From a virus: DNA of 29,355 bases. The notes below the pieces were generated by a model. It ran no database searches and was not told the DNA's origin. It was given only the letters and a program-made list of their open reading frames with translations. Each line of letters starts with the position of its first letter. The first letter of the stretch is position 1. Position numbers and translations under genes: made by a program. Positions 1 to 29,355 of this stretch are shown here, one piece after another. Location of the stretch: positions 1 through 29,355 of the IMG/VR virus record IMGVR_UViG_3300012936_000109. One strand, written 5' to 3'.

Positions 1-123
1 ACTAGCTCTGAGATTTAGCTCATTATATACATTCTCTGCATCAAAAGTAGATAGACCCTCTAGTCTGAATTGTTTCTCTATTTTCTCAGTAGTTTTTTTG
101 TCTTTAGCTTTTAGTAGCTCTAC
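1..123. repeat. Terminal direct repeat, copy 1 (identical to 29233..29355); circular-closure overlap or terminal redundancy
   Basis: I aligned bases 1-123 (actagctctgagattt...ttagtagctctac) by eye to the last 123 bases of the window. They match exactly. Confidence 0.95.
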
Positions 124-177
124 CTCCTTTTGCATCTCCTCTATAGTTCTAGGAGTTTTCTGATTTTCATTTTTCAT
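1..177 (-). CDS. Hypothetical protein, 5' part of an ORF spanning the circular junction (115 aa in total when joined to 29062..29232)
   Basis: ATG at 177-175 lies in the recurrent context ATCATGAAAAAT. The frame stays open for 59 codons to base 1 (MKNENQKTPRTIEEMQKEVELLKAKDKK...NLRAS) and continues in frame at 29232. Confidence 0.7.
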   Translation of the reverse strand, partial: MKNENQKTPRTIEEMQKEVELLKAKDKKTTEKIEKQFRLEGLSTFDAENVYNELNLRAS

Positions 178-203
178 GATTTTTTTATGTTTGATTTATA
201 CTG

Positions 204-245
204 ACTATGCATTTTTGCATAGTTTCGCCTGGTCATCATCCAGGC
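204..245 (-). other. Two tandem perfect hairpins in the late/early intergenic region (possible terminator, operator, ori or pac element)
   Basis: GCCTGG-tcatcat-CCAGGC at 227-245 has a 6-bp stem. aCTATGCA-tttt-TGCATAGt at 204-223 has a 7-8-bp stem. Neither is followed by a U-run on the transcribed strand. Confidence 0.45.
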
Positions 246-263
246 TCATCAGAGTATGTTATT

Positions 264-461
264 TTATAGTATCTCCCAGTCAATTACTTCTATTGACCAT
301 GGATTGTGACCGAATTGTATAGCACACAAATTGGATGCTTTCATTTTTGCATCCCATTCACATTCTGCTTCTACTGTGTAATCTATGCATGTTAATTTAT
401 CTGATTTACTCGGGTTTTCTTTGACCTCTACCTCTACTATGTATTCATATGTATTTCTCAT
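264..461 (-). CDS. Hypothetical small acidic protein (65 aa)
   Basis: ORF track entry with an ATG start, packed 2 nt from the upstream gene. I recognise no motif. Confidence 0.7.
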   Translation of the reverse strand: MRNTYEYIVEVEVKENPSKSDKLTCIDYTVEAECEWDAKMKASNLCAIQFGHNPWSIEVIDWEIL

Positions 462-463
462 GA

Positions 464-805
464 CTATTTATTTTGGGTTGATTTAATTAGCCTTTCTAAT
501 TCTCGTGCATAGGTCCAAGTGTTCCAGCTGTAGTAGCTATCAGTTGATATCATTTCCATTCTGTTTTTTGGGATTCTCAATCTCCAGCCATAGTATGTTC
601 CTCCTCCACTAGTGTGGTATCTGAGACCATTTTCTCTCCATTTAGTTTCACTCCATTCATCAAGATGATTTTCTATGTTTAGCTCATCTAAAAGTTTTGA
701 TATCATTTTTAGACTTGGAAATCTAGCTGGTCTTGTTCCAGTTTCTCTTGCTTTTAATTGTATTCTGTAATACGTTTTTTGAGATTGTTTTGATAGGTTT
801 TTCAT
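464..805 (-). CDS. Hypothetical protein (113 aa), W/Y/R-rich
   Basis: ORF track entry. The start lies in the recurrent 12-mer ATCATGAAAAAC. No family recognised. Confidence 0.75.
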   Translation of the reverse strand: MKNLSKQSQKTYYRIQLKARETGTRPARFPSLKMISKLLDELNIENHLDEWSETKWRENGLRYHTSGGGTYYGWRLRIPKNRMEMISTDSYYSWNTWTYARELERLIKSTQNK

Positions 806-807
806 GA

Positions 808-996
808 TTATTTATTTTGGATTGATAATTCAGATATTCTAGCTTCTATGTCAGACTGCATGTCTCTCAAATCTTTTTTAGATAATTGATACATATTCTG
901 TAGTGGAAAAAATATCATATCCTTTACCTTTTCTAGTAGAGTATTTAGCTCTGTGATATTGTATTTTTCTAGTTGTTTTTGTCTTTCGTTTTTCAT
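808..996 (-). CDS. Hypothetical protein (62 aa from ATG 996; the track's 1026 start is a GTG)
   Basis: The codon at 1026-1024 is GTG. ATG at 996 sits in the recurrent ATCATGAAAAAC context, about 30 nt downstream of a consensus Bacteroidota promoter. Confidence 0.7.
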   Translation of the reverse strand: MKNERQKQLEKYNITELNTLLEKVKDMIFFPLQNMYQLSKKDLRDMQSDIEARISELSIQNK

Positions 997-1025
997 GATA
1001 TATATGTTTTGATTTATGATGGTCA

Positions 1026-1058
1026 CAAAGATATATACATAAAAATATATAATCCAAA
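1026..1058 (-). promoter_or_regulatory. Bacteroidota-type sigma-A promoter (TTTG-N21-TATCTTTG)
   Basis: The minus strand reads TTTG (1058-1055), a 21-nt spacer, then TATCTTTG (1033-1026). This matches the published Bacteroides/Flavobacterium consensus TTTG-N19-21-TAnnTTTG and sits about 30 nt upstream of ATG 996. Confidence 0.6.
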
Positions 1059-1094
1059 TATTTTATAGTAAAATGTAAAACTACTAGATAAAAA

Positions 1095-1265
1095 CTACTG
1101 TTTTTTAGTCTTTAATTTTGCACAATTAGATGTATGTTTAGCCTGTGCTGTAGCTATTTTGTCTGGGTCTTTTGTCTTTTTTGCCTTTTGTAGCTGTCTG
1201 TATGATAGATTACATGCTTTGAGATAGGCTAATCTGGTATTTGTCCTGGTCTTTTTTTTGCTCAT
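1095..1265 (-). CDS. Small, highly basic hypothetical protein (56 aa), absent from the ORF track
   Basis: Manual translation: MSKKKTRTNTRLAYLKACNLSYRQLQKAKKTKDPDKIATAQAKHTSNCAKLKTKKQ*. Its ATG overlaps the TGA of the upstream phosphoesterase gene (ATGA), suggesting translational coupling. Confidence 0.5.
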   Translation of the reverse strand: MSKKKTRTNTRLAYLKACNLSYRQLQKAKKTKDPDKIATAQAKHTSNCAKLKTKKQ

Positions 1266-2002
1266 GACCCTAGATGTTGAGGTATTATGACTGGTATCTG
1301 TCCATTATCTAGTATTACAGCACATGATATGATATACTTTTTAGTAAAATTCTTAGCATAAGCCATAGCATATGATTTGTCATTTACACCTACACCAGTC
1401 TGGACAGCAAAGCATCTCCTATCTTTGTCTACTTTCCACATAATTGTAGCCTCTGTATGTAGATGTCCCTGTACAACAGACATCCCCCAGTTTACCATCC
1501 TATTATATGCAGCCTTTAGACCACTACTACCAGTACCATGTGTATAGTATACATTGTCATATACAAAATGGTCATCAAATGTCCACCCTGGAGTACCTAG
1601 GACCTCATCATAGTCTCTAATCCATCTATTTGATACACCAGCATCAAAGCTCTTTCTAGCTATAATAGCATCATGATTGCCAATGCATACATCTGCTACT
1701 GGAAATGCTTTGTACCATTCCTGTATCTGGTCTATAGCTCTCTGTAGCTCCTCTCCAGCTGAGTAGCCATCTGGGTCTGTAGGATGAAATGAGGAATAAT
1801 GGTTGTCTATTAAATCTCCTATAAAAATTACATGAGATATATTGTACTTTTTATAGACATCTAGACAGTGCTCAAGATATCCCTTTTTTATAAAAGGAGC
1901 ATGGAGGTCCCCAATGACCATAATATTTCTAGTACTACTCTCTCTATGTTTTTTGATGATGTCATACTCCTCAGATGTTAGTCTGTATTGTTTGTTTGCC
2001 AT
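1262..2002 (-). CDS. Calcineurin-like metallophosphoesterase
   Basis: The canonical metallophosphatase motifs occur in order: GDLHAP, GDLIDN, GNHD, GHLH. Confidence 0.8.
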   Translation of the reverse strand: MANKQYRLTSEEYDIIKKHRESSTRNIMVIGDLHAPFIKKGYLEHCLDVYKKYNISHVIFIGDLIDNHYSSFHPTDPDGYSAGEELQRAIDQIQEWYKAFPVADVCIGNHDAIIARKSFDAGVSNRWIRDYDEVLGTPGWTFDDHFVYDNVYYTHGTGSSGLKAAYNRMVNWGMSVVQGHLHTEATIMWKVDKDRRCFAVQTGVGVNDKSYAMAYAKNFTKKYIISCAVILDNGQIPVIIPQHLGS

Positions 2003-2016
2003 ATGTCAAATATATA

Positions 2017-2044
2017 GACATGCACCCCTCATAGAATGCATGTC
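2017..2044 (-). terminator. Inverted repeat after the lysis cassette (possible terminator), followed by a TATATTTG box at 2014-2007
   Basis: GACATGCA (2017-2024) pairs with TGCATGTC (2037-2044) around a 12-nt loop. On the minus strand it is followed by UAUAUAUUUG. The -7-like box lies only 4 nt from ATG 2002, so its promoter role is doubtful. Confidence 0.35.
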
Positions 2045-2071
2045 ATATTTTATTTATTCACTGTATGATGT

Positions 2072-2257
2072 TTATTTCTTTTTAGATATATCAGCTACTC
2101 CCTGTGCTCCAGTCAATGCGACTAGTGCCCAGAATATCTCACTAACAGCATCCTCAGTAACACCTAGTGCTCTGGCAATAGTAGGGATGACCATAGCTGC
2201 TATAGTATACCATACTTTCTTAGATTTTAAAATTGTGTAGATTAAATACTCTTTCAT
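2072..2257 (-). CDS. Small membrane protein, holin-like (61 aa)
   Basis: Hydrophobic segments VWYTIAAMVIPTIARALGV and IFWALVALTGAQGVA plus a charged C-terminal KKK. It lies directly downstream of the endolysin gene. Confidence 0.55.
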   Translation of the reverse strand: MKEYLIYTILKSKKVWYTIAAMVIPTIARALGVTEDAVSEIFWALVALTGAQGVADISKKK

Positions 2258-2274
2258 TTTATATATAATTTTGG

Positions 2275-2703
2275 TTAATACTCATATCCCCATAGTATGT
2301 CCTGTGACTTTTTATCATCACAGTCTACATGGATAAAATTCTTGCCTAAACCCAGTCTTCTAAACCCGACTGACATTAGACCTTTTAATATTCTGTATTT
2401 TTCATAATTGCCTTTGTATGCTATGTCAGCTGCTAAACCTTTGAGATGACTAGACCCAACACGACCTCCAACTTTCTCATTGTGCTGCACTGTTCTGTAA
2501 CCACTAGTTATTACAAATGGTACATCAGCTCTGTCTCTCGCCTCATCCAAATCTACCAAAAACATAGAGCACATTTCTGAGCCAGAGCCAGGCAAATCTG
2601 GACTTGCAAACTCACTAATTTTAAACCATTTTAGACCTATTTCTTCTAAATCTGGACAATCGTATTTTTCGCTATTTTTAGCCTCTCTGTTGCATTTACA
2701 CAT
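2275..2703 (-). CDS. Endolysin, peptidase M15 (zinc D-Ala-D-Ala carboxypeptidase/VanY-like) family
   Basis: SGYRT...SSHLKGLAADI...FIHVD matches the H-x-D...H zinc-ligand pattern of M15 peptidases. Small membrane-protein ORFs flank it. Confidence 0.8.
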   Translation of the reverse strand: MCKCNREAKNSEKYDCPDLEEIGLKWFKISEFASPDLPGSGSEMCSMFLVDLDEARDRADVPFVITSGYRTVQHNEKVGGRVGSSHLKGLAADIAYKGNYEKYRILKGLMSVGFRRLGLGKNFIHVDCDDKKSQDILWGYEY

Positions 2704-2759
2704 ATCTGTAGTATATTAGTATCAAAAACTTTAGTTCGTAGAAACACTAGATAACAGCA

Positions 2760-2930
2760 TCACTTATTTTTCTTTCTATAGTACCACCATCTGTCAGCTG
2801 TATATGCTATAGAAATGACTAATAAAAGTATCTTTAAAATCAACTCTAAGTCAGTTAAACACAGTGCAAATGATGTACTATTTACTGTCAGTACTGGTCC
2901 TATTTCTTCTACTATTCTCTTTCCTGGCAT
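2760..2930 (-). CDS. Tail-anchored small membrane protein (56 aa), possible holin/antiholin/spanin-like; absent from the ORF track
   Basis: Manual translation: MPGKRIVEEIGPVLTVNSTSFALCLTDLELILKILLLVISIAYTADRWWYYRKKNK*. It has a C-terminal TM helix plus a basic tail and sits just upstream of the endolysin. Confidence 0.45.
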   Translation of the reverse strand: MPGKRIVEEIGPVLTVNSTSFALCLTDLELILKILLLVISIAYTADRWWYYRKKNK

Positions 2931-3015
2931 TGCTTTTTTCCTTTTTTTGGAGATACTTTTTTAGTGCTATCTCATTATTATTTTTAGTATATTTAGTAAT
3001 CTTTATATTCATATT

Positions 3016-3594
3016 CTAGTATTGTAGGTCAGCATCTAAAAAGTCATTCAGTGATATATTAGTCATCCTCCTATGTAGACCCTGTATCCTCTTGTCTAGA
3101 TTCATAGCTGAGCTATATGCATATTTCTGTGGTGTAATATCCTCATTTGTATTTGTAGTATACTCTGGATATGATGAGTTATTATGTTTTAGATAGTCTA
3201 CTAATCTCTTTCTAAACCACTCAGCTGTATCCAGCACACTATGTCTGAGGTCCTGCAGCTCCTCTCTAGTTATAGGAGATGCATTGTCTGAGCTTTTTAG
3301 CATCACTCCCTTATTCATCACTTTATAGTGCATATATGGTAGTGCCTCATAGAATGCATAGTGACATAGTGTATCTGCTACATATGTATTTATCAGTGTA
3401 GCATATACTCCAGATAGTGTACCTCCAGTGATTTCACTCTGACATTTCTCATAGAGGTCTGTACCTAGAGATGTCTCTATATATTTCCTCTGTGCTATTT
3501 TTAAATATGGTAATAAAAATTCTACATCTACATTGTTTGTAATACTAGTAGTCTCTTTTAATCTTTGCTCTGATACAAATAGTGCATAACTCAT
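3016..3594 (-). CDS. Virion-associated hypothetical protein (possible head-tail adaptor)
   Basis: ORF directly downstream of the portal. Its N-terminal region loosely resembles gp6-like connector proteins. This is a weak similarity judged from memory only. Confidence 0.3.
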   Translation of the reverse strand: MSYALFVSEQRLKETTSITNNVDVEFLLPYLKIAQRKYIETSLGTDLYEKCQSEITGGTLSGVYATLINTYVADTLCHYAFYEALPYMHYKVMNKGVMLKSSDNASPITREELQDLRHSVLDTAEWFRKRLVDYLKHNNSSYPEYTTNTNEDITPQKYAYSSAMNLDKRIQGLHRRMTNISLNDFLDADLQY

Positions 3595-3606
3595 TGTCTA
3601 TATTTT

Positions 3607-5802
3607 TTATGTTAAACCTCCTCTATTAGGCATATCTATTGGAGCTACTGGTACCTCCTGTGGGTTTGGCTCTGGTCTGAAACCCTGTCTCCTAGCCTCA
3701 CTAGTAGATACTACCTCATCATCATTTATAGCTCTATTACCTTTTTGTAGGTAAATTTTTCTAAACCATTTGTGATAACAGTATTTTCCTCCTTTGTATT
3801 TCCATATGCTGTATGTGTTCTTTCCATTAGGTCCCCATCCTGGATTGACAGCCATTCTACTCATAGCTAGTATATCTTCTTTTCTATATACTTTTCCTGC
3901 AGCCATCATAGCTTTGCAAAATGGTCTTTCTGGAGATTGACTACCAGTGTATATATATCTAACTCTAAATAACTGTCCATCTCTACCAGTACCATCCTGC
4001 TTTGATTTCCTATTAGGATATCCTTTTCCAGTTTTTACAGCCATGTCTACTCTACCACTATTTAGTTTAGCCTCATAATCCTCATCCTCAGTTTCATCCT
4101 CAACTGTCTCCTCAGAGATTAACTCATAGTCTTTGAGTATATCCTCCTCATACTCCCCAAAAGTCGCTAAAAACTCATCTAACACGCTATTAGAGGACAG
4201 CTCAGACTTCATAGGAACACAGTTAGGTACTTTTTTACCTCTTTTTATTTTATGTCCATATGGCTCATAGCCAGGTTGACATGGATTAGGAGATATCAAA
4301 TCTGTCTGACTACAGTCCTCACAGCTGAGCTCCATAATCTGTTCATGATTTTCACAGGGCATATAGTAGGTAGTACCATCCATAGTATGTTCATGATAAC
4401 CTGTACAACCCATACTCTCTGCTTTAGCCTCTGCCTCCTCTATAGTATCATATAGTGGTAACTCTATACCATCTGTAATCATGCTACCTACCTTTGAATA
4501 CTCATATCTTTTGTATCTCTTTTTCTTCTTTTTACCTTTTTTATACAGTTCCTGCTCATCTGCAACAGTATCATCCTCATCAGCTAGTGCTGGTAATCCT
4601 AGCTCCTCTCTCAGCTCATCTACAGTCATGACCTCTTTGAGTACATCAGCTCCAAATTTATTGTTCATAGGTGCTGATTTCTGTATAGATATAGATAGAT
4701 TTATATCATTTATATCTAGTATATGTCTGATACATTTTAGTATTACATCCTGGAATGGAGATATTACTGTATTGTGATACAGCTCATATGCATCTAATAG
4801 CTCTGTTCTACCTCCTAGCTGTCCCTCTGTTTTTACACCTAGTAGCATTGGAGATGTAACTCTATGTGCAATCATGATATTCTGTATAACTAGCTTGTTT
4901 AACACCTCATATTGTTTGTCTGCATCTGATAGTGATATAGGCTGTAGTGTAGGCTCTCTAGATTTATCATCAGAAAATGTCAGTACAAATTTACCTGCAT
5001 TACTAGCTCCAGTAAATTTTTGCTGTATCTTTTTTTCTAGCTCATATCTCTCCTCCTCAGTAGGTATACCATTATTAAAGTTTATCCAAAAGTTAGGAGA
5101 AAAGCCATTTCTAATATTTGACAGATGGAATTCTGATATTAACTGGTCAGTTAAACACCAGTTTGTACCTGCTTGATAGTCTGGAGTATGGTATATTTCC
5201 ATACCTGGAGAGTACATCCCTTTGTACAGTAGCTGTGATGGCTTTGACCTATCACTAGGGTTAAATGCTGCTACTGGTTTTGGTATATATCCAGTCTGTC
5301 TATATTTACTCCAGTCAGCTGACAGCCAGTACTCATCTACCTGTCCCCACTCATTGAGCTTTCCACATCTAACTCTCTCTACTGGTACATGATAAATCTC
5401 AGATATTGTAGTTCTATCCTGGCTCCATATGATGTTTAGTGCAAACCCACCCTGTAATTTTAGGTCAAATGATATTTTTTTTAGGACCTCATGTAGTGTT
5501 TCCTTTCTATTTGCCTGTGCTAAAAATTTTTTCAGCTTGACATATGCATCCAGATTATCCTCAGCTCCATCATCTACTACTATATTGTCTCCAGCAATCA
5601 TAGCACTAGTAGCATTTACTACAGCTGCATGTGTAGGAGAGCTATTATATAGGTCTATGATAAACTGTGGATACTGGTTTTTATATGCTCCAGTACCATA
5701 CTGTACCCAGTTATCAGCTGCACTCTCTGATATGTGAGGTGCTGTCTGTTGGTCTAGATAGACCTGCATTAGAGGTGGTATTTTATTAGTTTTCTTTGCC
5801 AT
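3607..5802 (-). CDS. Portal protein fused to a Cys/His-rich module and a MuF/SPP1-gp7-like minor head domain (731 aa)
   Basis: The N-terminal ~420 aa is portal-like. A lysine run KKGKKKKKRYKRY and a GCTGYHEHTMDGTTYYMPCENH...C..C...C...C module follow. The C-terminus ERPFCKAMMAAGKVYRKEDI...NPGWG...YKGGKYCYHKW resembles MuF-type head morphogenesis domains. Confidence 0.65.
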   Translation of the reverse strand: MAKKTNKIPPLMQVYLDQQTAPHISESAADNWVQYGTGAYKNQYPQFIIDLYNSSPTHAAVVNATSAMIAGDNIVVDDGAEDNLDAYVKLKKFLAQANRKETLHEVLKKISFDLKLQGGFALNIIWSQDRTTISEIYHVPVERVRCGKLNEWGQVDEYWLSADWSKYRQTGYIPKPVAAFNPSDRSKPSQLLYKGMYSPGMEIYHTPDYQAGTNWCLTDQLISEFHLSNIRNGFSPNFWINFNNGIPTEEERYELEKKIQQKFTGASNAGKFVLTFSDDKSREPTLQPISLSDADKQYEVLNKLVIQNIMIAHRVTSPMLLGVKTEGQLGGRTELLDAYELYHNTVISPFQDVILKCIRHILDINDINLSISIQKSAPMNNKFGADVLKEVMTVDELREELGLPALADEDDTVADEQELYKKGKKKKKRYKRYEYSKVGSMITDGIELPLYDTIEEAEAKAESMGCTGYHEHTMDGTTYYMPCENHEQIMELSCEDCSQTDLISPNPCQPGYEPYGHKIKRGKKVPNCVPMKSELSSNSVLDEFLATFGEYEEDILKDYELISEETVEDETEDEDYEAKLNSGRVDMAVKTGKGYPNRKSKQDGTGRDGQLFRVRYIYTGSQSPERPFCKAMMAAGKVYRKEDILAMSRMAVNPGWGPNGKNTYSIWKYKGGKYCYHKWFRKIYLQKGNRAINDDEVVSTSEARRQGFRPEPNPQEVPVAPIDMPNRGGLT

Positions 5803-5804
5803 AA

Positions 5805-6551
5805 TTATTGTATCATTTGTACTCTAGTATCATCTATTGAACGTATCACTGCTAATACAGTTGCTAGTTCTGAACAGCTGTATATGATTATCTGTCCTAT
5901 ATCTCCTATAAAATCATTTATTTGATTATTTCTACAGCCTATAGTATCTATGTCTAGTGGTTTTGTACCACTAAATGATGCTTGATTACCCTGTCTTACA
6001 CCATCTATATATACTGACATAGTACCACTAGTCCTAGTTATTACTATTCCTACTGGGTCTCCATCTGGTAAACTATCATCTAGCACTACAGTTCTCAGCT
6101 GACCATCTGCCTTTACCTCTACCTCCTCTATGTTTTTGATTCTAATAAAATCATTTGCACTACTAGCATCTGCTATAGTGACTAGATTACTCACAGTATC
6201 TGCACTCATTTTAACAGCAAAGCCTATAGTAAAATCATCATGAATAGTCAGATGTGGTGCTGTACCTAACATCTCCATGTTCTCATTATTTCCATCAAAA
6301 CTGTATCCATATCCAGTCCAACTTGGTTGTGCTGCATCTGTTAATTGTATAAAATCTCTACCTTTATCAGAGCTATCTTTCCATCTATTGATTTGTCCAG
6401 GTACACCAGCACCTGGATTAGATAATAAATGACTAGCCAGTTCCAAATTTAACTCATATGTTTCTGGAACACAATCTCCAGCTGGATGATTATCCGTGGT
6501 AGTAGCTATCCTATTTATAGATAGTTTCTGTGATAGACTTAAATAAGCCAT
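5805..6551 (-). CDS. LamG/concanavalin-A-like lectin domain virion protein
   Basis: DFTIGFAVKM...DFIRIKN...GIVITRTSGTMSVYIDGVRQGN...IGCRNNQINDFIGDIGQIIIYS is typical of Laminin_G_3-type domains. The start overlaps the upstream stop (TAATG). Confidence 0.55.
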   Translation of the reverse strand: MAYLSLSQKLSINRIATTTDNHPAGDCVPETYELNLELASHLLSNPGAGVPGQINRWKDSSDKGRDFIQLTDAAQPSWTGYGYSFDGNNENMEMLGTAPHLTIHDDFTIGFAVKMSADTVSNLVTIADASSANDFIRIKNIEEVEVKADGQLRTVVLDDSLPDGDPVGIVITRTSGTMSVYIDGVRQGNQASFSGTKPLDIDTIGCRNNQINDFIGDIGQIIIYSCSELATVLAVIRSIDDTRVQMIQ

Positions 6552-6838
6552 TACTCAGCTGTATCAAAATCATGCTCAGTATAGCACATAGCTATACCAG
6601 ATGTGATTGTTATAGCTGTAACTCTACAGAAGAATGTAGTGCCAGCTGGAAATGTATCTATTAGTTTACTCTCAGCTGAGCCATCAATACTGATAGCTGA
6701 AACTGTAGTGGCTTTAGGAAAGTATACTGCATAGTAGTCTTTGCCTGTTAAACCTCCACTACTCGCATTTATGACATCTACAGAGCCTTTGCCTAGTTGC
6801 TCTCTCAAAAGGGTATTATTACTGTCTGCTAAACTCAT
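6551..6838 (-). CDS. Hypothetical small structural-module protein (95 aa)
   Basis: ORF track entry with tight packing in the structural module. No motif recognised. Confidence 0.7.
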   Translation of the reverse strand: MSLADSNNTLLREQLGKGSVDVINASSGGLTGKDYYAVYFPKATTVSAISIDGSAESKLIDTFPAGTTFFCRVTAITITSGIAMCYTEHDFDTAE

Positions 6839-6848
6839 TTTTTATATA

Positions 6849-7424
6849 TTAATTAATGTGAATAAAATTATTTGTTGCATCTATCTGACTGCTAGTTATT
6901 TTGTTTGTATGTGCTGTATATGATACCTCTCCATCTGGTAAATCTCTAGTAGTTTTTCCTGCTGTTGTAGTACCATTGAGTATAGCTGTATACTGTGCTG
7001 GAGATAATACTAGAGCTTTTCCTCTATCTACCTCTCTGTATATAAATGGACCTTTGGTATTAGGATTGCTACCTGGAGAGTTATATACACTCTGTGGTGG
7101 ATATACACCTCCAATCTGATTTTCATATAGTCTATATGAGTAGTATCCTCTCTCTGATAGTGTTATTAGGCTCAGAGCACTAGTACCAGATTCCTGTGCT
7201 AGAAATGTACCATGTAGTTTACTGCCTACTTTATGTATAGCACTACTACCATTTGCCTGTAGTTTTAACAGCTCTACTCCTACACTCTCTCTAGTCATAT
7301 CATTTGTCAGATGTAGAAATAGTGAACGGTCTGGTTGTGTACTACCAGCTGGACCCCAGCCACTGATGACATGGTCTGCACTAAACACTACATTGTTTAC
7401 TCCATTATCTACTAGTAGTAGCAT
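6849..7424 (-). CDS. Hypothetical structural-module protein (191 aa)
   Basis: ORF track entry. No motif recognised. Confidence 0.7.
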   Translation of the reverse strand: MLLLVDNGVNNVVFSADHVISGWGPAGSTQPDRSLFLHLTNDMTRESVGVELLKLQANGSSAIHKVGSKLHGTFLAQESGTSALSLITLSERGYYSYRLYENQIGGVYPPQSVYNSPGSNPNTKGPFIYREVDRGKALVLSPAQYTAILNGTTTAGKTTRDLPDGEVSYTAHTNKITSSQIDATNNFIHIN

Positions 7425-7426
7425 AT

Positions 7427-7597
7427 TTATTTAGACTTTTTTTTAGGTTTTACCTCCTCAAAGTACTCATCATATCCATCATCTATCAGCATAATAATCT
7501 GAGACTGTGATAGGTCAGCTAGTTTTACTACTTTCACTCCTGGACATATGCTACTCTCAGCATATATATCTTTCACTTTGTAGGTCTTTTTACTCAT
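7427..7597 (-). CDS. Small hypothetical protein (56 aa), absent from the ORF track
   Basis: Base-by-base translation: MSKKTYKVKDIYAESSICPGVKVVKLADLSQSQIIMLIDDGYDEYFEEVKPKKKSK*. Its TAA lies 2 nt from the next gene's ATG, and it fills most of an otherwise 277-nt gap. Confidence 0.5.
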   Translation of the reverse strand: MSKKTYKVKDIYAESSICPGVKVVKLADLSQSQIIMLIDDGYDEYFEEVKPKKKSK

Positions 7598-7635
7598 AGT
7601 CTTTTTATATAAGTATAAAATCTGATAAAAAGGTA

Positions 7636-7670
7636 CAAAAAAAAGGAGATACTTATGTCAGATATCTCCT
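7636..7670 (-). terminator. Rho-independent terminator downstream of the 177-aa structural gene
   Basis: The minus strand reads AGGAGATA-(11-nt loop)-TATCTCCT followed directly by UUUUUUUU, which is the A-run at 7637-7643 on the plus strand. Confidence 0.7.
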
Positions 7671-7701
7671 CTTTTCATGAAAAACTATATAAAAACTCCT
7701 A

Positions 7702-8235
7702 TTAGTAAGCTGGAGCTACAGTTAAATTTGTGATATTATCAAATGGATTAGCTGTTCCACTACCTGCAAATCTCATAGGCTCTGGCTCTTGAGATGTAAA
7801 GGTCAAATCGTATCCATTCATGTCACCTAGTGCTGTTCCAGTACTAGCTGTACCAGCTGTCAGCTCAGCTCCATTTGTCTCACCTATCACAAACTGATTA
7901 TTATTATTATCTAGTATATATATCACTAGTCTATTCTGTGCTAATAGTCTGATTTCATCTCTATCAACTCTAGTCAGTTTATGTAATTTTATATTGACAG
8001 CTCCCTCATAAAAGATAGTTCCATTCTCAGGTGCTGACTGTATAGTCTCTGTGAAATTTCCAGTTCCTTTAGCTAACTCATATCTAAATACAGTATCAGC
8101 TGCTATCTCTGTTAGTACTCCATCTGCATCATATGTAGGTGTATAATCAGCTACTGCCTGGAACATTACTGTTCTGATACCTCCGATAAAATCTTTACAG
8201 TCTAACTGTCTACCTGTTGTTAATGTACACGCCAT
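7702..8235 (-). CDS. Abundant virion structural protein, probable major tail (tube) protein
   Basis: It lies directly after the capsid gene and is bracketed by hairpin terminators. Its overall pattern (GGI..., NG...IG...GA.L, D.NGY.L.F) resembles siphovirus tube proteins. This is a memory-based call. Confidence 0.4.
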   Translation of the reverse strand: MACTLTTGRQLDCKDFIGGIRTVMFQAVADYTPTYDADGVLTEIAADTVFRYELAKGTGNFTETIQSAPENGTIFYEGAVNIKLHKLTRVDRDEIRLLAQNRLVIYILDNNNNQFVIGETNGAELTAGTASTGTALGDMNGYDLTFTSQEPEPMRFAGSGTANPFDNITNLTVAPAY

Positions 8236-8261
8236 ATTATTGTTTCTTTTTTAGGTTAAAA

Positions 8262-8286
8262 TAGAGAGGTCCATAGGACCCCTCTA
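8262..8286 (-). terminator. Hairpin terminator/attenuator downstream of the major capsid gene
   Basis: GC-rich stem at 8262-8272/8276-8286 (11 bp with one mismatch, 3-nt loop), followed on the minus strand by AUUUU. Confidence 0.5.
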
Positions 8287-8296
8287 CTATTATTTA

Positions 8297-9223
8297 TTAG
8301 TCATGTCTCACAATATCTCCTCCCTGTGCATGCTGAGTTCCCCCAGTAAATTTAGCAACAACTCTAATATTATTAGAGCCATCTAGGTCAGACATATCTA
8401 AGACTTTAATCTCTGTATGGTCACTGACTAAATCAGTACCAAAGAATAAATTTGACTTCTGTGCTGCACACAATTTATTGTCTGGCATTCCTGGACATAC
8501 AGCTATCTTAATACCATTGTATAATGGTACAAATGCATCATTCATGCTGTATAATTGCTGATATCCTGCATTAGCTTGATTCTGTAGATATAATCTGTAT
8601 GATGTAGGGGACATATAGATGTATAGGTCATCTTTAGTATATACAGCTGATGGTATTGCAGCTGATATTAAACCTAGATTGTCATCTATGTTAGTAGCAT
8701 CAAAAGCTGTACCAGCTCCACCTGCATTATCAGATTCTACTATAGCTGTATCATTCTCAAAGTGACCGTTTCCTGGGTGGAAGAAACCTGTAAACTCTCC
8801 TCCATTTGCACTCAGTCCAGTCCAGATATTAGTCTCTACATGGTCTGCAATAGAGCTAGATAAATGTGACATTAAAAAAGCTGTAAAGTCATCAGATAGA
8901 TTATTGTTGTGAGCTCCTGCTGACATCTGTGCAGCTTGCCACTCAGATAATACATCATTTTTACATAGGTCAATATTAATCTGTAAGTTTTTTGGCTCTA
9001 ATACTCTTTCTGTTAAAGTCACATCTCCTGCGTTTGTAAAATCACAGTTAGCATCAGTGATGAGACCACTAGTAGCTACTTTTGTGATATTTCTTTTGTA
9101 TTTAACATTTTCTAAAATTGTCAAATACTCTAATGATTTAGCCTCTTTCAATGCTGCAGCTATATACTGTCCAGCATGACTACCTGAGTAGTTAGAGGTA
9201 ATTGGTGTTACGAATCCTGGCAT
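8297..9223 (-). CDS. Major capsid protein (HK97 fold)
   Basis: A 308-aa ORF following the protease and scaffold genes, with composition and pattern typical of HK97-like capsid proteins. Confidence 0.75.
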   Translation of the reverse strand: MPGFVTPITSNYSGSHAGQYIAAALKEAKSLEYLTILENVKYKRNITKVATSGLITDANCDFTNAGDVTLTERVLEPKNLQINIDLCKNDVLSEWQAAQMSAGAHNNNLSDDFTAFLMSHLSSSIADHVETNIWTGLSANGGEFTGFFHPGNGHFENDTAIVESDNAGGAGTAFDATNIDDNLGLISAAIPSAVYTKDDLYIYMSPTSYRLYLQNQANAGYQQLYSMNDAFVPLYNGIKIAVCPGMPDNKLCAAQKSNLFFGTDLVSDHTEIKVLDMSDLDGSNNIRVVAKFTGGTQHAQGGDIVRHD

Positions 9224-9241
9224 TTTATTTTAATTTTATGG

Positions 9242-9934
9242 TTATTTAATATTTGATAGATTATACATATATTTATCTCTAGCTGATAGTTTTGCATACT
9301 CAGCTTTAGATATAGTATTTCTAGTAGTATTTTTACTAAACTTTGACATAGTCTCTGGTCTAGTCGCTGGAGCTTTTTCTAGCTCTGCTACCTTTTTTGA
9401 CAGCTCCTCTTTCTCAGCTCTCTCAGACACTACCTCCTCCTCTAGTGTAGCTGTGTTGCCCTCTAGCATTTCTCTCAGCTCATCTATCTGACTTTGCATA
9501 GAGCTGAACATCTCCTTTACAGCATCACTCATTTCCATAATTACTGTATCAGCATCAAACTCTAATTCTGTAGTTTCTTTTATCTTTTTTGGCTGTCTAG
9601 CTGGCTCTGGAGTACTCATCTCCTCCTCATCTGTCTCTGTCTCTACCTCCTCAGCTGGAGCCTCCTCAGTCTCCTCAGTTTCCTCCTCTATTATTTCTGA
9701 TACAATACCCTCCTCCTCTACTTTAAAAGCTATACCACTCTCTGTAGCATATTTGCCGACTGGCAATGGCATGGTTGTACCATCCTCTGTGAGTACAGAA
9801 ACGCTAACTCCAGCCTCTAGAGCATCTGCCTCAGTTGTAATAATTGTACCATCTATCAATTTATCTTGATAGGCTAGTTTTGTCTCTGGTTTATCTATAC
9901 CTAGAGCCAATCTAATCTGTTCCTTTATAGTCAT
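9242..9934 (-). CDS. Scaffolding protein
   Basis: Very acidic (EEETEETEEAPAEEVETETDEEE) with a coiled-coil-like C-terminus. It lies between the protease and capsid genes. Confidence 0.6.
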   Translation of the reverse strand: MTIKEQIRLALGIDKPETKLAYQDKLIDGTIITTEADALEAGVSVSVLTEDGTTMPLPVGKYATESGIAFKVEEEGIVSEIIEEETEETEEAPAEEVETETDEEEMSTPEPARQPKKIKETTELEFDADTVIMEMSDAVKEMFSSMQSQIDELREMLEGNTATLEEEVVSERAEKEELSKKVAELEKAPATRPETMSKFSKNTTRNTISKAEYAKLSARDKYMYNLSNIK

Positions 9935-9973
9935 AATAGTATATGTATTTTATAGTAAATATATAATTAATAA

Positions 9974-10894
9974 TTATTTTCCATTTTCAGCCTTTATTAT
10001 TCTCTCAGCCCATCTCATCATCACATCTCCACCCCATAGATTATAGCTGATAGTACCACAGTCATCATAGTTTCCAGTATCATAGGCTTTGGCTCTTTTT
10101 AGATAGCTGTAGACCCTTTTGACAGTATCAAAGCTGATAGGCTTTCTCTGTTTGATTTGCTGTGCTCTGACTTTCCCAGTTTGAGTTGCACATTTATTTC
10201 CTCTTTTCTCATTTTCTCTGATAGCTCTATCTGCATTATTACTAGCTGATTTTGGATAGTCATTGTATGAGGCTAAATCTAGGATGTCTGCTAGTGCATC
10301 TAGTATATCTACTGGCTTTAGTTTTTTAGGTTTGCTAGTTTTTTTAGACAGTTTGCTCATTTTATCTACAAAGTATCCCTCTATACTATATCCTTTGACT
10401 TCCTGTCTTTTTATCATATCCCATACAGCATCATTATCCACTTTCATAGAAACCATCCATGTCCCTTTAGGAATATTTTTATATCCATATAATCTAGCTT
10501 TATCCATAGCTGTATCCTGCACTATCCAGCTCTCTACTGTAGTAACACCAGCAATCCTCTCATCATGCTCATATGTAGCTGATTTTTGATTATTATGTAT
10601 GAGATACAGCTCAGATGCTCTCTTGACTGTCTTTTCAGAGAAATAGACATAGTACTCATCTCCAGTCTGCTCATCTACTCTATATATCTGTTTATTAGGT
10701 ATCAGAGCTGGACCTACTAATAGCCTCTTTTCCTCATCTACTTTTGCTAGTATTATATTTTGTTTTTTATGTTTGTTTAGTGCTACCCAGTTCTCCTCTA
10801 TAGCTGGAGAATTGACTAGGCTAATTGCATCTATTGCTAACTGAGCCTGGTCATCATCTATGACTAGCTCTACTATTCTGGTTACTTTTTTCAT
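9974..10894 (-). CDS. Prohead serine protease, XkdF-like, with a C-terminal extension domain
   Basis: The N-terminus AISLVNSPAIEENWVALNK...LLVGPALIPNK...YFSEKTV...YEHD resembles the PBSX XkdF (S78_2) family. Its position upstream of the scaffold and capsid genes fits. Confidence 0.55.
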   Translation of the reverse strand: MKKVTRIVELVIDDDQAQLAIDAISLVNSPAIEENWVALNKHKKQNIILAKVDEEKRLLVGPALIPNKQIYRVDEQTGDEYYVYFSEKTVKRASELYLIHNNQKSATYEHDERIAGVTTVESWIVQDTAMDKARLYGYKNIPKGTWMVSMKVDNDAVWDMIKRQEVKGYSIEGYFVDKMSKLSKKTSKPKKLKPVDILDALADILDLASYNDYPKSASNNADRAIRENEKRGNKCATQTGKVRAQQIKQRKPISFDTVKRVYSYLKRAKAYDTGNYDDCGTISYNLWGGDVMMRWAERIIKAENGK

Positions 10895-10905
10895 ATCTAT
10901 AATTT

Positions 10906-12657
10906 TTAAACACTGGCTTTTCGCCTAATTTTATTTAATCTACTCTGGCTATTTGTCATCTCATCAGTAAGAACAAATGCTTTGACTGGCTCTGGAGACA
11001 TCATGTCTAGAGCTCTACCCATATCTGGAGTAGTAGCTCCTCCTCTAGCAAAGCCTACACCTCCACCAGCCATATTTATATTTGATAATAGTGGTCTAAA
11101 TGCTCTAGCTGATTTAGCATTTATGACTACCTCCCCTCTACTTAGTCTAGCTGGTATACTATCACTAGTACCATTTCCATATCCTCTCACTACACCTCCT
11201 CTAGCTTTTGCCTCTGGTATAGGAGTTGATTGTATAGCCATCATAGATTTCATACCAGCTGCTAGTGCTAGTCCAGCATTTATAGGAGCTAGTACTGGAC
11301 CTACTACTGGTATTCCGACTGTAGCATTATATGCTTGCTGAGCTCCTGTAATCATACCTATCATAGCCTCAGCTGTTTTTAGTGCTTTCCATGCTTTTGT
11401 CCCCTCTCCAGCCATCTGTGCTGCCTGTCCAAACGTACTACCTAGTGCATTTAGCTGGTCAGTTTCTAGCTGGAGCTCCATCTCTTTTTCAGCTTTTGCT
11501 AGTGCCTCTCTCTGTCTACTATATTTTTTCTTTATCTCATTTTTTAATACCTCTGCATTCTCTACATTCTCTACAGCTGCTAGCTCCTGTTCCTCTTGAA
11601 ATTGTAGCTGTAGATTTGCTCTCTCAAACTCATCCTCTATGACAGCTAGTGCATTTTCCTGTGTTAGCTGTCTGATTTTATCAGCATTAGATTTGACTTT
11701 ATTTTCTCTCTCTAATGCATCTGCCTCCTCCTGTTTCTTTTTCTCCTCAGCTCTCTTTCTTTCCTCCTCATCTTTAGCCTTTTTATCTGCCTCCTCTTTA
11801 TCTCTCTCTGCCTGTCTTTTATCTGCAAACTCTTTGTTTAATCCATTAAGAAAATTCTGTAAACTAATCTGTCTACCAGCTGCCTCTTGCTGTATATTTG
11901 CTAGCTCTATCTCTGCCTCTGCCAGAGCATCTAGGTCCTCTGCTTTATTTTCTCCAGTTTCCATCTCAGCTTTCATCAGCTCTACTCTCTCCTTTGCTAG
12001 TTTGATTCTCTCATCCTCCAGCTCTTTTTCTTTTGCAAATGCTGTCTCTGCAGCTTTTTTTCTGACATCATATGACTTAGTGATATCCTCTGCTATTAGT
12101 TTCTGCTGTTCTATAAATGCTACACTCTCAGCTGTCTTTACATTTAGGTCTCTCTGTGCATCAGTATTTTTCTGCATAGCATCTGTCAAATTTGCTATAG
12201 TTTTTGCATCCTCAATGACCTCTTTTTTGAATCCTTTTAGTGCTGCCTTTGCATCTTTTGTAGCTCCTTTGAAATCTCCACTCATTAACTTTACTATTGC
12301 TGAGCCTAATTTTCCTATTCTATCTACAATATTTTTCATGACAGAGCCTACTATATTTAGAGCCTTTTGTAATTGTTCTGCACCTTTTTTTGTTTGTGTA
12401 AAATATGCTACAAGTGAGCCTATAGCTACTACAAAGGCACCTATACCAGTGCTGAGTAGACCAGCTTTGATACTACCAAACATCACTTTGGCTGTAGTTT
12501 TTACTTTGAGCATGGCTTTATTTACAGCTCTCATAGATGCACCCCAGATAGTAGTATCTTTTTGTGCATCTTTTGTAGCTTTCCCTACTTTCTCTATATC
12601 TTTCCTAGCCTCTACAGCATCAGTAATCAGATTTAATATTATTTGTTCTGCCACCAT
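10906..12657 (-). CDS. Tape-measure-like protein (TM segment, long E/K coiled coil, conserved C-terminal motif)
   Basis: It has the hydrophobic GLLSTGIGAFVVAIGSLVAYF segment and a long charged coiled coil. The C-terminal GNGTSDSIPARLSRGEVVINA motif is common in tape-measure and internal virion proteins. Confidence 0.6.
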   Translation of the reverse strand: MVAEQIILNLITDAVEARKDIEKVGKATKDAQKDTTIWGASMRAVNKAMLKVKTTAKVMFGSIKAGLLSTGIGAFVVAIGSLVAYFTQTKKGAEQLQKALNIVGSVMKNIVDRIGKLGSAIVKLMSGDFKGATKDAKAALKGFKKEVIEDAKTIANLTDAMQKNTDAQRDLNVKTAESVAFIEQQKLIAEDITKSYDVRKKAAETAFAKEKELEDERIKLAKERVELMKAEMETGENKAEDLDALAEAEIELANIQQEAAGRQISLQNFLNGLNKEFADKRQAERDKEEADKKAKDEEERKRAEEKKKQEEADALERENKVKSNADKIRQLTQENALAVIEDEFERANLQLQFQEEQELAAVENVENAEVLKNEIKKKYSRQREALAKAEKEMELQLETDQLNALGSTFGQAAQMAGEGTKAWKALKTAEAMIGMITGAQQAYNATVGIPVVGPVLAPINAGLALAAGMKSMMAIQSTPIPEAKARGGVVRGYGNGTSDSIPARLSRGEVVINAKSARAFRPLLSNINMAGGGVGFARGGATTPDMGRALDMMSPEPVKAFVLTDEMTNSQSRLNKIRRKASV

Positions 12658-12821
12658 TTTTTATCTAGTTTATATTTACCATTTATATTCTCATCATCTA
12701 TACTATACATCAGTGGTAGAGCTGACTTTAAGCACTCTATACCGATTAGTATATTTTTTTTAATTATGTTTAGTATGTCTCTATCCATGTTTTTTGCCTG
12801 TTTTTATCGCATCTAACGTAT

Positions 12822-13706
12822 TTACTCACTACTTAAGCTAGTACTACTCCGAAACTCTGTAAAGTCCACTGTAGCTGTCCATTCTATAGCCTTTCCAGTT
12901 TCCCCTCTAACTGTAATTTTAAAATGTGTACCAGATGTAGCTGCTGTAGGTCTCCAGTTTGATACAGAGCCATGATTTGACATAGTTTTTCTAGTCCTTT
13001 TTATCTGCATAATACCAGCTCTATTTATGATTACACCTCTCTCTAACCAGCTACAAAAATCTCCAACACCTCCACCCTCAGCCTCACTAGATGTACATAC
13101 AGCTACTACAGATGCATTGAAATACATGATGCTATTAGTAGGTACTGGATAAAAGTTTGTACCATCATTATTTATATGACTATTGATAGTACCACCAGTT
13201 GTAGATGTCACTCCAAATAGCACTCTAGTATACTGTCTCTCTCCTAATATATCCTCCTCTAGACTACCTCCATGTACATAGTGATTAGCTATAGTAGCAT
13301 TTGCTCTAGTTCCCATGATAGTGCTATTCACACACCCTCTATTTACCTCTCCAAATGTACCATTGACAGCACAGTTAGTACTCTCATTTAGTGAGTTATT
13401 TTTACCATTTATATGTCTACCTATTAGGTCTATATCTACTGCATTTCTAAACCCTGTATCATTAGTAGTATTGATAGCTCTAGTACTCATATAGTCAAAT
13501 GTACCAGCACTCTTGCACAGACACTCATTAGTATCATCATTATATCTAAACCCATATGCTAGACACTCCTCCTTTGTAGGAGTAGTCTCTGTCAGCTCTA
13601 GCTGGTCTGGTCCCTCTGCAGCTTTTCTAGTATAGTGCTCAAATATAACTATACCATCCTCTTTGATTACTTTTGGTCTTTTTGTTTGGTCTATTTTAAA
13701 TCTCAT
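12822..13706 (-). CDS. Putative tail fibre/receptor-binding protein
   Basis: N/G/T-rich short repeats (NGKNNSLNESTNCAVNGTFGEVNRGCVNSTIMGTRANATI) suggest a beta-helical fibre-like fold. It sits in the tail module. Confidence 0.35.
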   Translation of the reverse strand: MRFKIDQTKRPKVIKEDGIVIFEHYTRKAAEGPDQLELTETTPTKEECLAYGFRYNDDTNECLCKSAGTFDYMSTRAINTTNDTGFRNAVDIDLIGRHINGKNNSLNESTNCAVNGTFGEVNRGCVNSTIMGTRANATIANHYVHGGSLEEDILGERQYTRVLFGVTSTTGGTINSHINNDGTNFYPVPTNSIMYFNASVVAVCTSSEAEGGGVGDFCSWLERGVIINRAGIMQIKRTRKTMSNHGSVSNWRPTAATSGTHFKITVRGETGKAIEWTATVDFTEFRSSTSLSSE

Positions 13707-13707
13707 A

Positions 13708-15951
13708 TTACAGATTTTTGATAGTGATAAACTCTACTTTAGCTGAGTTGATTCCATTATATTCTATTTTTTTTACTCTATATTTTACTCCAGATATAGT
13801 CACTACATCATTAAATCTAAATCTCTCTATCTCATTTCCAGATAGCTGTAGATTCATCCTCACTAGTCTAGTATTTTTGTGATATAACTCATCTATATAT
13901 GCACTCCAGTACTGATTAAATAGTCCTAATAGTACAGCTCCAGCTCCAGGATAGTACTCTACTACTCCATAATCTACACTGAGTACACCAGCTCCAGCTG
14001 CTGGAAATGTATTAGCTGGAGAGAATAGTAGATAGTCATAGTAATAATCATGTGTGCTACCTGCATATGGAGCACTAGTACCATATCCTATAGTAGATGT
14101 TTGTACTCCATTATCATACAGTATCCTCATCACATTTGACCATCCTAGCTCTCCTGCCTCATTCATGATTTGTGGAGCATATAGGTCTGTACCAAAATGA
14201 TATAGGCACTCTGTACTAGCTATATCTTTTGTCTCTACTAGGTCCTCTTGCTCATCATATAGGTCATCTCCACTCTCAAATTTATATGGATATTTCCACT
14301 CATTAGGTTTGTTGTATAGTCTAGTAATAACATCATCACTATCCTCACTATGTCTAAATGTGATATCCTTTGCTAGTCCCTCTATTGGTAGTATTTGTAT
14401 CTCACTAGTATCTACTTTTTTTGTCCAGTCATGCTGAGCTCCACTATCCACCCAGTCATCATATGGCTCTATCTGTATGATAGTTGGGTCATCCTCATCT
14501 GGTAATAGTACTAGATTAAACATAGTAATTAAATTTTTACAGAATTCCCACTGTGATATCTCTCCTCTAGGTCCACTCAGAACATCAGTAAGCTGCACTT
14601 GGCTTCTAGTCATGTCATACGTTATGAAACCATAGGCATGTGGGTCTCCAGATGCATTTTCATCAGCTAATTCTACACCATATGTAGTACCAGCATTTAG
14701 ATTTTCTACCATATACTCTACATACAGTCTATCTCCCTCATCTACCTCTATTATCTGTGTAAATGGATTTGTGGACCAGCTCCTCTGTGAATAGTTATTA
14801 TACTGTGCATTAGATAGATTATTTATAGTTCTAGTTTGCATCTGTGCAGCAACAGTAGTAGTACCAGCACTGTTATCAAAGTGCATCACTCTACAAGTCA
14901 TAGATATTGTATCACTACTATTTACAGCCATAGTCCCTCTACACCATAGGTTTAGCATTACATATACTGTAGTAGCACCAAACCCAACTGGTACCTGTAT
15001 CTCATCAGATGTAGCATTGTAGTATGTAGGCATAGGAAATGCACTACTAGAGCCATATATAGTAGATGTAAATGCTGGTAGTTTCTCATATGATGTAGCT
15101 GTACCAGCTGTATGATTTTTTAGATTAGGCTGTATTGGGTCTCTCCTCTGCTCTCTACCACTACCCATTAGTCCATTTACTGCTGCAAAATCTGCATATA
15201 ATTTTTTCCATGCATCTGTAGTCAAAAATGTAGACTGTATAGAGTATCCAGCATTTTTGATTATAGTCCTAAATAGGTAGTCTACCTGTATCCAGGGTCT
15301 ATGTACATACTGGTGTTGCATTGTCATAGTAGATGTTGGTATACTAGGTACATCTATATATGATACTCCAGTAGTTGCATTAGTCTCAAATACTACATCT
15401 GGGCTATATCTAACCCATGGATATTTTACTGTATTACCATCTCTAAAACCATTAGCATGTGGTGCATTAGAATATGTTAGACCAGTAGTCCAGCTAGCCT
15501 GTATATTAGTCTCATCATAGTCATGTTTGAGCTCTGCTAAATCTAGGTCTCTCAGTATAGCCTCTGATAGTGTATCTTTAATATTTACTATGTCAGAGAA
15601 TATAGTGATTTCATATGCTATCTGTTTATTAGATTTGACAGTAACTCCATTGAGCTGTAGCCATCCCTCAAATATAACATGAGTATTTTTACTGACCTCA
15701 CATCTAGTCCTCTTATGTGGGTCAAAATCTCCATCAACTTTTACATTATACATATATGTAAAAAAGATATTATTTGACTGTGTACCTGGCACCTCAAATG
15801 ATTTAGAGTATGAGCTAGTCCTCTCTGCAATATTAGTATAGTCATCAGCATTAAATACCATAGGTATTGGCTCATCCTGGTATAAATGTATCTGGACCAT
15901 GTGCCCTGGAAAAGATGCATTGTTTGATGAAACTGCTCTTAGTGTAATCAT
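13708..15951 (-). CDS. Large tail/baseplate structural protein (747 aa)
   Basis: Called from size and position in the tail module. I recognise no catalytic motif. Confidence 0.4.
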   Translation of the reverse strand: MITLRAVSSNNASFPGHMVQIHLYQDEPIPMVFNADDYTNIAERTSSYSKSFEVPGTQSNNIFFTYMYNVKVDGDFDPHKRTRCEVSKNTHVIFEGWLQLNGVTVKSNKQIAYEITIFSDIVNIKDTLSEAILRDLDLAELKHDYDETNIQASWTTGLTYSNAPHANGFRDGNTVKYPWVRYSPDVVFETNATTGVSYIDVPSIPTSTMTMQHQYVHRPWIQVDYLFRTIIKNAGYSIQSTFLTTDAWKKLYADFAAVNGLMGSGREQRRDPIQPNLKNHTAGTATSYEKLPAFTSTIYGSSSAFPMPTYYNATSDEIQVPVGFGATTVYVMLNLWCRGTMAVNSSDTISMTCRVMHFDNSAGTTTVAAQMQTRTINNLSNAQYNNYSQRSWSTNPFTQIIEVDEGDRLYVEYMVENLNAGTTYGVELADENASGDPHAYGFITYDMTRSQVQLTDVLSGPRGEISQWEFCKNLITMFNLVLLPDEDDPTIIQIEPYDDWVDSGAQHDWTKKVDTSEIQILPIEGLAKDITFRHSEDSDDVITRLYNKPNEWKYPYKFESGDDLYDEQEDLVETKDIASTECLYHFGTDLYAPQIMNEAGELGWSNVMRILYDNGVQTSTIGYGTSAPYAGSTHDYYYDYLLFSPANTFPAAGAGVLSVDYGVVEYYPGAGAVLLGLFNQYWSAYIDELYHKNTRLVRMNLQLSGNEIERFRFNDVVTISGVKYRVKKIEYNGINSAKVEFITIKNL

Positions 15952-17406
15952 TTACTGTATATTTAGTGATGATAATTGATTCTGTTGTACATTTACATAT
16001 CCATCTACCTCCAGCTCTATTTCATACTGTGCTACTTTATCGTTTGCTCTAGTATACCTCTCATATCTATTTGTAGATAGCGTTACACCTCTAGTATAGT
16101 CAAACTCTGTACCAGGTCCATCAGCTCCAGTATCTGCATTATTATAACTACCTAATATATACACTGTAGGAGATGTAAATAGCTCCTCTAACCAGACAGA
16201 TGTAGCATCATCAACCCAGTCTGTATTGACTGTGATAGTCTCTTTAGCTGATACATTGATAGTGTTATTTGACCTATGTGTTGGTAGTACCTGCATCCAC
16301 AGTACCTGTGAGCCTCTAGCCTGCTCTGTATTTTCTCTCTTTATATCTAGCTCTCTATATGATTTTTTAGTAAAATTATAATAGTCCCATGTACCATGTC
16401 TATTTACCCAGCATAGTCTTATACTCTCATATCCTTTACAGTCATCCTCCATACGTTTAAATGTGTACTGTAGTGACTTATATCCACTACCATTATGTAG
16501 ACCTATAGTATACTCTGTAGCATTATTTGTAATCCACTGTATATTAAATGTAGCATTGTTTATCAGATTAGCTGGTCCACAACCAAAGTACTGTAGCATT
16601 TTGTATGAGCTAGTCATAGTACTATCTGTAGAGCCATCATACATACTATCTGTCATATCTATAGTCTGACCGTTTATCTCTATTCTCATCCTATCCCATG
16701 TAGCATTTACACCATTTTGTAATCCAGATAATGTGCCTACAGTCATATAATCTCCATCTCTGACATACTGTGTAGTTGGTGCATTTGATAGAAAATGTGC
16801 TGAGGGTTGATTAGGAAAAAATGGACCTCCATATAGTGGTAGAAATGTTTGGAGCTCTACACCTCCTGTAAACGTACCAGTACCTCCATAGGCATGTGAG
16901 TTCCTTTGTGCATTATTAGGCACTGTACCATTCCAGCAAGCCATCTCATTATGTCTGATTAAATCTGGATATATCACAGCTGGGTCTGTAGCTGTAGGTG
17001 CATACATCTCTCCAAATCTGACATCAAATCTAACCATATTATAATTATTTAGTGACCACTGGTCTATCAAATGGATAGGTATAGTATCATAGTGATTGAA
17101 TGTCCATGTCTGACTATGACCTTTAAATTTAGGCTCAAACCCAGACTGTCCAGTACTACCTAGATTGTCTGTCTGTACATGCTGTTCTAGTATGTCTCTG
17201 ATATTTACATTACCATATCCAAATATTGCTGGAGAGATTTTTAGTCTAGCATCTATGACATTAGATGCTGAAAAATTGTATATATGCACATCTACTATAT
17301 ATTTAAATTTAGGTAGTGCTACGTTTGTGCTAGTCACTACAAAATTCCAGTCCTGTCCAGCTGGTCCCACTTTATTTAGTGGTGTTTTCATTATCGTTAT
17401 TGCCAT
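15952..17406 (-). CDS. Tail/baseplate structural protein (484 aa)
   Basis: Called from size and position. It abuts the 747-aa gene with no intergenic base. Confidence 0.4.
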   Translation of the reverse strand: MAITIMKTPLNKVGPAGQDWNFVVTSTNVALPKFKYIVDVHIYNFSASNVIDARLKISPAIFGYGNVNIRDILEQHVQTDNLGSTGQSGFEPKFKGHSQTWTFNHYDTIPIHLIDQWSLNNYNMVRFDVRFGEMYAPTATDPAVIYPDLIRHNEMACWNGTVPNNAQRNSHAYGGTGTFTGGVELQTFLPLYGGPFFPNQPSAHFLSNAPTTQYVRDGDYMTVGTLSGLQNGVNATWDRMRIEINGQTIDMTDSMYDGSTDSTMTSSYKMLQYFGCGPANLINNATFNIQWITNNATEYTIGLHNGSGYKSLQYTFKRMEDDCKGYESIRLCWVNRHGTWDYYNFTKKSYRELDIKRENTEQARGSQVLWMQVLPTHRSNNTINVSAKETITVNTDWVDDATSVWLEELFTSPTVYILGSYNNADTGADGPGTEFDYTRGVTLSTNRYERYTRANDKVAQYEIELEVDGYVNVQQNQLSSLNIQ

Positions 17407-17417
17407 ATCATATATAT

Positions 17418-17942
17418 TTATAATGTACTAGTAGTAGCTCTCAAAAACTTTGCAACGTCAGAGGCATACATAGATATGACCTCCTGTGGTAGTCTTTTAT
17501 AGTGCATATTAAATGCATCTCTAAAAAAGAATCTTGGCTTGATACCTTTCTCCTTTATTTTTCTGCCTATGAGATATGCTGCACTACTAATATTTCTATC
17601 ATTTTTTTCTATAAATTTCCCACTAGATAGGTCTCTCAATCTCAGTGGCTTTATCTTTATCCAGTTTTTTAGCACACTAGGAGGTGGCTGTTTAGCACCT
17701 TTTCTCCTACCATACTCTACATATTTCCAGTGCTCAGCTGCTCCAAACTGGAGCTCTACAGCTCCACTAGGATATACTTTTAGATAGTATCCTAGGCTCT
17801 TTGACAGTGTTTTATTCTTAGTATTAGCTGGTCCTTTTCTACCATCTTTCCTCTTTGCTAGATTACTCTTGGCTCTAGCTACTACTTTTTGAGCAAATCT
17901 GTCTAGTGCTTTCTCTGTTTGTTTTAGCTGTAGCTTTTTCAT
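17418..17942 (-). CDS. HK97 gp10-like head-tail joining / tail completion protein
   Basis: TLSKSLGYYL...HWKYVEYGRRKG...IKPRFFFRDAF matches the gp10-family pattern (Y..YVE.G ... PF..DA). Confidence 0.55.
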   Translation of the reverse strand: MKKLQLKQTEKALDRFAQKVVARAKSNLAKRKDGRKGPANTKNKTLSKSLGYYLKVYPSGAVELQFGAAEHWKYVEYGRRKGAKQPPPSVLKNWIKIKPLRLRDLSSGKFIEKNDRNISSAAYLIGRKIKEKGIKPRFFFRDAFNMHYKRLPQEVISMYASDVAKFLRATTSTL

Positions 17943-18416
17943 CTATGCACTAGCTATATATATCTCACATCTCACATCAGCTGCCTCTACTGGTCTAATC
18001 ATAATTTTAGATAGGTCTATCATAGTACCAAAACTAGGTACAGCATCTAGCTCACAAAATGATATTTGCTCTGCTGCAAATAGTACATGAGTACTTTCTG
18101 GACCTACTGTTATATGAAAGTTTTGATTGACTGCCTCCTCTCCTTCTCCAGATATTAGCACATATGCTACCTCTACTGTATTTGTAGTATCTAGATTAGT
18201 CACTCTGACATATCTAGCATCTCCTACATCTAGAGCTGTCTGTGTAGTTGCCTCTGTTGCTGCAAATACTACAGCTGTAGTAGTCTGTCCATTTTGACAA
18301 TTAATAATTCTTTTGTAGTAGTCATTTATACCACTAATAGTCTTACTCCTAGTACATCCCACCTCAGTGCTGTATAGGTTTAAACTCTCTGTAATTGTTA
18401 CTGTTAAATCTGCCAT
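17943..18416 (-). CDS. Hypothetical structural-module protein (157 aa)
   Basis: ORF track entry, preceded by a 120-nt AT-rich non-coding region. Confidence 0.7.
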   Translation of the reverse strand: MADLTVTITESLNLYSTEVGCTRSKTISGINDYYKRIINCQNGQTTTAVVFAATEATTQTALDVGDARYVRVTNLDTTNTVEVAYVLISGEGEEAVNQNFHITVGPESTHVLFAAEQISFCELDAVPSFGTMIDLSKIMIRPVEAADVRCEIYIASA

Positions 18417-18536
18417 ATTTTTAATTTTAAGTATATCATTATTGTATAGTATCTATTTCCTTTTTTTTGTTTTACATTTTTATATCATCATATCTAGCAT
18501 CTAGTTTTACATAGTATGCTCATTTTGTCTTACTTA

Positions 18537-19151
18537 CTAGCTCTCTCCCATAAACTCATCATGTGACAGCTGAGGTCCACTTAGTGTCCTTTTGCTAGAG
18601 CTGGTCACTGTACCATCATTATTTATACTGAGTTCATTCTGCTCATATCCATCCCAGTGACAAACACTGTAATCAAAGAAGTTTGTTATGCTAAACTGCA
18701 TATTCCAGCCAGCTACATTGTCTGTAAATTTCTCTGTAAATGGCTCTAGTGTAAATGTAGTAGATATCTCATTTGTATATTCATAGTAGCTATTAGTATT
18801 AGCATAGTGATTACCACTAGTACCAAATATAGTCCCCTGCATTCTGCCTCCTCTTTTAAACCATGCTATAATATCTAGTAGGATTGTGCATGTCTGAGAC
18901 TGTACTCTCTTTTCCATATCTCCCTCTCCAGGCTCTACTAGGTCCATACATATGATGTTAAAATTATACTGTACTTGTTTATCCAGTGCATTTACACTAG
19001 TAGGTACTACTACTATATGTGGATATACTACATTTCCAGCTGTGGATATTTCCCAGGGGTCTCCATAGTAGACCTCATGTACAAAGTGATGGTCTCTACA
19101 TACTCCTACTATCATATCTACTACCTGGTCAAAAGTTCTAGGTTGGCTCAT
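18537..19151 (-). CDS. Hypothetical structural-module protein (204 aa)
   Basis: ORF track entry. Its ATG lies 5 nt after the stop of the -1 frame extension of the upstream gene. Confidence 0.7.
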   Translation of the reverse strand: MSQPRTFDQVVDMIVGVCRDHHFVHEVYYGDPWEISTAGNVVYPHIVVVPTSVNALDKQVQYNFNIICMDLVEPGEGDMEKRVQSQTCTILLDIIAWFKRGGRMQGTIFGTSGNHYANTNSYYEYTNEISTTFTLEPFTEKFTDNVAGWNMQFSITNFFDYSVCHWDGYEQNELSINNDGTVTSSSKRTLSGPQLSHDEFMGES

Positions 19152-19156
19152 ATTTT

Positions 19157-19974
19157 TTAGTTTCCGTTATATTTTTCTATTCTCTCTTTCTCCTTTTCTA
19201 CCTCACTGTTTACTGACAGCCAGTTAAATATCTCATTGACTGGTCTCTTTGTGATACTATTTAATTTTAGCACATCTCCACCAGCTAGCTGATACATGAC
19301 TATAAACCAGCCATATTTCTCAGCTAATGTGTTTCTGCTTTCCTCCTCTTCTTTTTCTGCTCCATAGAGCTCCTCTTCTTTTTCATCTCCAAAGATGATT
19401 TGATAGTGTCTATGTGTTTGTCTACGATAGTGTAAAAAAAAACCATAGCACCATATACAGTATCTATGCTCAGACTATCCTCAAATATCTTAGCTCTATC
19501 CTCTCTATCATCTATAGTATACTCCTCTATCCTATATCTATTTCCACTCCTTTTTATGACTGGTCTATATAGCACTGTTAGTATGTCTATCAGATTTGCA
19601 TATCCATTTTGTATCCATGTATCCATATCTGCAAACTCTCCAAATGTCAGCTCATTCATATTAGGCACAAAACCATACTCTATACCATCTATCTCTATCA
19701 CATTTCTTAGCTCTTTATTAGGCATATCAGCTGTCAGTGCAGCTAGTGTATCATTTACTCTGTCTATCTGTTTTATAGATATTTTAGATAGATATGATAG
19801 TGGACATTTAGTGAGTATAGATATAGACCTAATCTTTACCTCCAGCTCACTCAGCTCTTTATTCTCAGTTATAGACATCAGCTGTTGATACTGTTTGACA
19901 GACACCTCATCCCACTTCTGAGGCACATGGTAGCTGTGTTTCTTTGGTCCTATTTGTATTTCTAGTCTAGTCAT
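19157..19974 (-). CDS. Predicted -1 frameshift fusion product of the chaperone-like gene (about 271 aa)
   Basis: From the U UUU UUU site (19434-19442), the -1 frame stays open for 92 codons (LHYRRQTHRHYQIIFGDEKEEELYGAEKEEEESRNTLAEKYGWFIVMYQLAGGDVLKLNSITKRPVNEIFNWLSVNSEVEKEKERIEKYNGN*) to TAA 19159-19157. This fills the 172-nt apparent gap. Confidence 0.5.
19324..19974 (-). CDS. Tail assembly chaperone-like protein, zero-frame product (216 aa)
   Basis: The pattern (...LTFGEFADMDTW...ILTVLYRP...EEY...RAKIFEDSL...GAMVFF) resembles TAC families. A U9 slippery run lies near the 3' end with an open -1 frame beyond it. Confidence 0.5.
   Translation of the reverse strand: MTRLEIQIGPKKHSYHVPQKWDEVSVKQYQQLMSITENKELSELEVKIRSISILTKCPLSYLSKISIKQIDRVNDTLAALTADMPNKELRNVIEIDGIEYGFVPNMNELTFGEFADMDTWIQNGYANLIDILTVLYRPVIKRSGNRYRIEEYTIDDREDRAKIFEDSLSIDTVYGAMVFFYTIVDKHIDTIKSSLEMKKKRSSMEQKKKRRKAETH
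19434..19442 (-). promoter_or_regulatory. Slippery sequence (U9; heptamer U UUU UUU in the zero frame)
   Basis: The plus strand carries a9. The mRNA reads AUG GUU UUU UUU UAC in the frame of the 216-aa ORF. Confidence 0.5.
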
Positions 19975-20058
19975 TTATTATAAGTATAAATTTTGATTAT
20001 ATCGTTTTAATGTTATATTTGCACTGTTTTTCATGATAGCTAAAATAGGGGTGTTGGT

Positions 20059-20196
20059 CTAATTGTCGTAATAATTAGCATCCCTATTTTTTGTCTCTCC
20101 ATATCTAGTGTTTCTACGTTCTATTATTTTTAGTATAAATATACCAGCCAGCCATATAAATGCAACATAGCTCATAAAAATAGCTAACAGAGGCAT
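20059..20196 (-). CDS. Small membrane protein (45 aa), absent from the ORF track
   Basis: Base-by-base translation: MPLLAIFMSYVAFIWLAGIFILKIIERRNTRYGETKNRDANYYDN*. It has an N-terminal TM helix, and its ATG lies 5 nt after the terL stop. Confidence 0.4.
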   Translation of the reverse strand: MPLLAIFMSYVAFIWLAGIFILKIIERRNTRYGETKNRDANYYDN

Positions 20197-20200
20197 GCTG

Positions 20201-21514
20201 CTAATATACATAATACCTGCCTGTATTAGGGTTTATTTCATAGTACATCCTCATCATCATAGTATCAGAATAGTCTGGAGACCTGCCTATTAAATCTTTG
20301 ATTTTGTCCTTTGCTAGTATGCTCAGTTTACTATCTTTGTCTATATTTATTCTTCTGACCTGCTCCAGCTCCTGTATCAGTTGCTCCTTAAATTTTATGT
20401 CATTTGTACTCACACCTATCTGTCCTTTATTTATCATATCAGCTAGTTTATAGTAGCACTGGGTCTTTAGATTTTGATAGTTTTCTTTGAGTAGAGGTTT
20501 ACTGTTATTTTGAAACCCTAGACATCTCAATATATCTTTGCATCCACCTCCTACACCATCCTCATCCACTATGATATTAGTCAGTGGTACAGCCTCTCTA
20601 TTCTGTATCTCTTTTATCCTATCAGCTACCTCTACCATACTACTACTATCCATGATGACTATATGTGATACCTGTAGACCATTCCAGTACATGATACAGG
20701 TCTTATCCTTTCCATATCTAGCTATATCAGCTGTGATATATTTATCTCCAGTAGGCACTACAGCACTAAACATATTGATGATACTATCATAGTTTATTAG
20801 CTGGTCTTGACTATCATCATATTCCCAGTCCCCCCTCAATAGTCTAGCTTTTGATATCTCATCTAGATTACCTAGCTGCTCTCTATAGTGTTTACTGATA
20901 TGCTGATTATCATCTACTAGTGCCTGTATAAATCTCCTGTGTTTAGGTAGAGCTCCCTCTCTATCTGGCTTATAGTACATCTGATATATCCATCCCTTTG
21001 TAGGGTTGCATGTCATCAGTAGTTTAGGTATTAGTCCATACTCATCAAGTCTATATCTGAGCCTACTAGATACTATCTGCTTTGCCTTTTCTGTCAGCTG
21101 AGATACCTCATCTATAAATGCAAATGTGAGCTCCAGAGAGCCTAGTGAATCATAGTTTGGGTCTGATGGATATAGAAATAAATCTTTGAGTATTATCTCA
21201 CTATCATTGTAAAATTTAATGATATTGCTCTGTCCATTATATGTGTAGTGTATACCAGATTTTAGTGACCACTGATTACAGATATCAAAAAAAGTATTGA
21301 GAGTAGTTTTTTTTAGAGTATCTAGTTTGCTCCTACCTATCATCCCTCTGATACCAGCATACTGTAGACATAGTATGATACTATATGCACATCCTAGATA
21401 GCTCTTTCCTCCACCAGCTGCACCTCCATAGAGCACCTCTGTTGTACTTTTATCCAGTAGATACCTCATAGCTATCTTCTGCTTTGTGATGAGCTGTGGA
21501 GATATATCTATCAC
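20201..21514 (-). CDS. terL: Terminase large subunit
   Basis: Walker A GGAAGGGKSY, Walker B-like TFAFIDEVSQ, and a C-terminal nuclease-like region. It overlaps TerS by 4 nt. Confidence 0.9.
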   Translation of the reverse strand: MIDISPQLITKQKIAMRYLLDKSTTEVLYGGAAGGGKSYLGCAYSIILCLQYAGIRGMIGRSKLDTLKKTTLNTFFDICNQWSLKSGIHYTYNGQSNIIKFYNDSEIILKDLFLYPSDPNYDSLGSLELTFAFIDEVSQLTEKAKQIVSSRLRYRLDEYGLIPKLLMTCNPTKGWIYQMYYKPDREGALPKHRRFIQALVDDNQHISKHYREQLGNLDEISKARLLRGDWEYDDSQDQLINYDSIINMFSAVVPTGDKYITADIARYGKDKTCIMYWNGLQVSHIVIMDSSSMVEVADRIKEIQNREAVPLTNIIVDEDGVGGGCKDILRCLGFQNNSKPLLKENYQNLKTQCYYKLADMINKGQIGVSTNDIKFKEQLIQELEQVRRINIDKDSKLSILAKDKIKDLIGRSPDYSDTMMMRMYYEINPNTGRYYVY

Positions 21515-21858
21515 TCAGTATGGTCTAGATTGATATTGATTTTTATAGGCTCTCCAGCTGAGGTATGGTCCATCTCTTGCCTCTCTACAAACCCTCTCCT
21601 TTTTCCCTTTGTTTTTAGATAGAATATAGTAGCTGATGTATTGCCATCCTTTATCTGTTTGAATAGCTCACTCTCTGCAAAATCTAGAGCTATGTCTGAT
21701 ACATCCTGTACATCTCTACTAAATGTCTCATCATTTTTTAGCCAATTATAAAATTGAGTTCTACCTACACCAGCTATCTTGCATGCTGTAGTGACTACTC
21801 CTAGAGATTTTACCAGAGCCTCTAATACTCTCTTTTTACTGTGTTCAGTTTTGTTCAT
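21511..21858 (-). CDS. terS: Terminase small subunit (HTH type)
   Basis: ALVKSLGVVTTACKIAGVGRTQFYNWLKND...FAESELFKQI...ATIFYLKTKGKRRGF is typical of HTH small terminases. It lies immediately upstream of terL. Confidence 0.75.
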   Translation of the reverse strand: MNKTEHSKKRVLEALVKSLGVVTTACKIAGVGRTQFYNWLKNDETFSRDVQDVSDIALDFAESELFKQIKDGNTSATIFYLKTKGKRRGFVERQEMDHTSAGEPIKININLDHTE

Positions 21859-22135
21859 AGTCTGTATCTATTATGTCTAAAAATTTATTATGTTTTTCTA
21901 GGTTACAGCTGCTCAGCTCTATATATGTTTTTTGCTCCTCTGGAAATGTATGTATAGCAAAGTGACTTTCTGCCAATAGCCATATAGCTGTATATCCCTC
22001 TGGCTCAAATTTATGCTGCATAAAATCTAGTACATTAAACTGTGCTCTTTTAAGTGCATTACAAAAATAGAACATCAGTAGCTCTGGGTCTGTCTCTGGT
22101 ATCCATTGACTATGTTTAAATATCTCAGCTTTCAT
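21845..22135 (-). CDS. speD: S-adenosylmethionine decarboxylase (pyruvoyl, class 1/SpeD-like) homologue, shortened (96 aa)
   Basis: FEPEGYTAIWLLAESHFAIHTFPEE...ELSSC matches the self-processing LxESHxxIHTxPE core. Ser57, His62 and Cys77 are spaced +5 and +20 as I recall for the Ser/His/Cys active site of small prokaryotic AdoMetDCs. Confidence 0.65.
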   Translation of the reverse strand: MKAEIFKHSQWIPETDPELLMFYFCNALKRAQFNVLDFMQHKFEPEGYTAIWLLAESHFAIHTFPEEQKTYIELSSCNLEKHNKFLDIIDTDYEQN

Positions 22136-23417
22136 CCTGTATTTCTGTAGTTAAATCTTTGTAATTCTTTTTGATTTTTTTGACATCCCCTTTGTAAAAC
22201 ACTAGTACATTCTGATGACATTTTCCTACCTTTCTATTCCTCATAGTCCTAGCTGCTCTCATAGCCAGTGTACCTATCATCTCTACTAGTATCATCTCAT
22301 TATATAGTCTCATACCAGCTCTATCAAATATATCCTTTATATGGTCTACAAATCTATAGTAGTATCCCTCTTTGTCTCTGATATCTCCTACTACTATCAC
22401 AGCAAATCTATCATCTTTTAGGCACTGTATAGCATCTGTAAAAGCTGTATCTAGTATAGTCATAAAGTCCTCATATGTCTCTTGATTACTAGCATCATTC
22501 TCCATATCACTATATACCTCTAAATCATAGTATGGTGGACAGCTAAATAGTAGGTCCTGTGTATCCTCTGCTATATGCTGTAGTACACTCCTACCATCAT
22601 CATTGATATACTCAGCTGTCATACTAGCTACTCTCTCATTATTTATATTAGCCTGCTCTGCTCTCAGCTCTATCCCAGTAAATGTATGTCCTAGACTAGC
22701 TGATACATACCCAAATACACTATCTCCAGCAAAACAATCAAACACTTTAGATGGTCCAGGAGTAAACCATTTGCATACTATCTCAGATAGTACAGGGTCT
22801 AGTATGGATACCTCTGGAGCTGCTTTTAGATTACCTTTCCATGTACCATACTGTAGCTCATTTAGCTCATTCATAGCTGTCTCTCTAGTCTCTCCTTTGT
22901 CTAGTATGAGATTTTTCCAATGTTTTTTTCTCTCTTGCCAGTATCCCTGTCTAGTATCTAGTATAGTAAATGGAGGTACACCAAATGTCTCAGCTAGCTC
23001 TATTCCCTCTGGCTGTTCTCCTACAGATATATCATCATCTGTGAAACCTACTAGCTCTCCCTGTGTAAACCCCCAATCTATGAGCTCCTTTTCATCAAAA
23101 TAATTAGCTAGAGCATCCATATCAAATGCTCCAGTATTTTTGTTTAGTCTGACATTTAACTCCTTTTCTTTGTTTAGGTCTAGACTGAGCTCCACTGTAG
23201 GCACCTCATCTATTCCCATACTCTCTGCTACTTTACATCTCTGATGTCCTCCTATGATGATATTTAGCCTGTCTGGATGAGTATTAACTATAATAGGGTC
23301 TACTATACCAAAACGATTGATTGAGGCTCTAATGTCCTCAAATTGCTCTGTACTGAGCTGTCTAGGATTGTACTCAGCTGGTATCAGCTCTGAGATTTTT
23401 CTATTAACTATTTTCAT
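22125..23417 (-). CDS. ParB-like nuclease domain fused to a SAM-dependent amino DNA methyltransferase
   Basis: The N-terminus has the ParB-N pattern (IVDPIIVN...IIGGHQRCKVAESMG). The C-terminal half has motif I-like VFDCFAGDSVFG followed by motif IV CPPY (FSCPPYYDL). Confidence 0.75.
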   Translation of the reverse strand: MKIVNRKISELIPAEYNPRQLSTEQFEDIRASINRFGIVDPIIVNTHPDRLNIIIGGHQRCKVAESMGIDEVPTVELSLDLNKEKELNVRLNKNTGAFDMDALANYFDEKELIDWGFTQGELVGFTDDDISVGEQPEGIELAETFGVPPFTILDTRQGYWQERKKHWKNLILDKGETRETAMNELNELQYGTWKGNLKAAPEVSILDPVLSEIVCKWFTPGPSKVFDCFAGDSVFGYVSASLGHTFTGIELRAEQANINNERVASMTAEYINDDGRSVLQHIAEDTQDLLFSCPPYYDLEVYSDMENDASNQETYEDFMTILDTAFTDAIQCLKDDRFAVIVVGDIRDKEGYYYRFVDHIKDIFDRAGMRLYNEMILVEMIGTLAMRAARTMRNRKVGKCHQNVLVFYKGDVKKIKKNYKDLTTEIQDES

Positions 23418-23625
23418 TATATAGAGTTTTTATATTTTTTAATATACTGGATAAACATGCTCTACAGCTAGTGCTCTCTCTGTATCTAGTACCAAATACA
23501 TCATTGTGTAGTCTGACCATCCTCCTAGTAGTCTCTACACTATCACTGTGACCACTTTTTACTAGTGGATATACCTCCATGAGCTCTGCTCTCTGTGCTG
23601 TAGATATATGTGCTCTACCTCTCAT
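23404..23625 (-). CDS. Hypothetical protein (73 aa from ATG 23625; the track ORF extends to 23751)
   Basis: The longer track ORF would overlap the Cys-rich ORF by 137 nt. The internal start MRGRAHISTAQRAEL... gives only an 11-nt overlap. The start is uncertain. Confidence 0.45.
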   Translation of the reverse strand: MRGRAHISTAQRAELMEVYPLVKSGHSDSVETTRRMVRLHNDVFGTRYRESTSCRACLSSILKNIKTLYNENS

Positions 23626-23860
23626 ACCATTTACCTCTAGGACATCTCTCAGATTTCCAGCTAGCTTTGGTCCTAATATGACATCCACATACATTACAGT
23701 GTTCCCATGGCTCCTCAGTACCATCCATATGCTCACACTGCATACACTCATGTAGTCTCATCTCATATTCTATACCCTCTAGCTTTCTCATTCTGTCATA
23801 TATATGTTTAGCTATTGCCCATAAAAATTTAAACAAATATTTGATGTTAATTTTTTTCAT
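23615..23860 (-). CDS. Cys-rich zinc-ribbon-like small protein (81 aa)
   Basis: HECMQCEH...HCNVCGCHIRTK...ERCPRGKW contains CxxC ... CxxCxC ... C metal-binding-like spacing. Confidence 0.6.
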   Translation of the reverse strand: MKKINIKYLFKFLWAIAKHIYDRMRKLEGIEYEMRLHECMQCEHMDGTEEPWEHCNVCGCHIRTKASWKSERCPRGKWYER

Positions 23861-24404
23861 TGATTCTGGTTTTAATATATTCTTTTACTCTTTTTATAGT
23901 GTTGAATATACTAGTCCTAGATATACCAGTCATACCAGCCAGTCCATGTAGTGTATTGCCCTGGTAGTAGTATAGTTTAAATAGCTCTTTGTCATACCAG
24001 TATAGCTCATCTACTATCTGGTCTATCTTTTCTAGATATTTATATGTGGATGTTCCACTATACATCATGTAGTCTGGAGTACTAGATACACTAGCATTTG
24101 CATCTATATACTCATAGTACTTTTTGTATTTATAGTAGTATCTACTATTTCTGCTATTAAGCATCAGATTTAGAGCTCTGATACAGTACCACAGTAGACC
24201 ACCTCCATCATATATTTTATCTAGTTTAGATTTTTCCATCTCAAAGAGCCATACAAATAACTCCTGTAGAGCATCATCTCCATCTCTACTATTTCCAGCT
24301 ATATTATGTGCCACCTCTCTTAGCCTCTCAATGCTGGAGAGGATAGCATCATGTGCATCTGTCTCCTTTTCAGAAAGGCAAGTCATCTGCCTTTGACTGC
24401 ACAT
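23847..24404 (-). CDS. Sigma-70 family (ECF-like) factor-like transcription regulator
   Basis: A region-2-like segment (DDALQELFVWLFE...LWYCIRALNLMLN) precedes a C-terminal region-4-type HTH (LHGLAGMTGISRTSIFNTIKRVKEYI). Confidence 0.5.
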   Translation of the reverse strand: MCSQRQMTCLSEKETDAHDAILSSIERLREVAHNIAGNSRDGDDALQELFVWLFEMEKSKLDKIYDGGGLLWYCIRALNLMLNSRNSRYYYKYKKYYEYIDANASVSSTPDYMMYSGTSTYKYLEKIDQIVDELYWYDKELFKLYYYQGNTLHGLAGMTGISRTSIFNTIKRVKEYIKTRINEKN

Positions 24405-24603
24405 TATCTGACTGTGGAGCTACATATGGTTTCTGAATTTTAGCTGAGAAATATGGTCTATCATCTCCTCTAACCCACAGTGCTATCTCCTGCTCTGTAC
24501 CATCTGCTAGTGTAATTTTACCTTTGTAATCTGGATAGTTTTCACTAGTTTTATTATCTACTTTAAATATGGTGCCTGTGCCTGGTTTATTTTTGTATGA
24601 CAT
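24370..24603 (-). CDS. Minimal SSB-like protein (77 aa) with an acidic C-terminal DDLPF tip
   Basis: The C-terminal ...SKADDLPF mimics the bacterial SSB tip (D-D-D-I/L-P-F). The N-terminus PGTGTIFKVDNKTSENYPDYKGKITL...ALWV looks like a short OB-type beta region. It sits in the replication/recombination module. Confidence 0.5.
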   Translation of the reverse strand: MSYKNKPGTGTIFKVDNKTSENYPDYKGKITLADGTEQEIALWVRGDDRPYFSAKIQKPYVAPQSDNVQSKADDLPF

Positions 24604-24620
24604 ATCAGTATGATTTTAGA

Positions 24621-24628
24621 CAAATATA
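24621..24628 (-). promoter_or_regulatory. Bacteroidota-type -7 promoter box (TATATTTG) upstream of the SSB-like gene
   Basis: The minus strand reads TATATTTG 17 nt upstream of ATG 24603, in the 73-nt gap after rusA. There is no clean TTTG -33 box. Confidence 0.45.
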
Positions 24629-24676
24629 TTCTTTTCCTATACATAAGTATAAAAAATACTGATTTATTTTTCACAG

Positions 24677-25051
24677 TTATCTGTTTATAACTATGGTGCC
24701 CTCTCCACCAACCATCCACTTTTTAGTAGCTGTAATGGTATGTACCATTTTATCCTCATCCATCAGACAGTCCATGAAACCCTTTAGTAGATTATCTAGG
24801 TCTGGCTTTTGCTGATGAGGCTCTCCAGCATGCTCAGCTACTTTTTTATATGACCATGATTTAGGACATGGTATCAAAAATTCTATATCTAGAGTATGTC
24901 CAGGAGTATAGTCATTCTCTTTTGCTAGCTGTTTTAGTTTATCTTTATATCTCCAGTATTTGAGTACTACTGGTCTTTGTTTCCATCTATCAGCTCTAGT
25001 CATCCTAGGCTTACCCATCACTGGTATATTTGTGAATATTATCTGGCTCAT
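24677..25051 (-). CDS. rusA: RusA-family Holliday junction resolvase
   Basis: The size (124 aa) and the KPDLDNLLKGFMDCL motif are characteristic of RusA endodeoxyribonucleases. Confidence 0.75.
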   Translation of the reverse strand: MSQIIFTNIPVMGKPRMTRADRWKQRPVVLKYWRYKDKLKQLAKENDYTPGHTLDIEFLIPCPKSWSYKKVAEHAGEPHQQKPDLDNLLKGFMDCLMDEDKMVHTITATKKWMVGGEGTIVINR

Positions 25052-26355
25052 AGTCCGAATGTATTAGTTTTTTCATCTATAAATTTACATATCTCTCCTC
25101 TGAATGTGATATCAGTAGTACCAGTCTCTCCATGTCTGTTTTTGGCTAGTAGTATTTTACATGCTTTGTCATCTGTAGATTTACTATAGTATCCATCTCT
25201 ATATATAAACATTACCATATCAGCATCCTGCTCTATAGCTCCACTCTCTCTCAAGTCAGACAACATAGGAGTTTTATCAGCTCTACTCTCTACAGCTCTG
25301 CTCAGCTGAGATAGACATATCACTGGTATCTCTAACTCTTTTGCTAGTACTTTTAGCTGTCTAGATATATATGATATTTGTTGCTCTCTATTTTGCTGTT
25401 TATTCTGTCTATCCTGTCCCTGTATTAGCTGTAGATAATCTACTACTATCATATCTATTTTACTCTCATGATTGAGTTTCCTAGCTATAGTCCTCAGCTG
25501 ATATATGTCTAGAGCTGCACTGTCATCTATTATGATACGATTATTATTTACTATAGGTCCAATATCCTCATGCATTTTTCTATACTCACTATCTGTCATT
25601 TTTCCTCTTTTGATTCTATCATGTTCTATATCAGATTGTGAGCTGAGTAGTTTGTATCCTATCTCTGGAGCACCCATTTCTAGACTGAATAGTAGAGTAG
25701 TATGTCCATGATGTGCAGCTGTAGTCATAAAATTTAGTGCCAATGTAGTTTTTCCCATACCAGGTCTAGCTGCTAGTATAATCAGCTCTCCACTATTGAA
25801 TCCATTAGTTAGTCTATCTAGATACTGATATCCAGTAGGTATACCAGTTATACTACCAGTATTATTACTAGCCTTTTCTATCCTCTGTAGACTATCTGCT
25901 ATGACCTCTGTGATACTATGATAGGACCTAGATTTAGCATGTCTAGATACTGTATCTGTCAGCTGAGCTACACTGGATAGTATATCAAATACATCCTCAC
26001 TATTATCATGTACTCTATCTATTAGTCTATGTGCTTTGAGTAGCTCTCTCCTCATCTGATACTCTTTGAGTAGTAGACAATGCTCCTCTATATTCATAGA
26101 TGTACTGACTGTTGTATCTACTATATCTGTGATATCTACTTTATTTTTTAGAGCCTCTGATACTGACATTACATCTGGATATTTTCCCTGGTTATATAGT
26201 GATATGCATGTATCATATATCTGTGCATGATTTTTTTCTATAAAACAATCCTTTGATACTAGGTCTGCTATAGTATGTAGGTCATCACTATTGACCATCA
26301 TAGCACCTATCACAGCTCTCTCTATGTCTGGAGCTGATGGTATTTTGTTTTTCAT
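25048..26355 (-). CDS. dnaB: Replicative DNA helicase, DnaB family
   Basis: The N-terminal DnaB domain pattern (PSAPDIERAVIGAMM) is followed by Walker A AARPGMGKTT, Walker B MIVVDYLQL, and the typical C-terminal RecA-like motifs. Confidence 0.9.
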   Translation of the reverse strand: MKNKIPSAPDIERAVIGAMMVNSDDLHTIADLVSKDCFIEKNHAQIYDTCISLYNQGKYPDVMSVSEALKNKVDITDIVDTTVSTSMNIEEHCLLLKEYQMRRELLKAHRLIDRVHDNSEDVFDILSSVAQLTDTVSRHAKSRSYHSITEVIADSLQRIEKASNNTGSITGIPTGYQYLDRLTNGFNSGELIILAARPGMGKTTLALNFMTTAAHHGHTTLLFSLEMGAPEIGYKLLSSQSDIEHDRIKRGKMTDSEYRKMHEDIGPIVNNNRIIIDDSAALDIYQLRTIARKLNHESKIDMIVVDYLQLIQGQDRQNKQQNREQQISYISRQLKVLAKELEIPVICLSQLSRAVESRADKTPMLSDLRESGAIEQDADMVMFIYRDGYYSKSTDDKACKILLAKNRHGETGTTDITFRGEICKFIDEKTNTFGL

Positions 26356-26768
26356 GATATGATTTTTTTGATTGGTTTTAATGGTTTATATTTTTTATCA
26401 TTTTTGTAATATGACATTTTTGCTGAGCTGGTTTTACATGCAGCTCTATTAGATTGATATTTTTTCCAGCTAAGTATCTGTATCACAGAGCATTTATTAT
26501 ATGTTTTTTTAGATATCTGTTTATCATTTACTAGCTTTTTGATTATCCTATAGCACTGCATCTCTGGTATACCAGTCTCATCAGACAGTCCTCTCATACT
26601 ACATAGTATCTGTCCAGGTCTGATAGTATATTGTCGCTTTTTAAACTTCCAGGTAGACCCACTATGACTAGCTCTGATGAGTAGATGGAGCCATAGATGT
26701 ATGTACTGTGATTTTTTGTACCATCTATTTTGTGTTATTTTTCTATGTATTTTGATATATCCTTTCAT
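26352..26768 (-). CDS. Replisome organiser / replication initiator-like winged-helix protein
   Basis: MKGYIKIHRKITQNRWYK...LWLHLLIRA...RPGQILCSMRGLSDETGIP...YRIIKKL is the common phage replication-protein N-terminal pattern. It lies directly upstream of dnaB with a 4-nt overlap. Confidence 0.55.
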   Translation of the reverse strand: MKGYIKIHRKITQNRWYKKSQYIHLWLHLLIRASHSGSTWKFKKRQYTIRPGQILCSMRGLSDETGIPEMQCYRIIKKLVNDKQISKKTYNKCSVIQILSWKKYQSNRAACKTSSAKMSYYKNDKKYKPLKPIKKIIS

Positions 26769-27297
26769 GTCTCAGTGATTTAGTTATACTCATTTTATAT
26801 TTGTACTCAGAGAATGCATCTAGTAGCATTTTTAGCACTTTAGAGACATTTTTATGATTACTATATACTTTTCCCTCAAACTGACCTATGTGCACTGTTA
26901 TGGTCATTTTTGTATCTGTATTTTTTATAGATGGAGTAGCATTGATACCATGCATATGTAGTAGAGTATCATATTTATCTCTATCCATATACTCTAGTTC
27001 ATTGTCACTATTCAGAAATTTCTCCTTTAGTGCATTGTAAAAATACCTATACTCATTCCATCCCTCTATATTTGCATCATGTTTTTGATACTGTACATAG
27101 AAGCTGGCTCTATGTCTACTAGTGACATGCTTTGATAGTGTATTATAGTCTACTCCTAGCTCTCTCATTATCAGATTATTAGCACACACTCTACATAGAT
27201 TATAGTCTCTCTCTCTACATGAGCTGTGATATGCTCCGACTGGTATCCCAGCCAGAGCCTCACTTAATTTTATTATTTTACTGATTTTTGTTTCCAT
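26743..27297 (-). CDS. DnaA C-terminal-domain-like HTH protein
   Basis: SSCRERDYNLCRVCANNLIMRELGVDYNTLSKHVTSRHRASFY resembles DnaA domain IV (R..i...R.ia.yL.rel...s...ig...rdHstv). This is a memory-based call. Confidence 0.4.
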   Translation of the reverse strand: METKISKIIKLSEALAGIPVGAYHSSCRERDYNLCRVCANNLIMRELGVDYNTLSKHVTSRHRASFYVQYQKHDANIEGWNEYRYFYNALKEKFLNSDNELEYMDRDKYDTLLHMHGINATPSIKNTDTKMTITVHIGQFEGKVYSNHKNVSKVLKMLLDAFSEYKYKMSITKSLRHERIYQNT

Positions 27298-27916
27298 ACT
27301 CCTTTATAGCTTTGTCTAGTATATCATGCTGGTCTGCACTGACCTCATAGTCTGATAGTTTAGCTAGGACCTGCTCAGACTTTCCATCTGCTACATAGTC
27401 TAGCATTGCTACTAGTATTTGTTTGGTCATCTTTTTCTTAAATGTATTTTTAGGCTCTCCAGTATATAGACTAGGTTTATACATCTCCTCCAGCTCTGAT
27501 ACATATCTATTGTCATCATATTTACCTAAAAATATATCTGCATTGAATCCTAGTTTAGATAGACCTTTTGTTAGTGCATCTGTACTCACTTTTTTATAGC
27601 ACTCATCATCTAGTTTACCTTTACCAGTATGTGTATTTATAGAGCTATTGATATCATACTCACATATAGTATCATCTATCCTATACCATAGTACAGCCTG
27701 GTATCCTATTAGTCCATCACAGATGAGATTGAATCTCTCATCTTTTACACCCCATCCAGAGCCTATAGGACCGAATTGCTCAGTAGCTATATGCATCTGG
27801 TGCTGTGCATTTACAGTAGTGAATTTTCTACCGAAACCTACCTTTCTAGTATAGTTTGGGTCTGTAGTCTCTACAGCTGACCACAGCCATAGATTGTCTT
27901 TCTTTTTGTTTTTCAT
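27278..27916 (-). CDS. Rad52-like single-strand annealing protein (Sak/DUF1071 type)
   Basis: TDPNYTRKV...FTTVNAQHQMHIATEQFGPIGSGWG and TDALTKGLSKLGFNADIFLG match conserved blocks of Rad52-family phage annealases. Confidence 0.55.
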   Translation of the reverse strand: MKNKKKDNLWLWSAVETTDPNYTRKVGFGRKFTTVNAQHQMHIATEQFGPIGSGWGVKDERFNLICDGLIGYQAVLWYRIDDTICEYDINSSINTHTGKGKLDDECYKKVSTDALTKGLSKLGFNADIFLGKYDDNRYVSELEEMYKPSLYTGEPKNTFKKKMTKQILVAMLDYVADGKSEQVLAKLSDYEVSADQHDILDKAIKEYGNKNQ

Positions 27917-27918
27917 GA

Positions 27919-28203
27919 TTAGATATTTTTAGTTATTATATAATTGTACAGCTCTCCTCCACACTCCTCATCCTCATCTACTACATTCTCTGTTACACAG
28001 ATATATGAATCTACAGCTAGACTTCTCAGCATGCTCTGTAGATTTTCTACAGGCACTCTACTCCAGTATCCGAATCTGAGAGTTATAGCTGGTTTGAGTT
28101 TTAGGAATGTCCCATCTGGGTTTGCATCTGTCATAGTAGTACCCACCTCAAAAGTACCAAATTTTTCCTCTAGGAGGATGAGATGATTTATAGATATTCT
28201 CAT
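27919..28203 (-). CDS. Hypothetical early protein (94 aa)
   Basis: ORF track entry overlapping the upstream gene by 4 nt. No motif recognised. Confidence 0.7.
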   Translation of the reverse strand: MRISINHLILLEEKFGTFEVGTTMTDANPDGTFLKLKPAITLRFGYWSRVPVENLQSMLRSLAVDSYICVTENVVDEDEECGGELYNYIITKNI

Positions 28204-28403
28204 AGTGTTTTTATATATTTAATGTATTGTTTTTTTATATGCTCTTTGTCATGTAGATGTAGTGCCTCAGACATACTCATCACTACATGGATATTCTGTC
28301 CATCTACCACTACATCATAGTACACCTCTCCAGTCTTTGGGTCTGCATATACAGACCATACCTCAGAGACATATACTGATTTGATTTTTGGCTCTTTTGT
28401 CAT
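28200..28403 (-). CDS. Hypothetical early protein (67 aa)
   Basis: ORF track entry with 4-nt overlaps on both sides. Confidence 0.7.
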   Translation of the reverse strand: MTKEPKIKSVYVSEVWSVYADPKTGEVYYDVVVDGQNIHVVMSMSEALHLHDKEHIKKQYIKYIKTL

Positions 28404-28642
28404 ATGTCTAATTTTATAGGATTAGCTATACTATATAGACTGATAGGTTTCCCTAGTTGCTGACTAGCATAGTTTAGATGTTTAGATGTAGTAGGAGAGG
28501 TCGTTCTACCTCCTACATTCCAGTATACTTTATCTATTTTATCATCTGTAATTTTACCTACTATGGTATCATATGAGTATATGTACTCATCATCATAGCA
28601 TAGATTTTGTCTGTATCTGTCAAAATAATATCTGTATTTCAT
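28400..28642 (-). CDS. Hypothetical early protein (80 aa)
   Basis: ORF track entry. The SYDTIVGKI...SPTTSKHLN pattern recurs in uncharacterised phage proteins. Confidence 0.7.
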   Translation of the reverse strand: MKYRYYFDRYRQNLCYDDEYIYSYDTIVGKITDDKIDKVYWNVGGRTTSPTTSKHLNYASQQLGKPISLYSIANPIKLDI

Positions 28643-28643
28643 T

Positions 28644-29078
28644 TTATGATTTTTTTAGTTTTACACTCAGTATTTCTCTCCCTCCTTTGACTATAGGTGG
28701 CTGGACCAGCTCTCCAGTATCAGTATCTACTATACTGTGTTTGATAGCTGATTTGTGTTTGTCTTTTAGTGCTTTCAGCTCCAGCTCTTTTGCTACTATT
28801 TCTGGTATCTCACTGTAGTCATATCTGGTAGCACTATTTTTGATAGTGATTTCAGTATCAGCATATGTGAATGACTTCTGTCCATACTTTGTAGCCTCAT
28901 CTATAGTGAGGTCCTGTAGGTGGTTTTTAGCCTGTTTTAGAGCCTCCTCTATCTTTTTTATAGTGATATATACCTCCAGAGGGTTTAGGTCTCCAGAGAG
29001 GACCTTTGATACTAGGCTGTCTACAGCTCTAGGTATCTCATTTTGTTTAGATATCTCCATACTAGTATATCCTTTCAT
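28644..29078 (-). CDS. Siphovirus Gp157-like protein (recombination-module associated)
   Basis: It has a helical N-terminus with NPLEVYITIKKIEEALKQ, then ...YDYSEIPE...ELVQPPIVKGGREILSVKLK. This resembles the Gp157 family often found next to phage annealases. It is a weak call. Confidence 0.35.
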   Translation of the reverse strand: MKGYTSMEISKQNEIPRAVDSLVSKVLSGDLNPLEVYITIKKIEEALKQAKNHLQDLTIDEATKYGQKSFTYADTEITIKNSATRYDYSEIPEIVAKELELKALKDKHKSAIKHSIVDTDTGELVQPPIVKGGREILSVKLKKS

Positions 29079-29355
29079 TTCTCATTTCACTTCTCATCCT
29101 CCTCCTATATCTCTCTAGTCTGATGATATCTGTCATGGCTTTTCTGACCTCATTAGCACAGTCAGCATATGCAGCACCTACACTACTATCTACATCTTTA
29201 GTAGACAGTGCATGAGCTATATTCTCCATGATACTAGCTCTGAGATTTAGCTCATTATATACATTCTCTGCATCAAAAGTAGATAGACCCTCTAGTCTGA
29301 ATTGTTTCTCTATTTTCTCAGTAGTTTTTTTGTCTTTAGCTTTTAGTAGCTCTAC
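29062..29355 (-). CDS. Hypothetical protein, 3' part of the junction-spanning ORF (29233..29355 duplicates 1..123)
   Basis: Manual translation continues ...IMENIAHALSTKDVDSSVGAAYADCANEVRKAMTDIIRLERYRRRMRSEMRNERIY and stops at TAG 29064-29062. It overlaps the next gene's start by 17 nt. Confidence 0.7.
   Translation of the reverse strand, partial: VELLKAKDKKTTEKIEKQFRLEGLSTFDAENVYNELNLRASIMENIAHALSTKDVDSSVGAAYADCANEVRKAMTDIIRLERYRRRMRSEMRNERIY
29233..29355. repeat. Terminal direct repeat, copy 2 (identical to 1..123)
   Basis: Same 123-nt string as the window start. Confidence 0.95.

What the first reader, a model, noticed from the sequence alone, without database searches (positions are those of the whole stretch)
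1..29355. GATC is completely absent from the genome while iso-compositional CTAG is abundant
I read every line, including block and line boundaries, and found no GATC. GATA, GATG, GATT and NATC are everywhere. CTAG has exactly the same base composition and is very common: I count 10 copies in 9241-9960 alone. AGCT and CAGCTG are also conspicuously frequent. From rough base frequencies, several tens of GATC sites would be expected in 29 kb. Complete loss of a single 4-bp palindrome is the classic footprint of selection against a GATC-specific host nuclease. That could be an MboI/DpnII/Sau3AI-type enzyme, a methyl-dependent DpnI-type enzyme, or Dam/MutH-like processing. The phage also encodes its own ParB-methyltransferase, so site avoidance and methylation may be complementary anti-restriction strategies.
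Basis: seen in the sequence. Interest (0 to 1): 0.75.

Follow-up and report, generated by a model that had tools for sequence, protein, structure and literature searches.

The report
Marine phage genome purged of GATC
This complete 29-kb marine phage genome has no GATC at all (70-110 expected) and has also lost GGCC and nearly every CpG, the well-known footprint of a phage dodging its host's DNA-cutting restriction enzymes, so it is a clear but ordinary example.

Summary
GATC occurs 0 times in a complete 29,232-bp genome. Expected counts are 91-111 (composition and Markov models) and 69-89 (synonymous codon shuffles; the lowest of 400-1000 shuffles was 49-70). Avoidance is written entirely in codon context: Asp before a C-starting codon is GAC 63, GAT 0; Ile after xxG is never ATC (0/135); GGA is never followed by Ser. 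CTAG (265), AGCT (333) and CAGCTG (49) are abundant but match their sub-word expectations.

GATC is not the only missing word. GGCC, TCGA, CCGG, GCGC and CGCG are all 0, and CpG O/E is 0.06.

The phage belongs to a large uncultured marine family whose nearest cultured relatives infect Flavobacteriia. In 59 distinct relatives, GATC is eliminated in 19/58, CATG in 16/57, GTAC in 7/59 and GGCC in 6/23. AT-only palindromes are never eliminated. There are at least 10 switches of GATC status on the TerL tree.

Best explanation: selection by GATC-cutting host restriction enzymes, as one layer of multi-site avoidance. The host and its enzyme are unidentified, so MboI/DpnII-type and DpnI-type cannot be told apart. 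The ParB-methyltransferase is not Dam-like and has no GATC to act on. This is a new member of a known kind.

The parts
1..29355 (.). Complete phage genome with no GATC on either strand. Also has no GGCC, TCGA, CCGG, GCGC or CGCG, and only 58 CpG.
   Evidence: Exact counts and Markov expectations. Codon-shuffle nulls.
1..123 (+). Left copy of an exact 123-bp terminal direct repeat. It marks a complete, circularly assembled or terminally redundant genome of 29,232 bp.
   Evidence: the repeat finder family D1, 100% identity, spacing 29232.
29233..29355 (+). Right copy of the terminal direct repeat.
22125..23417 (-). ParB_N + N6_N4 DNA methyltransferase fusion (430 aa). Motif IV reads FSCPPYYDLE (CPPY). 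It is not a Dam-family enzyme.
   Evidence: PF02195 E 6e-9 and PF01555 E 1.7e-10. phrog_498 E 9e-127. CPPY is present in all 120 best homologues. The SPPY motif of PDB 2zie aligns to CPPY.
21845..22135 (-). S-adenosylmethionine decarboxylase proenzyme-like gene (96 aa). It overlaps the methyltransferase gene by 11 nt. The LLAESHFAIHTFPE processing motif is present.
   Evidence: PF02675 E 4.2e-15. phrog_27309 E 6.7e-38. PDB 2iii E 6.5e-7, with the ESH site aligned.
21511..21858 (-). Small terminase subunit candidate.
   Evidence: phrog_4044 and phrog_309, E 1e-8 to 4e-8.
20201..21514 (-). Large terminase subunit. Used as the family marker.
   Evidence: PF04466 E 3e-10. 52% identity to Flavobacterium phage 11b and 49% to Cellulophaga phage phi10:1.
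22796..22799 (-). GACC (Asp GAC + C) where the closest relative L001 has GATC. Example of a synonymous T-to-C escape.
   Evidence: blastn alignment. Sequence check.
21567..21570 (-). GACC where L001 has GATC.
20280..20283 (-). GGTC (AGG-TCT) where L001 has GATC (AGA-TCC). Example of a synonymous A-to-G escape.
8297..9223 (-). Major capsid protein candidate. Used as the second family marker.
   Evidence: 139 related viral contigs. The only cultured matches are Nonlabens phages P12024S/L and Cellulophaga phage phi46:1.

Best explanation
The genome has been purged of GATC by natural selection, because the bacteria this phage infects (most likely marine Flavobacteriia) carry restriction endonucleases that cut at GATC.

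Every GATC that arises by mutation exposes the incoming DNA to cleavage. Variants in which a synonymous change removes the site take over (GAT to GAC before a C; ATC to ATA or ATT after a G; GGA or AGA to another Gly or Arg codon before TCN). This continued until no site was left.

The same process has removed GGCC and the CG-containing 4-mers. GATC is therefore one layer of a multi-site 'stealth' genome in a phage with no detectable lysogeny genes.

Shown: the absence, its statistical extremity, its encoding by codon context, its recurrence and lability among relatives, and the restriction-site-like spectrum of words lost in the family.

Inferred: that a nuclease is the selective agent, that the host is a flavobacterium, and the type of enzyme. 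It could be MboI/DpnII/Sau3AI-like, cutting unmethylated GATC, or DpnI-like, cutting methylated GATC. Both are escaped by having no site.
For: Statistics:
- 0 observed vs 69-111 expected under six null models; no shuffle fell below 49.

Codon context:
- Asp before C: GAT 0, GAC 63, although GAT is 72% of all Asp codons.
- Ile after xxG: ATC 0 of 135, against 123 ATC elsewhere.
- GGA (the commonest Gly codon, 267 uses) is followed by Ser 0 times.
- AGA is followed only by AGY Ser codons.

Substitution pattern:
- One-substitution neighbours are enriched: GACC/GGTC z +9.1 and GATA/TATC z +11.8.
- The closest relative L001 (85% nt identity) has 6 GATC. They align to GACC, GACC, GGAC and GGTC in the window.

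Family survey of 59 distinct loci of at least 8 kb:
- Eliminated: GATC 19/58, CATG 16/57, GTAC 7/59, GGCC 6/23, ACGT 5/55, GCGC 3/34, CTAG 2/59.
- AATT, ATAT, TATA, TTAA and TGCA: 0/59.
- At least 10 changes of GATC-free status on the TerL tree.

Related phages:
- Relatives L016 and L018 carry a phage Dam (PF05869) and keep GATC above expectation (47/28, 56/31); L020 also carries one but has GATC 12/23.
- Cultured flavobacterial phages do the same kind of thing. Croceibacter phage P2559S: CATG 0/62, CCGG 0/90, CGCG 0/96, GGCC 1/117. Flavobacterium phage 11b: GGCC 0/20. Nonlabens phage P12024S: GGCC 0/32.

Lifestyle:
- No integrase or repressor was found. Extreme elimination (CB < 0.1) is typical of non-temperate dsDNA phages, and GATC is under-represented in all 46 phages whose hosts encode a GATC-specific Type IIM enzyme (PMC6286503).

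Host group:
- Flavobacterium psychrophilum strains carry many Type II systems (CCGG, CGCG, CCNGG, GCSGC) and a prevalent GATC methyltransferase (PMC11837570).
Against: - The host is not identified, and no GATC-specific endonuclease has been seen.
- The genome-collection scan gave only two distant Bacteroidota MAG hits.
- The closest relatives L001 (6 GATC vs 27 expected) and L081 (10 vs 14) retain GATC, so the pressure is not uniform even within the clade.
- Many other short words are also strongly depleted: CpG in all contexts, AAG/CTT, GGTGA, CCTGA, GACAC. The genome is compositionally peculiar in ways one enzyme cannot explain.
- The association of phage Dam with retained GATC rests on three loci from two lineages.
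Confidence: 0.8

Rival explanations
1. GATC is counter-selected by Dam-linked host processes rather than by restriction. Candidates are MutH nicking at hemimethylated GATC during mismatch repair, or SeqA sequestration, as proposed for enterobacteriophages.
For: GATC depletion in coliphages has classically been attributed to this (established knowledge). A GATC methyltransferase is prevalent in Flavobacterium psychrophilum (PMC11837570).
Against: - All host clues point to Bacteroidota: TerL to Flavobacterium, Cellulophaga, Bacteroides and Polaribacter phages; MCP only to Nonlabens and Cellulophaga phages; MAG hits in Bacteroidota. MutH and SeqA are confined to some Gammaproteobacteria (established knowledge).
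- This model does not explain the parallel elimination of GGCC, CATG, GTAC and others in relatives.
- It also does not explain the all-or-nothing pattern.
Confidence: 0.03
2. The phage keeps its own genome free of GATC so that a phage-encoded GATC-specific nuclease can destroy host DNA without harming phage DNA (self/non-self discrimination by site absence).
For: About half of the ORFs have no assigned function. The ParB_N domain family includes nucleases (phrog_940 and phrog_15396 hits).
Against: - No restriction-endonuclease-like, HNH, PD-(D/E)XK or DpnII/MboI-type domain was found in any ORF scanned with Pfam, PHROGs or PADLOC.
- GATC-free relatives differ widely in gene content.
- The ParB-methyltransferase cassette occurs in relatives that keep GATC: L009 22/60, and the P0023 phage 171/146.
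Confidence: 0.03
3. The absence is a by-product of mutation bias, codon usage, amino-acid composition or CpG avoidance, with no selection on GATC itself.
For: The genome has extreme compositional biases: CpG O/E 0.06, AAG/CTT 0.43, strong strand asymmetry.
Against: - Shuffles that keep the proteins, the codon usage and the CpG deficit still give 68.8 GATC (minimum 49 of 400).
- The GAT and ATC trinucleotides are at expectation (O/E 1.01).
- Codon choice flips only in the contexts that would create GATC.
Confidence: 0.01
4. Sequencing or assembly artefact, for example a library method that loses GATC-containing fragments.
For: The window is an uncultured assembled genome. No exact copy of its terminase is on record in the contig collection.
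Against: - Relatives from the same metagenome differ. In 3300030101, L104 has GATC 23/22 with CTAG 0/40, while L122 has GATC 0/60.
- GATC-free relatives come from many independent samples.
- The reading frames are intact, with compensating codon choices.
Confidence: 0.01

Closest known systems
Restriction-site avoidance in virulent dsDNA phages. Examples recalled from memory: the complete lack of GATC in Staphylococcus phage K and its relatives, and strong GATC depletion in T7. Surveyed by Rusinov et al. 2018 (PMC6286503).
   Same: - A short palindrome that is a Type II/IIM recognition site is eliminated (O/E < 0.1) from a dsDNA phage genome with no lysogeny genes.
- Other palindromes of the same composition are untouched.
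- Avoidance is lineage-specific.
   Different: - The host and its enzyme are unknown here.
- The phage is an uncultured marine, probably flavobacterial, virus.
- GATC loss is combined with loss of GGCC and a near-total loss of CpG, which goes beyond ordinary site avoidance.
Cultured marine Flavobacteriia phages: Croceibacter phage P2559S, Flavobacterium phage 11b, Nonlabens phage P12024S.
   Same: - Homologous terminase or capsid (25-52% identity).
- P2559S has the same ParB-methyltransferase/AdoMet decarboxylase cassette.
- They also eliminate 4-bp palindromes. P2559S: CATG 0/62, CCGG 0/90, CGCG 0/96, GGCC 1/117. 11b and P12024S: GGCC 0.
   Different: - None of them has eliminated GATC (10/48, 43/66, 82/91).
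- None is CpG-poor (O/E 1.06, 0.72, 0.94).
- No DNA-level similarity to the window.
[quoted passage not shown]
   Same: A ParB_N domain is linked to a DNA methyltransferase, encoded immediately upstream of the terminase genes. [quoted passage not shown] The gene order here is MTase, AdoMet_dc, TerS, TerL.
   Different: - This subfamily has CPPY instead of D/S/NPPY in motif IV.
- It is consistently followed by an overlapping AdoMet decarboxylase gene. I found no description of this in the searchable literature.
- Its target sequence is unknown.
CpG-depleted Mollicutes genomes with CpG-specific methyltransferases (M.SssI, M.MpeI; Wojciechowski et al. 2013, cited in PMC11282364).
   Same: Very low CpG O/E with an excess of TpG and CpA (1.20 and 1.19).
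   Different: - No C5 methyltransferase is encoded in the window.
- The host lineage is probably Bacteroidota, not Mollicutes.
- Relatives of the phage span CpG O/E 0.05-1.5 at similar G+C.

Membership tests
Restriction-site avoidance by a phage (sensu Rusinov et al. 2018) | The word is strongly under-represented against a compositional/Markov expectation (ratio < 0.1 counts as 'eliminated'). | tested here: met
   0 vs 111 (maximal-order Markov), 98 and 91. 0 vs 69-89 in codon shuffles.
Restriction-site avoidance by a phage (sensu Rusinov et al. 2018) | The under-represented word is the recognition site of a known Type II / IIM restriction enzyme. | tested here: met
   GATC is the MboI prototype site (PMC11837570). 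It is also the Type IIM site discussed in PMC6286503.
Restriction-site avoidance by a phage (sensu Rusinov et al. 2018) | The host encodes a restriction enzyme with that specificity. | not testable with these tools
   Host unknown. The genome-collection scan returned only two distant Bacteroidota MAG contigs. No REBASE access.
Restriction-site avoidance by a phage (sensu Rusinov et al. 2018) | dsDNA, non-temperate phage (the class in which complete elimination is typical). | tested here: inconclusive
   No integrase, repressor or excisionase domain was found in the ORFs scanned. Several small ORFs have no hits, and lifestyle cannot be proven from sequence.
Restriction-site avoidance by a phage (sensu Rusinov et al. 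2018) | Depletion acts at the DNA level, through synonymous choices and independent of the protein sequence. | tested here: met
   Context-dependent codon use: GAT|C 0 vs GAC|C 63; G|ATC 0/135; GGA|TCN 0.
Dam/MutH-driven GATC counter-selection (enterobacteriophage type) | The host has Dam-directed mismatch repair with MutH (Gammaproteobacteria). | tested here: not met
   Indirect evidence only. All homology-based host clues are Bacteroidota. The MutH distribution is from established knowledge, and the host itself was not examined.
Dam-family (GATC) methyltransferase, as a description of the window's methyltransferase | Match to a Dam family profile (PF05869, or the MethyltransfD12 type). | tested here: not met
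   Only PF01555 and PF02195 are hit. PF05869 is found in relatives L016, L018 and L020, not in the window.
Phage ParB-Tls locus methyltransferase (Iyer et al. 2015) | ParB domain linked to a DNA methyltransferase, encoded next to the terminase genes. | tested here: met
   ParB_N + N6_N4_Mtase at 22125-23417. TerS at 21511-21858 and TerL at 20201-21514, all on the same strand. The same order is seen in 7 other phages or prophages.
S-adenosylmethionine decarboxylase, class 1 (PF02675) | Profile match and a conserved Glu-Ser self-processing site. | tested here: met
   PF02675 E 4.2e-15. LLAESHFAIHTFPE aligns to LLAESHISIHTWPE of PDB 2iii. Activity was not tested, and the protein is short (96 aa vs about 130).

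The most novel reading that the evidence does not exclude
GATC loss may be only one layer of a 'stealth' genome. The other layer is the near-total loss of CpG in every flanking context: O/E 0.06, against 0.3-1.5 in most relatives of similar G+C. A handful of 4-bp restriction sites cannot explain this.

It would imply a factor in the (probably flavobacterial) host that acts on the bare CpG dinucleotide. That factor could be CpG-specific methylation followed by deamination or methyl-dependent restriction, or a CpG-sensing defence. Neither is known outside Mollicutes or eukaryotes.

A second unexcluded reading concerns the conserved CPPY ParB-methyltransferase + AdoMet decarboxylase + terminase cassette. 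It could perform a packaging-coupled DNA modification using decarboxylated SAM, rather than plain methylation.
Probability: 0.12. Interest if true: 0.75.

Novelty: new member of a known kind. Interest (0 to 1): 0.35.

Why it matters
As a single fact, a phage without GATC is a textbook anti-restriction footprint and changes nothing conceptually. Its value is practical, in three ways.

- **Host prediction.** It predicts that the unknown host population carries a GATC-directed nuclease (and GGCC- and CG-directed ones). This can help link this abundant uncultured marine phage family to hosts by matching avoidance fingerprints to R-M repertoires.
- **A natural experiment.** The family has dozens of ~30-kb genomes with independent, all-or-nothing losses of GATC, CATG, GTAC, GGCC, CTAG and others, and a 30-fold range in CpG content. 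It shows how fast site avoidance is gained and lost.
- **Two side observations worth their own follow-up.** These are the extreme CpG depletion and the methyltransferase/AdoMet-decarboxylase/terminase cassette.

Tried and rejected
- **Megablast against 50,697 phage records:** no match. There is no cultured close relative.
- **Exact look-up of the terminase in the contig index:** not on record.
- **tRNA scan:** none, so no host clue.
- **Genome-collection scan with TerL:** only two distant Bacteroidota MAG hits at 41% and 34% identity.
- **Bacteroidota-type promoter pattern (TTTG...TAnnTTTG):** 6 matches vs 0.55 expected, but 4 of the 6 lie on the non-coding strand. Judged uninformative.
- **Search for a phage-encoded GATC nuclease or any restriction-like domain (Pfam, PHROGs, PADLOC):** nothing found.
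- **CTAG, AGCT and CAGCTG as functional motifs:** rejected.
  - They match maximal-order Markov expectation.
  - They are evenly spread with no strand polarity: CAGCT 126 vs AGCTG 134.
  - 38 of 49 CAGCTG copies are xCA-GCT-Gxx codon contexts, consistent with CpG avoidance at codon boundaries and codon preference.
- **Correlation between the ParB-methyltransferase cassette and GATC or CpG status:** none. Carriers range from GATC 0/111 to 171/146, and CpG O/E from 0.03 to 1.06.
- **Literature search for the methyltransferase + AdoMet decarboxylase pairing:** no paper found.
- **GCAG depletion (13 vs 74 on the + strand):** this is strand-asymmetric. The reverse complement CTGC is near expectation on the + strand, so it is a coding effect and not site avoidance.

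Full report
**1. Observation**

An exact count finds no GATC in the 29,355-base window. CTAG occurs 265 times, AGCT 333 times and CAGCTG 49 times.

The window begins and ends with the same 123 bases (1-123 = 29233-29355, 100% identity). It is therefore a complete 29,232-bp genome, and the junction is covered.

G+C is 36.1%. All 48 predicted genes lie on the minus strand and cover 96% of the sequence.

**2. Is it more than chance?**

Expected GATC counts under Markov-type nulls:
- 91 from base composition
- 98 from a first-order model
- 111 from the maximal-order Markov model

Shuffling synonymous codons while keeping every protein sequence gave:
- 89.3 ± 6.5 (minimum 70 of 1000) when codons are pooled genome-wide
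- 80.7 ± 6.4 (minimum 63) within genes
- 68.8 ± 5.9 (minimum 49 of 400) in a stricter shuffle that also preserves the genome's CpG deficit

The Poisson probability of zero given 68.8 is about 1e-30.

**3. How the absence is encoded**

Codon choice switches exactly where a GATC would arise.
- Asp is GAT in 72% of cases overall. Before a codon starting with C it is GAC 63 times and GAT never.
- Ile after a codon ending in G is ATA or ATT 135 times and ATC never. ATC is used 123 times elsewhere.
- GGA is the commonest Gly codon (267 uses) and is never followed by Ser.
- AGA is followed only by AGY Ser codons.

The GAT and ATC trinucleotides themselves are at expectation (O/E 1.01).

The words one substitution away from GATC are among the most over-represented 4-mers: GACC/GGTC 173 vs 113.5, and GATA/TATC 589 vs 438.

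The closest relative found is L001 (terminase 91% identical in protein, 85% in DNA). It still has six GATC. Four of them align to GACC, GACC, GGAC and GGTC in the window. This is selection on the DNA word, not on proteins or on composition.

**4. GATC is not alone**

Several other words are missing too:
- GGCC is absent (expected 12-16).
- TCGA, CCGG, GCGC and CGCG are absent.
- CpG as a whole occurs 58 times against about 924 expected (O/E 0.06).

The 58 residual CpGs lie in only six of the ten symmetric NCGN contexts. None lies in TCGA, CCGG, GCGC or CCGC/GCGG. With CpG held at 58, TCGA is still expected about 7 times.

Some non-palindromic words are depleted in both orientations:
- GGTGA 2 vs 22, and its complement TCACC 0 vs 12.5
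- CCTGA 1 vs 10, and TCAGG 1 vs 28
- GACAC 2 vs 23, and GTGTC 4 vs 14

The trinucleotide AAG/CTT has O/E 0.43.

By contrast, CTAG, AGCT and CAGCTG match their maximal-order Markov expectations (268, 308, 51). They exceed codon-shuffle expectation only moderately. CAGCTG is mostly the codon context xCA-GCT-Gxx (38 of 49 copies), has no strand polarity and is evenly spread. This is consistent with a by-product of CpG avoidance at codon boundaries and of the codon preferences.

**5. What the phage is**

Genes identified:
- large terminase, portal, DnaB helicase, a metallophosphoesterase and the ParB_N + N6_N4 methyltransferase fusion
- DnaD-like helicase loader, RusA resolvase and an exonuclease
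- small terminase
- S78-type prohead protease and an M15 peptidase endolysin

No integrase, repressor or restriction-endonuclease-like domain was found.

There is no DNA-level match among 50,697 phage records. Protein-level clues point to Bacteroidota:
- The terminase is 52% identical to that of Flavobacterium phage 11b and 49% to Cellulophaga phage phi10:1. Further matches are in Bacteroides and Polaribacter phages.
- The capsid protein matches only Nonlabens and Cellulophaga phages.
- The only hits in 185,579 species genomes are two Bacteroidota MAG contigs.

The host is therefore most likely a marine member of the Flavobacteriia. This is inferred and not shown.

**6. The family**

More than 140 IMG/VR contigs encode relatives of the terminase or capsid, many with contig lengths of 28-31 kb. 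After removing overlapping or near-identical loci, 59 distinct loci of at least 8 kb remain.

How often each word is eliminated (O/E ≤ 0.05 with expectation ≥ 8):

| Word | Eliminated |
|---|---|
| GATC | 19 of 58 (11 more below 0.4) |
| CATG | 16 of 57 |
| GTAC | 7 of 59 |
| GGCC | 6 of 23 |
| ACGT | 5 of 55 |
| GCGC | 3 of 34 |
| CTAG | 2 of 59 |
| TCGA | 2 of 34 |
| CGCG | 2 of 13 |
| AGCT | 1 of 59 |
| CCGG | 1 of 7 |
| AATT, ATAT, TATA, TTAA, TGCA | 0 of 59 each |

The words that get eliminated are all prototype Type II recognition sites.

On a terminase tree, GATC-free status changes at least ten times. Within the window's own clade:
- Two other genomes are GATC-free over the whole or most of their length. 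The 30,340-bp contig (L002 + L122) is covered completely. The 29,707-bp contig (L003 + L113) is covered over 6320-29707.
- L163 has GATC 0 vs 14 expected.
- L001 (6 vs 27) and L081 (10 vs 14) retain sites.

GGCC and CpG status vary independently of GATC status among these relatives.

One metagenome (3300030101) contains a GATC-free relative (L122) and a GATC-normal but CTAG-free relative (L104: GATC 23/22, CTAG 0/40). This excludes a library artefact.

Two relatives with a phage Dam gene (PF05869; L016, L018) keep GATC above expectation (47/28, 56/31). A third carrier (L020) has GATC 12/23. This is consistent with self-methylation as the alternative escape route, although the sample is tiny.

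**7. Cultured comparators**

| Phage | Word counts (observed/expected) |
|---|---|
| Croceibacter phage P2559S | CATG 0/62, CCGG 0/90, CGCG 0/96, GGCC 1/117, CTAG 1/57, GATC 10/48 |
| Flavobacterium phage 11b | GGCC 0/20 |
| Nonlabens phage P12024S | GGCC 0/32, CCGG 2/32 |

Wholesale elimination of 4-bp palindromes is thus common among phages of marine Flavobacteriia.

The literature fits this picture.
- Rusinov et al. found that complete elimination is characteristic of non-temperate dsDNA phages and of orthodox Type II sites. They also found GATC under-represented in all 46 phages whose hosts encode the corresponding Type IIM enzyme (PMC6286503).
- Flavobacterium psychrophilum strains carry many Type II systems (HpaII CCGG, FnuDII CGCG, ScrFI, TauI) and a prevalent GATC methyltransferase (PMC11837570).

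**8. Mechanism**

The best-supported explanation is selection by GATC-cutting restriction enzymes in the host population. It acts together with enzymes directed at GGCC and at CG-containing sites (confidence about 0.8).

I cannot say whether the enzyme cuts unmethylated GATC (MboI/DpnII/Sau3AI type) or methylated GATC (DpnI type). Having no site escapes both, and it would let the phage move between strains of either kind.

Rivals:
- Dam/MutH-type counter-selection is unlikely for a Bacteroidota host and does not explain the family-wide spectrum.
- A phage-encoded GATC nuclease finds no support in the gene content.
- Mutation or composition bias is excluded by the shuffles.
- An assembly artefact is excluded by same-sample controls.

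**9. The methyltransferase**

The ParB_N-methyltransferase matches PF01555, not a Dam family. Its motif IV is CPPY in the window and in all 120 best homologues. This aligns to the SPPY motif of the Thermus enzyme 2zie.

It cannot be protecting GATC in a genome that has none. Carriers of the cassette range from GATC 0/111 to 171/146. Complementarity with site avoidance is possible, through protection of some other site, but it is untested.

The gene sits in the ParB-terminase arrangement described by Iyer et al., who predicted packaging-linked DNA modification (PMC4738411).

**10. Seen in passing**

The methyltransferase gene is followed by an overlapping gene for an AdoMet decarboxylase-like protein of about 90-130 aa with an intact Glu-Ser processing motif, and then by the terminase genes. 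The same order occurs in all eight contexts that carry the pair:
- the window
- a 91%-identical contig
- a structurally different marine phage
- two Logan/NCBI contigs
- a Dysgonomonas prophage
- Croceibacter phage P2559S
- Pseudomonas phage ZRG1

. Listeria phage B054 has the methyltransferase, but no AdoMet decarboxylase is annotated beside it. I found no description of this pairing.

CpG O/E in the family ranges from 0.05 to 1.5 at nearly constant G+C. The cause of the extreme value in the window is unexplained.

**11. Verdict**

The phenomenon is a well-known kind, and this is a new, clean instance in an uncultured marine phage family. Interest is modest (0.35). It is raised slightly by the multi-layer avoidance, the extreme CpG loss and the comparative richness of the family.

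Noticed in passing
window 1-29355: CpG is almost eliminated: 58 copies vs about 924 expected (O/E 0.06). TpG and CpA are in excess (1.20, 1.19). All NCGN contexts are depleted at least 8-fold. The residual CpGs completely avoid TCGA, CCGG, GCGC, CGCG and CCGC/GCGG. Relatives of similar G+C span CpG O/E 0.05-1.5. Cause unknown.
   Followed up: partly
window 1-29355: GGCC is also absent: 0 vs 12-16 expected (Poisson P about 1e-5 to 1e-7). ACATGT is 0 vs about 7, and AAGCTT is 0 vs 4-6.
   Followed up: partly
window 1-29355: Several non-palindromic words are depleted in both orientations, as expected for asymmetric restriction sites. GGTGA/TCACC: 2+0 vs 22+12.5 (GGTGA is the HphI site, from memory). 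CCTGA/TCAGG: 1+1 vs 10+28. GACAC/GTGTC: 2+4 vs 23+14.
   Followed up: partly
window 1-29355: The trinucleotides AAG/CTT (O/E 0.43) and GAA/TTC (0.61) are depleted strand-symmetrically. Codon CTT is used 15 times vs CTA 376, and GAA 134 vs GAG 483. The bias is lineage-specific among relatives (0.42-1.18). Unexplained; PAM-like or defence-motif avoidance is one idea.
   Followed up: no
window 21845-23417 (minus strand); also L163, L164-L166, L167 42666-44307, L171, L172, L173-L176: A conserved cassette: ParB_N-methyltransferase with an unusual CPPY motif IV, then an overlapping short AdoMet decarboxylase gene (intact ESH processing site), then TerS and TerL. It is found in eight contexts across Bacteroidota and Gammaproteobacteria phages. 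No description was found in the searchable literature. Possible roles: polyamine supply for packaging, manipulation of the SAM pool, or a non-methyl DNA modification.
   Followed up: partly
window 1-123 and 29233-29355: Exact 123-bp terminal direct repeat, so the window is a complete 29,232-bp genome.
   Followed up: yes
window 1-29355: All 48 predicted genes are on the minus strand (96% coding). The + strand is strongly skewed (T 38%, A 26%, C 21%, G 15%). Codon usage is unusual for a 36% G+C genome: ATA, CTA, GTA, AGA and GAG are preferred.
   Followed up: partly
L005, L104 (CTAG 0/12 and 0/40); 16 loci with CATG eliminated; L020, L044, L098 and others with GTAC eliminated: Relatives show different all-or-nothing palindrome losses in lineage-specific combinations. 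AT-only palindromes and TGCA are never lost. This is a family-wide patchwork of avoidance fingerprints.
   Followed up: yes
L016, L018, L020: These relatives encode a small phage Dam (PF05869, E 1.8e-20). L016 and L018 keep GATC above expectation (47/28, 56/31); L020 has 12/23. This suggests self-methylation as the alternative to site loss. Only two lineages, so anecdotal.
   Followed up: partly
L167 (Croceibacter phage P2559S, JQ867099.1): This cultured flavobacterial phage has eliminated five 4-bp palindromes at once: CATG 0/62, CCGG 0/90, CGCG 0/96, GGCC 1/117, CTAG 1/57. Its overall CpG is normal (O/E 1.06).
   Followed up: partly
window 3607-5802 (minus strand): The portal protein is unusually long (731 aa). 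It has a C-terminal extension containing DUF3721 (E 4.8e-9) and Cys-rich segments.
   Followed up: no
L010, L011, L013: These relatives have CpG over-represented (O/E 1.44-1.52) and TCGA abundant (43-68 copies) at 34-35% G+C. This is the opposite extreme from the window.
   Followed up: no

What the first reader, a model, noticed from the sequence alone, without database searches (positions are those of the whole stretch)
19157..19974. Candidate programmed -1 ribosomal frameshift at a U9 run in a tail-assembly-chaperone-like gene
The 216-aa ORF reads ...AUG GUU UUU UUU UAC..., giving the slippery heptamer U UUU UUU at 19434-19442. Its -1 frame is open from that point for 92 codons and ends at TAA 19159-19157, 5 nt before the next gene's ATG. 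The 172-nt apparent intergenic gap (19152-19323) is therefore exactly filled by the -1 extension, and the extension looks protein-like (...AEKYGWFIVMYQLAGGDVLKLNSITKRPVNEIFNWL...). This mirrors the conserved G/GT two-product chaperone arrangement of long-tailed phages. Here, however, the gene follows terL and is separated from the tape-measure-like gene by seven genes. A homopolymer length error, or a separate 46-aa gene starting at ATG 19297, are alternatives.
Basis: partly seen in the sequence, partly recalled or inferred. Interest (0 to 1): 0.7.

Follow-up and report, generated by a model that had tools for sequence, protein, structure and literature searches.

The report
Conserved T9 frameshift in phage gene
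A phage gene just after the large terminase gene makes a second, longer protein only if one base is slipped at a run of nine T's. That exact run is conserved in more than 200 distantly related phage sequences, so it is a real programmed recoding site in an uncharacterised protein family.

Summary
On the minus strand, ORF 19974..19324 (216 aa) contains a T9 run at 19442..19434. The -1 frame is open from there to TAA 19159..19157, 5 nt before the next ATG.

The arrangement is strongly conserved. Of 250 related loci, 230 have the C-terminal domain in the -1 frame, always behind a run of T9 (203) or T10 (27) and never a shorter one. Protein identity is only about 20-60%. The run sits in all three codon phases. 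The loci include the cultured siphovirus Nonlabens phage P12024L and a Maribacter prophage. A few lineages encode the same long protein as one ORF, either without the run or with T10. The fused 272-aa product folds confidently (pLDDT 87, pTM 0.83), with a helix running through the junction. Sequencing error and a separate downstream gene are excluded.

The mechanism is not settled. The strict requirement for at least 9 T's, including at synonymous positions, and the lack of any conserved stimulatory RNA structure favour RNA-polymerase slippage that inserts one U. The exclusive -1 direction favours ribosomal -1 frameshifting.

Tail-assembly-chaperone identity is not established. The gene is not next to the tape-measure gene, and similarity to tail or chaperone families is weak.

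I rate it a new variant of a known kind, with high interest.

The parts
19324..19974 (-). 0-frame ORF for the short product (216 aa): an N-terminal two-lobed domain followed by a 36-aa basic helical tail encoded after the run
   Evidence: There are 42 homologues of 213-217 aa. AF2 model of the short form has pLDDT 83.1. The 0 frame stays open longer than synonymous-codon simulations predict.
19434..19442 (-). T9 run (U9 in the mRNA, A9 on the + strand), which is the shift site. The in-phase U UUU UUU heptamer is 19441..19435.
   Evidence: It is the only run of 9 or more in the window. T9 or T10 is conserved in 230 of 230 frameshifted relatives, in all three codon phases.
19157..19435 (-). -1-frame extension of 92 codons plus TAA: helix continuation L-H-Y-R..., an acidic disordered linker, and a conserved three-helix C-terminal domain (KYGW...LAGGD...TKRPVNE..NWL)
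   Evidence: It aligns end to end with the single-ORF homologue P0043 and with run-free in-frame clades. 93 C-domain ORFs were found. AF2 gives pLDDT 85-93 for residues 220-270.
19157..19974 (-). Whole coding region of the long (272-aa) trans-frame product
   Evidence: AF2 with an alignment: mean pLDDT 87.4, pTM 0.83, with helix 170-190 crossing the junction at residues 180/181.
19324..19433 (-). Dual-coding overlap, where the 0-frame tail of the short form and the -1-frame start of the extension share the same nucleotides
   Evidence: The 0 frame is open for a median 114 nt after the run across clusters, against 17 nt in synonymous simulations.
19422..19424 (-). TAG in the third (+1) frame, three codons after the run. 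mRNAs with U8 or U11 would give 183- or 184-aa truncated products.
   Evidence: Most relatives have TAG two to three codons after the run (...TTTAG).
18537..19151 (-). Next gene, g204 (phrog_30964 family, function unknown). Its start lies 5 nt after the long-form stop and 172 nt after the short-form stop.
   Evidence: A homologue lies immediately downstream in 159 of 209 loci. The long-form stop overlaps or abuts its ATG in 80% of clusters, most often by 4 nt (ATGA).
20201..21514 (-). Large terminase gene immediately upstream (conserved synteny terS-terL-X)
   Evidence: Pfam and PHROG hits. terL lies a median 45 nt upstream of X in relatives.

Best explanation
Gene X (19974..19157, minus strand) is a two-product gene expressed by programmed recoding at a conserved T9 run.

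Standard decoding gives a 216-aa short form: the N-domain plus a basic helical tail. Reading that continues one base back, in the -1 frame, gives a 272-aa long form. The long form has the same N-domain, whose last helix continues across the junction, followed by an acidic linker and a conserved three-helix C-domain. I put the probability that this recoding is real and selected at about 0.93.

For the route, I favour host RNA-polymerase slippage on the A9 template, inserting one extra U (U9 to U10) in a fraction of transcripts that are then translated normally. Ribosomal -1 slippage on U UUU UUU may contribute as well. This step is inferred, not shown. The confidence value of 0.5 given here refers to this specific route.

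The long-form ORF ends at or overlaps the start of the next conserved gene, g204. Slipped messages may therefore also couple g204 translation to long-form synthesis (inferred).

The protein's role is unknown. Its fixed place in the terL-X-neck/tail module, and weak similarity to tail-protein and chaperone families, suggest a virion-assembly factor that works as a short:long pair, in the manner of gpG/gpGT (speculative).
For: **Recoding is real**
- Of 242 related loci in which both the N and C parts could be scored (250 held), 203 have T9 and 27 have T10 with the C-domain in the -1 frame. None has a shorter run and none needs the +1 direction.
- This holds across 60 clusters at under 60% identity and 37 at under 50%.
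- It holds in cultured Nonlabens phage P12024L, a Maribacter prophage and MAG-binned contigs labelled with gut/anaerobe taxa.
- The long form exists as one ORF in run-free clades (L031 type, L168 type, P0171, P0284 and others). It also exists in T10 variants nested among T9 relatives.
- There is no usable start codon for the C-domain.
- The AF2 model of the fusion has pTM 0.83.
- The long-form stop is packed against the next gene.

**Polymerase slippage is favoured**
- The run is never shorter than 9, matching the 9-bp RNA:DNA hybrid and the published threshold for programmed slippage, 'Tn, n>8' (PMC3711429; PMC5009743).
- The run length is kept although its codon phase differs (phase 1 in 40 clusters, phase 2 in 18, phase 0 in 2).
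- In phase-2 clusters the first T is the wobble base of a variable codon (18 of 18, P about 2e-7). The ninth T is a Phe wobble base (18 of 18, P about 0.0025). A single heptamer does not need both.
- No conserved RNA structure lies downstream or upstream (mean z about 0), and there is no Rfam hit.
- Other runs of 9 or more are absent or depleted in these genomes.
- The phage has no RNA polymerase of its own in the 29-kb genome, only a sigma-like gene. Host multisubunit RNA polymerase therefore transcribes the gene.
Against: - All 230 frameshifted loci need the same direction (-1). Antonov et al. 2013 (PMC3711429) use conserved direction as a signature of ribosomal frameshifting. Families that use transcriptional slippage usually contain both directions.
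- Every phase of the run still contains an in-phase U UUU UUN heptamer, so ribosomal slippage is always possible.
- In the majority phase (phase 1), the first and ninth T can be explained by coding needs: Val/Ile/Leu second position, and Leu/Phe second position in the -1 frame.
- No RNA or protein data were available.
- Slippage rates of Bacteroidota RNA polymerase on T9 are unknown.
Confidence: 0.5

Rival explanations
1. Classical programmed -1 ribosomal frameshifting. Ribosomes translating unaltered U9 mRNA slip back one base on the in-phase U UUU UUU (or U UUU UUG/A) heptamer at low efficiency without a stimulator, as in P2 E/E' (T TTT TTG) or lambda G/GT. This would give a high short:long ratio.
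For: - An in-phase X XXY YYZ heptamer is present in every phase.
- The direction is -1 in 230 of 230 loci, which is the ribosomal-frameshift signature of PMC3711429.
- P2 E/E' shifts on a T-run heptamer at an ...GFF/GFL... position.
- The 0-frame tail seems selected, as expected if the short form is the abundant functional species.
- In phase-2 T9 clusters the base after the run is always G, giving a P2-like T TTT TTG.
Against: - A heptamer would suffice, yet no relative has T7 or T8. Both ends of the run are conserved at synonymous positions.
- There is no conserved downstream hairpin or pseudoknot, and no upstream signal.
- Several lineages make only the long form. A rate of a few percent therefore seems low for what looks like the essential species.
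- Any T9 transcribed by a bacterial RNA polymerase is expected to give slipped transcripts anyway (PMC5009743).
Confidence: 0.37
2. DNA-level contingency locus (phase variation). The T run changes between T9 (short form only) and T10 (long form) by replication slippage. Phage populations would be mixtures, with the long form made only by T10 genomes.
For: - In-frame T10 variants occur inside T9 clades (L001, L171, L115; L251-L254).
- Phage contingency loci at homopolymers were recently reported (PMC12633550).
Against: - Consensus assemblies are T9/-1 in about 99% of run-bearing loci (230 against 3). The C-domain would be silent in almost all genomes, yet it is under strong purifying selection (invariant W, conserved motifs).
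- Run-free lineages express the long form constitutively.
- Some T10 contigs come from very low-coverage assemblies (for example a contig labelled 2.23x), so part of the T10 signal may be error.
Confidence: 0.04
3. Artefact or mis-annotation. Either the true run is T10 (or T8) and the gene is one ordinary ORF, or the C-terminal part is an independent small gene (for example from ATG 19297).
For: - Homopolymers are error-prone in some sequencing chemistries.
- Gene callers do annotate the C part as small separate ORFs (P12024L gp41; 93 small ORFs).
Against: - 230 assemblies from many projects and assemblers agree on the out-of-frame run. T10 is recovered when present.
- The 0 frame stays open about 38 codons past the run, more than expected.
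- 41 of 60 clusters have no start codon in the -1 frame before the end of the run. 14 of 60 have no ATG in the -1 frame downstream of the run, and conserved residues precede the first ATG.
Confidence: 0.01

Closest known systems
Tail assembly chaperone pairs made by -1 frameshifting (lambda gpG/gpGT; P2 gpE/gpE+E', which slips on T TTT TTG)
   Same: - A phage morphogenesis-module gene gives a short product and a C-terminally extended trans-frame product sharing the N-terminus.
- The shift site is a T-rich slippery run at an ...FF... position.
- The long ORF abuts the next gene.
- There is weak sequence and fold similarity (Phage_TAC_7, phrog_166, two predicted chaperone structures).
- No canonical G/GT pair lies next to this phage's tape-measure-like gene.
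   Different: - The gene is not between the tail tube and tape-measure genes. It sits directly after terL and six to seven genes upstream of the tape-measure-like gene, and this position is conserved.
- The N part is about 180 aa and two-lobed, against roughly 90-140 aa.
- The 0 frame continues about 38 codons past the shift site.
- The site is a strict run of at least 9 T's rather than a heptamer.
- Some lineages make only the long form.
- Profile comparison with P2 E+E' is not significant.
Programmed transcriptional slippage at 9-nt A/T runs in bacteria (Thermus thermophilus dnaX; Shigella mxiE and spa13)
   Same: - It has a homopolymer of 9 A/T, which is the length of the RNA:DNA hybrid.
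- No extra signal is needed.
- Inserting one base gives a C-terminally extended product.
[quoted passage not shown]
   Different: - This is a dsDNA phage structural-module gene. The review's table of polymerase slippage in viruses lists only RNA viruses.
- The direction is uniform across hundreds of orthologues.
- No transcript data exist for this family.
Phage contingency loci (homopolymer tracts that mutate by DNA-polymerase slippage; Gomez et al. 2025 preprint)
   Same: A homopolymer inside a phage gene whose length change toggles the reading frame. T10 variants do occur.
   Different: Here one out-of-frame length dominates in essentially all populations, and the 'off-frame' domain is strongly conserved. 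That indicates expression by recoding rather than by rare mutants.

Membership tests
Tail assembly chaperone G/GT (Xu, Hendrix & Duda type) | Two overlapping ORFs joined by a conserved programmed frameshift, giving short and long products with a common N-terminus | tested here: met
   a -1 extension behind a conserved slippery run in 230 loci.
Tail assembly chaperone G/GT (Xu, Hendrix & Duda type) | Gene pair located between the major tail (tube) gene and the tape-measure gene | tested here: not met
   X lies directly after terL. The tape-measure-like gene (10906..12657) is six to seven genes downstream. The synteny terS-terL-X-g204-g157-g174 is conserved.
Tail assembly chaperone G/GT (Xu, Hendrix & Duda type) | Sequence or fold membership in a known chaperone family (Pfam Phage_TAC_*, solved or predicted chaperone structures) | tested here: inconclusive
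   - The window protein has no Pfam hit.
- Phage_TAC_7 is matched by 4 of 32 members, best E 0.0048, below the level of a confident hit.
- phrog_166 'tail protein' is matched by 7 of 32 members, best E 6.8e-6, on residues 11-88.
- Foldseek finds nothing in PDB.
- Two predicted chaperone structures match at E 0.03-0.05.
- hhalign against P2 E+E' gives probability 0.2%.
Tail assembly chaperone G/GT (Xu, Hendrix & Duda type) | Binds the tape-measure protein, is absent from virions, and both forms are required in a set ratio | not testable with these tools
   Needs genetics and proteomics. Lineages that encode only the long form argue that the short form is not universally required.
Programmed -1 ribosomal frameshift site | X XXY YYZ heptamer in phase with the 0 frame | tested here: met
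   U UUU UUU at 19441..19435. An in-phase U UUU UUN exists in all three phases of the run.
Programmed -1 ribosomal frameshift site | Stimulatory element (downstream hairpin or pseudoknot, or upstream SD-like sequence). Common but not obligatory. | tested here: not met
   For 67 cluster representatives, the mean z-score of the 50 nt downstream is -0.06 and of the 50 nt upstream is -0.04. No Rfam match.
Programmed -1 ribosomal frameshift site | Shift direction conserved among orthologues | tested here: met
   230 loci need -1 and none needs +1. The criterion is from PMC3711429.
Programmed transcriptional slippage (realignment) site | A/T homopolymer at or above the slippage threshold (Tn, n>8), conserved as a run rather than as a phased heptamer | tested here: met
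   T9 in 203 loci, T10 in 27, none shorter. All three phases occur. Synonymous positions at both ends are fixed. The threshold is from PMC3711429 and PMC5009743.
Programmed transcriptional slippage (realignment) site | Orthologues requiring different directions or run lengths (both +1 and -1 clusters) | tested here: not met
   Only -1 is required. In-frame T10 variants exist (3 of 233 run-bearing loci) but none needs +1.
Programmed transcriptional slippage (realignment) site | Heterogeneous mRNA (U10 alongside U9) from a homogeneous DNA template | not testable with these tools
   No transcript or read-level data were available.

The most novel reading that the evidence does not exclude
This would be the first known case of programmed transcriptional slippage in a dsDNA phage. 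A strictly conserved T9 tract makes host RNA polymerase add one U in a set fraction of transcripts. That fixes the ratio of short to long forms of an uncharacterised assembly protein and couples translation of the next gene. The device is conserved across a family of at least 2,400 protein clusters at 50% identity, from marine, freshwater and MAG-binned contigs labelled with gut/anaerobe taxa. The only cultured or host-linked members infect Flavobacteriia.
Probability: 0.5. Interest if true: 0.8.

Novelty: new variant of a known kind. Interest (0 to 1): 0.72.

Why it matters
- **Annotation.** The gene is systematically mis-annotated. The C-domain is either dropped or called as a separate 46-130-aa ORF, as with gp40/gp41 in Nonlabens phage P12024L. 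The family is very large: 2,426 clusters at 50% identity. A whole conserved domain is therefore hidden in many environmental phage genomes.
- **Recoding.** The site is an unusually clean natural experiment. The same homopolymer length is kept across hundreds of lineages and three codon phases, alongside lineages that have dispensed with it. It offers a directly testable case for telling polymerase slippage from ribosomal slippage. It may extend programmed transcriptional slippage to dsDNA phages, in hosts whose translation initiation is thought to rely little on Shine-Dalgarno pairing (my background knowledge, not tested here).
- **Phage assembly.** A two-product gene with conserved recoding sits outside the canonical tail tube/tape-measure position. 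This suggests either a displaced tail chaperone or a second class of ratio-controlled assembly factor.

Tried and rejected
- **Near-identical DNA in GenBank phages:** no match.
- **Protein families for the window protein:** only phrog_32199, function unknown.
- **Profile search of PDB sequences and Foldseek against PDB:** nothing.
- **hhalign against P2 E+E':** not significant.
- **Pfam on the C-domain alone:** nothing.
- **Locating the Phage_TAC_7 matches:** a second Pfam run picked members without the hit.
- **Downstream neighbour g204:** only an unknown PHROG, and no Pfam or PDB match. It did not help assign a function.
- **Structure prediction with conceptual translations from the loci:** It was redone with database proteins covering the N and C parts separately.
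- **Rfam:** no frameshift element.
- **Promoter and terminator scan of the 'gap':** nothing on the coding strand.
- **First homopolymer script:** timed out and was replaced.
- **Rejected ideas:** sequencing error, an independent small gene, and a pure DNA phase-variation switch (see rivals).

Full report
**1. The observation**

On the minus strand an ORF runs from ATG 19974 to TAG 19326..19324 (216 aa). It reads ...GCT ATG GTT TTT TTT TAC..., with exactly nine T's at 19442..19434. The in-phase heptamer U UUU UUU is 19441..19435.

From TTA 19435..19433 the -1 frame is open for 92 codons to TAA 19159..19157. That stop is 5 nt before the ATG (19151) of the next gene. The apparent 172-nt gap is therefore coding in the -1 frame.

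The run is the only A/T homopolymer of 9 or more in the window. The window is a complete 29,232-bp genome with a 123-bp assembly overlap.

**2. Conservation**

A database search with the conceptual fusion found 42 homologues of 213-217 aa that cover only the 0-frame part. It also found one 264-aa single-ORF protein, P0043, that aligns with the fusion end to end, straight through the junction: GAMVFFLHYRRQ against GAMVFFLSFRNE, and AEKYGWF..LAGGDV..TKRPV against AERWNWY..LAGGDV..TNQPL. P0043's DNA has T10 where its clade-mates have T9 with identical flanks.

I fetched 250 related loci from viral, metagenome and genome collections. I located the N-part and C-part with tblastn and local HMMs. Eight loci were incomplete. 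The other 242 divide as follows:

| State | Loci |
|---|---|
| C-domain in -1 frame behind T9 | 203 |
| C-domain in -1 frame behind T10 | 27 |
| In frame with T10 | 3 |
| In frame with no run | 9 |
| Needs +1 direction | 0 |
| -1 frame behind a run shorter than 9 | 0 |

- The 230 frameshifted loci form 99, 60 and 37 clusters at 80%, 60% and 50% protein identity.
- The run occurs in all three codon phases. Among the 60%-identity clusters, 40 are phase 1, 18 are phase 2 and 2 are phase 0.
- In 311 kb flanking 66 non-redundant loci there is no other T run of 9 or more on the gene strand.
- The same arrangement is present in the cultured siphovirus Nonlabens (Persicivirga) phage P12024L. There gp40, directly after terL, carries C-T9-ATCATTTAGG, and the -1 frame continues into the separately annotated gp41.
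- It is also present in a prophage in a Maribacter isolate genome and in MAG-binned contigs labelled with gut/anaerobe taxa.
- An exhaustive phmmer search finds 2,426 clusters at 50% identity with E of 1e-3 or better. Most top hits stop matching at query residue 181-186.
- About 22 of the top 150 are full-length. Of those that keep the FF motif, 4 of 4 checked have T10. Others lack the run entirely, for example GAFMKYVEFR and GILNAYLQFRKE.

**3. Alternatives excluded**

*Sequencing error.* Hundreds of assemblies from different projects and assemblers agree on the out-of-frame length. T10 is recovered when present. The 0 frame also stays open much longer after the run than expected if it were never read: a median 114 nt against 17 nt in synonymous-codon simulations, with 25% of clusters at P<0.05.

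*Separate gene.* The conserved -1 residues begin immediately after the run (L-x-[FY]-R). The invariant Trp of the WGW motif lies about 35 codons downstream.
- In 41 of 60 clusters no ATG, GTG or TTG exists in the -1 frame before the end of the run.
- The first ATG usually comes after the WGW motif.
- In 14 of 60 clusters there is no ATG in the -1 frame downstream of the run.
- The window's ATG 19297 lies after KYGW.

**4. The products**

AlphaFold2 on the 272-aa fusion used an alignment of database N-part and C-part proteins. It gives mean pLDDT 87.4 and pTM 0.83. The model has:
- a two-lobed N-domain, each lobe a beta-hairpin followed by helices;
- a helix at 170-190 that runs through the junction at residues 180/181;
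- a disordered acidic linker at 200-215;
- a three-helix C-domain at 217-271.

The short form gives the same N-domain (pLDDT 83.1). Its 0-frame tail is modelled as a continuation of the same helix at lower confidence, pLDDT 58-67. The tail has a median length of 38 aa and is mostly net positive. mRNAs with U8 or U11 would give products truncated three codons after the run.

Lineages that encode only the long form show that the long form is the conserved functional species. The extended 0 frame suggests that the short form is also used.

**5. Mechanism**

Two routes give the identical protein.

*For RNA-polymerase slippage (one extra U):*
- The run is never shorter than 9. That matches the 9-bp hybrid and published thresholds: efficient slippage at runs of 9 A/T, Thermus dnaX, Shigella mxiE and spa13, and 'Tn, n>8' (PMC5009743 and PMC3711429).
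- The run length is kept in all three phases.
- In the 18 phase-2 clusters the first T is the wobble base of a variable codon: GCT, ACT, GGT, TCT, AGT, AAT or GAT. It is T in 18 of 18 (P about 2e-7 from background usage).
- In the same clusters the ninth T is a Phe wobble base in the -1 frame, also T in 18 of 18 (P about 0.0025). One heptamer does not require both.
- There is no conserved RNA structure downstream or upstream and no Rfam match.
- The phage carries no RNA polymerase gene, only a sigma-like gene.

*For ribosomal -1 frameshifting:*
- An in-phase U UUU UUN heptamer is always present.
- The direction is -1 in 230 of 230 loci, which Antonov et al. treat as the ribosomal signature.
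- P2 E/E' shifts on a comparable T TTT TTG.
- In the commonest phase the outer T's can be explained by coding.

My estimates are 0.5 for mainly transcriptional, 0.37 for mainly ribosomal, and the remainder for the other explanations. A pure DNA phase-variation switch (compare PMC12633550) is unlikely. The out-of-frame length dominates 230 to 3 among run-bearing loci, while the C-domain is strongly conserved.

**6. Context and function**

The order terS-terL-X-g204-g157-g174 is conserved. The g174 protein resembles tail-completion/Neck1 proteins. A g204 homologue lies immediately downstream in 159 of 209 loci, and terL lies a median 45 nt upstream.

The long-form stop overlaps or abuts the g204 start in 80% of clusters, most often by 4 nt. 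The short-form stop lies a median 133 nt upstream. Translational coupling of g204 to the shifted frame is therefore plausible, but it is inferred. g204 itself has no assignable function.

Evidence that X is a tail assembly chaperone is weak:
- Phage_TAC_7 is matched by 4 of 32 members, best E 0.0048.
- phrog_166 'tail protein' is matched by 7 of 32 members, on residues 11-88.
- Two predicted chaperone structures match at E 0.03-0.05, far below dozens of uncharacterised phage proteins.
- Nothing matches in PDB.
- hhalign against P2 E+E' is not significant.

The positional criterion fails, because X is six to seven genes upstream of the tape-measure-like gene 10906..12657. However, no canonical G/GT pair lies next to that gene; only a 49-aa ORF does. 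A displaced chaperone is therefore not excluded.

**7. Comparison and novelty**

Functionally this works like the gpG/gpGT or gpE/gpE+E' two-product genes. It may also work like bacterial programmed slippage genes. It is not demonstrably a member of any known chaperone family.

I found no description of this site in the searchable literature. The 2016 review's table of polymerase slippage in viruses lists only RNA viruses.

I rate it a new variant of a known kind: a real, very widely conserved recoding site in an uncharacterised phage protein family, with an unresolved and experimentally tractable mechanism.

Noticed in passing
window 1-123 and 29233-29355: There is an exact 123-bp repeat at the two ends, so the window is a complete, circularly assembled (or terminally redundant) phage genome of 29,232 bp. 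GC content is 36%, and the listed genes of 100 aa or more are on the minus strand.
   Followed up: partly
window 3607-21858 (minus strand): The order of the late module is unusual. It runs terS, terL, X, neck-like genes, tail genes, tape-measure-like gene (10906-12657), prohead protease (9974-10894), major capsid-like gene (8297-9223), and the portal (3607-5802) only at the far end.
   Followed up: partly
window 12639-12788 (A8 run at 12754-12761, minus strand): A 49-aa ORF containing an A8 run overlaps the start of the tape-measure-like gene. No canonical G/GT chaperone pair is present there. I did not test whether this small ORF or its A8 run has any recoding role.
   Followed up: no
window 21845-23417: A ParB-like domain fused to a DNA methyltransferase (430 aa) is followed by a small S-adenosylmethionine decarboxylase-like gene. 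Both lie directly upstream of terS.
   Followed up: no
window 23847-24404: A 185-aa protein has weak sigma-factor-like hits. No phage RNA polymerase gene was seen, which suggests late genes are transcribed by host RNA polymerase redirected by a phage sigma factor.
   Followed up: no
window-wide, and 66 non-redundant loci (311 kb): On the coding strand, A runs stop at 8 in the window (7 of A8, none of A9). The chance that a run extends falls after 7 for both A and T in the relatives. This is consistent with general avoidance of slippage-prone runs everywhere except the X site.
   Followed up: partly
L080 2501-3282, and proteins P0046-P0059: In one clade the 0-frame tail after the run is 60-90 aa long, Trp-rich and conserved between members. 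It overlaps about 200 nt of the -1-frame C-domain. This is extensive dual coding, which suggests a distinct function for the short form there.
   Followed up: no
L031, L104, L105, L111, L112, L174, L175; L168, L212; proteins P0171, P0236, P0268, P0284, P0285, P0290: Several independent lineages encode the long form as a plain single ORF with no T run (for example GAFMKYVEFR). The recoding device has therefore been lost or never gained in parts of the family.
   Followed up: partly
L136/L142 (Ga0208793_1000087, 58.9 kb) and L155/L158 (FUFK010041244.1, 74.4 kb): Two copies of the gene lie about 28-30 kb apart on single contigs. These are probably concatemer-like assemblies of roughly 30-kb genomes.
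   Followed up: no
L163 9516-9683 (Nonlabens phage P12024L gp41): The GenBank annotation splits the gene into gp40 (175 aa) and a separate 55-aa gp41. Conceptual recoding gives a 231-aa protein, and the record lacks any frameshift annotation.
   Followed up: yes

What the first reader, a model, noticed from the sequence alone, without database searches (positions are those of the whole stretch)
21845..23417. Shortened AdoMetDC (SpeD-like) gene translationally coupled between a ParB-methyltransferase and the terminase genes
The 96-aa ORF carries the pyruvoyl-enzyme self-cleavage core LLAESHFAIHTFPEE. A Cys lies 20 residues after the Ser, so the Ser/His/Cys spacing matches small prokaryotic S-adenosylmethionine decarboxylases as I recall them. 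The protein is roughly 30 aa shorter than those enzymes. It overlaps the upstream ParB-domain CPPY methyltransferase by 11 nt and the downstream terS by 14 nt, so the four genes form one coupled unit. Several roles are possible: polyamine supply for DNA condensation at packaging, manipulation of the SAM pool against SAM-dependent host defences, or supply of decarboxylated SAM to the adjacent methyltransferase-fold enzyme. The last option is the most speculative and would imply aminopropyl-type DNA modification, by analogy with spermidine synthases, which share the methyltransferase fold. speD-like genes are known auxiliary genes in marine phages, but their function is unresolved.
Basis: partly seen in the sequence, partly recalled or inferred. 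Interest (0 to 1): 0.7.

Follow-up and report, generated by a model that had tools for sequence, protein, structure and literature searches.

The report
Phage SAM decarboxylase paired with DNA-modifying enzyme
The small gene is a real, short-form S-adenosylmethionine decarboxylase, and across many phages it is locked to a DNA-methylase-like neighbour whose cofactor pocket changes whenever the decarboxylase is present, which suggests that the neighbour uses decarboxylated SAM to modify phage DNA, a use not yet described.

Summary
The 96-aa ORF (21845-22135, minus strand) is a class-1b pyruvoyl AdoMetDC: Pfam PF02675 E=4e-15, Ser57/His62/Cys77 spaced as in T. maritima, AF2 pLDDT 93, best fold matches Aquifex and Thermotoga AdoMetDC. 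Its shortness is a family trait (PHROG 27309; more than 880 homologues, most listed ones 89-111 aa). A 57%-identical member from Croceibacter phage P2559S was shown experimentally to make dcSAM (Li et al., PNAS 2023).

The new result concerns the neighbour. ParB-methylase-fold gene plus SpeD is a conserved, co-diverging two-gene cassette: 77 of 80 viral loci chosen by SpeD, and Mantel r=0.74. The neighbour's motifs X and I carry a SpeD-linked signature (L206, D232, F235). Relatives without SpeD have F, G or R/K at one or more of these positions. At least three SpeD-less lineages nested inside the SpeD clade changed these positions (bootstrap 193-200 of 200). In bacterial chromosomes the same short SpeD sits beside a spermidine-synthase-like enzyme, which consumes dcSAM.

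Best reading (confidence about 0.5): SpeD supplies dcSAM to the adjacent enzyme, which alkylates phage DNA. Whether it transfers an aminopropyl or a methyl group is unresolved. The main rival is the published polyamine-boosting role. I found no paper describing the cassette.

The parts
21845..22135 (-). Short-form class-1b pyruvoyl S-adenosylmethionine decarboxylase (SpeD), 96 aa.
   Evidence: Pfam PF02675 E=4.2e-15. PHROG 27309 E=7e-38 over the full length. AF2 pLDDT 93.3. Foldseek top hits are Aquifex and Thermotoga AdoMetDC, TM 0.72. 57% identical to P2559S gp67, which is a validated AdoMetDC (PMC9992855).
21962..21970 (-). E56-S57-H58: predicted self-cleavage site. Ser57 would become the pyruvoyl cofactor.
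   Evidence: Invariant in the 44-sequence alignment A1. Corresponds to T. maritima S63.
21902..21955 (-). Stretch holding His62 (processing and catalysis) and Cys77 (proton donor), at Ser+5 and Ser+20.
   Evidence: H62 and C77 are invariant in A1. The spacing equals T. maritima H68 and C83.
22125..23417 (-). ParB_N domain fused to a methyltransferase-fold enzyme, 430 aa. It is the upstream partner in the cassette and the proposed consumer of dcSAM.
   Evidence: Pfam ParB_N and N6_N4_Mtase. PHROG 498 E=9e-127. AF2 model of the C-terminal domain has a class-I Rossmann methylase fold. A homologue lies immediately upstream of SpeD in 77 of 80 viral loci.
23190..23402 (-). ParB N-terminal (ParB/Srx) domain, aa 6-76, including GGHQR at aa 56-60.
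   Evidence: Pfam PF02195 E=6e-9. PDB profile hits to ParB, Spo0J and Noc.
22794..22808 (-). Motif X, S-I-L206-D-P. L206 is the best marker of SpeD linkage.
   Evidence: Leu in 44 of 44 non-redundant SpeD-linked enzymes. Phe in 28 of 30 SpeD-less ones, including the nested revertant lineages; only one SpeD-less enzyme keeps Leu.
22710..22742 (-). Motif I, FDCFAGDSVFG (aa 226-236). D232 and F235 form the SpeD-linked signature in the loop that binds the methionine part of SAM.
   Evidence: GD[ST]x[FML]G goes with an adjacent SpeD in 130 loci, with 2-3 technical exceptions. GGSVRG-type, GDTQKG and the rarer other variants were never next to SpeD (0 of about 80).
22530..22541 (-). Motif IV, CPPY (aa 293-296). 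This is a family-wide variant of (D/N/S)PP(Y/F) and is not specific to SpeD-linked members.
   Evidence: CPPY is also present in SpeD-less phiFL3A gp36, B054 gp77, Funu2 and Vincenzo gp1.
21511..21858 (-). Terminase small subunit-like HTH protein. Its start overlaps the end of SpeD by 14 nt.
   Evidence: PHROG 4044 and 309, terminase small subunit. ORF coordinates.
20201..21514 (-). Terminase large subunit.
   Evidence: Pfam Terminase_3 and Terminase_6N. PHROG 2.

Best explanation
The 96-aa ORF is an active short-form AdoMetDC that self-cleaves at Glu56-Ser57 and converts SAM to decarboxylated SAM (dcSAM). It is the second gene of a mobile two-gene cassette. The first gene encodes a ParB-domain-tethered, methyltransferase-fold enzyme whose methionine-binding motifs X and I have been remodelled: the Arg/Lys is lost, an Asp is gained in the glycine loop, and Phe becomes Leu in motif X. 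As a result it takes dcSAM rather than SAM as cofactor.

The pair is translated together (11-nt overlap) at the head of the packaging operon. The enzyme then alkylates phage DNA after replication, transferring either the aminopropyl group (spermidine-synthase-like chemistry) or the methyl group of dcSAM.

What is shown: fold, catalytic residues and family of SpeD; dcSAM production by a 57%-identical homologue (from the literature); cassette conservation and co-divergence; covariation of the pocket signature with SpeD. What is inferred: cofactor use by the neighbour, DNA as its target, and the nature of the transferred group.
For: 1. SpeD identity and likely activity. P2559S gp67 (57% identical, same short YIELSSC type) restores spermidine in E. 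coli delta-speD (PMC9992855).

2. Cassette: in 77 of 80 IMG/VR loci chosen only by SpeD, a homologue of the methylase domain (about 54% identical) ends between 74 nt inside and 12 nt before the SpeD start in nearly all loci. The pair also occurs in the cultured phages P2559S and Pseudomonas phage ZRG1, where SpeD is a classical 129-aa form. In loci chosen only by methylase similarity, every enzyme with the D..F motif and enough contig had SpeD adjacent or one ORF away.

3. Co-divergence: Mantel r=0.74, with 0 of 2000 permutations reaching it, over 44 non-redundant cassettes.

4. Pocket signature: L206, D232, F235 and R262 are the top discriminating columns. G..R-type relatives (59 GGSVRG loci plus three variants) never have SpeD. 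The complete genomes of phiFL3A, B054, Funu2, Vincenzo and HCTV-2 have no SpeD hit at all.

5. Independent events: the GDTQKG clade, L198 and L201 are nested inside the SpeD-linked clade (NJ bootstrap 193-200 of 200). All lack SpeD within the fetched flanks, and all changed L206 to F plus either F235 to K or loss of D232.

6. Parallel in bacteria: 46 of 58 chromosomal short SpeD genes sit next to a membrane spermidine-synthase-domain protein (PF01564, GGGDG loop), a known dcSAM consumer with the same fold class.

7. By the canonical motif-I register (my own knowledge), D232 occupies the position of the Asp in the spermidine-synthase GGGDG loop. Motifs X and I are the ones that contact the methionine moiety of SAM.

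8. ParB-like proteins are established partners of phage post-replicative DNA-modifying enzymes (PMC13229309).
Against: - There is no biochemical or nucleoside evidence. No structure with cofactor could be modelled here.
- The profile-profile alignment to spermidine synthase failed (hhalign probability 0.4). The structural neighbours of the enzyme are ordinary amino-methyltransferases.
- Asp232 alone is not sufficient, because the GDTQKG enzymes keep it without SpeD.
- Absence of SpeD in the revertant lineages was checked only within 3-4 kb flanks.
- The D..F clade is largely one clade, so much of the raw association is inherited.
- The short SpeD also occurs alone in jumbo-phage contigs (L010, L047). 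In bacteria it serves a spermidine synthase, so a purely polyamine role is viable, and hosts in Bacteroidota can have a dcSAM consumer of their own.
- One cassette (L177) has SpeD with its catalytic core deleted.
Confidence: 0.5

Rival explanations
1. Polyamine auxiliary metabolic gene (the published view). SpeD simply raises dcSAM so that the host aminopropyltransferase makes more spermidine for phage translation, replication or DNA condensation. Its position next to the methylase is historical linkage without functional coupling.
For: - The P2559S homologue restores spermidine in E. coli delta-speD with SpeE.
- AdoMetDC is described as rate-limiting and is the commonest phage polyamine gene.
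- The chromosomal short SpeD pairs with spermidine-synthase-like genes in Bacteroidota, so likely hosts have a consumer.
- It occurs stand-alone in jumbo-phage contigs and in cyanophages.
Against: It does not explain several results:
- the near-obligate adjacency and overlap with one particular methylase-fold clade across phages with unrelated terminases;
- the co-divergence;
- the changes in motifs X and I that track presence or loss of SpeD on independent branches.
Confidence: 0.3
2. SAM-pool sabotage. SpeD depletes SAM to disable SAM-dependent host defences (type I/III restriction, BREX and the like). The phage's own methylase has merely adapted to keep methylating with the resulting dcSAM, or works before depletion. 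This shares the altered-cofactor step of the main explanation but puts the selective advantage on depletion.
For: - The enzyme consumes SAM.
- The pocket signature is compatible with methyl transfer from dcSAM.
- The catalytic motif IV and the rest of the fold are the same as in the SAM-type relatives.
- From my own knowledge, phage SAM-degrading anti-restriction enzymes exist (T3 SAM lyase).
Against: - No defence-related evidence was obtained here.
- Pyruvoyl decarboxylases of this family that have been measured are slow (kcat about 0.1-1 per second for the ADC/ODC relatives), which makes bulk depletion doubtful.
- The gene sits at the head of the late packaging operon rather than among early genes.
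Confidence: 0.12
3. SpeD acts after transfer. The methylase-fold enzyme puts the 3-amino-3-carboxypropyl group of SAM on DNA, and SpeD then decarboxylates the DNA-bound amino acid.
For: Other members of the methylase family pair with enzymes that act on amino-acid moieties. Examples are an ACC-deaminase-like PLP enzyme in Vincenzo gp2 and the same domain inserted in Pam4 gp70, and PP-loop-like proteins after GDTQKG enzymes.
Against: - The P2559S SpeD works on free SAM.
- The SpeD-linked pocket has lost the basic residue expected to hold the SAM carboxylate, which fits binding of an already decarboxylated cofactor.
Confidence: 0.05

Closest known systems
Croceibacter phage P2559S gp67 AdoMetDC (YP_006560687), characterised in Li et al., PNAS 2023
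   Same: 57% identical over the full length. Same short YIELSSC-type architecture and same catalytic residues. It has the same upstream partner (gp66, D..F-type methylase-fold, overlapping).
   Different: It was studied only as a polyamine enzyme in E. coli, and the neighbour was not considered. In P2559S the pair lies at the right end of the linear record, followed by a gene annotated RNase E.
Class-1b prokaryotic AdoMetDC (Thermotoga maritima TM0655, PDB 1tlu/1vr7; Aquifex 2iii; B. subtilis SpeD, TIGR03330)
   Same: Same fold (TM 0.72), same Ser/His/Cys spacing and same ESH cleavage motif.
   Different: About 30 residues shorter, lacking the C-terminal part after helix 2. It scores 49 bits against TIGR03330, below the 75.65-bit equivalog cut-off.
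Spermidine synthase / aminopropyltransferases (SpeE, PF01564)
   Same: Class-I methyltransferase fold. Encoded next to SpeD (46 of 58 chromosomal short-SpeD loci; the E. coli speED operon is from my own knowledge). An acidic residue sits in the motif-I glycine loop at the same register position (GGGDG versus FAGDS; inference).
   Different: No detectable sequence relationship (no PF01564 hit; hhalign probability 0.4). The phage enzyme keeps an amino-methylase motif IV (CPPY) and a ParB DNA-associated domain, so its acceptor is presumably a DNA base and not a diamine.
Phage ParB-fused N6/N4-type DNA methyltransferases next to terminase genes (e.g. Enterococcus phiFL3A gp36, annotated DNA adenine methyltransferase; Listeria B054 gp77)
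   Same: 41-44% identical methylase domain. Same ParB_N fusion, same CPPY motif and the same position just upstream of terS/terL.
   Different: They have F at motif X and GGSVRG in motif I, and no SpeD anywhere in their genomes. As far as I could find, none has been characterised biochemically.
CmoA/CmoB (carboxy-SAM synthase plus carboxymethyl transferase of tRNA; from my own knowledge)
   Same: The logic is a dedicated enzyme that makes a SAM derivative, paired with a methyltransferase-fold enzyme specialised to transfer from that derivative to a nucleic-acid base.
   Different: Different chemistry, different families and an RNA target. It is an analogy only.

Membership tests
AdoMet_dc (Pfam PF02675), class-1b AdoMetDC | Profile match above the curated gathering score. 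| tested here: met
   56.4 bits against a cut-off of 25, E=4.2e-15, residues 16-89.
AdoMet_dc, class-1b AdoMetDC | Processing Ser in an E-S motif, with His at +5 and Cys at +20 (T. maritima S63/H68/C83). | tested here: met
   E56-S57, H62 and C77, invariant in 44 homologues. Reference residues from PMC10407285.
AdoMet_dc, class-1b AdoMetDC | Alpha/beta sandwich fold of solved AdoMetDC structures. | tested here: met
   AF2 pLDDT 93.3. Foldseek hits 2iii, 1tlu and 1vr7 with TM 0.72, E 6e-7 to 7e-6.
AdoMet_dc, class-1b AdoMetDC | Full-length architecture, including the C-terminal part after helix 2. | tested here: not met
   The Pfam match ends at model position 90 of 107, and 39 residues follow the pyruvoyl Ser against about 67 in T. 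maritima (my own numbering). This is a family-wide trait: in most loci 35-40 residues follow the Ser.
TIGR03330 SAM_DCase_Bsu (NCBIfam equivalog) | Score above the equivalog cut-off. | tested here: not met
   49.3 bits against 75.65. The long-form SpeD of phage ZRG1 passes with 86.1.
AdoMetDC (enzyme activity) | Autocatalytic self-cleavage and decarboxylation of SAM. | not testable with these tools
   Supported only by the 57%-identical P2559S protein, which restores spermidine in E. coli delta-speD (PMC9992855).
Neofunctionalised SpeD homologues (pyruvoyl ADC/ODC; SpeDA/SpeDC) | Four diagnostic residues (Gln, Thr, Phe, Tyr) of the ODC clade, or membership of the HTVC201P-like clade. | tested here: inconclusive
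   The positions are defined only in a figure that is not held. The closest characterised relative is a bona fide AdoMetDC and not an ADC or ODC.
PHROG 27309 (short phage AdoMetDC) | Full-length profile match. | tested here: met
   E=6.7e-38, residues 1-91 on profile positions 1-91 of 96.
N6_N4_Mtase (PF01555) amino-methyltransferases (the neighbour) | Profile match, and motif IV (D/N/S)PP(Y/F). | tested here: inconclusive
   Pfam 41.7 bits against a cut-off of 26.7, but motif IV is CPPY. The motif order is I then IV, permuted relative to the beta-class enzyme 2zie, which matches in two swapped pieces.
N6_N4_Mtase amino-methyltransferases (the neighbour) | SAM-binding motif I FxGxG, and methyl transfer to DNA. 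| not testable with these tools
   Motif I is F-A-G-D-S: the third Gly is replaced by Ser across the family, and the x position is Asp only in SpeD-linked members. Activity is unknown.
Spermine_synth (PF01564) aminopropyltransferases (the neighbour) | Sequence or profile homology to SpeE. | tested here: not met
   No PF01564 hit. hhalign probability 0.4. Foldseek neighbours are methyltransferases.
Spermine_synth aminopropyltransferases (the neighbour) | Acidic residue in the glycine-rich loop that selects dcSAM over SAM. | tested here: inconclusive
   D232 lies two residues before helix A (AF2), at the register position of the Asp in GGGDG. This equivalence rests on motif register only. The SpeD-less GDTQKG enzymes also keep the Asp.
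ParB_N (PF02195) | Profile match with the GxxR motif. | tested here: met
   36.3 bits against a cut-off of 26.3, aa 6-76, with GGHQR at aa 56-60. PDB profile hits to ParB, Spo0J and Noc.

The most novel reading that the evidence does not exclude
The ParB-tethered methyltransferase-fold enzyme is a DNA aminopropyltransferase. It uses dcSAM made by the co-translated SpeD to attach a 3-aminopropyl group to an exocyclic amino group of a base in phage DNA, releasing methylthioadenosine. This would create a cationic, polyamine-like DNA hypermodification that has not been described, and that would both neutralise charge for packaging and block restriction. In the wider enzyme family, relatives paired with PLP or PP-loop-like enzymes might install other groups derived from the amino-acid arm of SAM.
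Probability: 0.25. Interest if true: 0.92.

Novelty: new variant of a known kind. Interest (0 to 1): 0.72.

Why it matters
Phage speD is one of the commonest auxiliary metabolic genes and is read purely as a polyamine gene. If in this large group of phages and prophages (Bacteroidota mainly, plus Pseudomonadota and some Bacillota) it instead, or also, feeds a dedicated DNA-modifying enzyme, three things would follow:
- It would reveal a new cofactor use (dcSAM) for a DNA methylase-fold enzyme, and possibly a new cationic DNA base.
- It would change how speD counts in viromes are interpreted.
- It would provide a compact two-gene system of biotechnological interest for orthogonal, SAM-independent DNA alkylation.

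The idea can be tested directly, because two cultured phages (Croceibacter P2559S and Stutzerimonas phage ZRG1) carry the cassette. The three-residue signature also gives clear mutants to make.

Tried and rejected
- CPPY as a marker of dcSAM use: rejected. SpeD-less relatives (phiFL3A, B054, Funu2, Vincenzo, HCTV-2) also have CPPY.
- 'Hosts lack a dcSAM consumer, so the phage must bring one': dropped. Many Bacteroidota chromosomes carry the same short SpeD next to a spermidine-synthase-domain gene.
- Direct homology of the neighbour to spermidine synthase: hhalign gave only a spurious 27-column match, and Foldseek gave generic methyltransferases.
- Asp232 as a sufficient determinant: rejected, because the SpeD-less GDTQKG enzymes keep it.
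- 'The four genes form one conserved unit': only 3-4 loci share similar terminases, and the downstream terminases are of different families.
- A single-protein locus search with the methylase domain found only two loci, so an alignment was needed.
- Literature searches for dcSAM, aminopropyl or aminocarboxypropyl DNA modification in phages, and for ParB + methyltransferase + AdoMetDC, found nothing relevant.
- The PNAS supplement held as text does not mention P2559S.
- Interpreting the ORF as a truncated pseudogene: rejected, given family-wide length, invariant catalytic residues and a confident fold.
Full report
**1. The observation**

The window is a tailed-phage genome segment (36% G+C) with all genes on the minus strand. 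The order is: a replication module (exonuclease, DnaD-like loader, DnaB, RusA), a sigma-like regulator, a DUF6171 zinc-ribbon protein, a ParB-methylase, the SpeD-like gene, terS and terL. A tape measure, a protease and a portal follow.

The 96-aa ORF matches Pfam AdoMet_dc at E=4.2e-15, twice the gathering score. It matches PHROG 27309 end to end at E=7e-38, and solved AdoMetDCs at E=6.5e-7. E56-S57-H58, H62 and C77 reproduce the spacing of T. maritima S63/H68/C83, the residues needed for self-processing and catalysis (PMC10407285). An AlphaFold2 model built on 44 homologues is confident (pLDDT 93.3). Its best PDB matches are the Aquifex and Thermotoga enzymes, with TM 0.72.

**2. The short length is a family trait**

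A search of 5.8 billion proteins found 883 homologues. Most of those listed are 89-111 aa long (a few reach 123 aa) and are 52-84% identical to the window protein. In an alignment of 44 of them, the catalytic Glu-Ser-His, His and Cys are invariant. The fold is beta-alpha-beta-beta | beta-beta-alpha and ends after helix 2, so the C-terminal part of classical class-1b enzymes is missing. For that reason the protein scores below the NCBIfam equivalog cut-off: 49 bits against 75.65.

The closest cultured relative is gp67 of Croceibacter phage P2559S, 57% identical and of the same short type. Li et al. (PNAS 2023, PMC9992855) expressed that protein in E. coli BL21 delta-speD together with speE. It restored spermidine, so it is a bona fide AdoMetDC. 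Other phage homologues in that study turned out to be arginine or ornithine decarboxylases. I therefore take dcSAM production by the window protein as likely but not shown.

**3. A conserved two-gene cassette**

I fetched 80 IMG/VR loci selected only for encoding a short SpeD. In 77 of them, a homologue of the window's methylase domain (about 54% identical) lies directly upstream on the same strand. In nearly all loci it ends between 74 nt inside and 12 nt before the SpeD start. One exception is a 1.3-kb fragment. The other two are 250-290 kb jumbo-phage contigs in which SpeD stands alone near thymidylate synthase.

P2559S has the same pair, gp66-gp67. Pseudomonas (Stutzerimonas) phage ZRG1 has the pair with a classical 129-aa SpeD, followed by terS and terL. 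Similarity to the window's terminase genes appears in only 3-4 loci. In ten diverse cassettes, the large ORF downstream is a terminase of one of three unrelated Pfam families, or is unrecognised. So the conserved unit is the pair, which usually sits just before whatever packaging genes the phage has.

Across 44 non-redundant cassettes, pairwise identities of the two proteins are correlated: Mantel r=0.74, with 0 of 2000 permutations reaching this value. The pair therefore diverges as a unit.

**4. The neighbour's cofactor pocket tracks SpeD**

The methylase domain is a class-I Rossmann fold with motif order X, I, II, IV. The AF2 model has pLDDT 78, and its Foldseek neighbours are Trm11, TrmM, Bud23 and M.BseCI. 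It matches the beta-class enzyme 2zie in two swapped pieces. The family is large, with more than 7000 homologues.

It also occurs in relatives that have no SpeD, such as Enterococcus phiFL3A gp36, Listeria B054 gp77, Fusobacterium Funu2 and Mycobacterium phage Vincenzo gp1.

Motif I does differ between the two groups:
- Every SpeD-linked enzyme with a readable motif has FAG-D-[ST]-x-[FML]-G. That is 130 loci with SpeD adjacent. The 2-3 exceptions are a contig end, an ORF-calling artefact, and one locus with SpeD one gene away.
- The GGSVRG-type enzymes (59 loci plus three variants) and the GDTQKG type (11 loci) never have SpeD in the flanks. The same holds for a handful of rarer variants.
- The complete genomes of the cultured G..R-type phages give no SpeD hit at all.
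- At least 116 of the 120 nearest homologues of the window enzyme in the protein database show the D..F motif. For the other four, my pattern search returned an unrelated stretch.

A column-by-column comparison of 74 non-redundant domains ranks four positions as most discriminating:

| Position (window numbering) | SpeD-linked (44) | SpeD-less (30) |
|---|---|---|
| L206, motif X | Leu 44 of 44 | Phe 28 of 30 (Leu 1, Ile 1) |
| R262 | Arg 43 of 44 | Arg 2 of 30 |
| F235, motif I | Phe 43 of 44 | mostly Lys or Arg (Phe kept in L198 and L201) |
| D232, motif I | Asp 44 of 44 | Gly in the G..R type and in L198/L201; Asp kept in GDTQKG |

From established knowledge of methyltransferase motifs (Malone, Blumenthal and Cheng 1995), motifs X and I line the part of the pocket that holds the methionine arm of SAM. 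Losing a basic residue and gaining an acidic one there is what would be expected if the carboxylate were absent from the cofactor.

**5. The association is not just one inherited event**

In a neighbour-joining tree, the G..R enzymes form one clade and the Asp-type enzymes another (198 of 200 bootstraps). Three SpeD-less lineages are nested inside the Asp-type clade:
- The GDTQKG clade groups with the gut D..F clade to the exclusion of other D..F enzymes (193 of 200).
- L198 is sister to the SpeD-linked L173 (200 of 200).
- L201 groups with L194 and L173 (199 of 200).

Each of these lineages has Phe at 206 and has either gained Lys at 235 or lost Asp232.

Two caveats apply. The trees are distance-based. 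Absence of SpeD in these lineages was checked only within 3-4 kb of flank.

**6. A parallel in bacterial chromosomes**

I fetched 80 loci from GTDB genomes that encode the short SpeD. They are mostly Bacteroidota: Cytophagales, Flavobacteriales and Bacteroidales. Of these, 22 carry the D..F enzyme, adjacent in 21 and prophage-like. The other 58 have no such enzyme.

In 46 of those 58, SpeD lies on the same strand next to a protein of about 500 aa with several membrane helices and a spermidine-synthase domain (PF01564, E=9e-39, loop LILGGGDGCAVRE). So outside phages the same short SpeD is encoded beside a class-I-fold enzyme that consumes dcSAM.

By the canonical motif-I register (h-h-D/E-h-G-x-G-x-G, equivalent to D-x-F-x-G-x-G), D232 in FAGDS occupies the position of the Asp in GGGDG. 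As I recall from Korolev et al. 2002, that Asp is the residue that excludes the SAM carboxylate in spermidine synthase. This equivalence is an inference. A profile-profile alignment between the two families found nothing.

**7. Mechanism proposed**

SpeD and the ParB-tethered enzyme are translated together. SpeD self-cleaves and makes dcSAM. The neighbour binds dcSAM and alkylates phage DNA after replication, close to the time of packaging. ParB-like proteins have recently been shown to act with phage DNA-modifying dioxygenases (PMC13229309), which makes a DNA target plausible.

Whether the aminopropyl or the methyl group is transferred cannot be decided here. The catalytic motif IV and the rest of the fold are the same as in the SAM-type relatives, which argues for unchanged geometry. 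What those relatives transfer is itself untested.

Other members of the family pair with enzymes that act on amino-acid moieties:
- An ACC-deaminase-like PLP enzyme lies downstream in Vincenzo, and the same domain is inserted into the methylase domain in Pseudanabaena phage Pam4.
- A protein of about 400 aa with a PP-loop-like SGGKD motif follows some GDTQKG enzymes.

This hints that the amino-acid arm of SAM matters to the family, but it is only a lead.

**8. Rivals**

The published polyamine reading remains viable. It explains the stand-alone copies and the chromosomal SpeD-SpeE pairs. It does not explain the cassette, the co-divergence or the pocket signature.

A SAM-depletion role could coexist with the proposed mechanism. 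It fits poorly with the slow kinetics measured for pyruvoyl decarboxylase relatives (the ADC/ODC forms) and with the gene's late-operon position.

One cassette (L177) carries a SpeD with the catalytic core deleted. This is unexplained.

**9. Novelty**

The gene itself is a new member of a known, characterised kind. The cassette, and the inference that a DNA methylase-fold enzyme has been retuned to dcSAM, were not found in the literature searched. The PNAS 2023 paper that characterised the P2559S enzyme does not mention the neighbour: the word 'methyltransferase' does not occur in its main text. I rate the finding as a new variant of a known kind, with a directly testable and potentially much more novel reading, aminopropylated DNA.

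Noticed in passing
L137:1-2275 (Mycobacterium phage Vincenzo gp1-gp2); L139:2032-4521 (Pseudanabaena phage Pam4 gp70); L140 (Erythrobacter phage R6L gp1): SAM-type (GG[SP]VRG, CPPY) members of the same ParB-methylase family are paired with an ACC-deaminase/D-cysteine-desulfhydrase-like PLP enzyme (PALP). In Vincenzo it overlaps downstream. In Pam4 the PALP domain is inserted between motifs I-III and CPPY, inside the methylase domain. R6L gp1 matches the methylase domain in two separated pieces; whether a PALP domain lies between them was not checked.
   Followed up: partly
L174:4047-5204, and similar ORFs in L186, L187 and L193: GDTQKG-type methylases, which lack SpeD, are followed in some phages by a protein of about 400 aa with a PP-loop-like AFSGGKDCLA motif. 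It has only a weak DUF7411 hit. In other phages of this type a terS-like gene follows directly.
   Followed up: partly
L221-L300 (for example L288:2330-3970 and L296:4334-5389): In Cytophagales and Flavobacteriales chromosomes, the short SpeD sits beside a multi-membrane-helix spermidine-synthase-domain protein (46 of 58 loci). In 32 loci a K+-channel-like protein (Ion_trans_2 + TrkA_N) lies downstream. This looks like a conserved membrane-associated polyamine module.
   Followed up: partly
L177 (P2559S-like contig IMGVR_UViG_3300010935_000116): The SpeD next to a D..F-type methylase has an in-frame deletion that removes the whole catalytic core (...EPQGYT|YIELSSC...). It may be a decaying copy or an assembly artefact.
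   Followed up: no
L010:6001-6333 and L047:6001-6336: Two jumbo-phage contigs of 250-290 kb carry a 110-111-aa short SpeD. It has no methylase or spermidine-synthase neighbour and lies close to a thymidylate synthase-like gene.
   Followed up: partly
window 23404-23860: Two minus-strand ORFs overlap by 137 nt in different frames. One (23615-23860) is a DUF6171 zinc-ribbon protein with Pfam and PHROG support. The other (23404-23751, 115 aa) has no family hit, although it gives a weak translated match in related loci L002 and L004. It is unclear whether both are expressed.
   Followed up: no
window 9974-10894: This ORF matches head-maturation protease PHROGs and also phrog_1530, which is labelled 'DNA methyltransferase' (E=2.7e-16). 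This probably reflects a fused or mislabelled PHROG rather than a second methylase.
   Followed up: no
L135:2959-4366 (Clostridium phage phiCTP1 gp51-gp52): This member of the methylase family has no ParB domain, has SPPY instead of CPPY, and has motif I GGEQTKG. It sits in the replication module. A 171-aa protein without a family hit overlaps its end.
   Followed up: no
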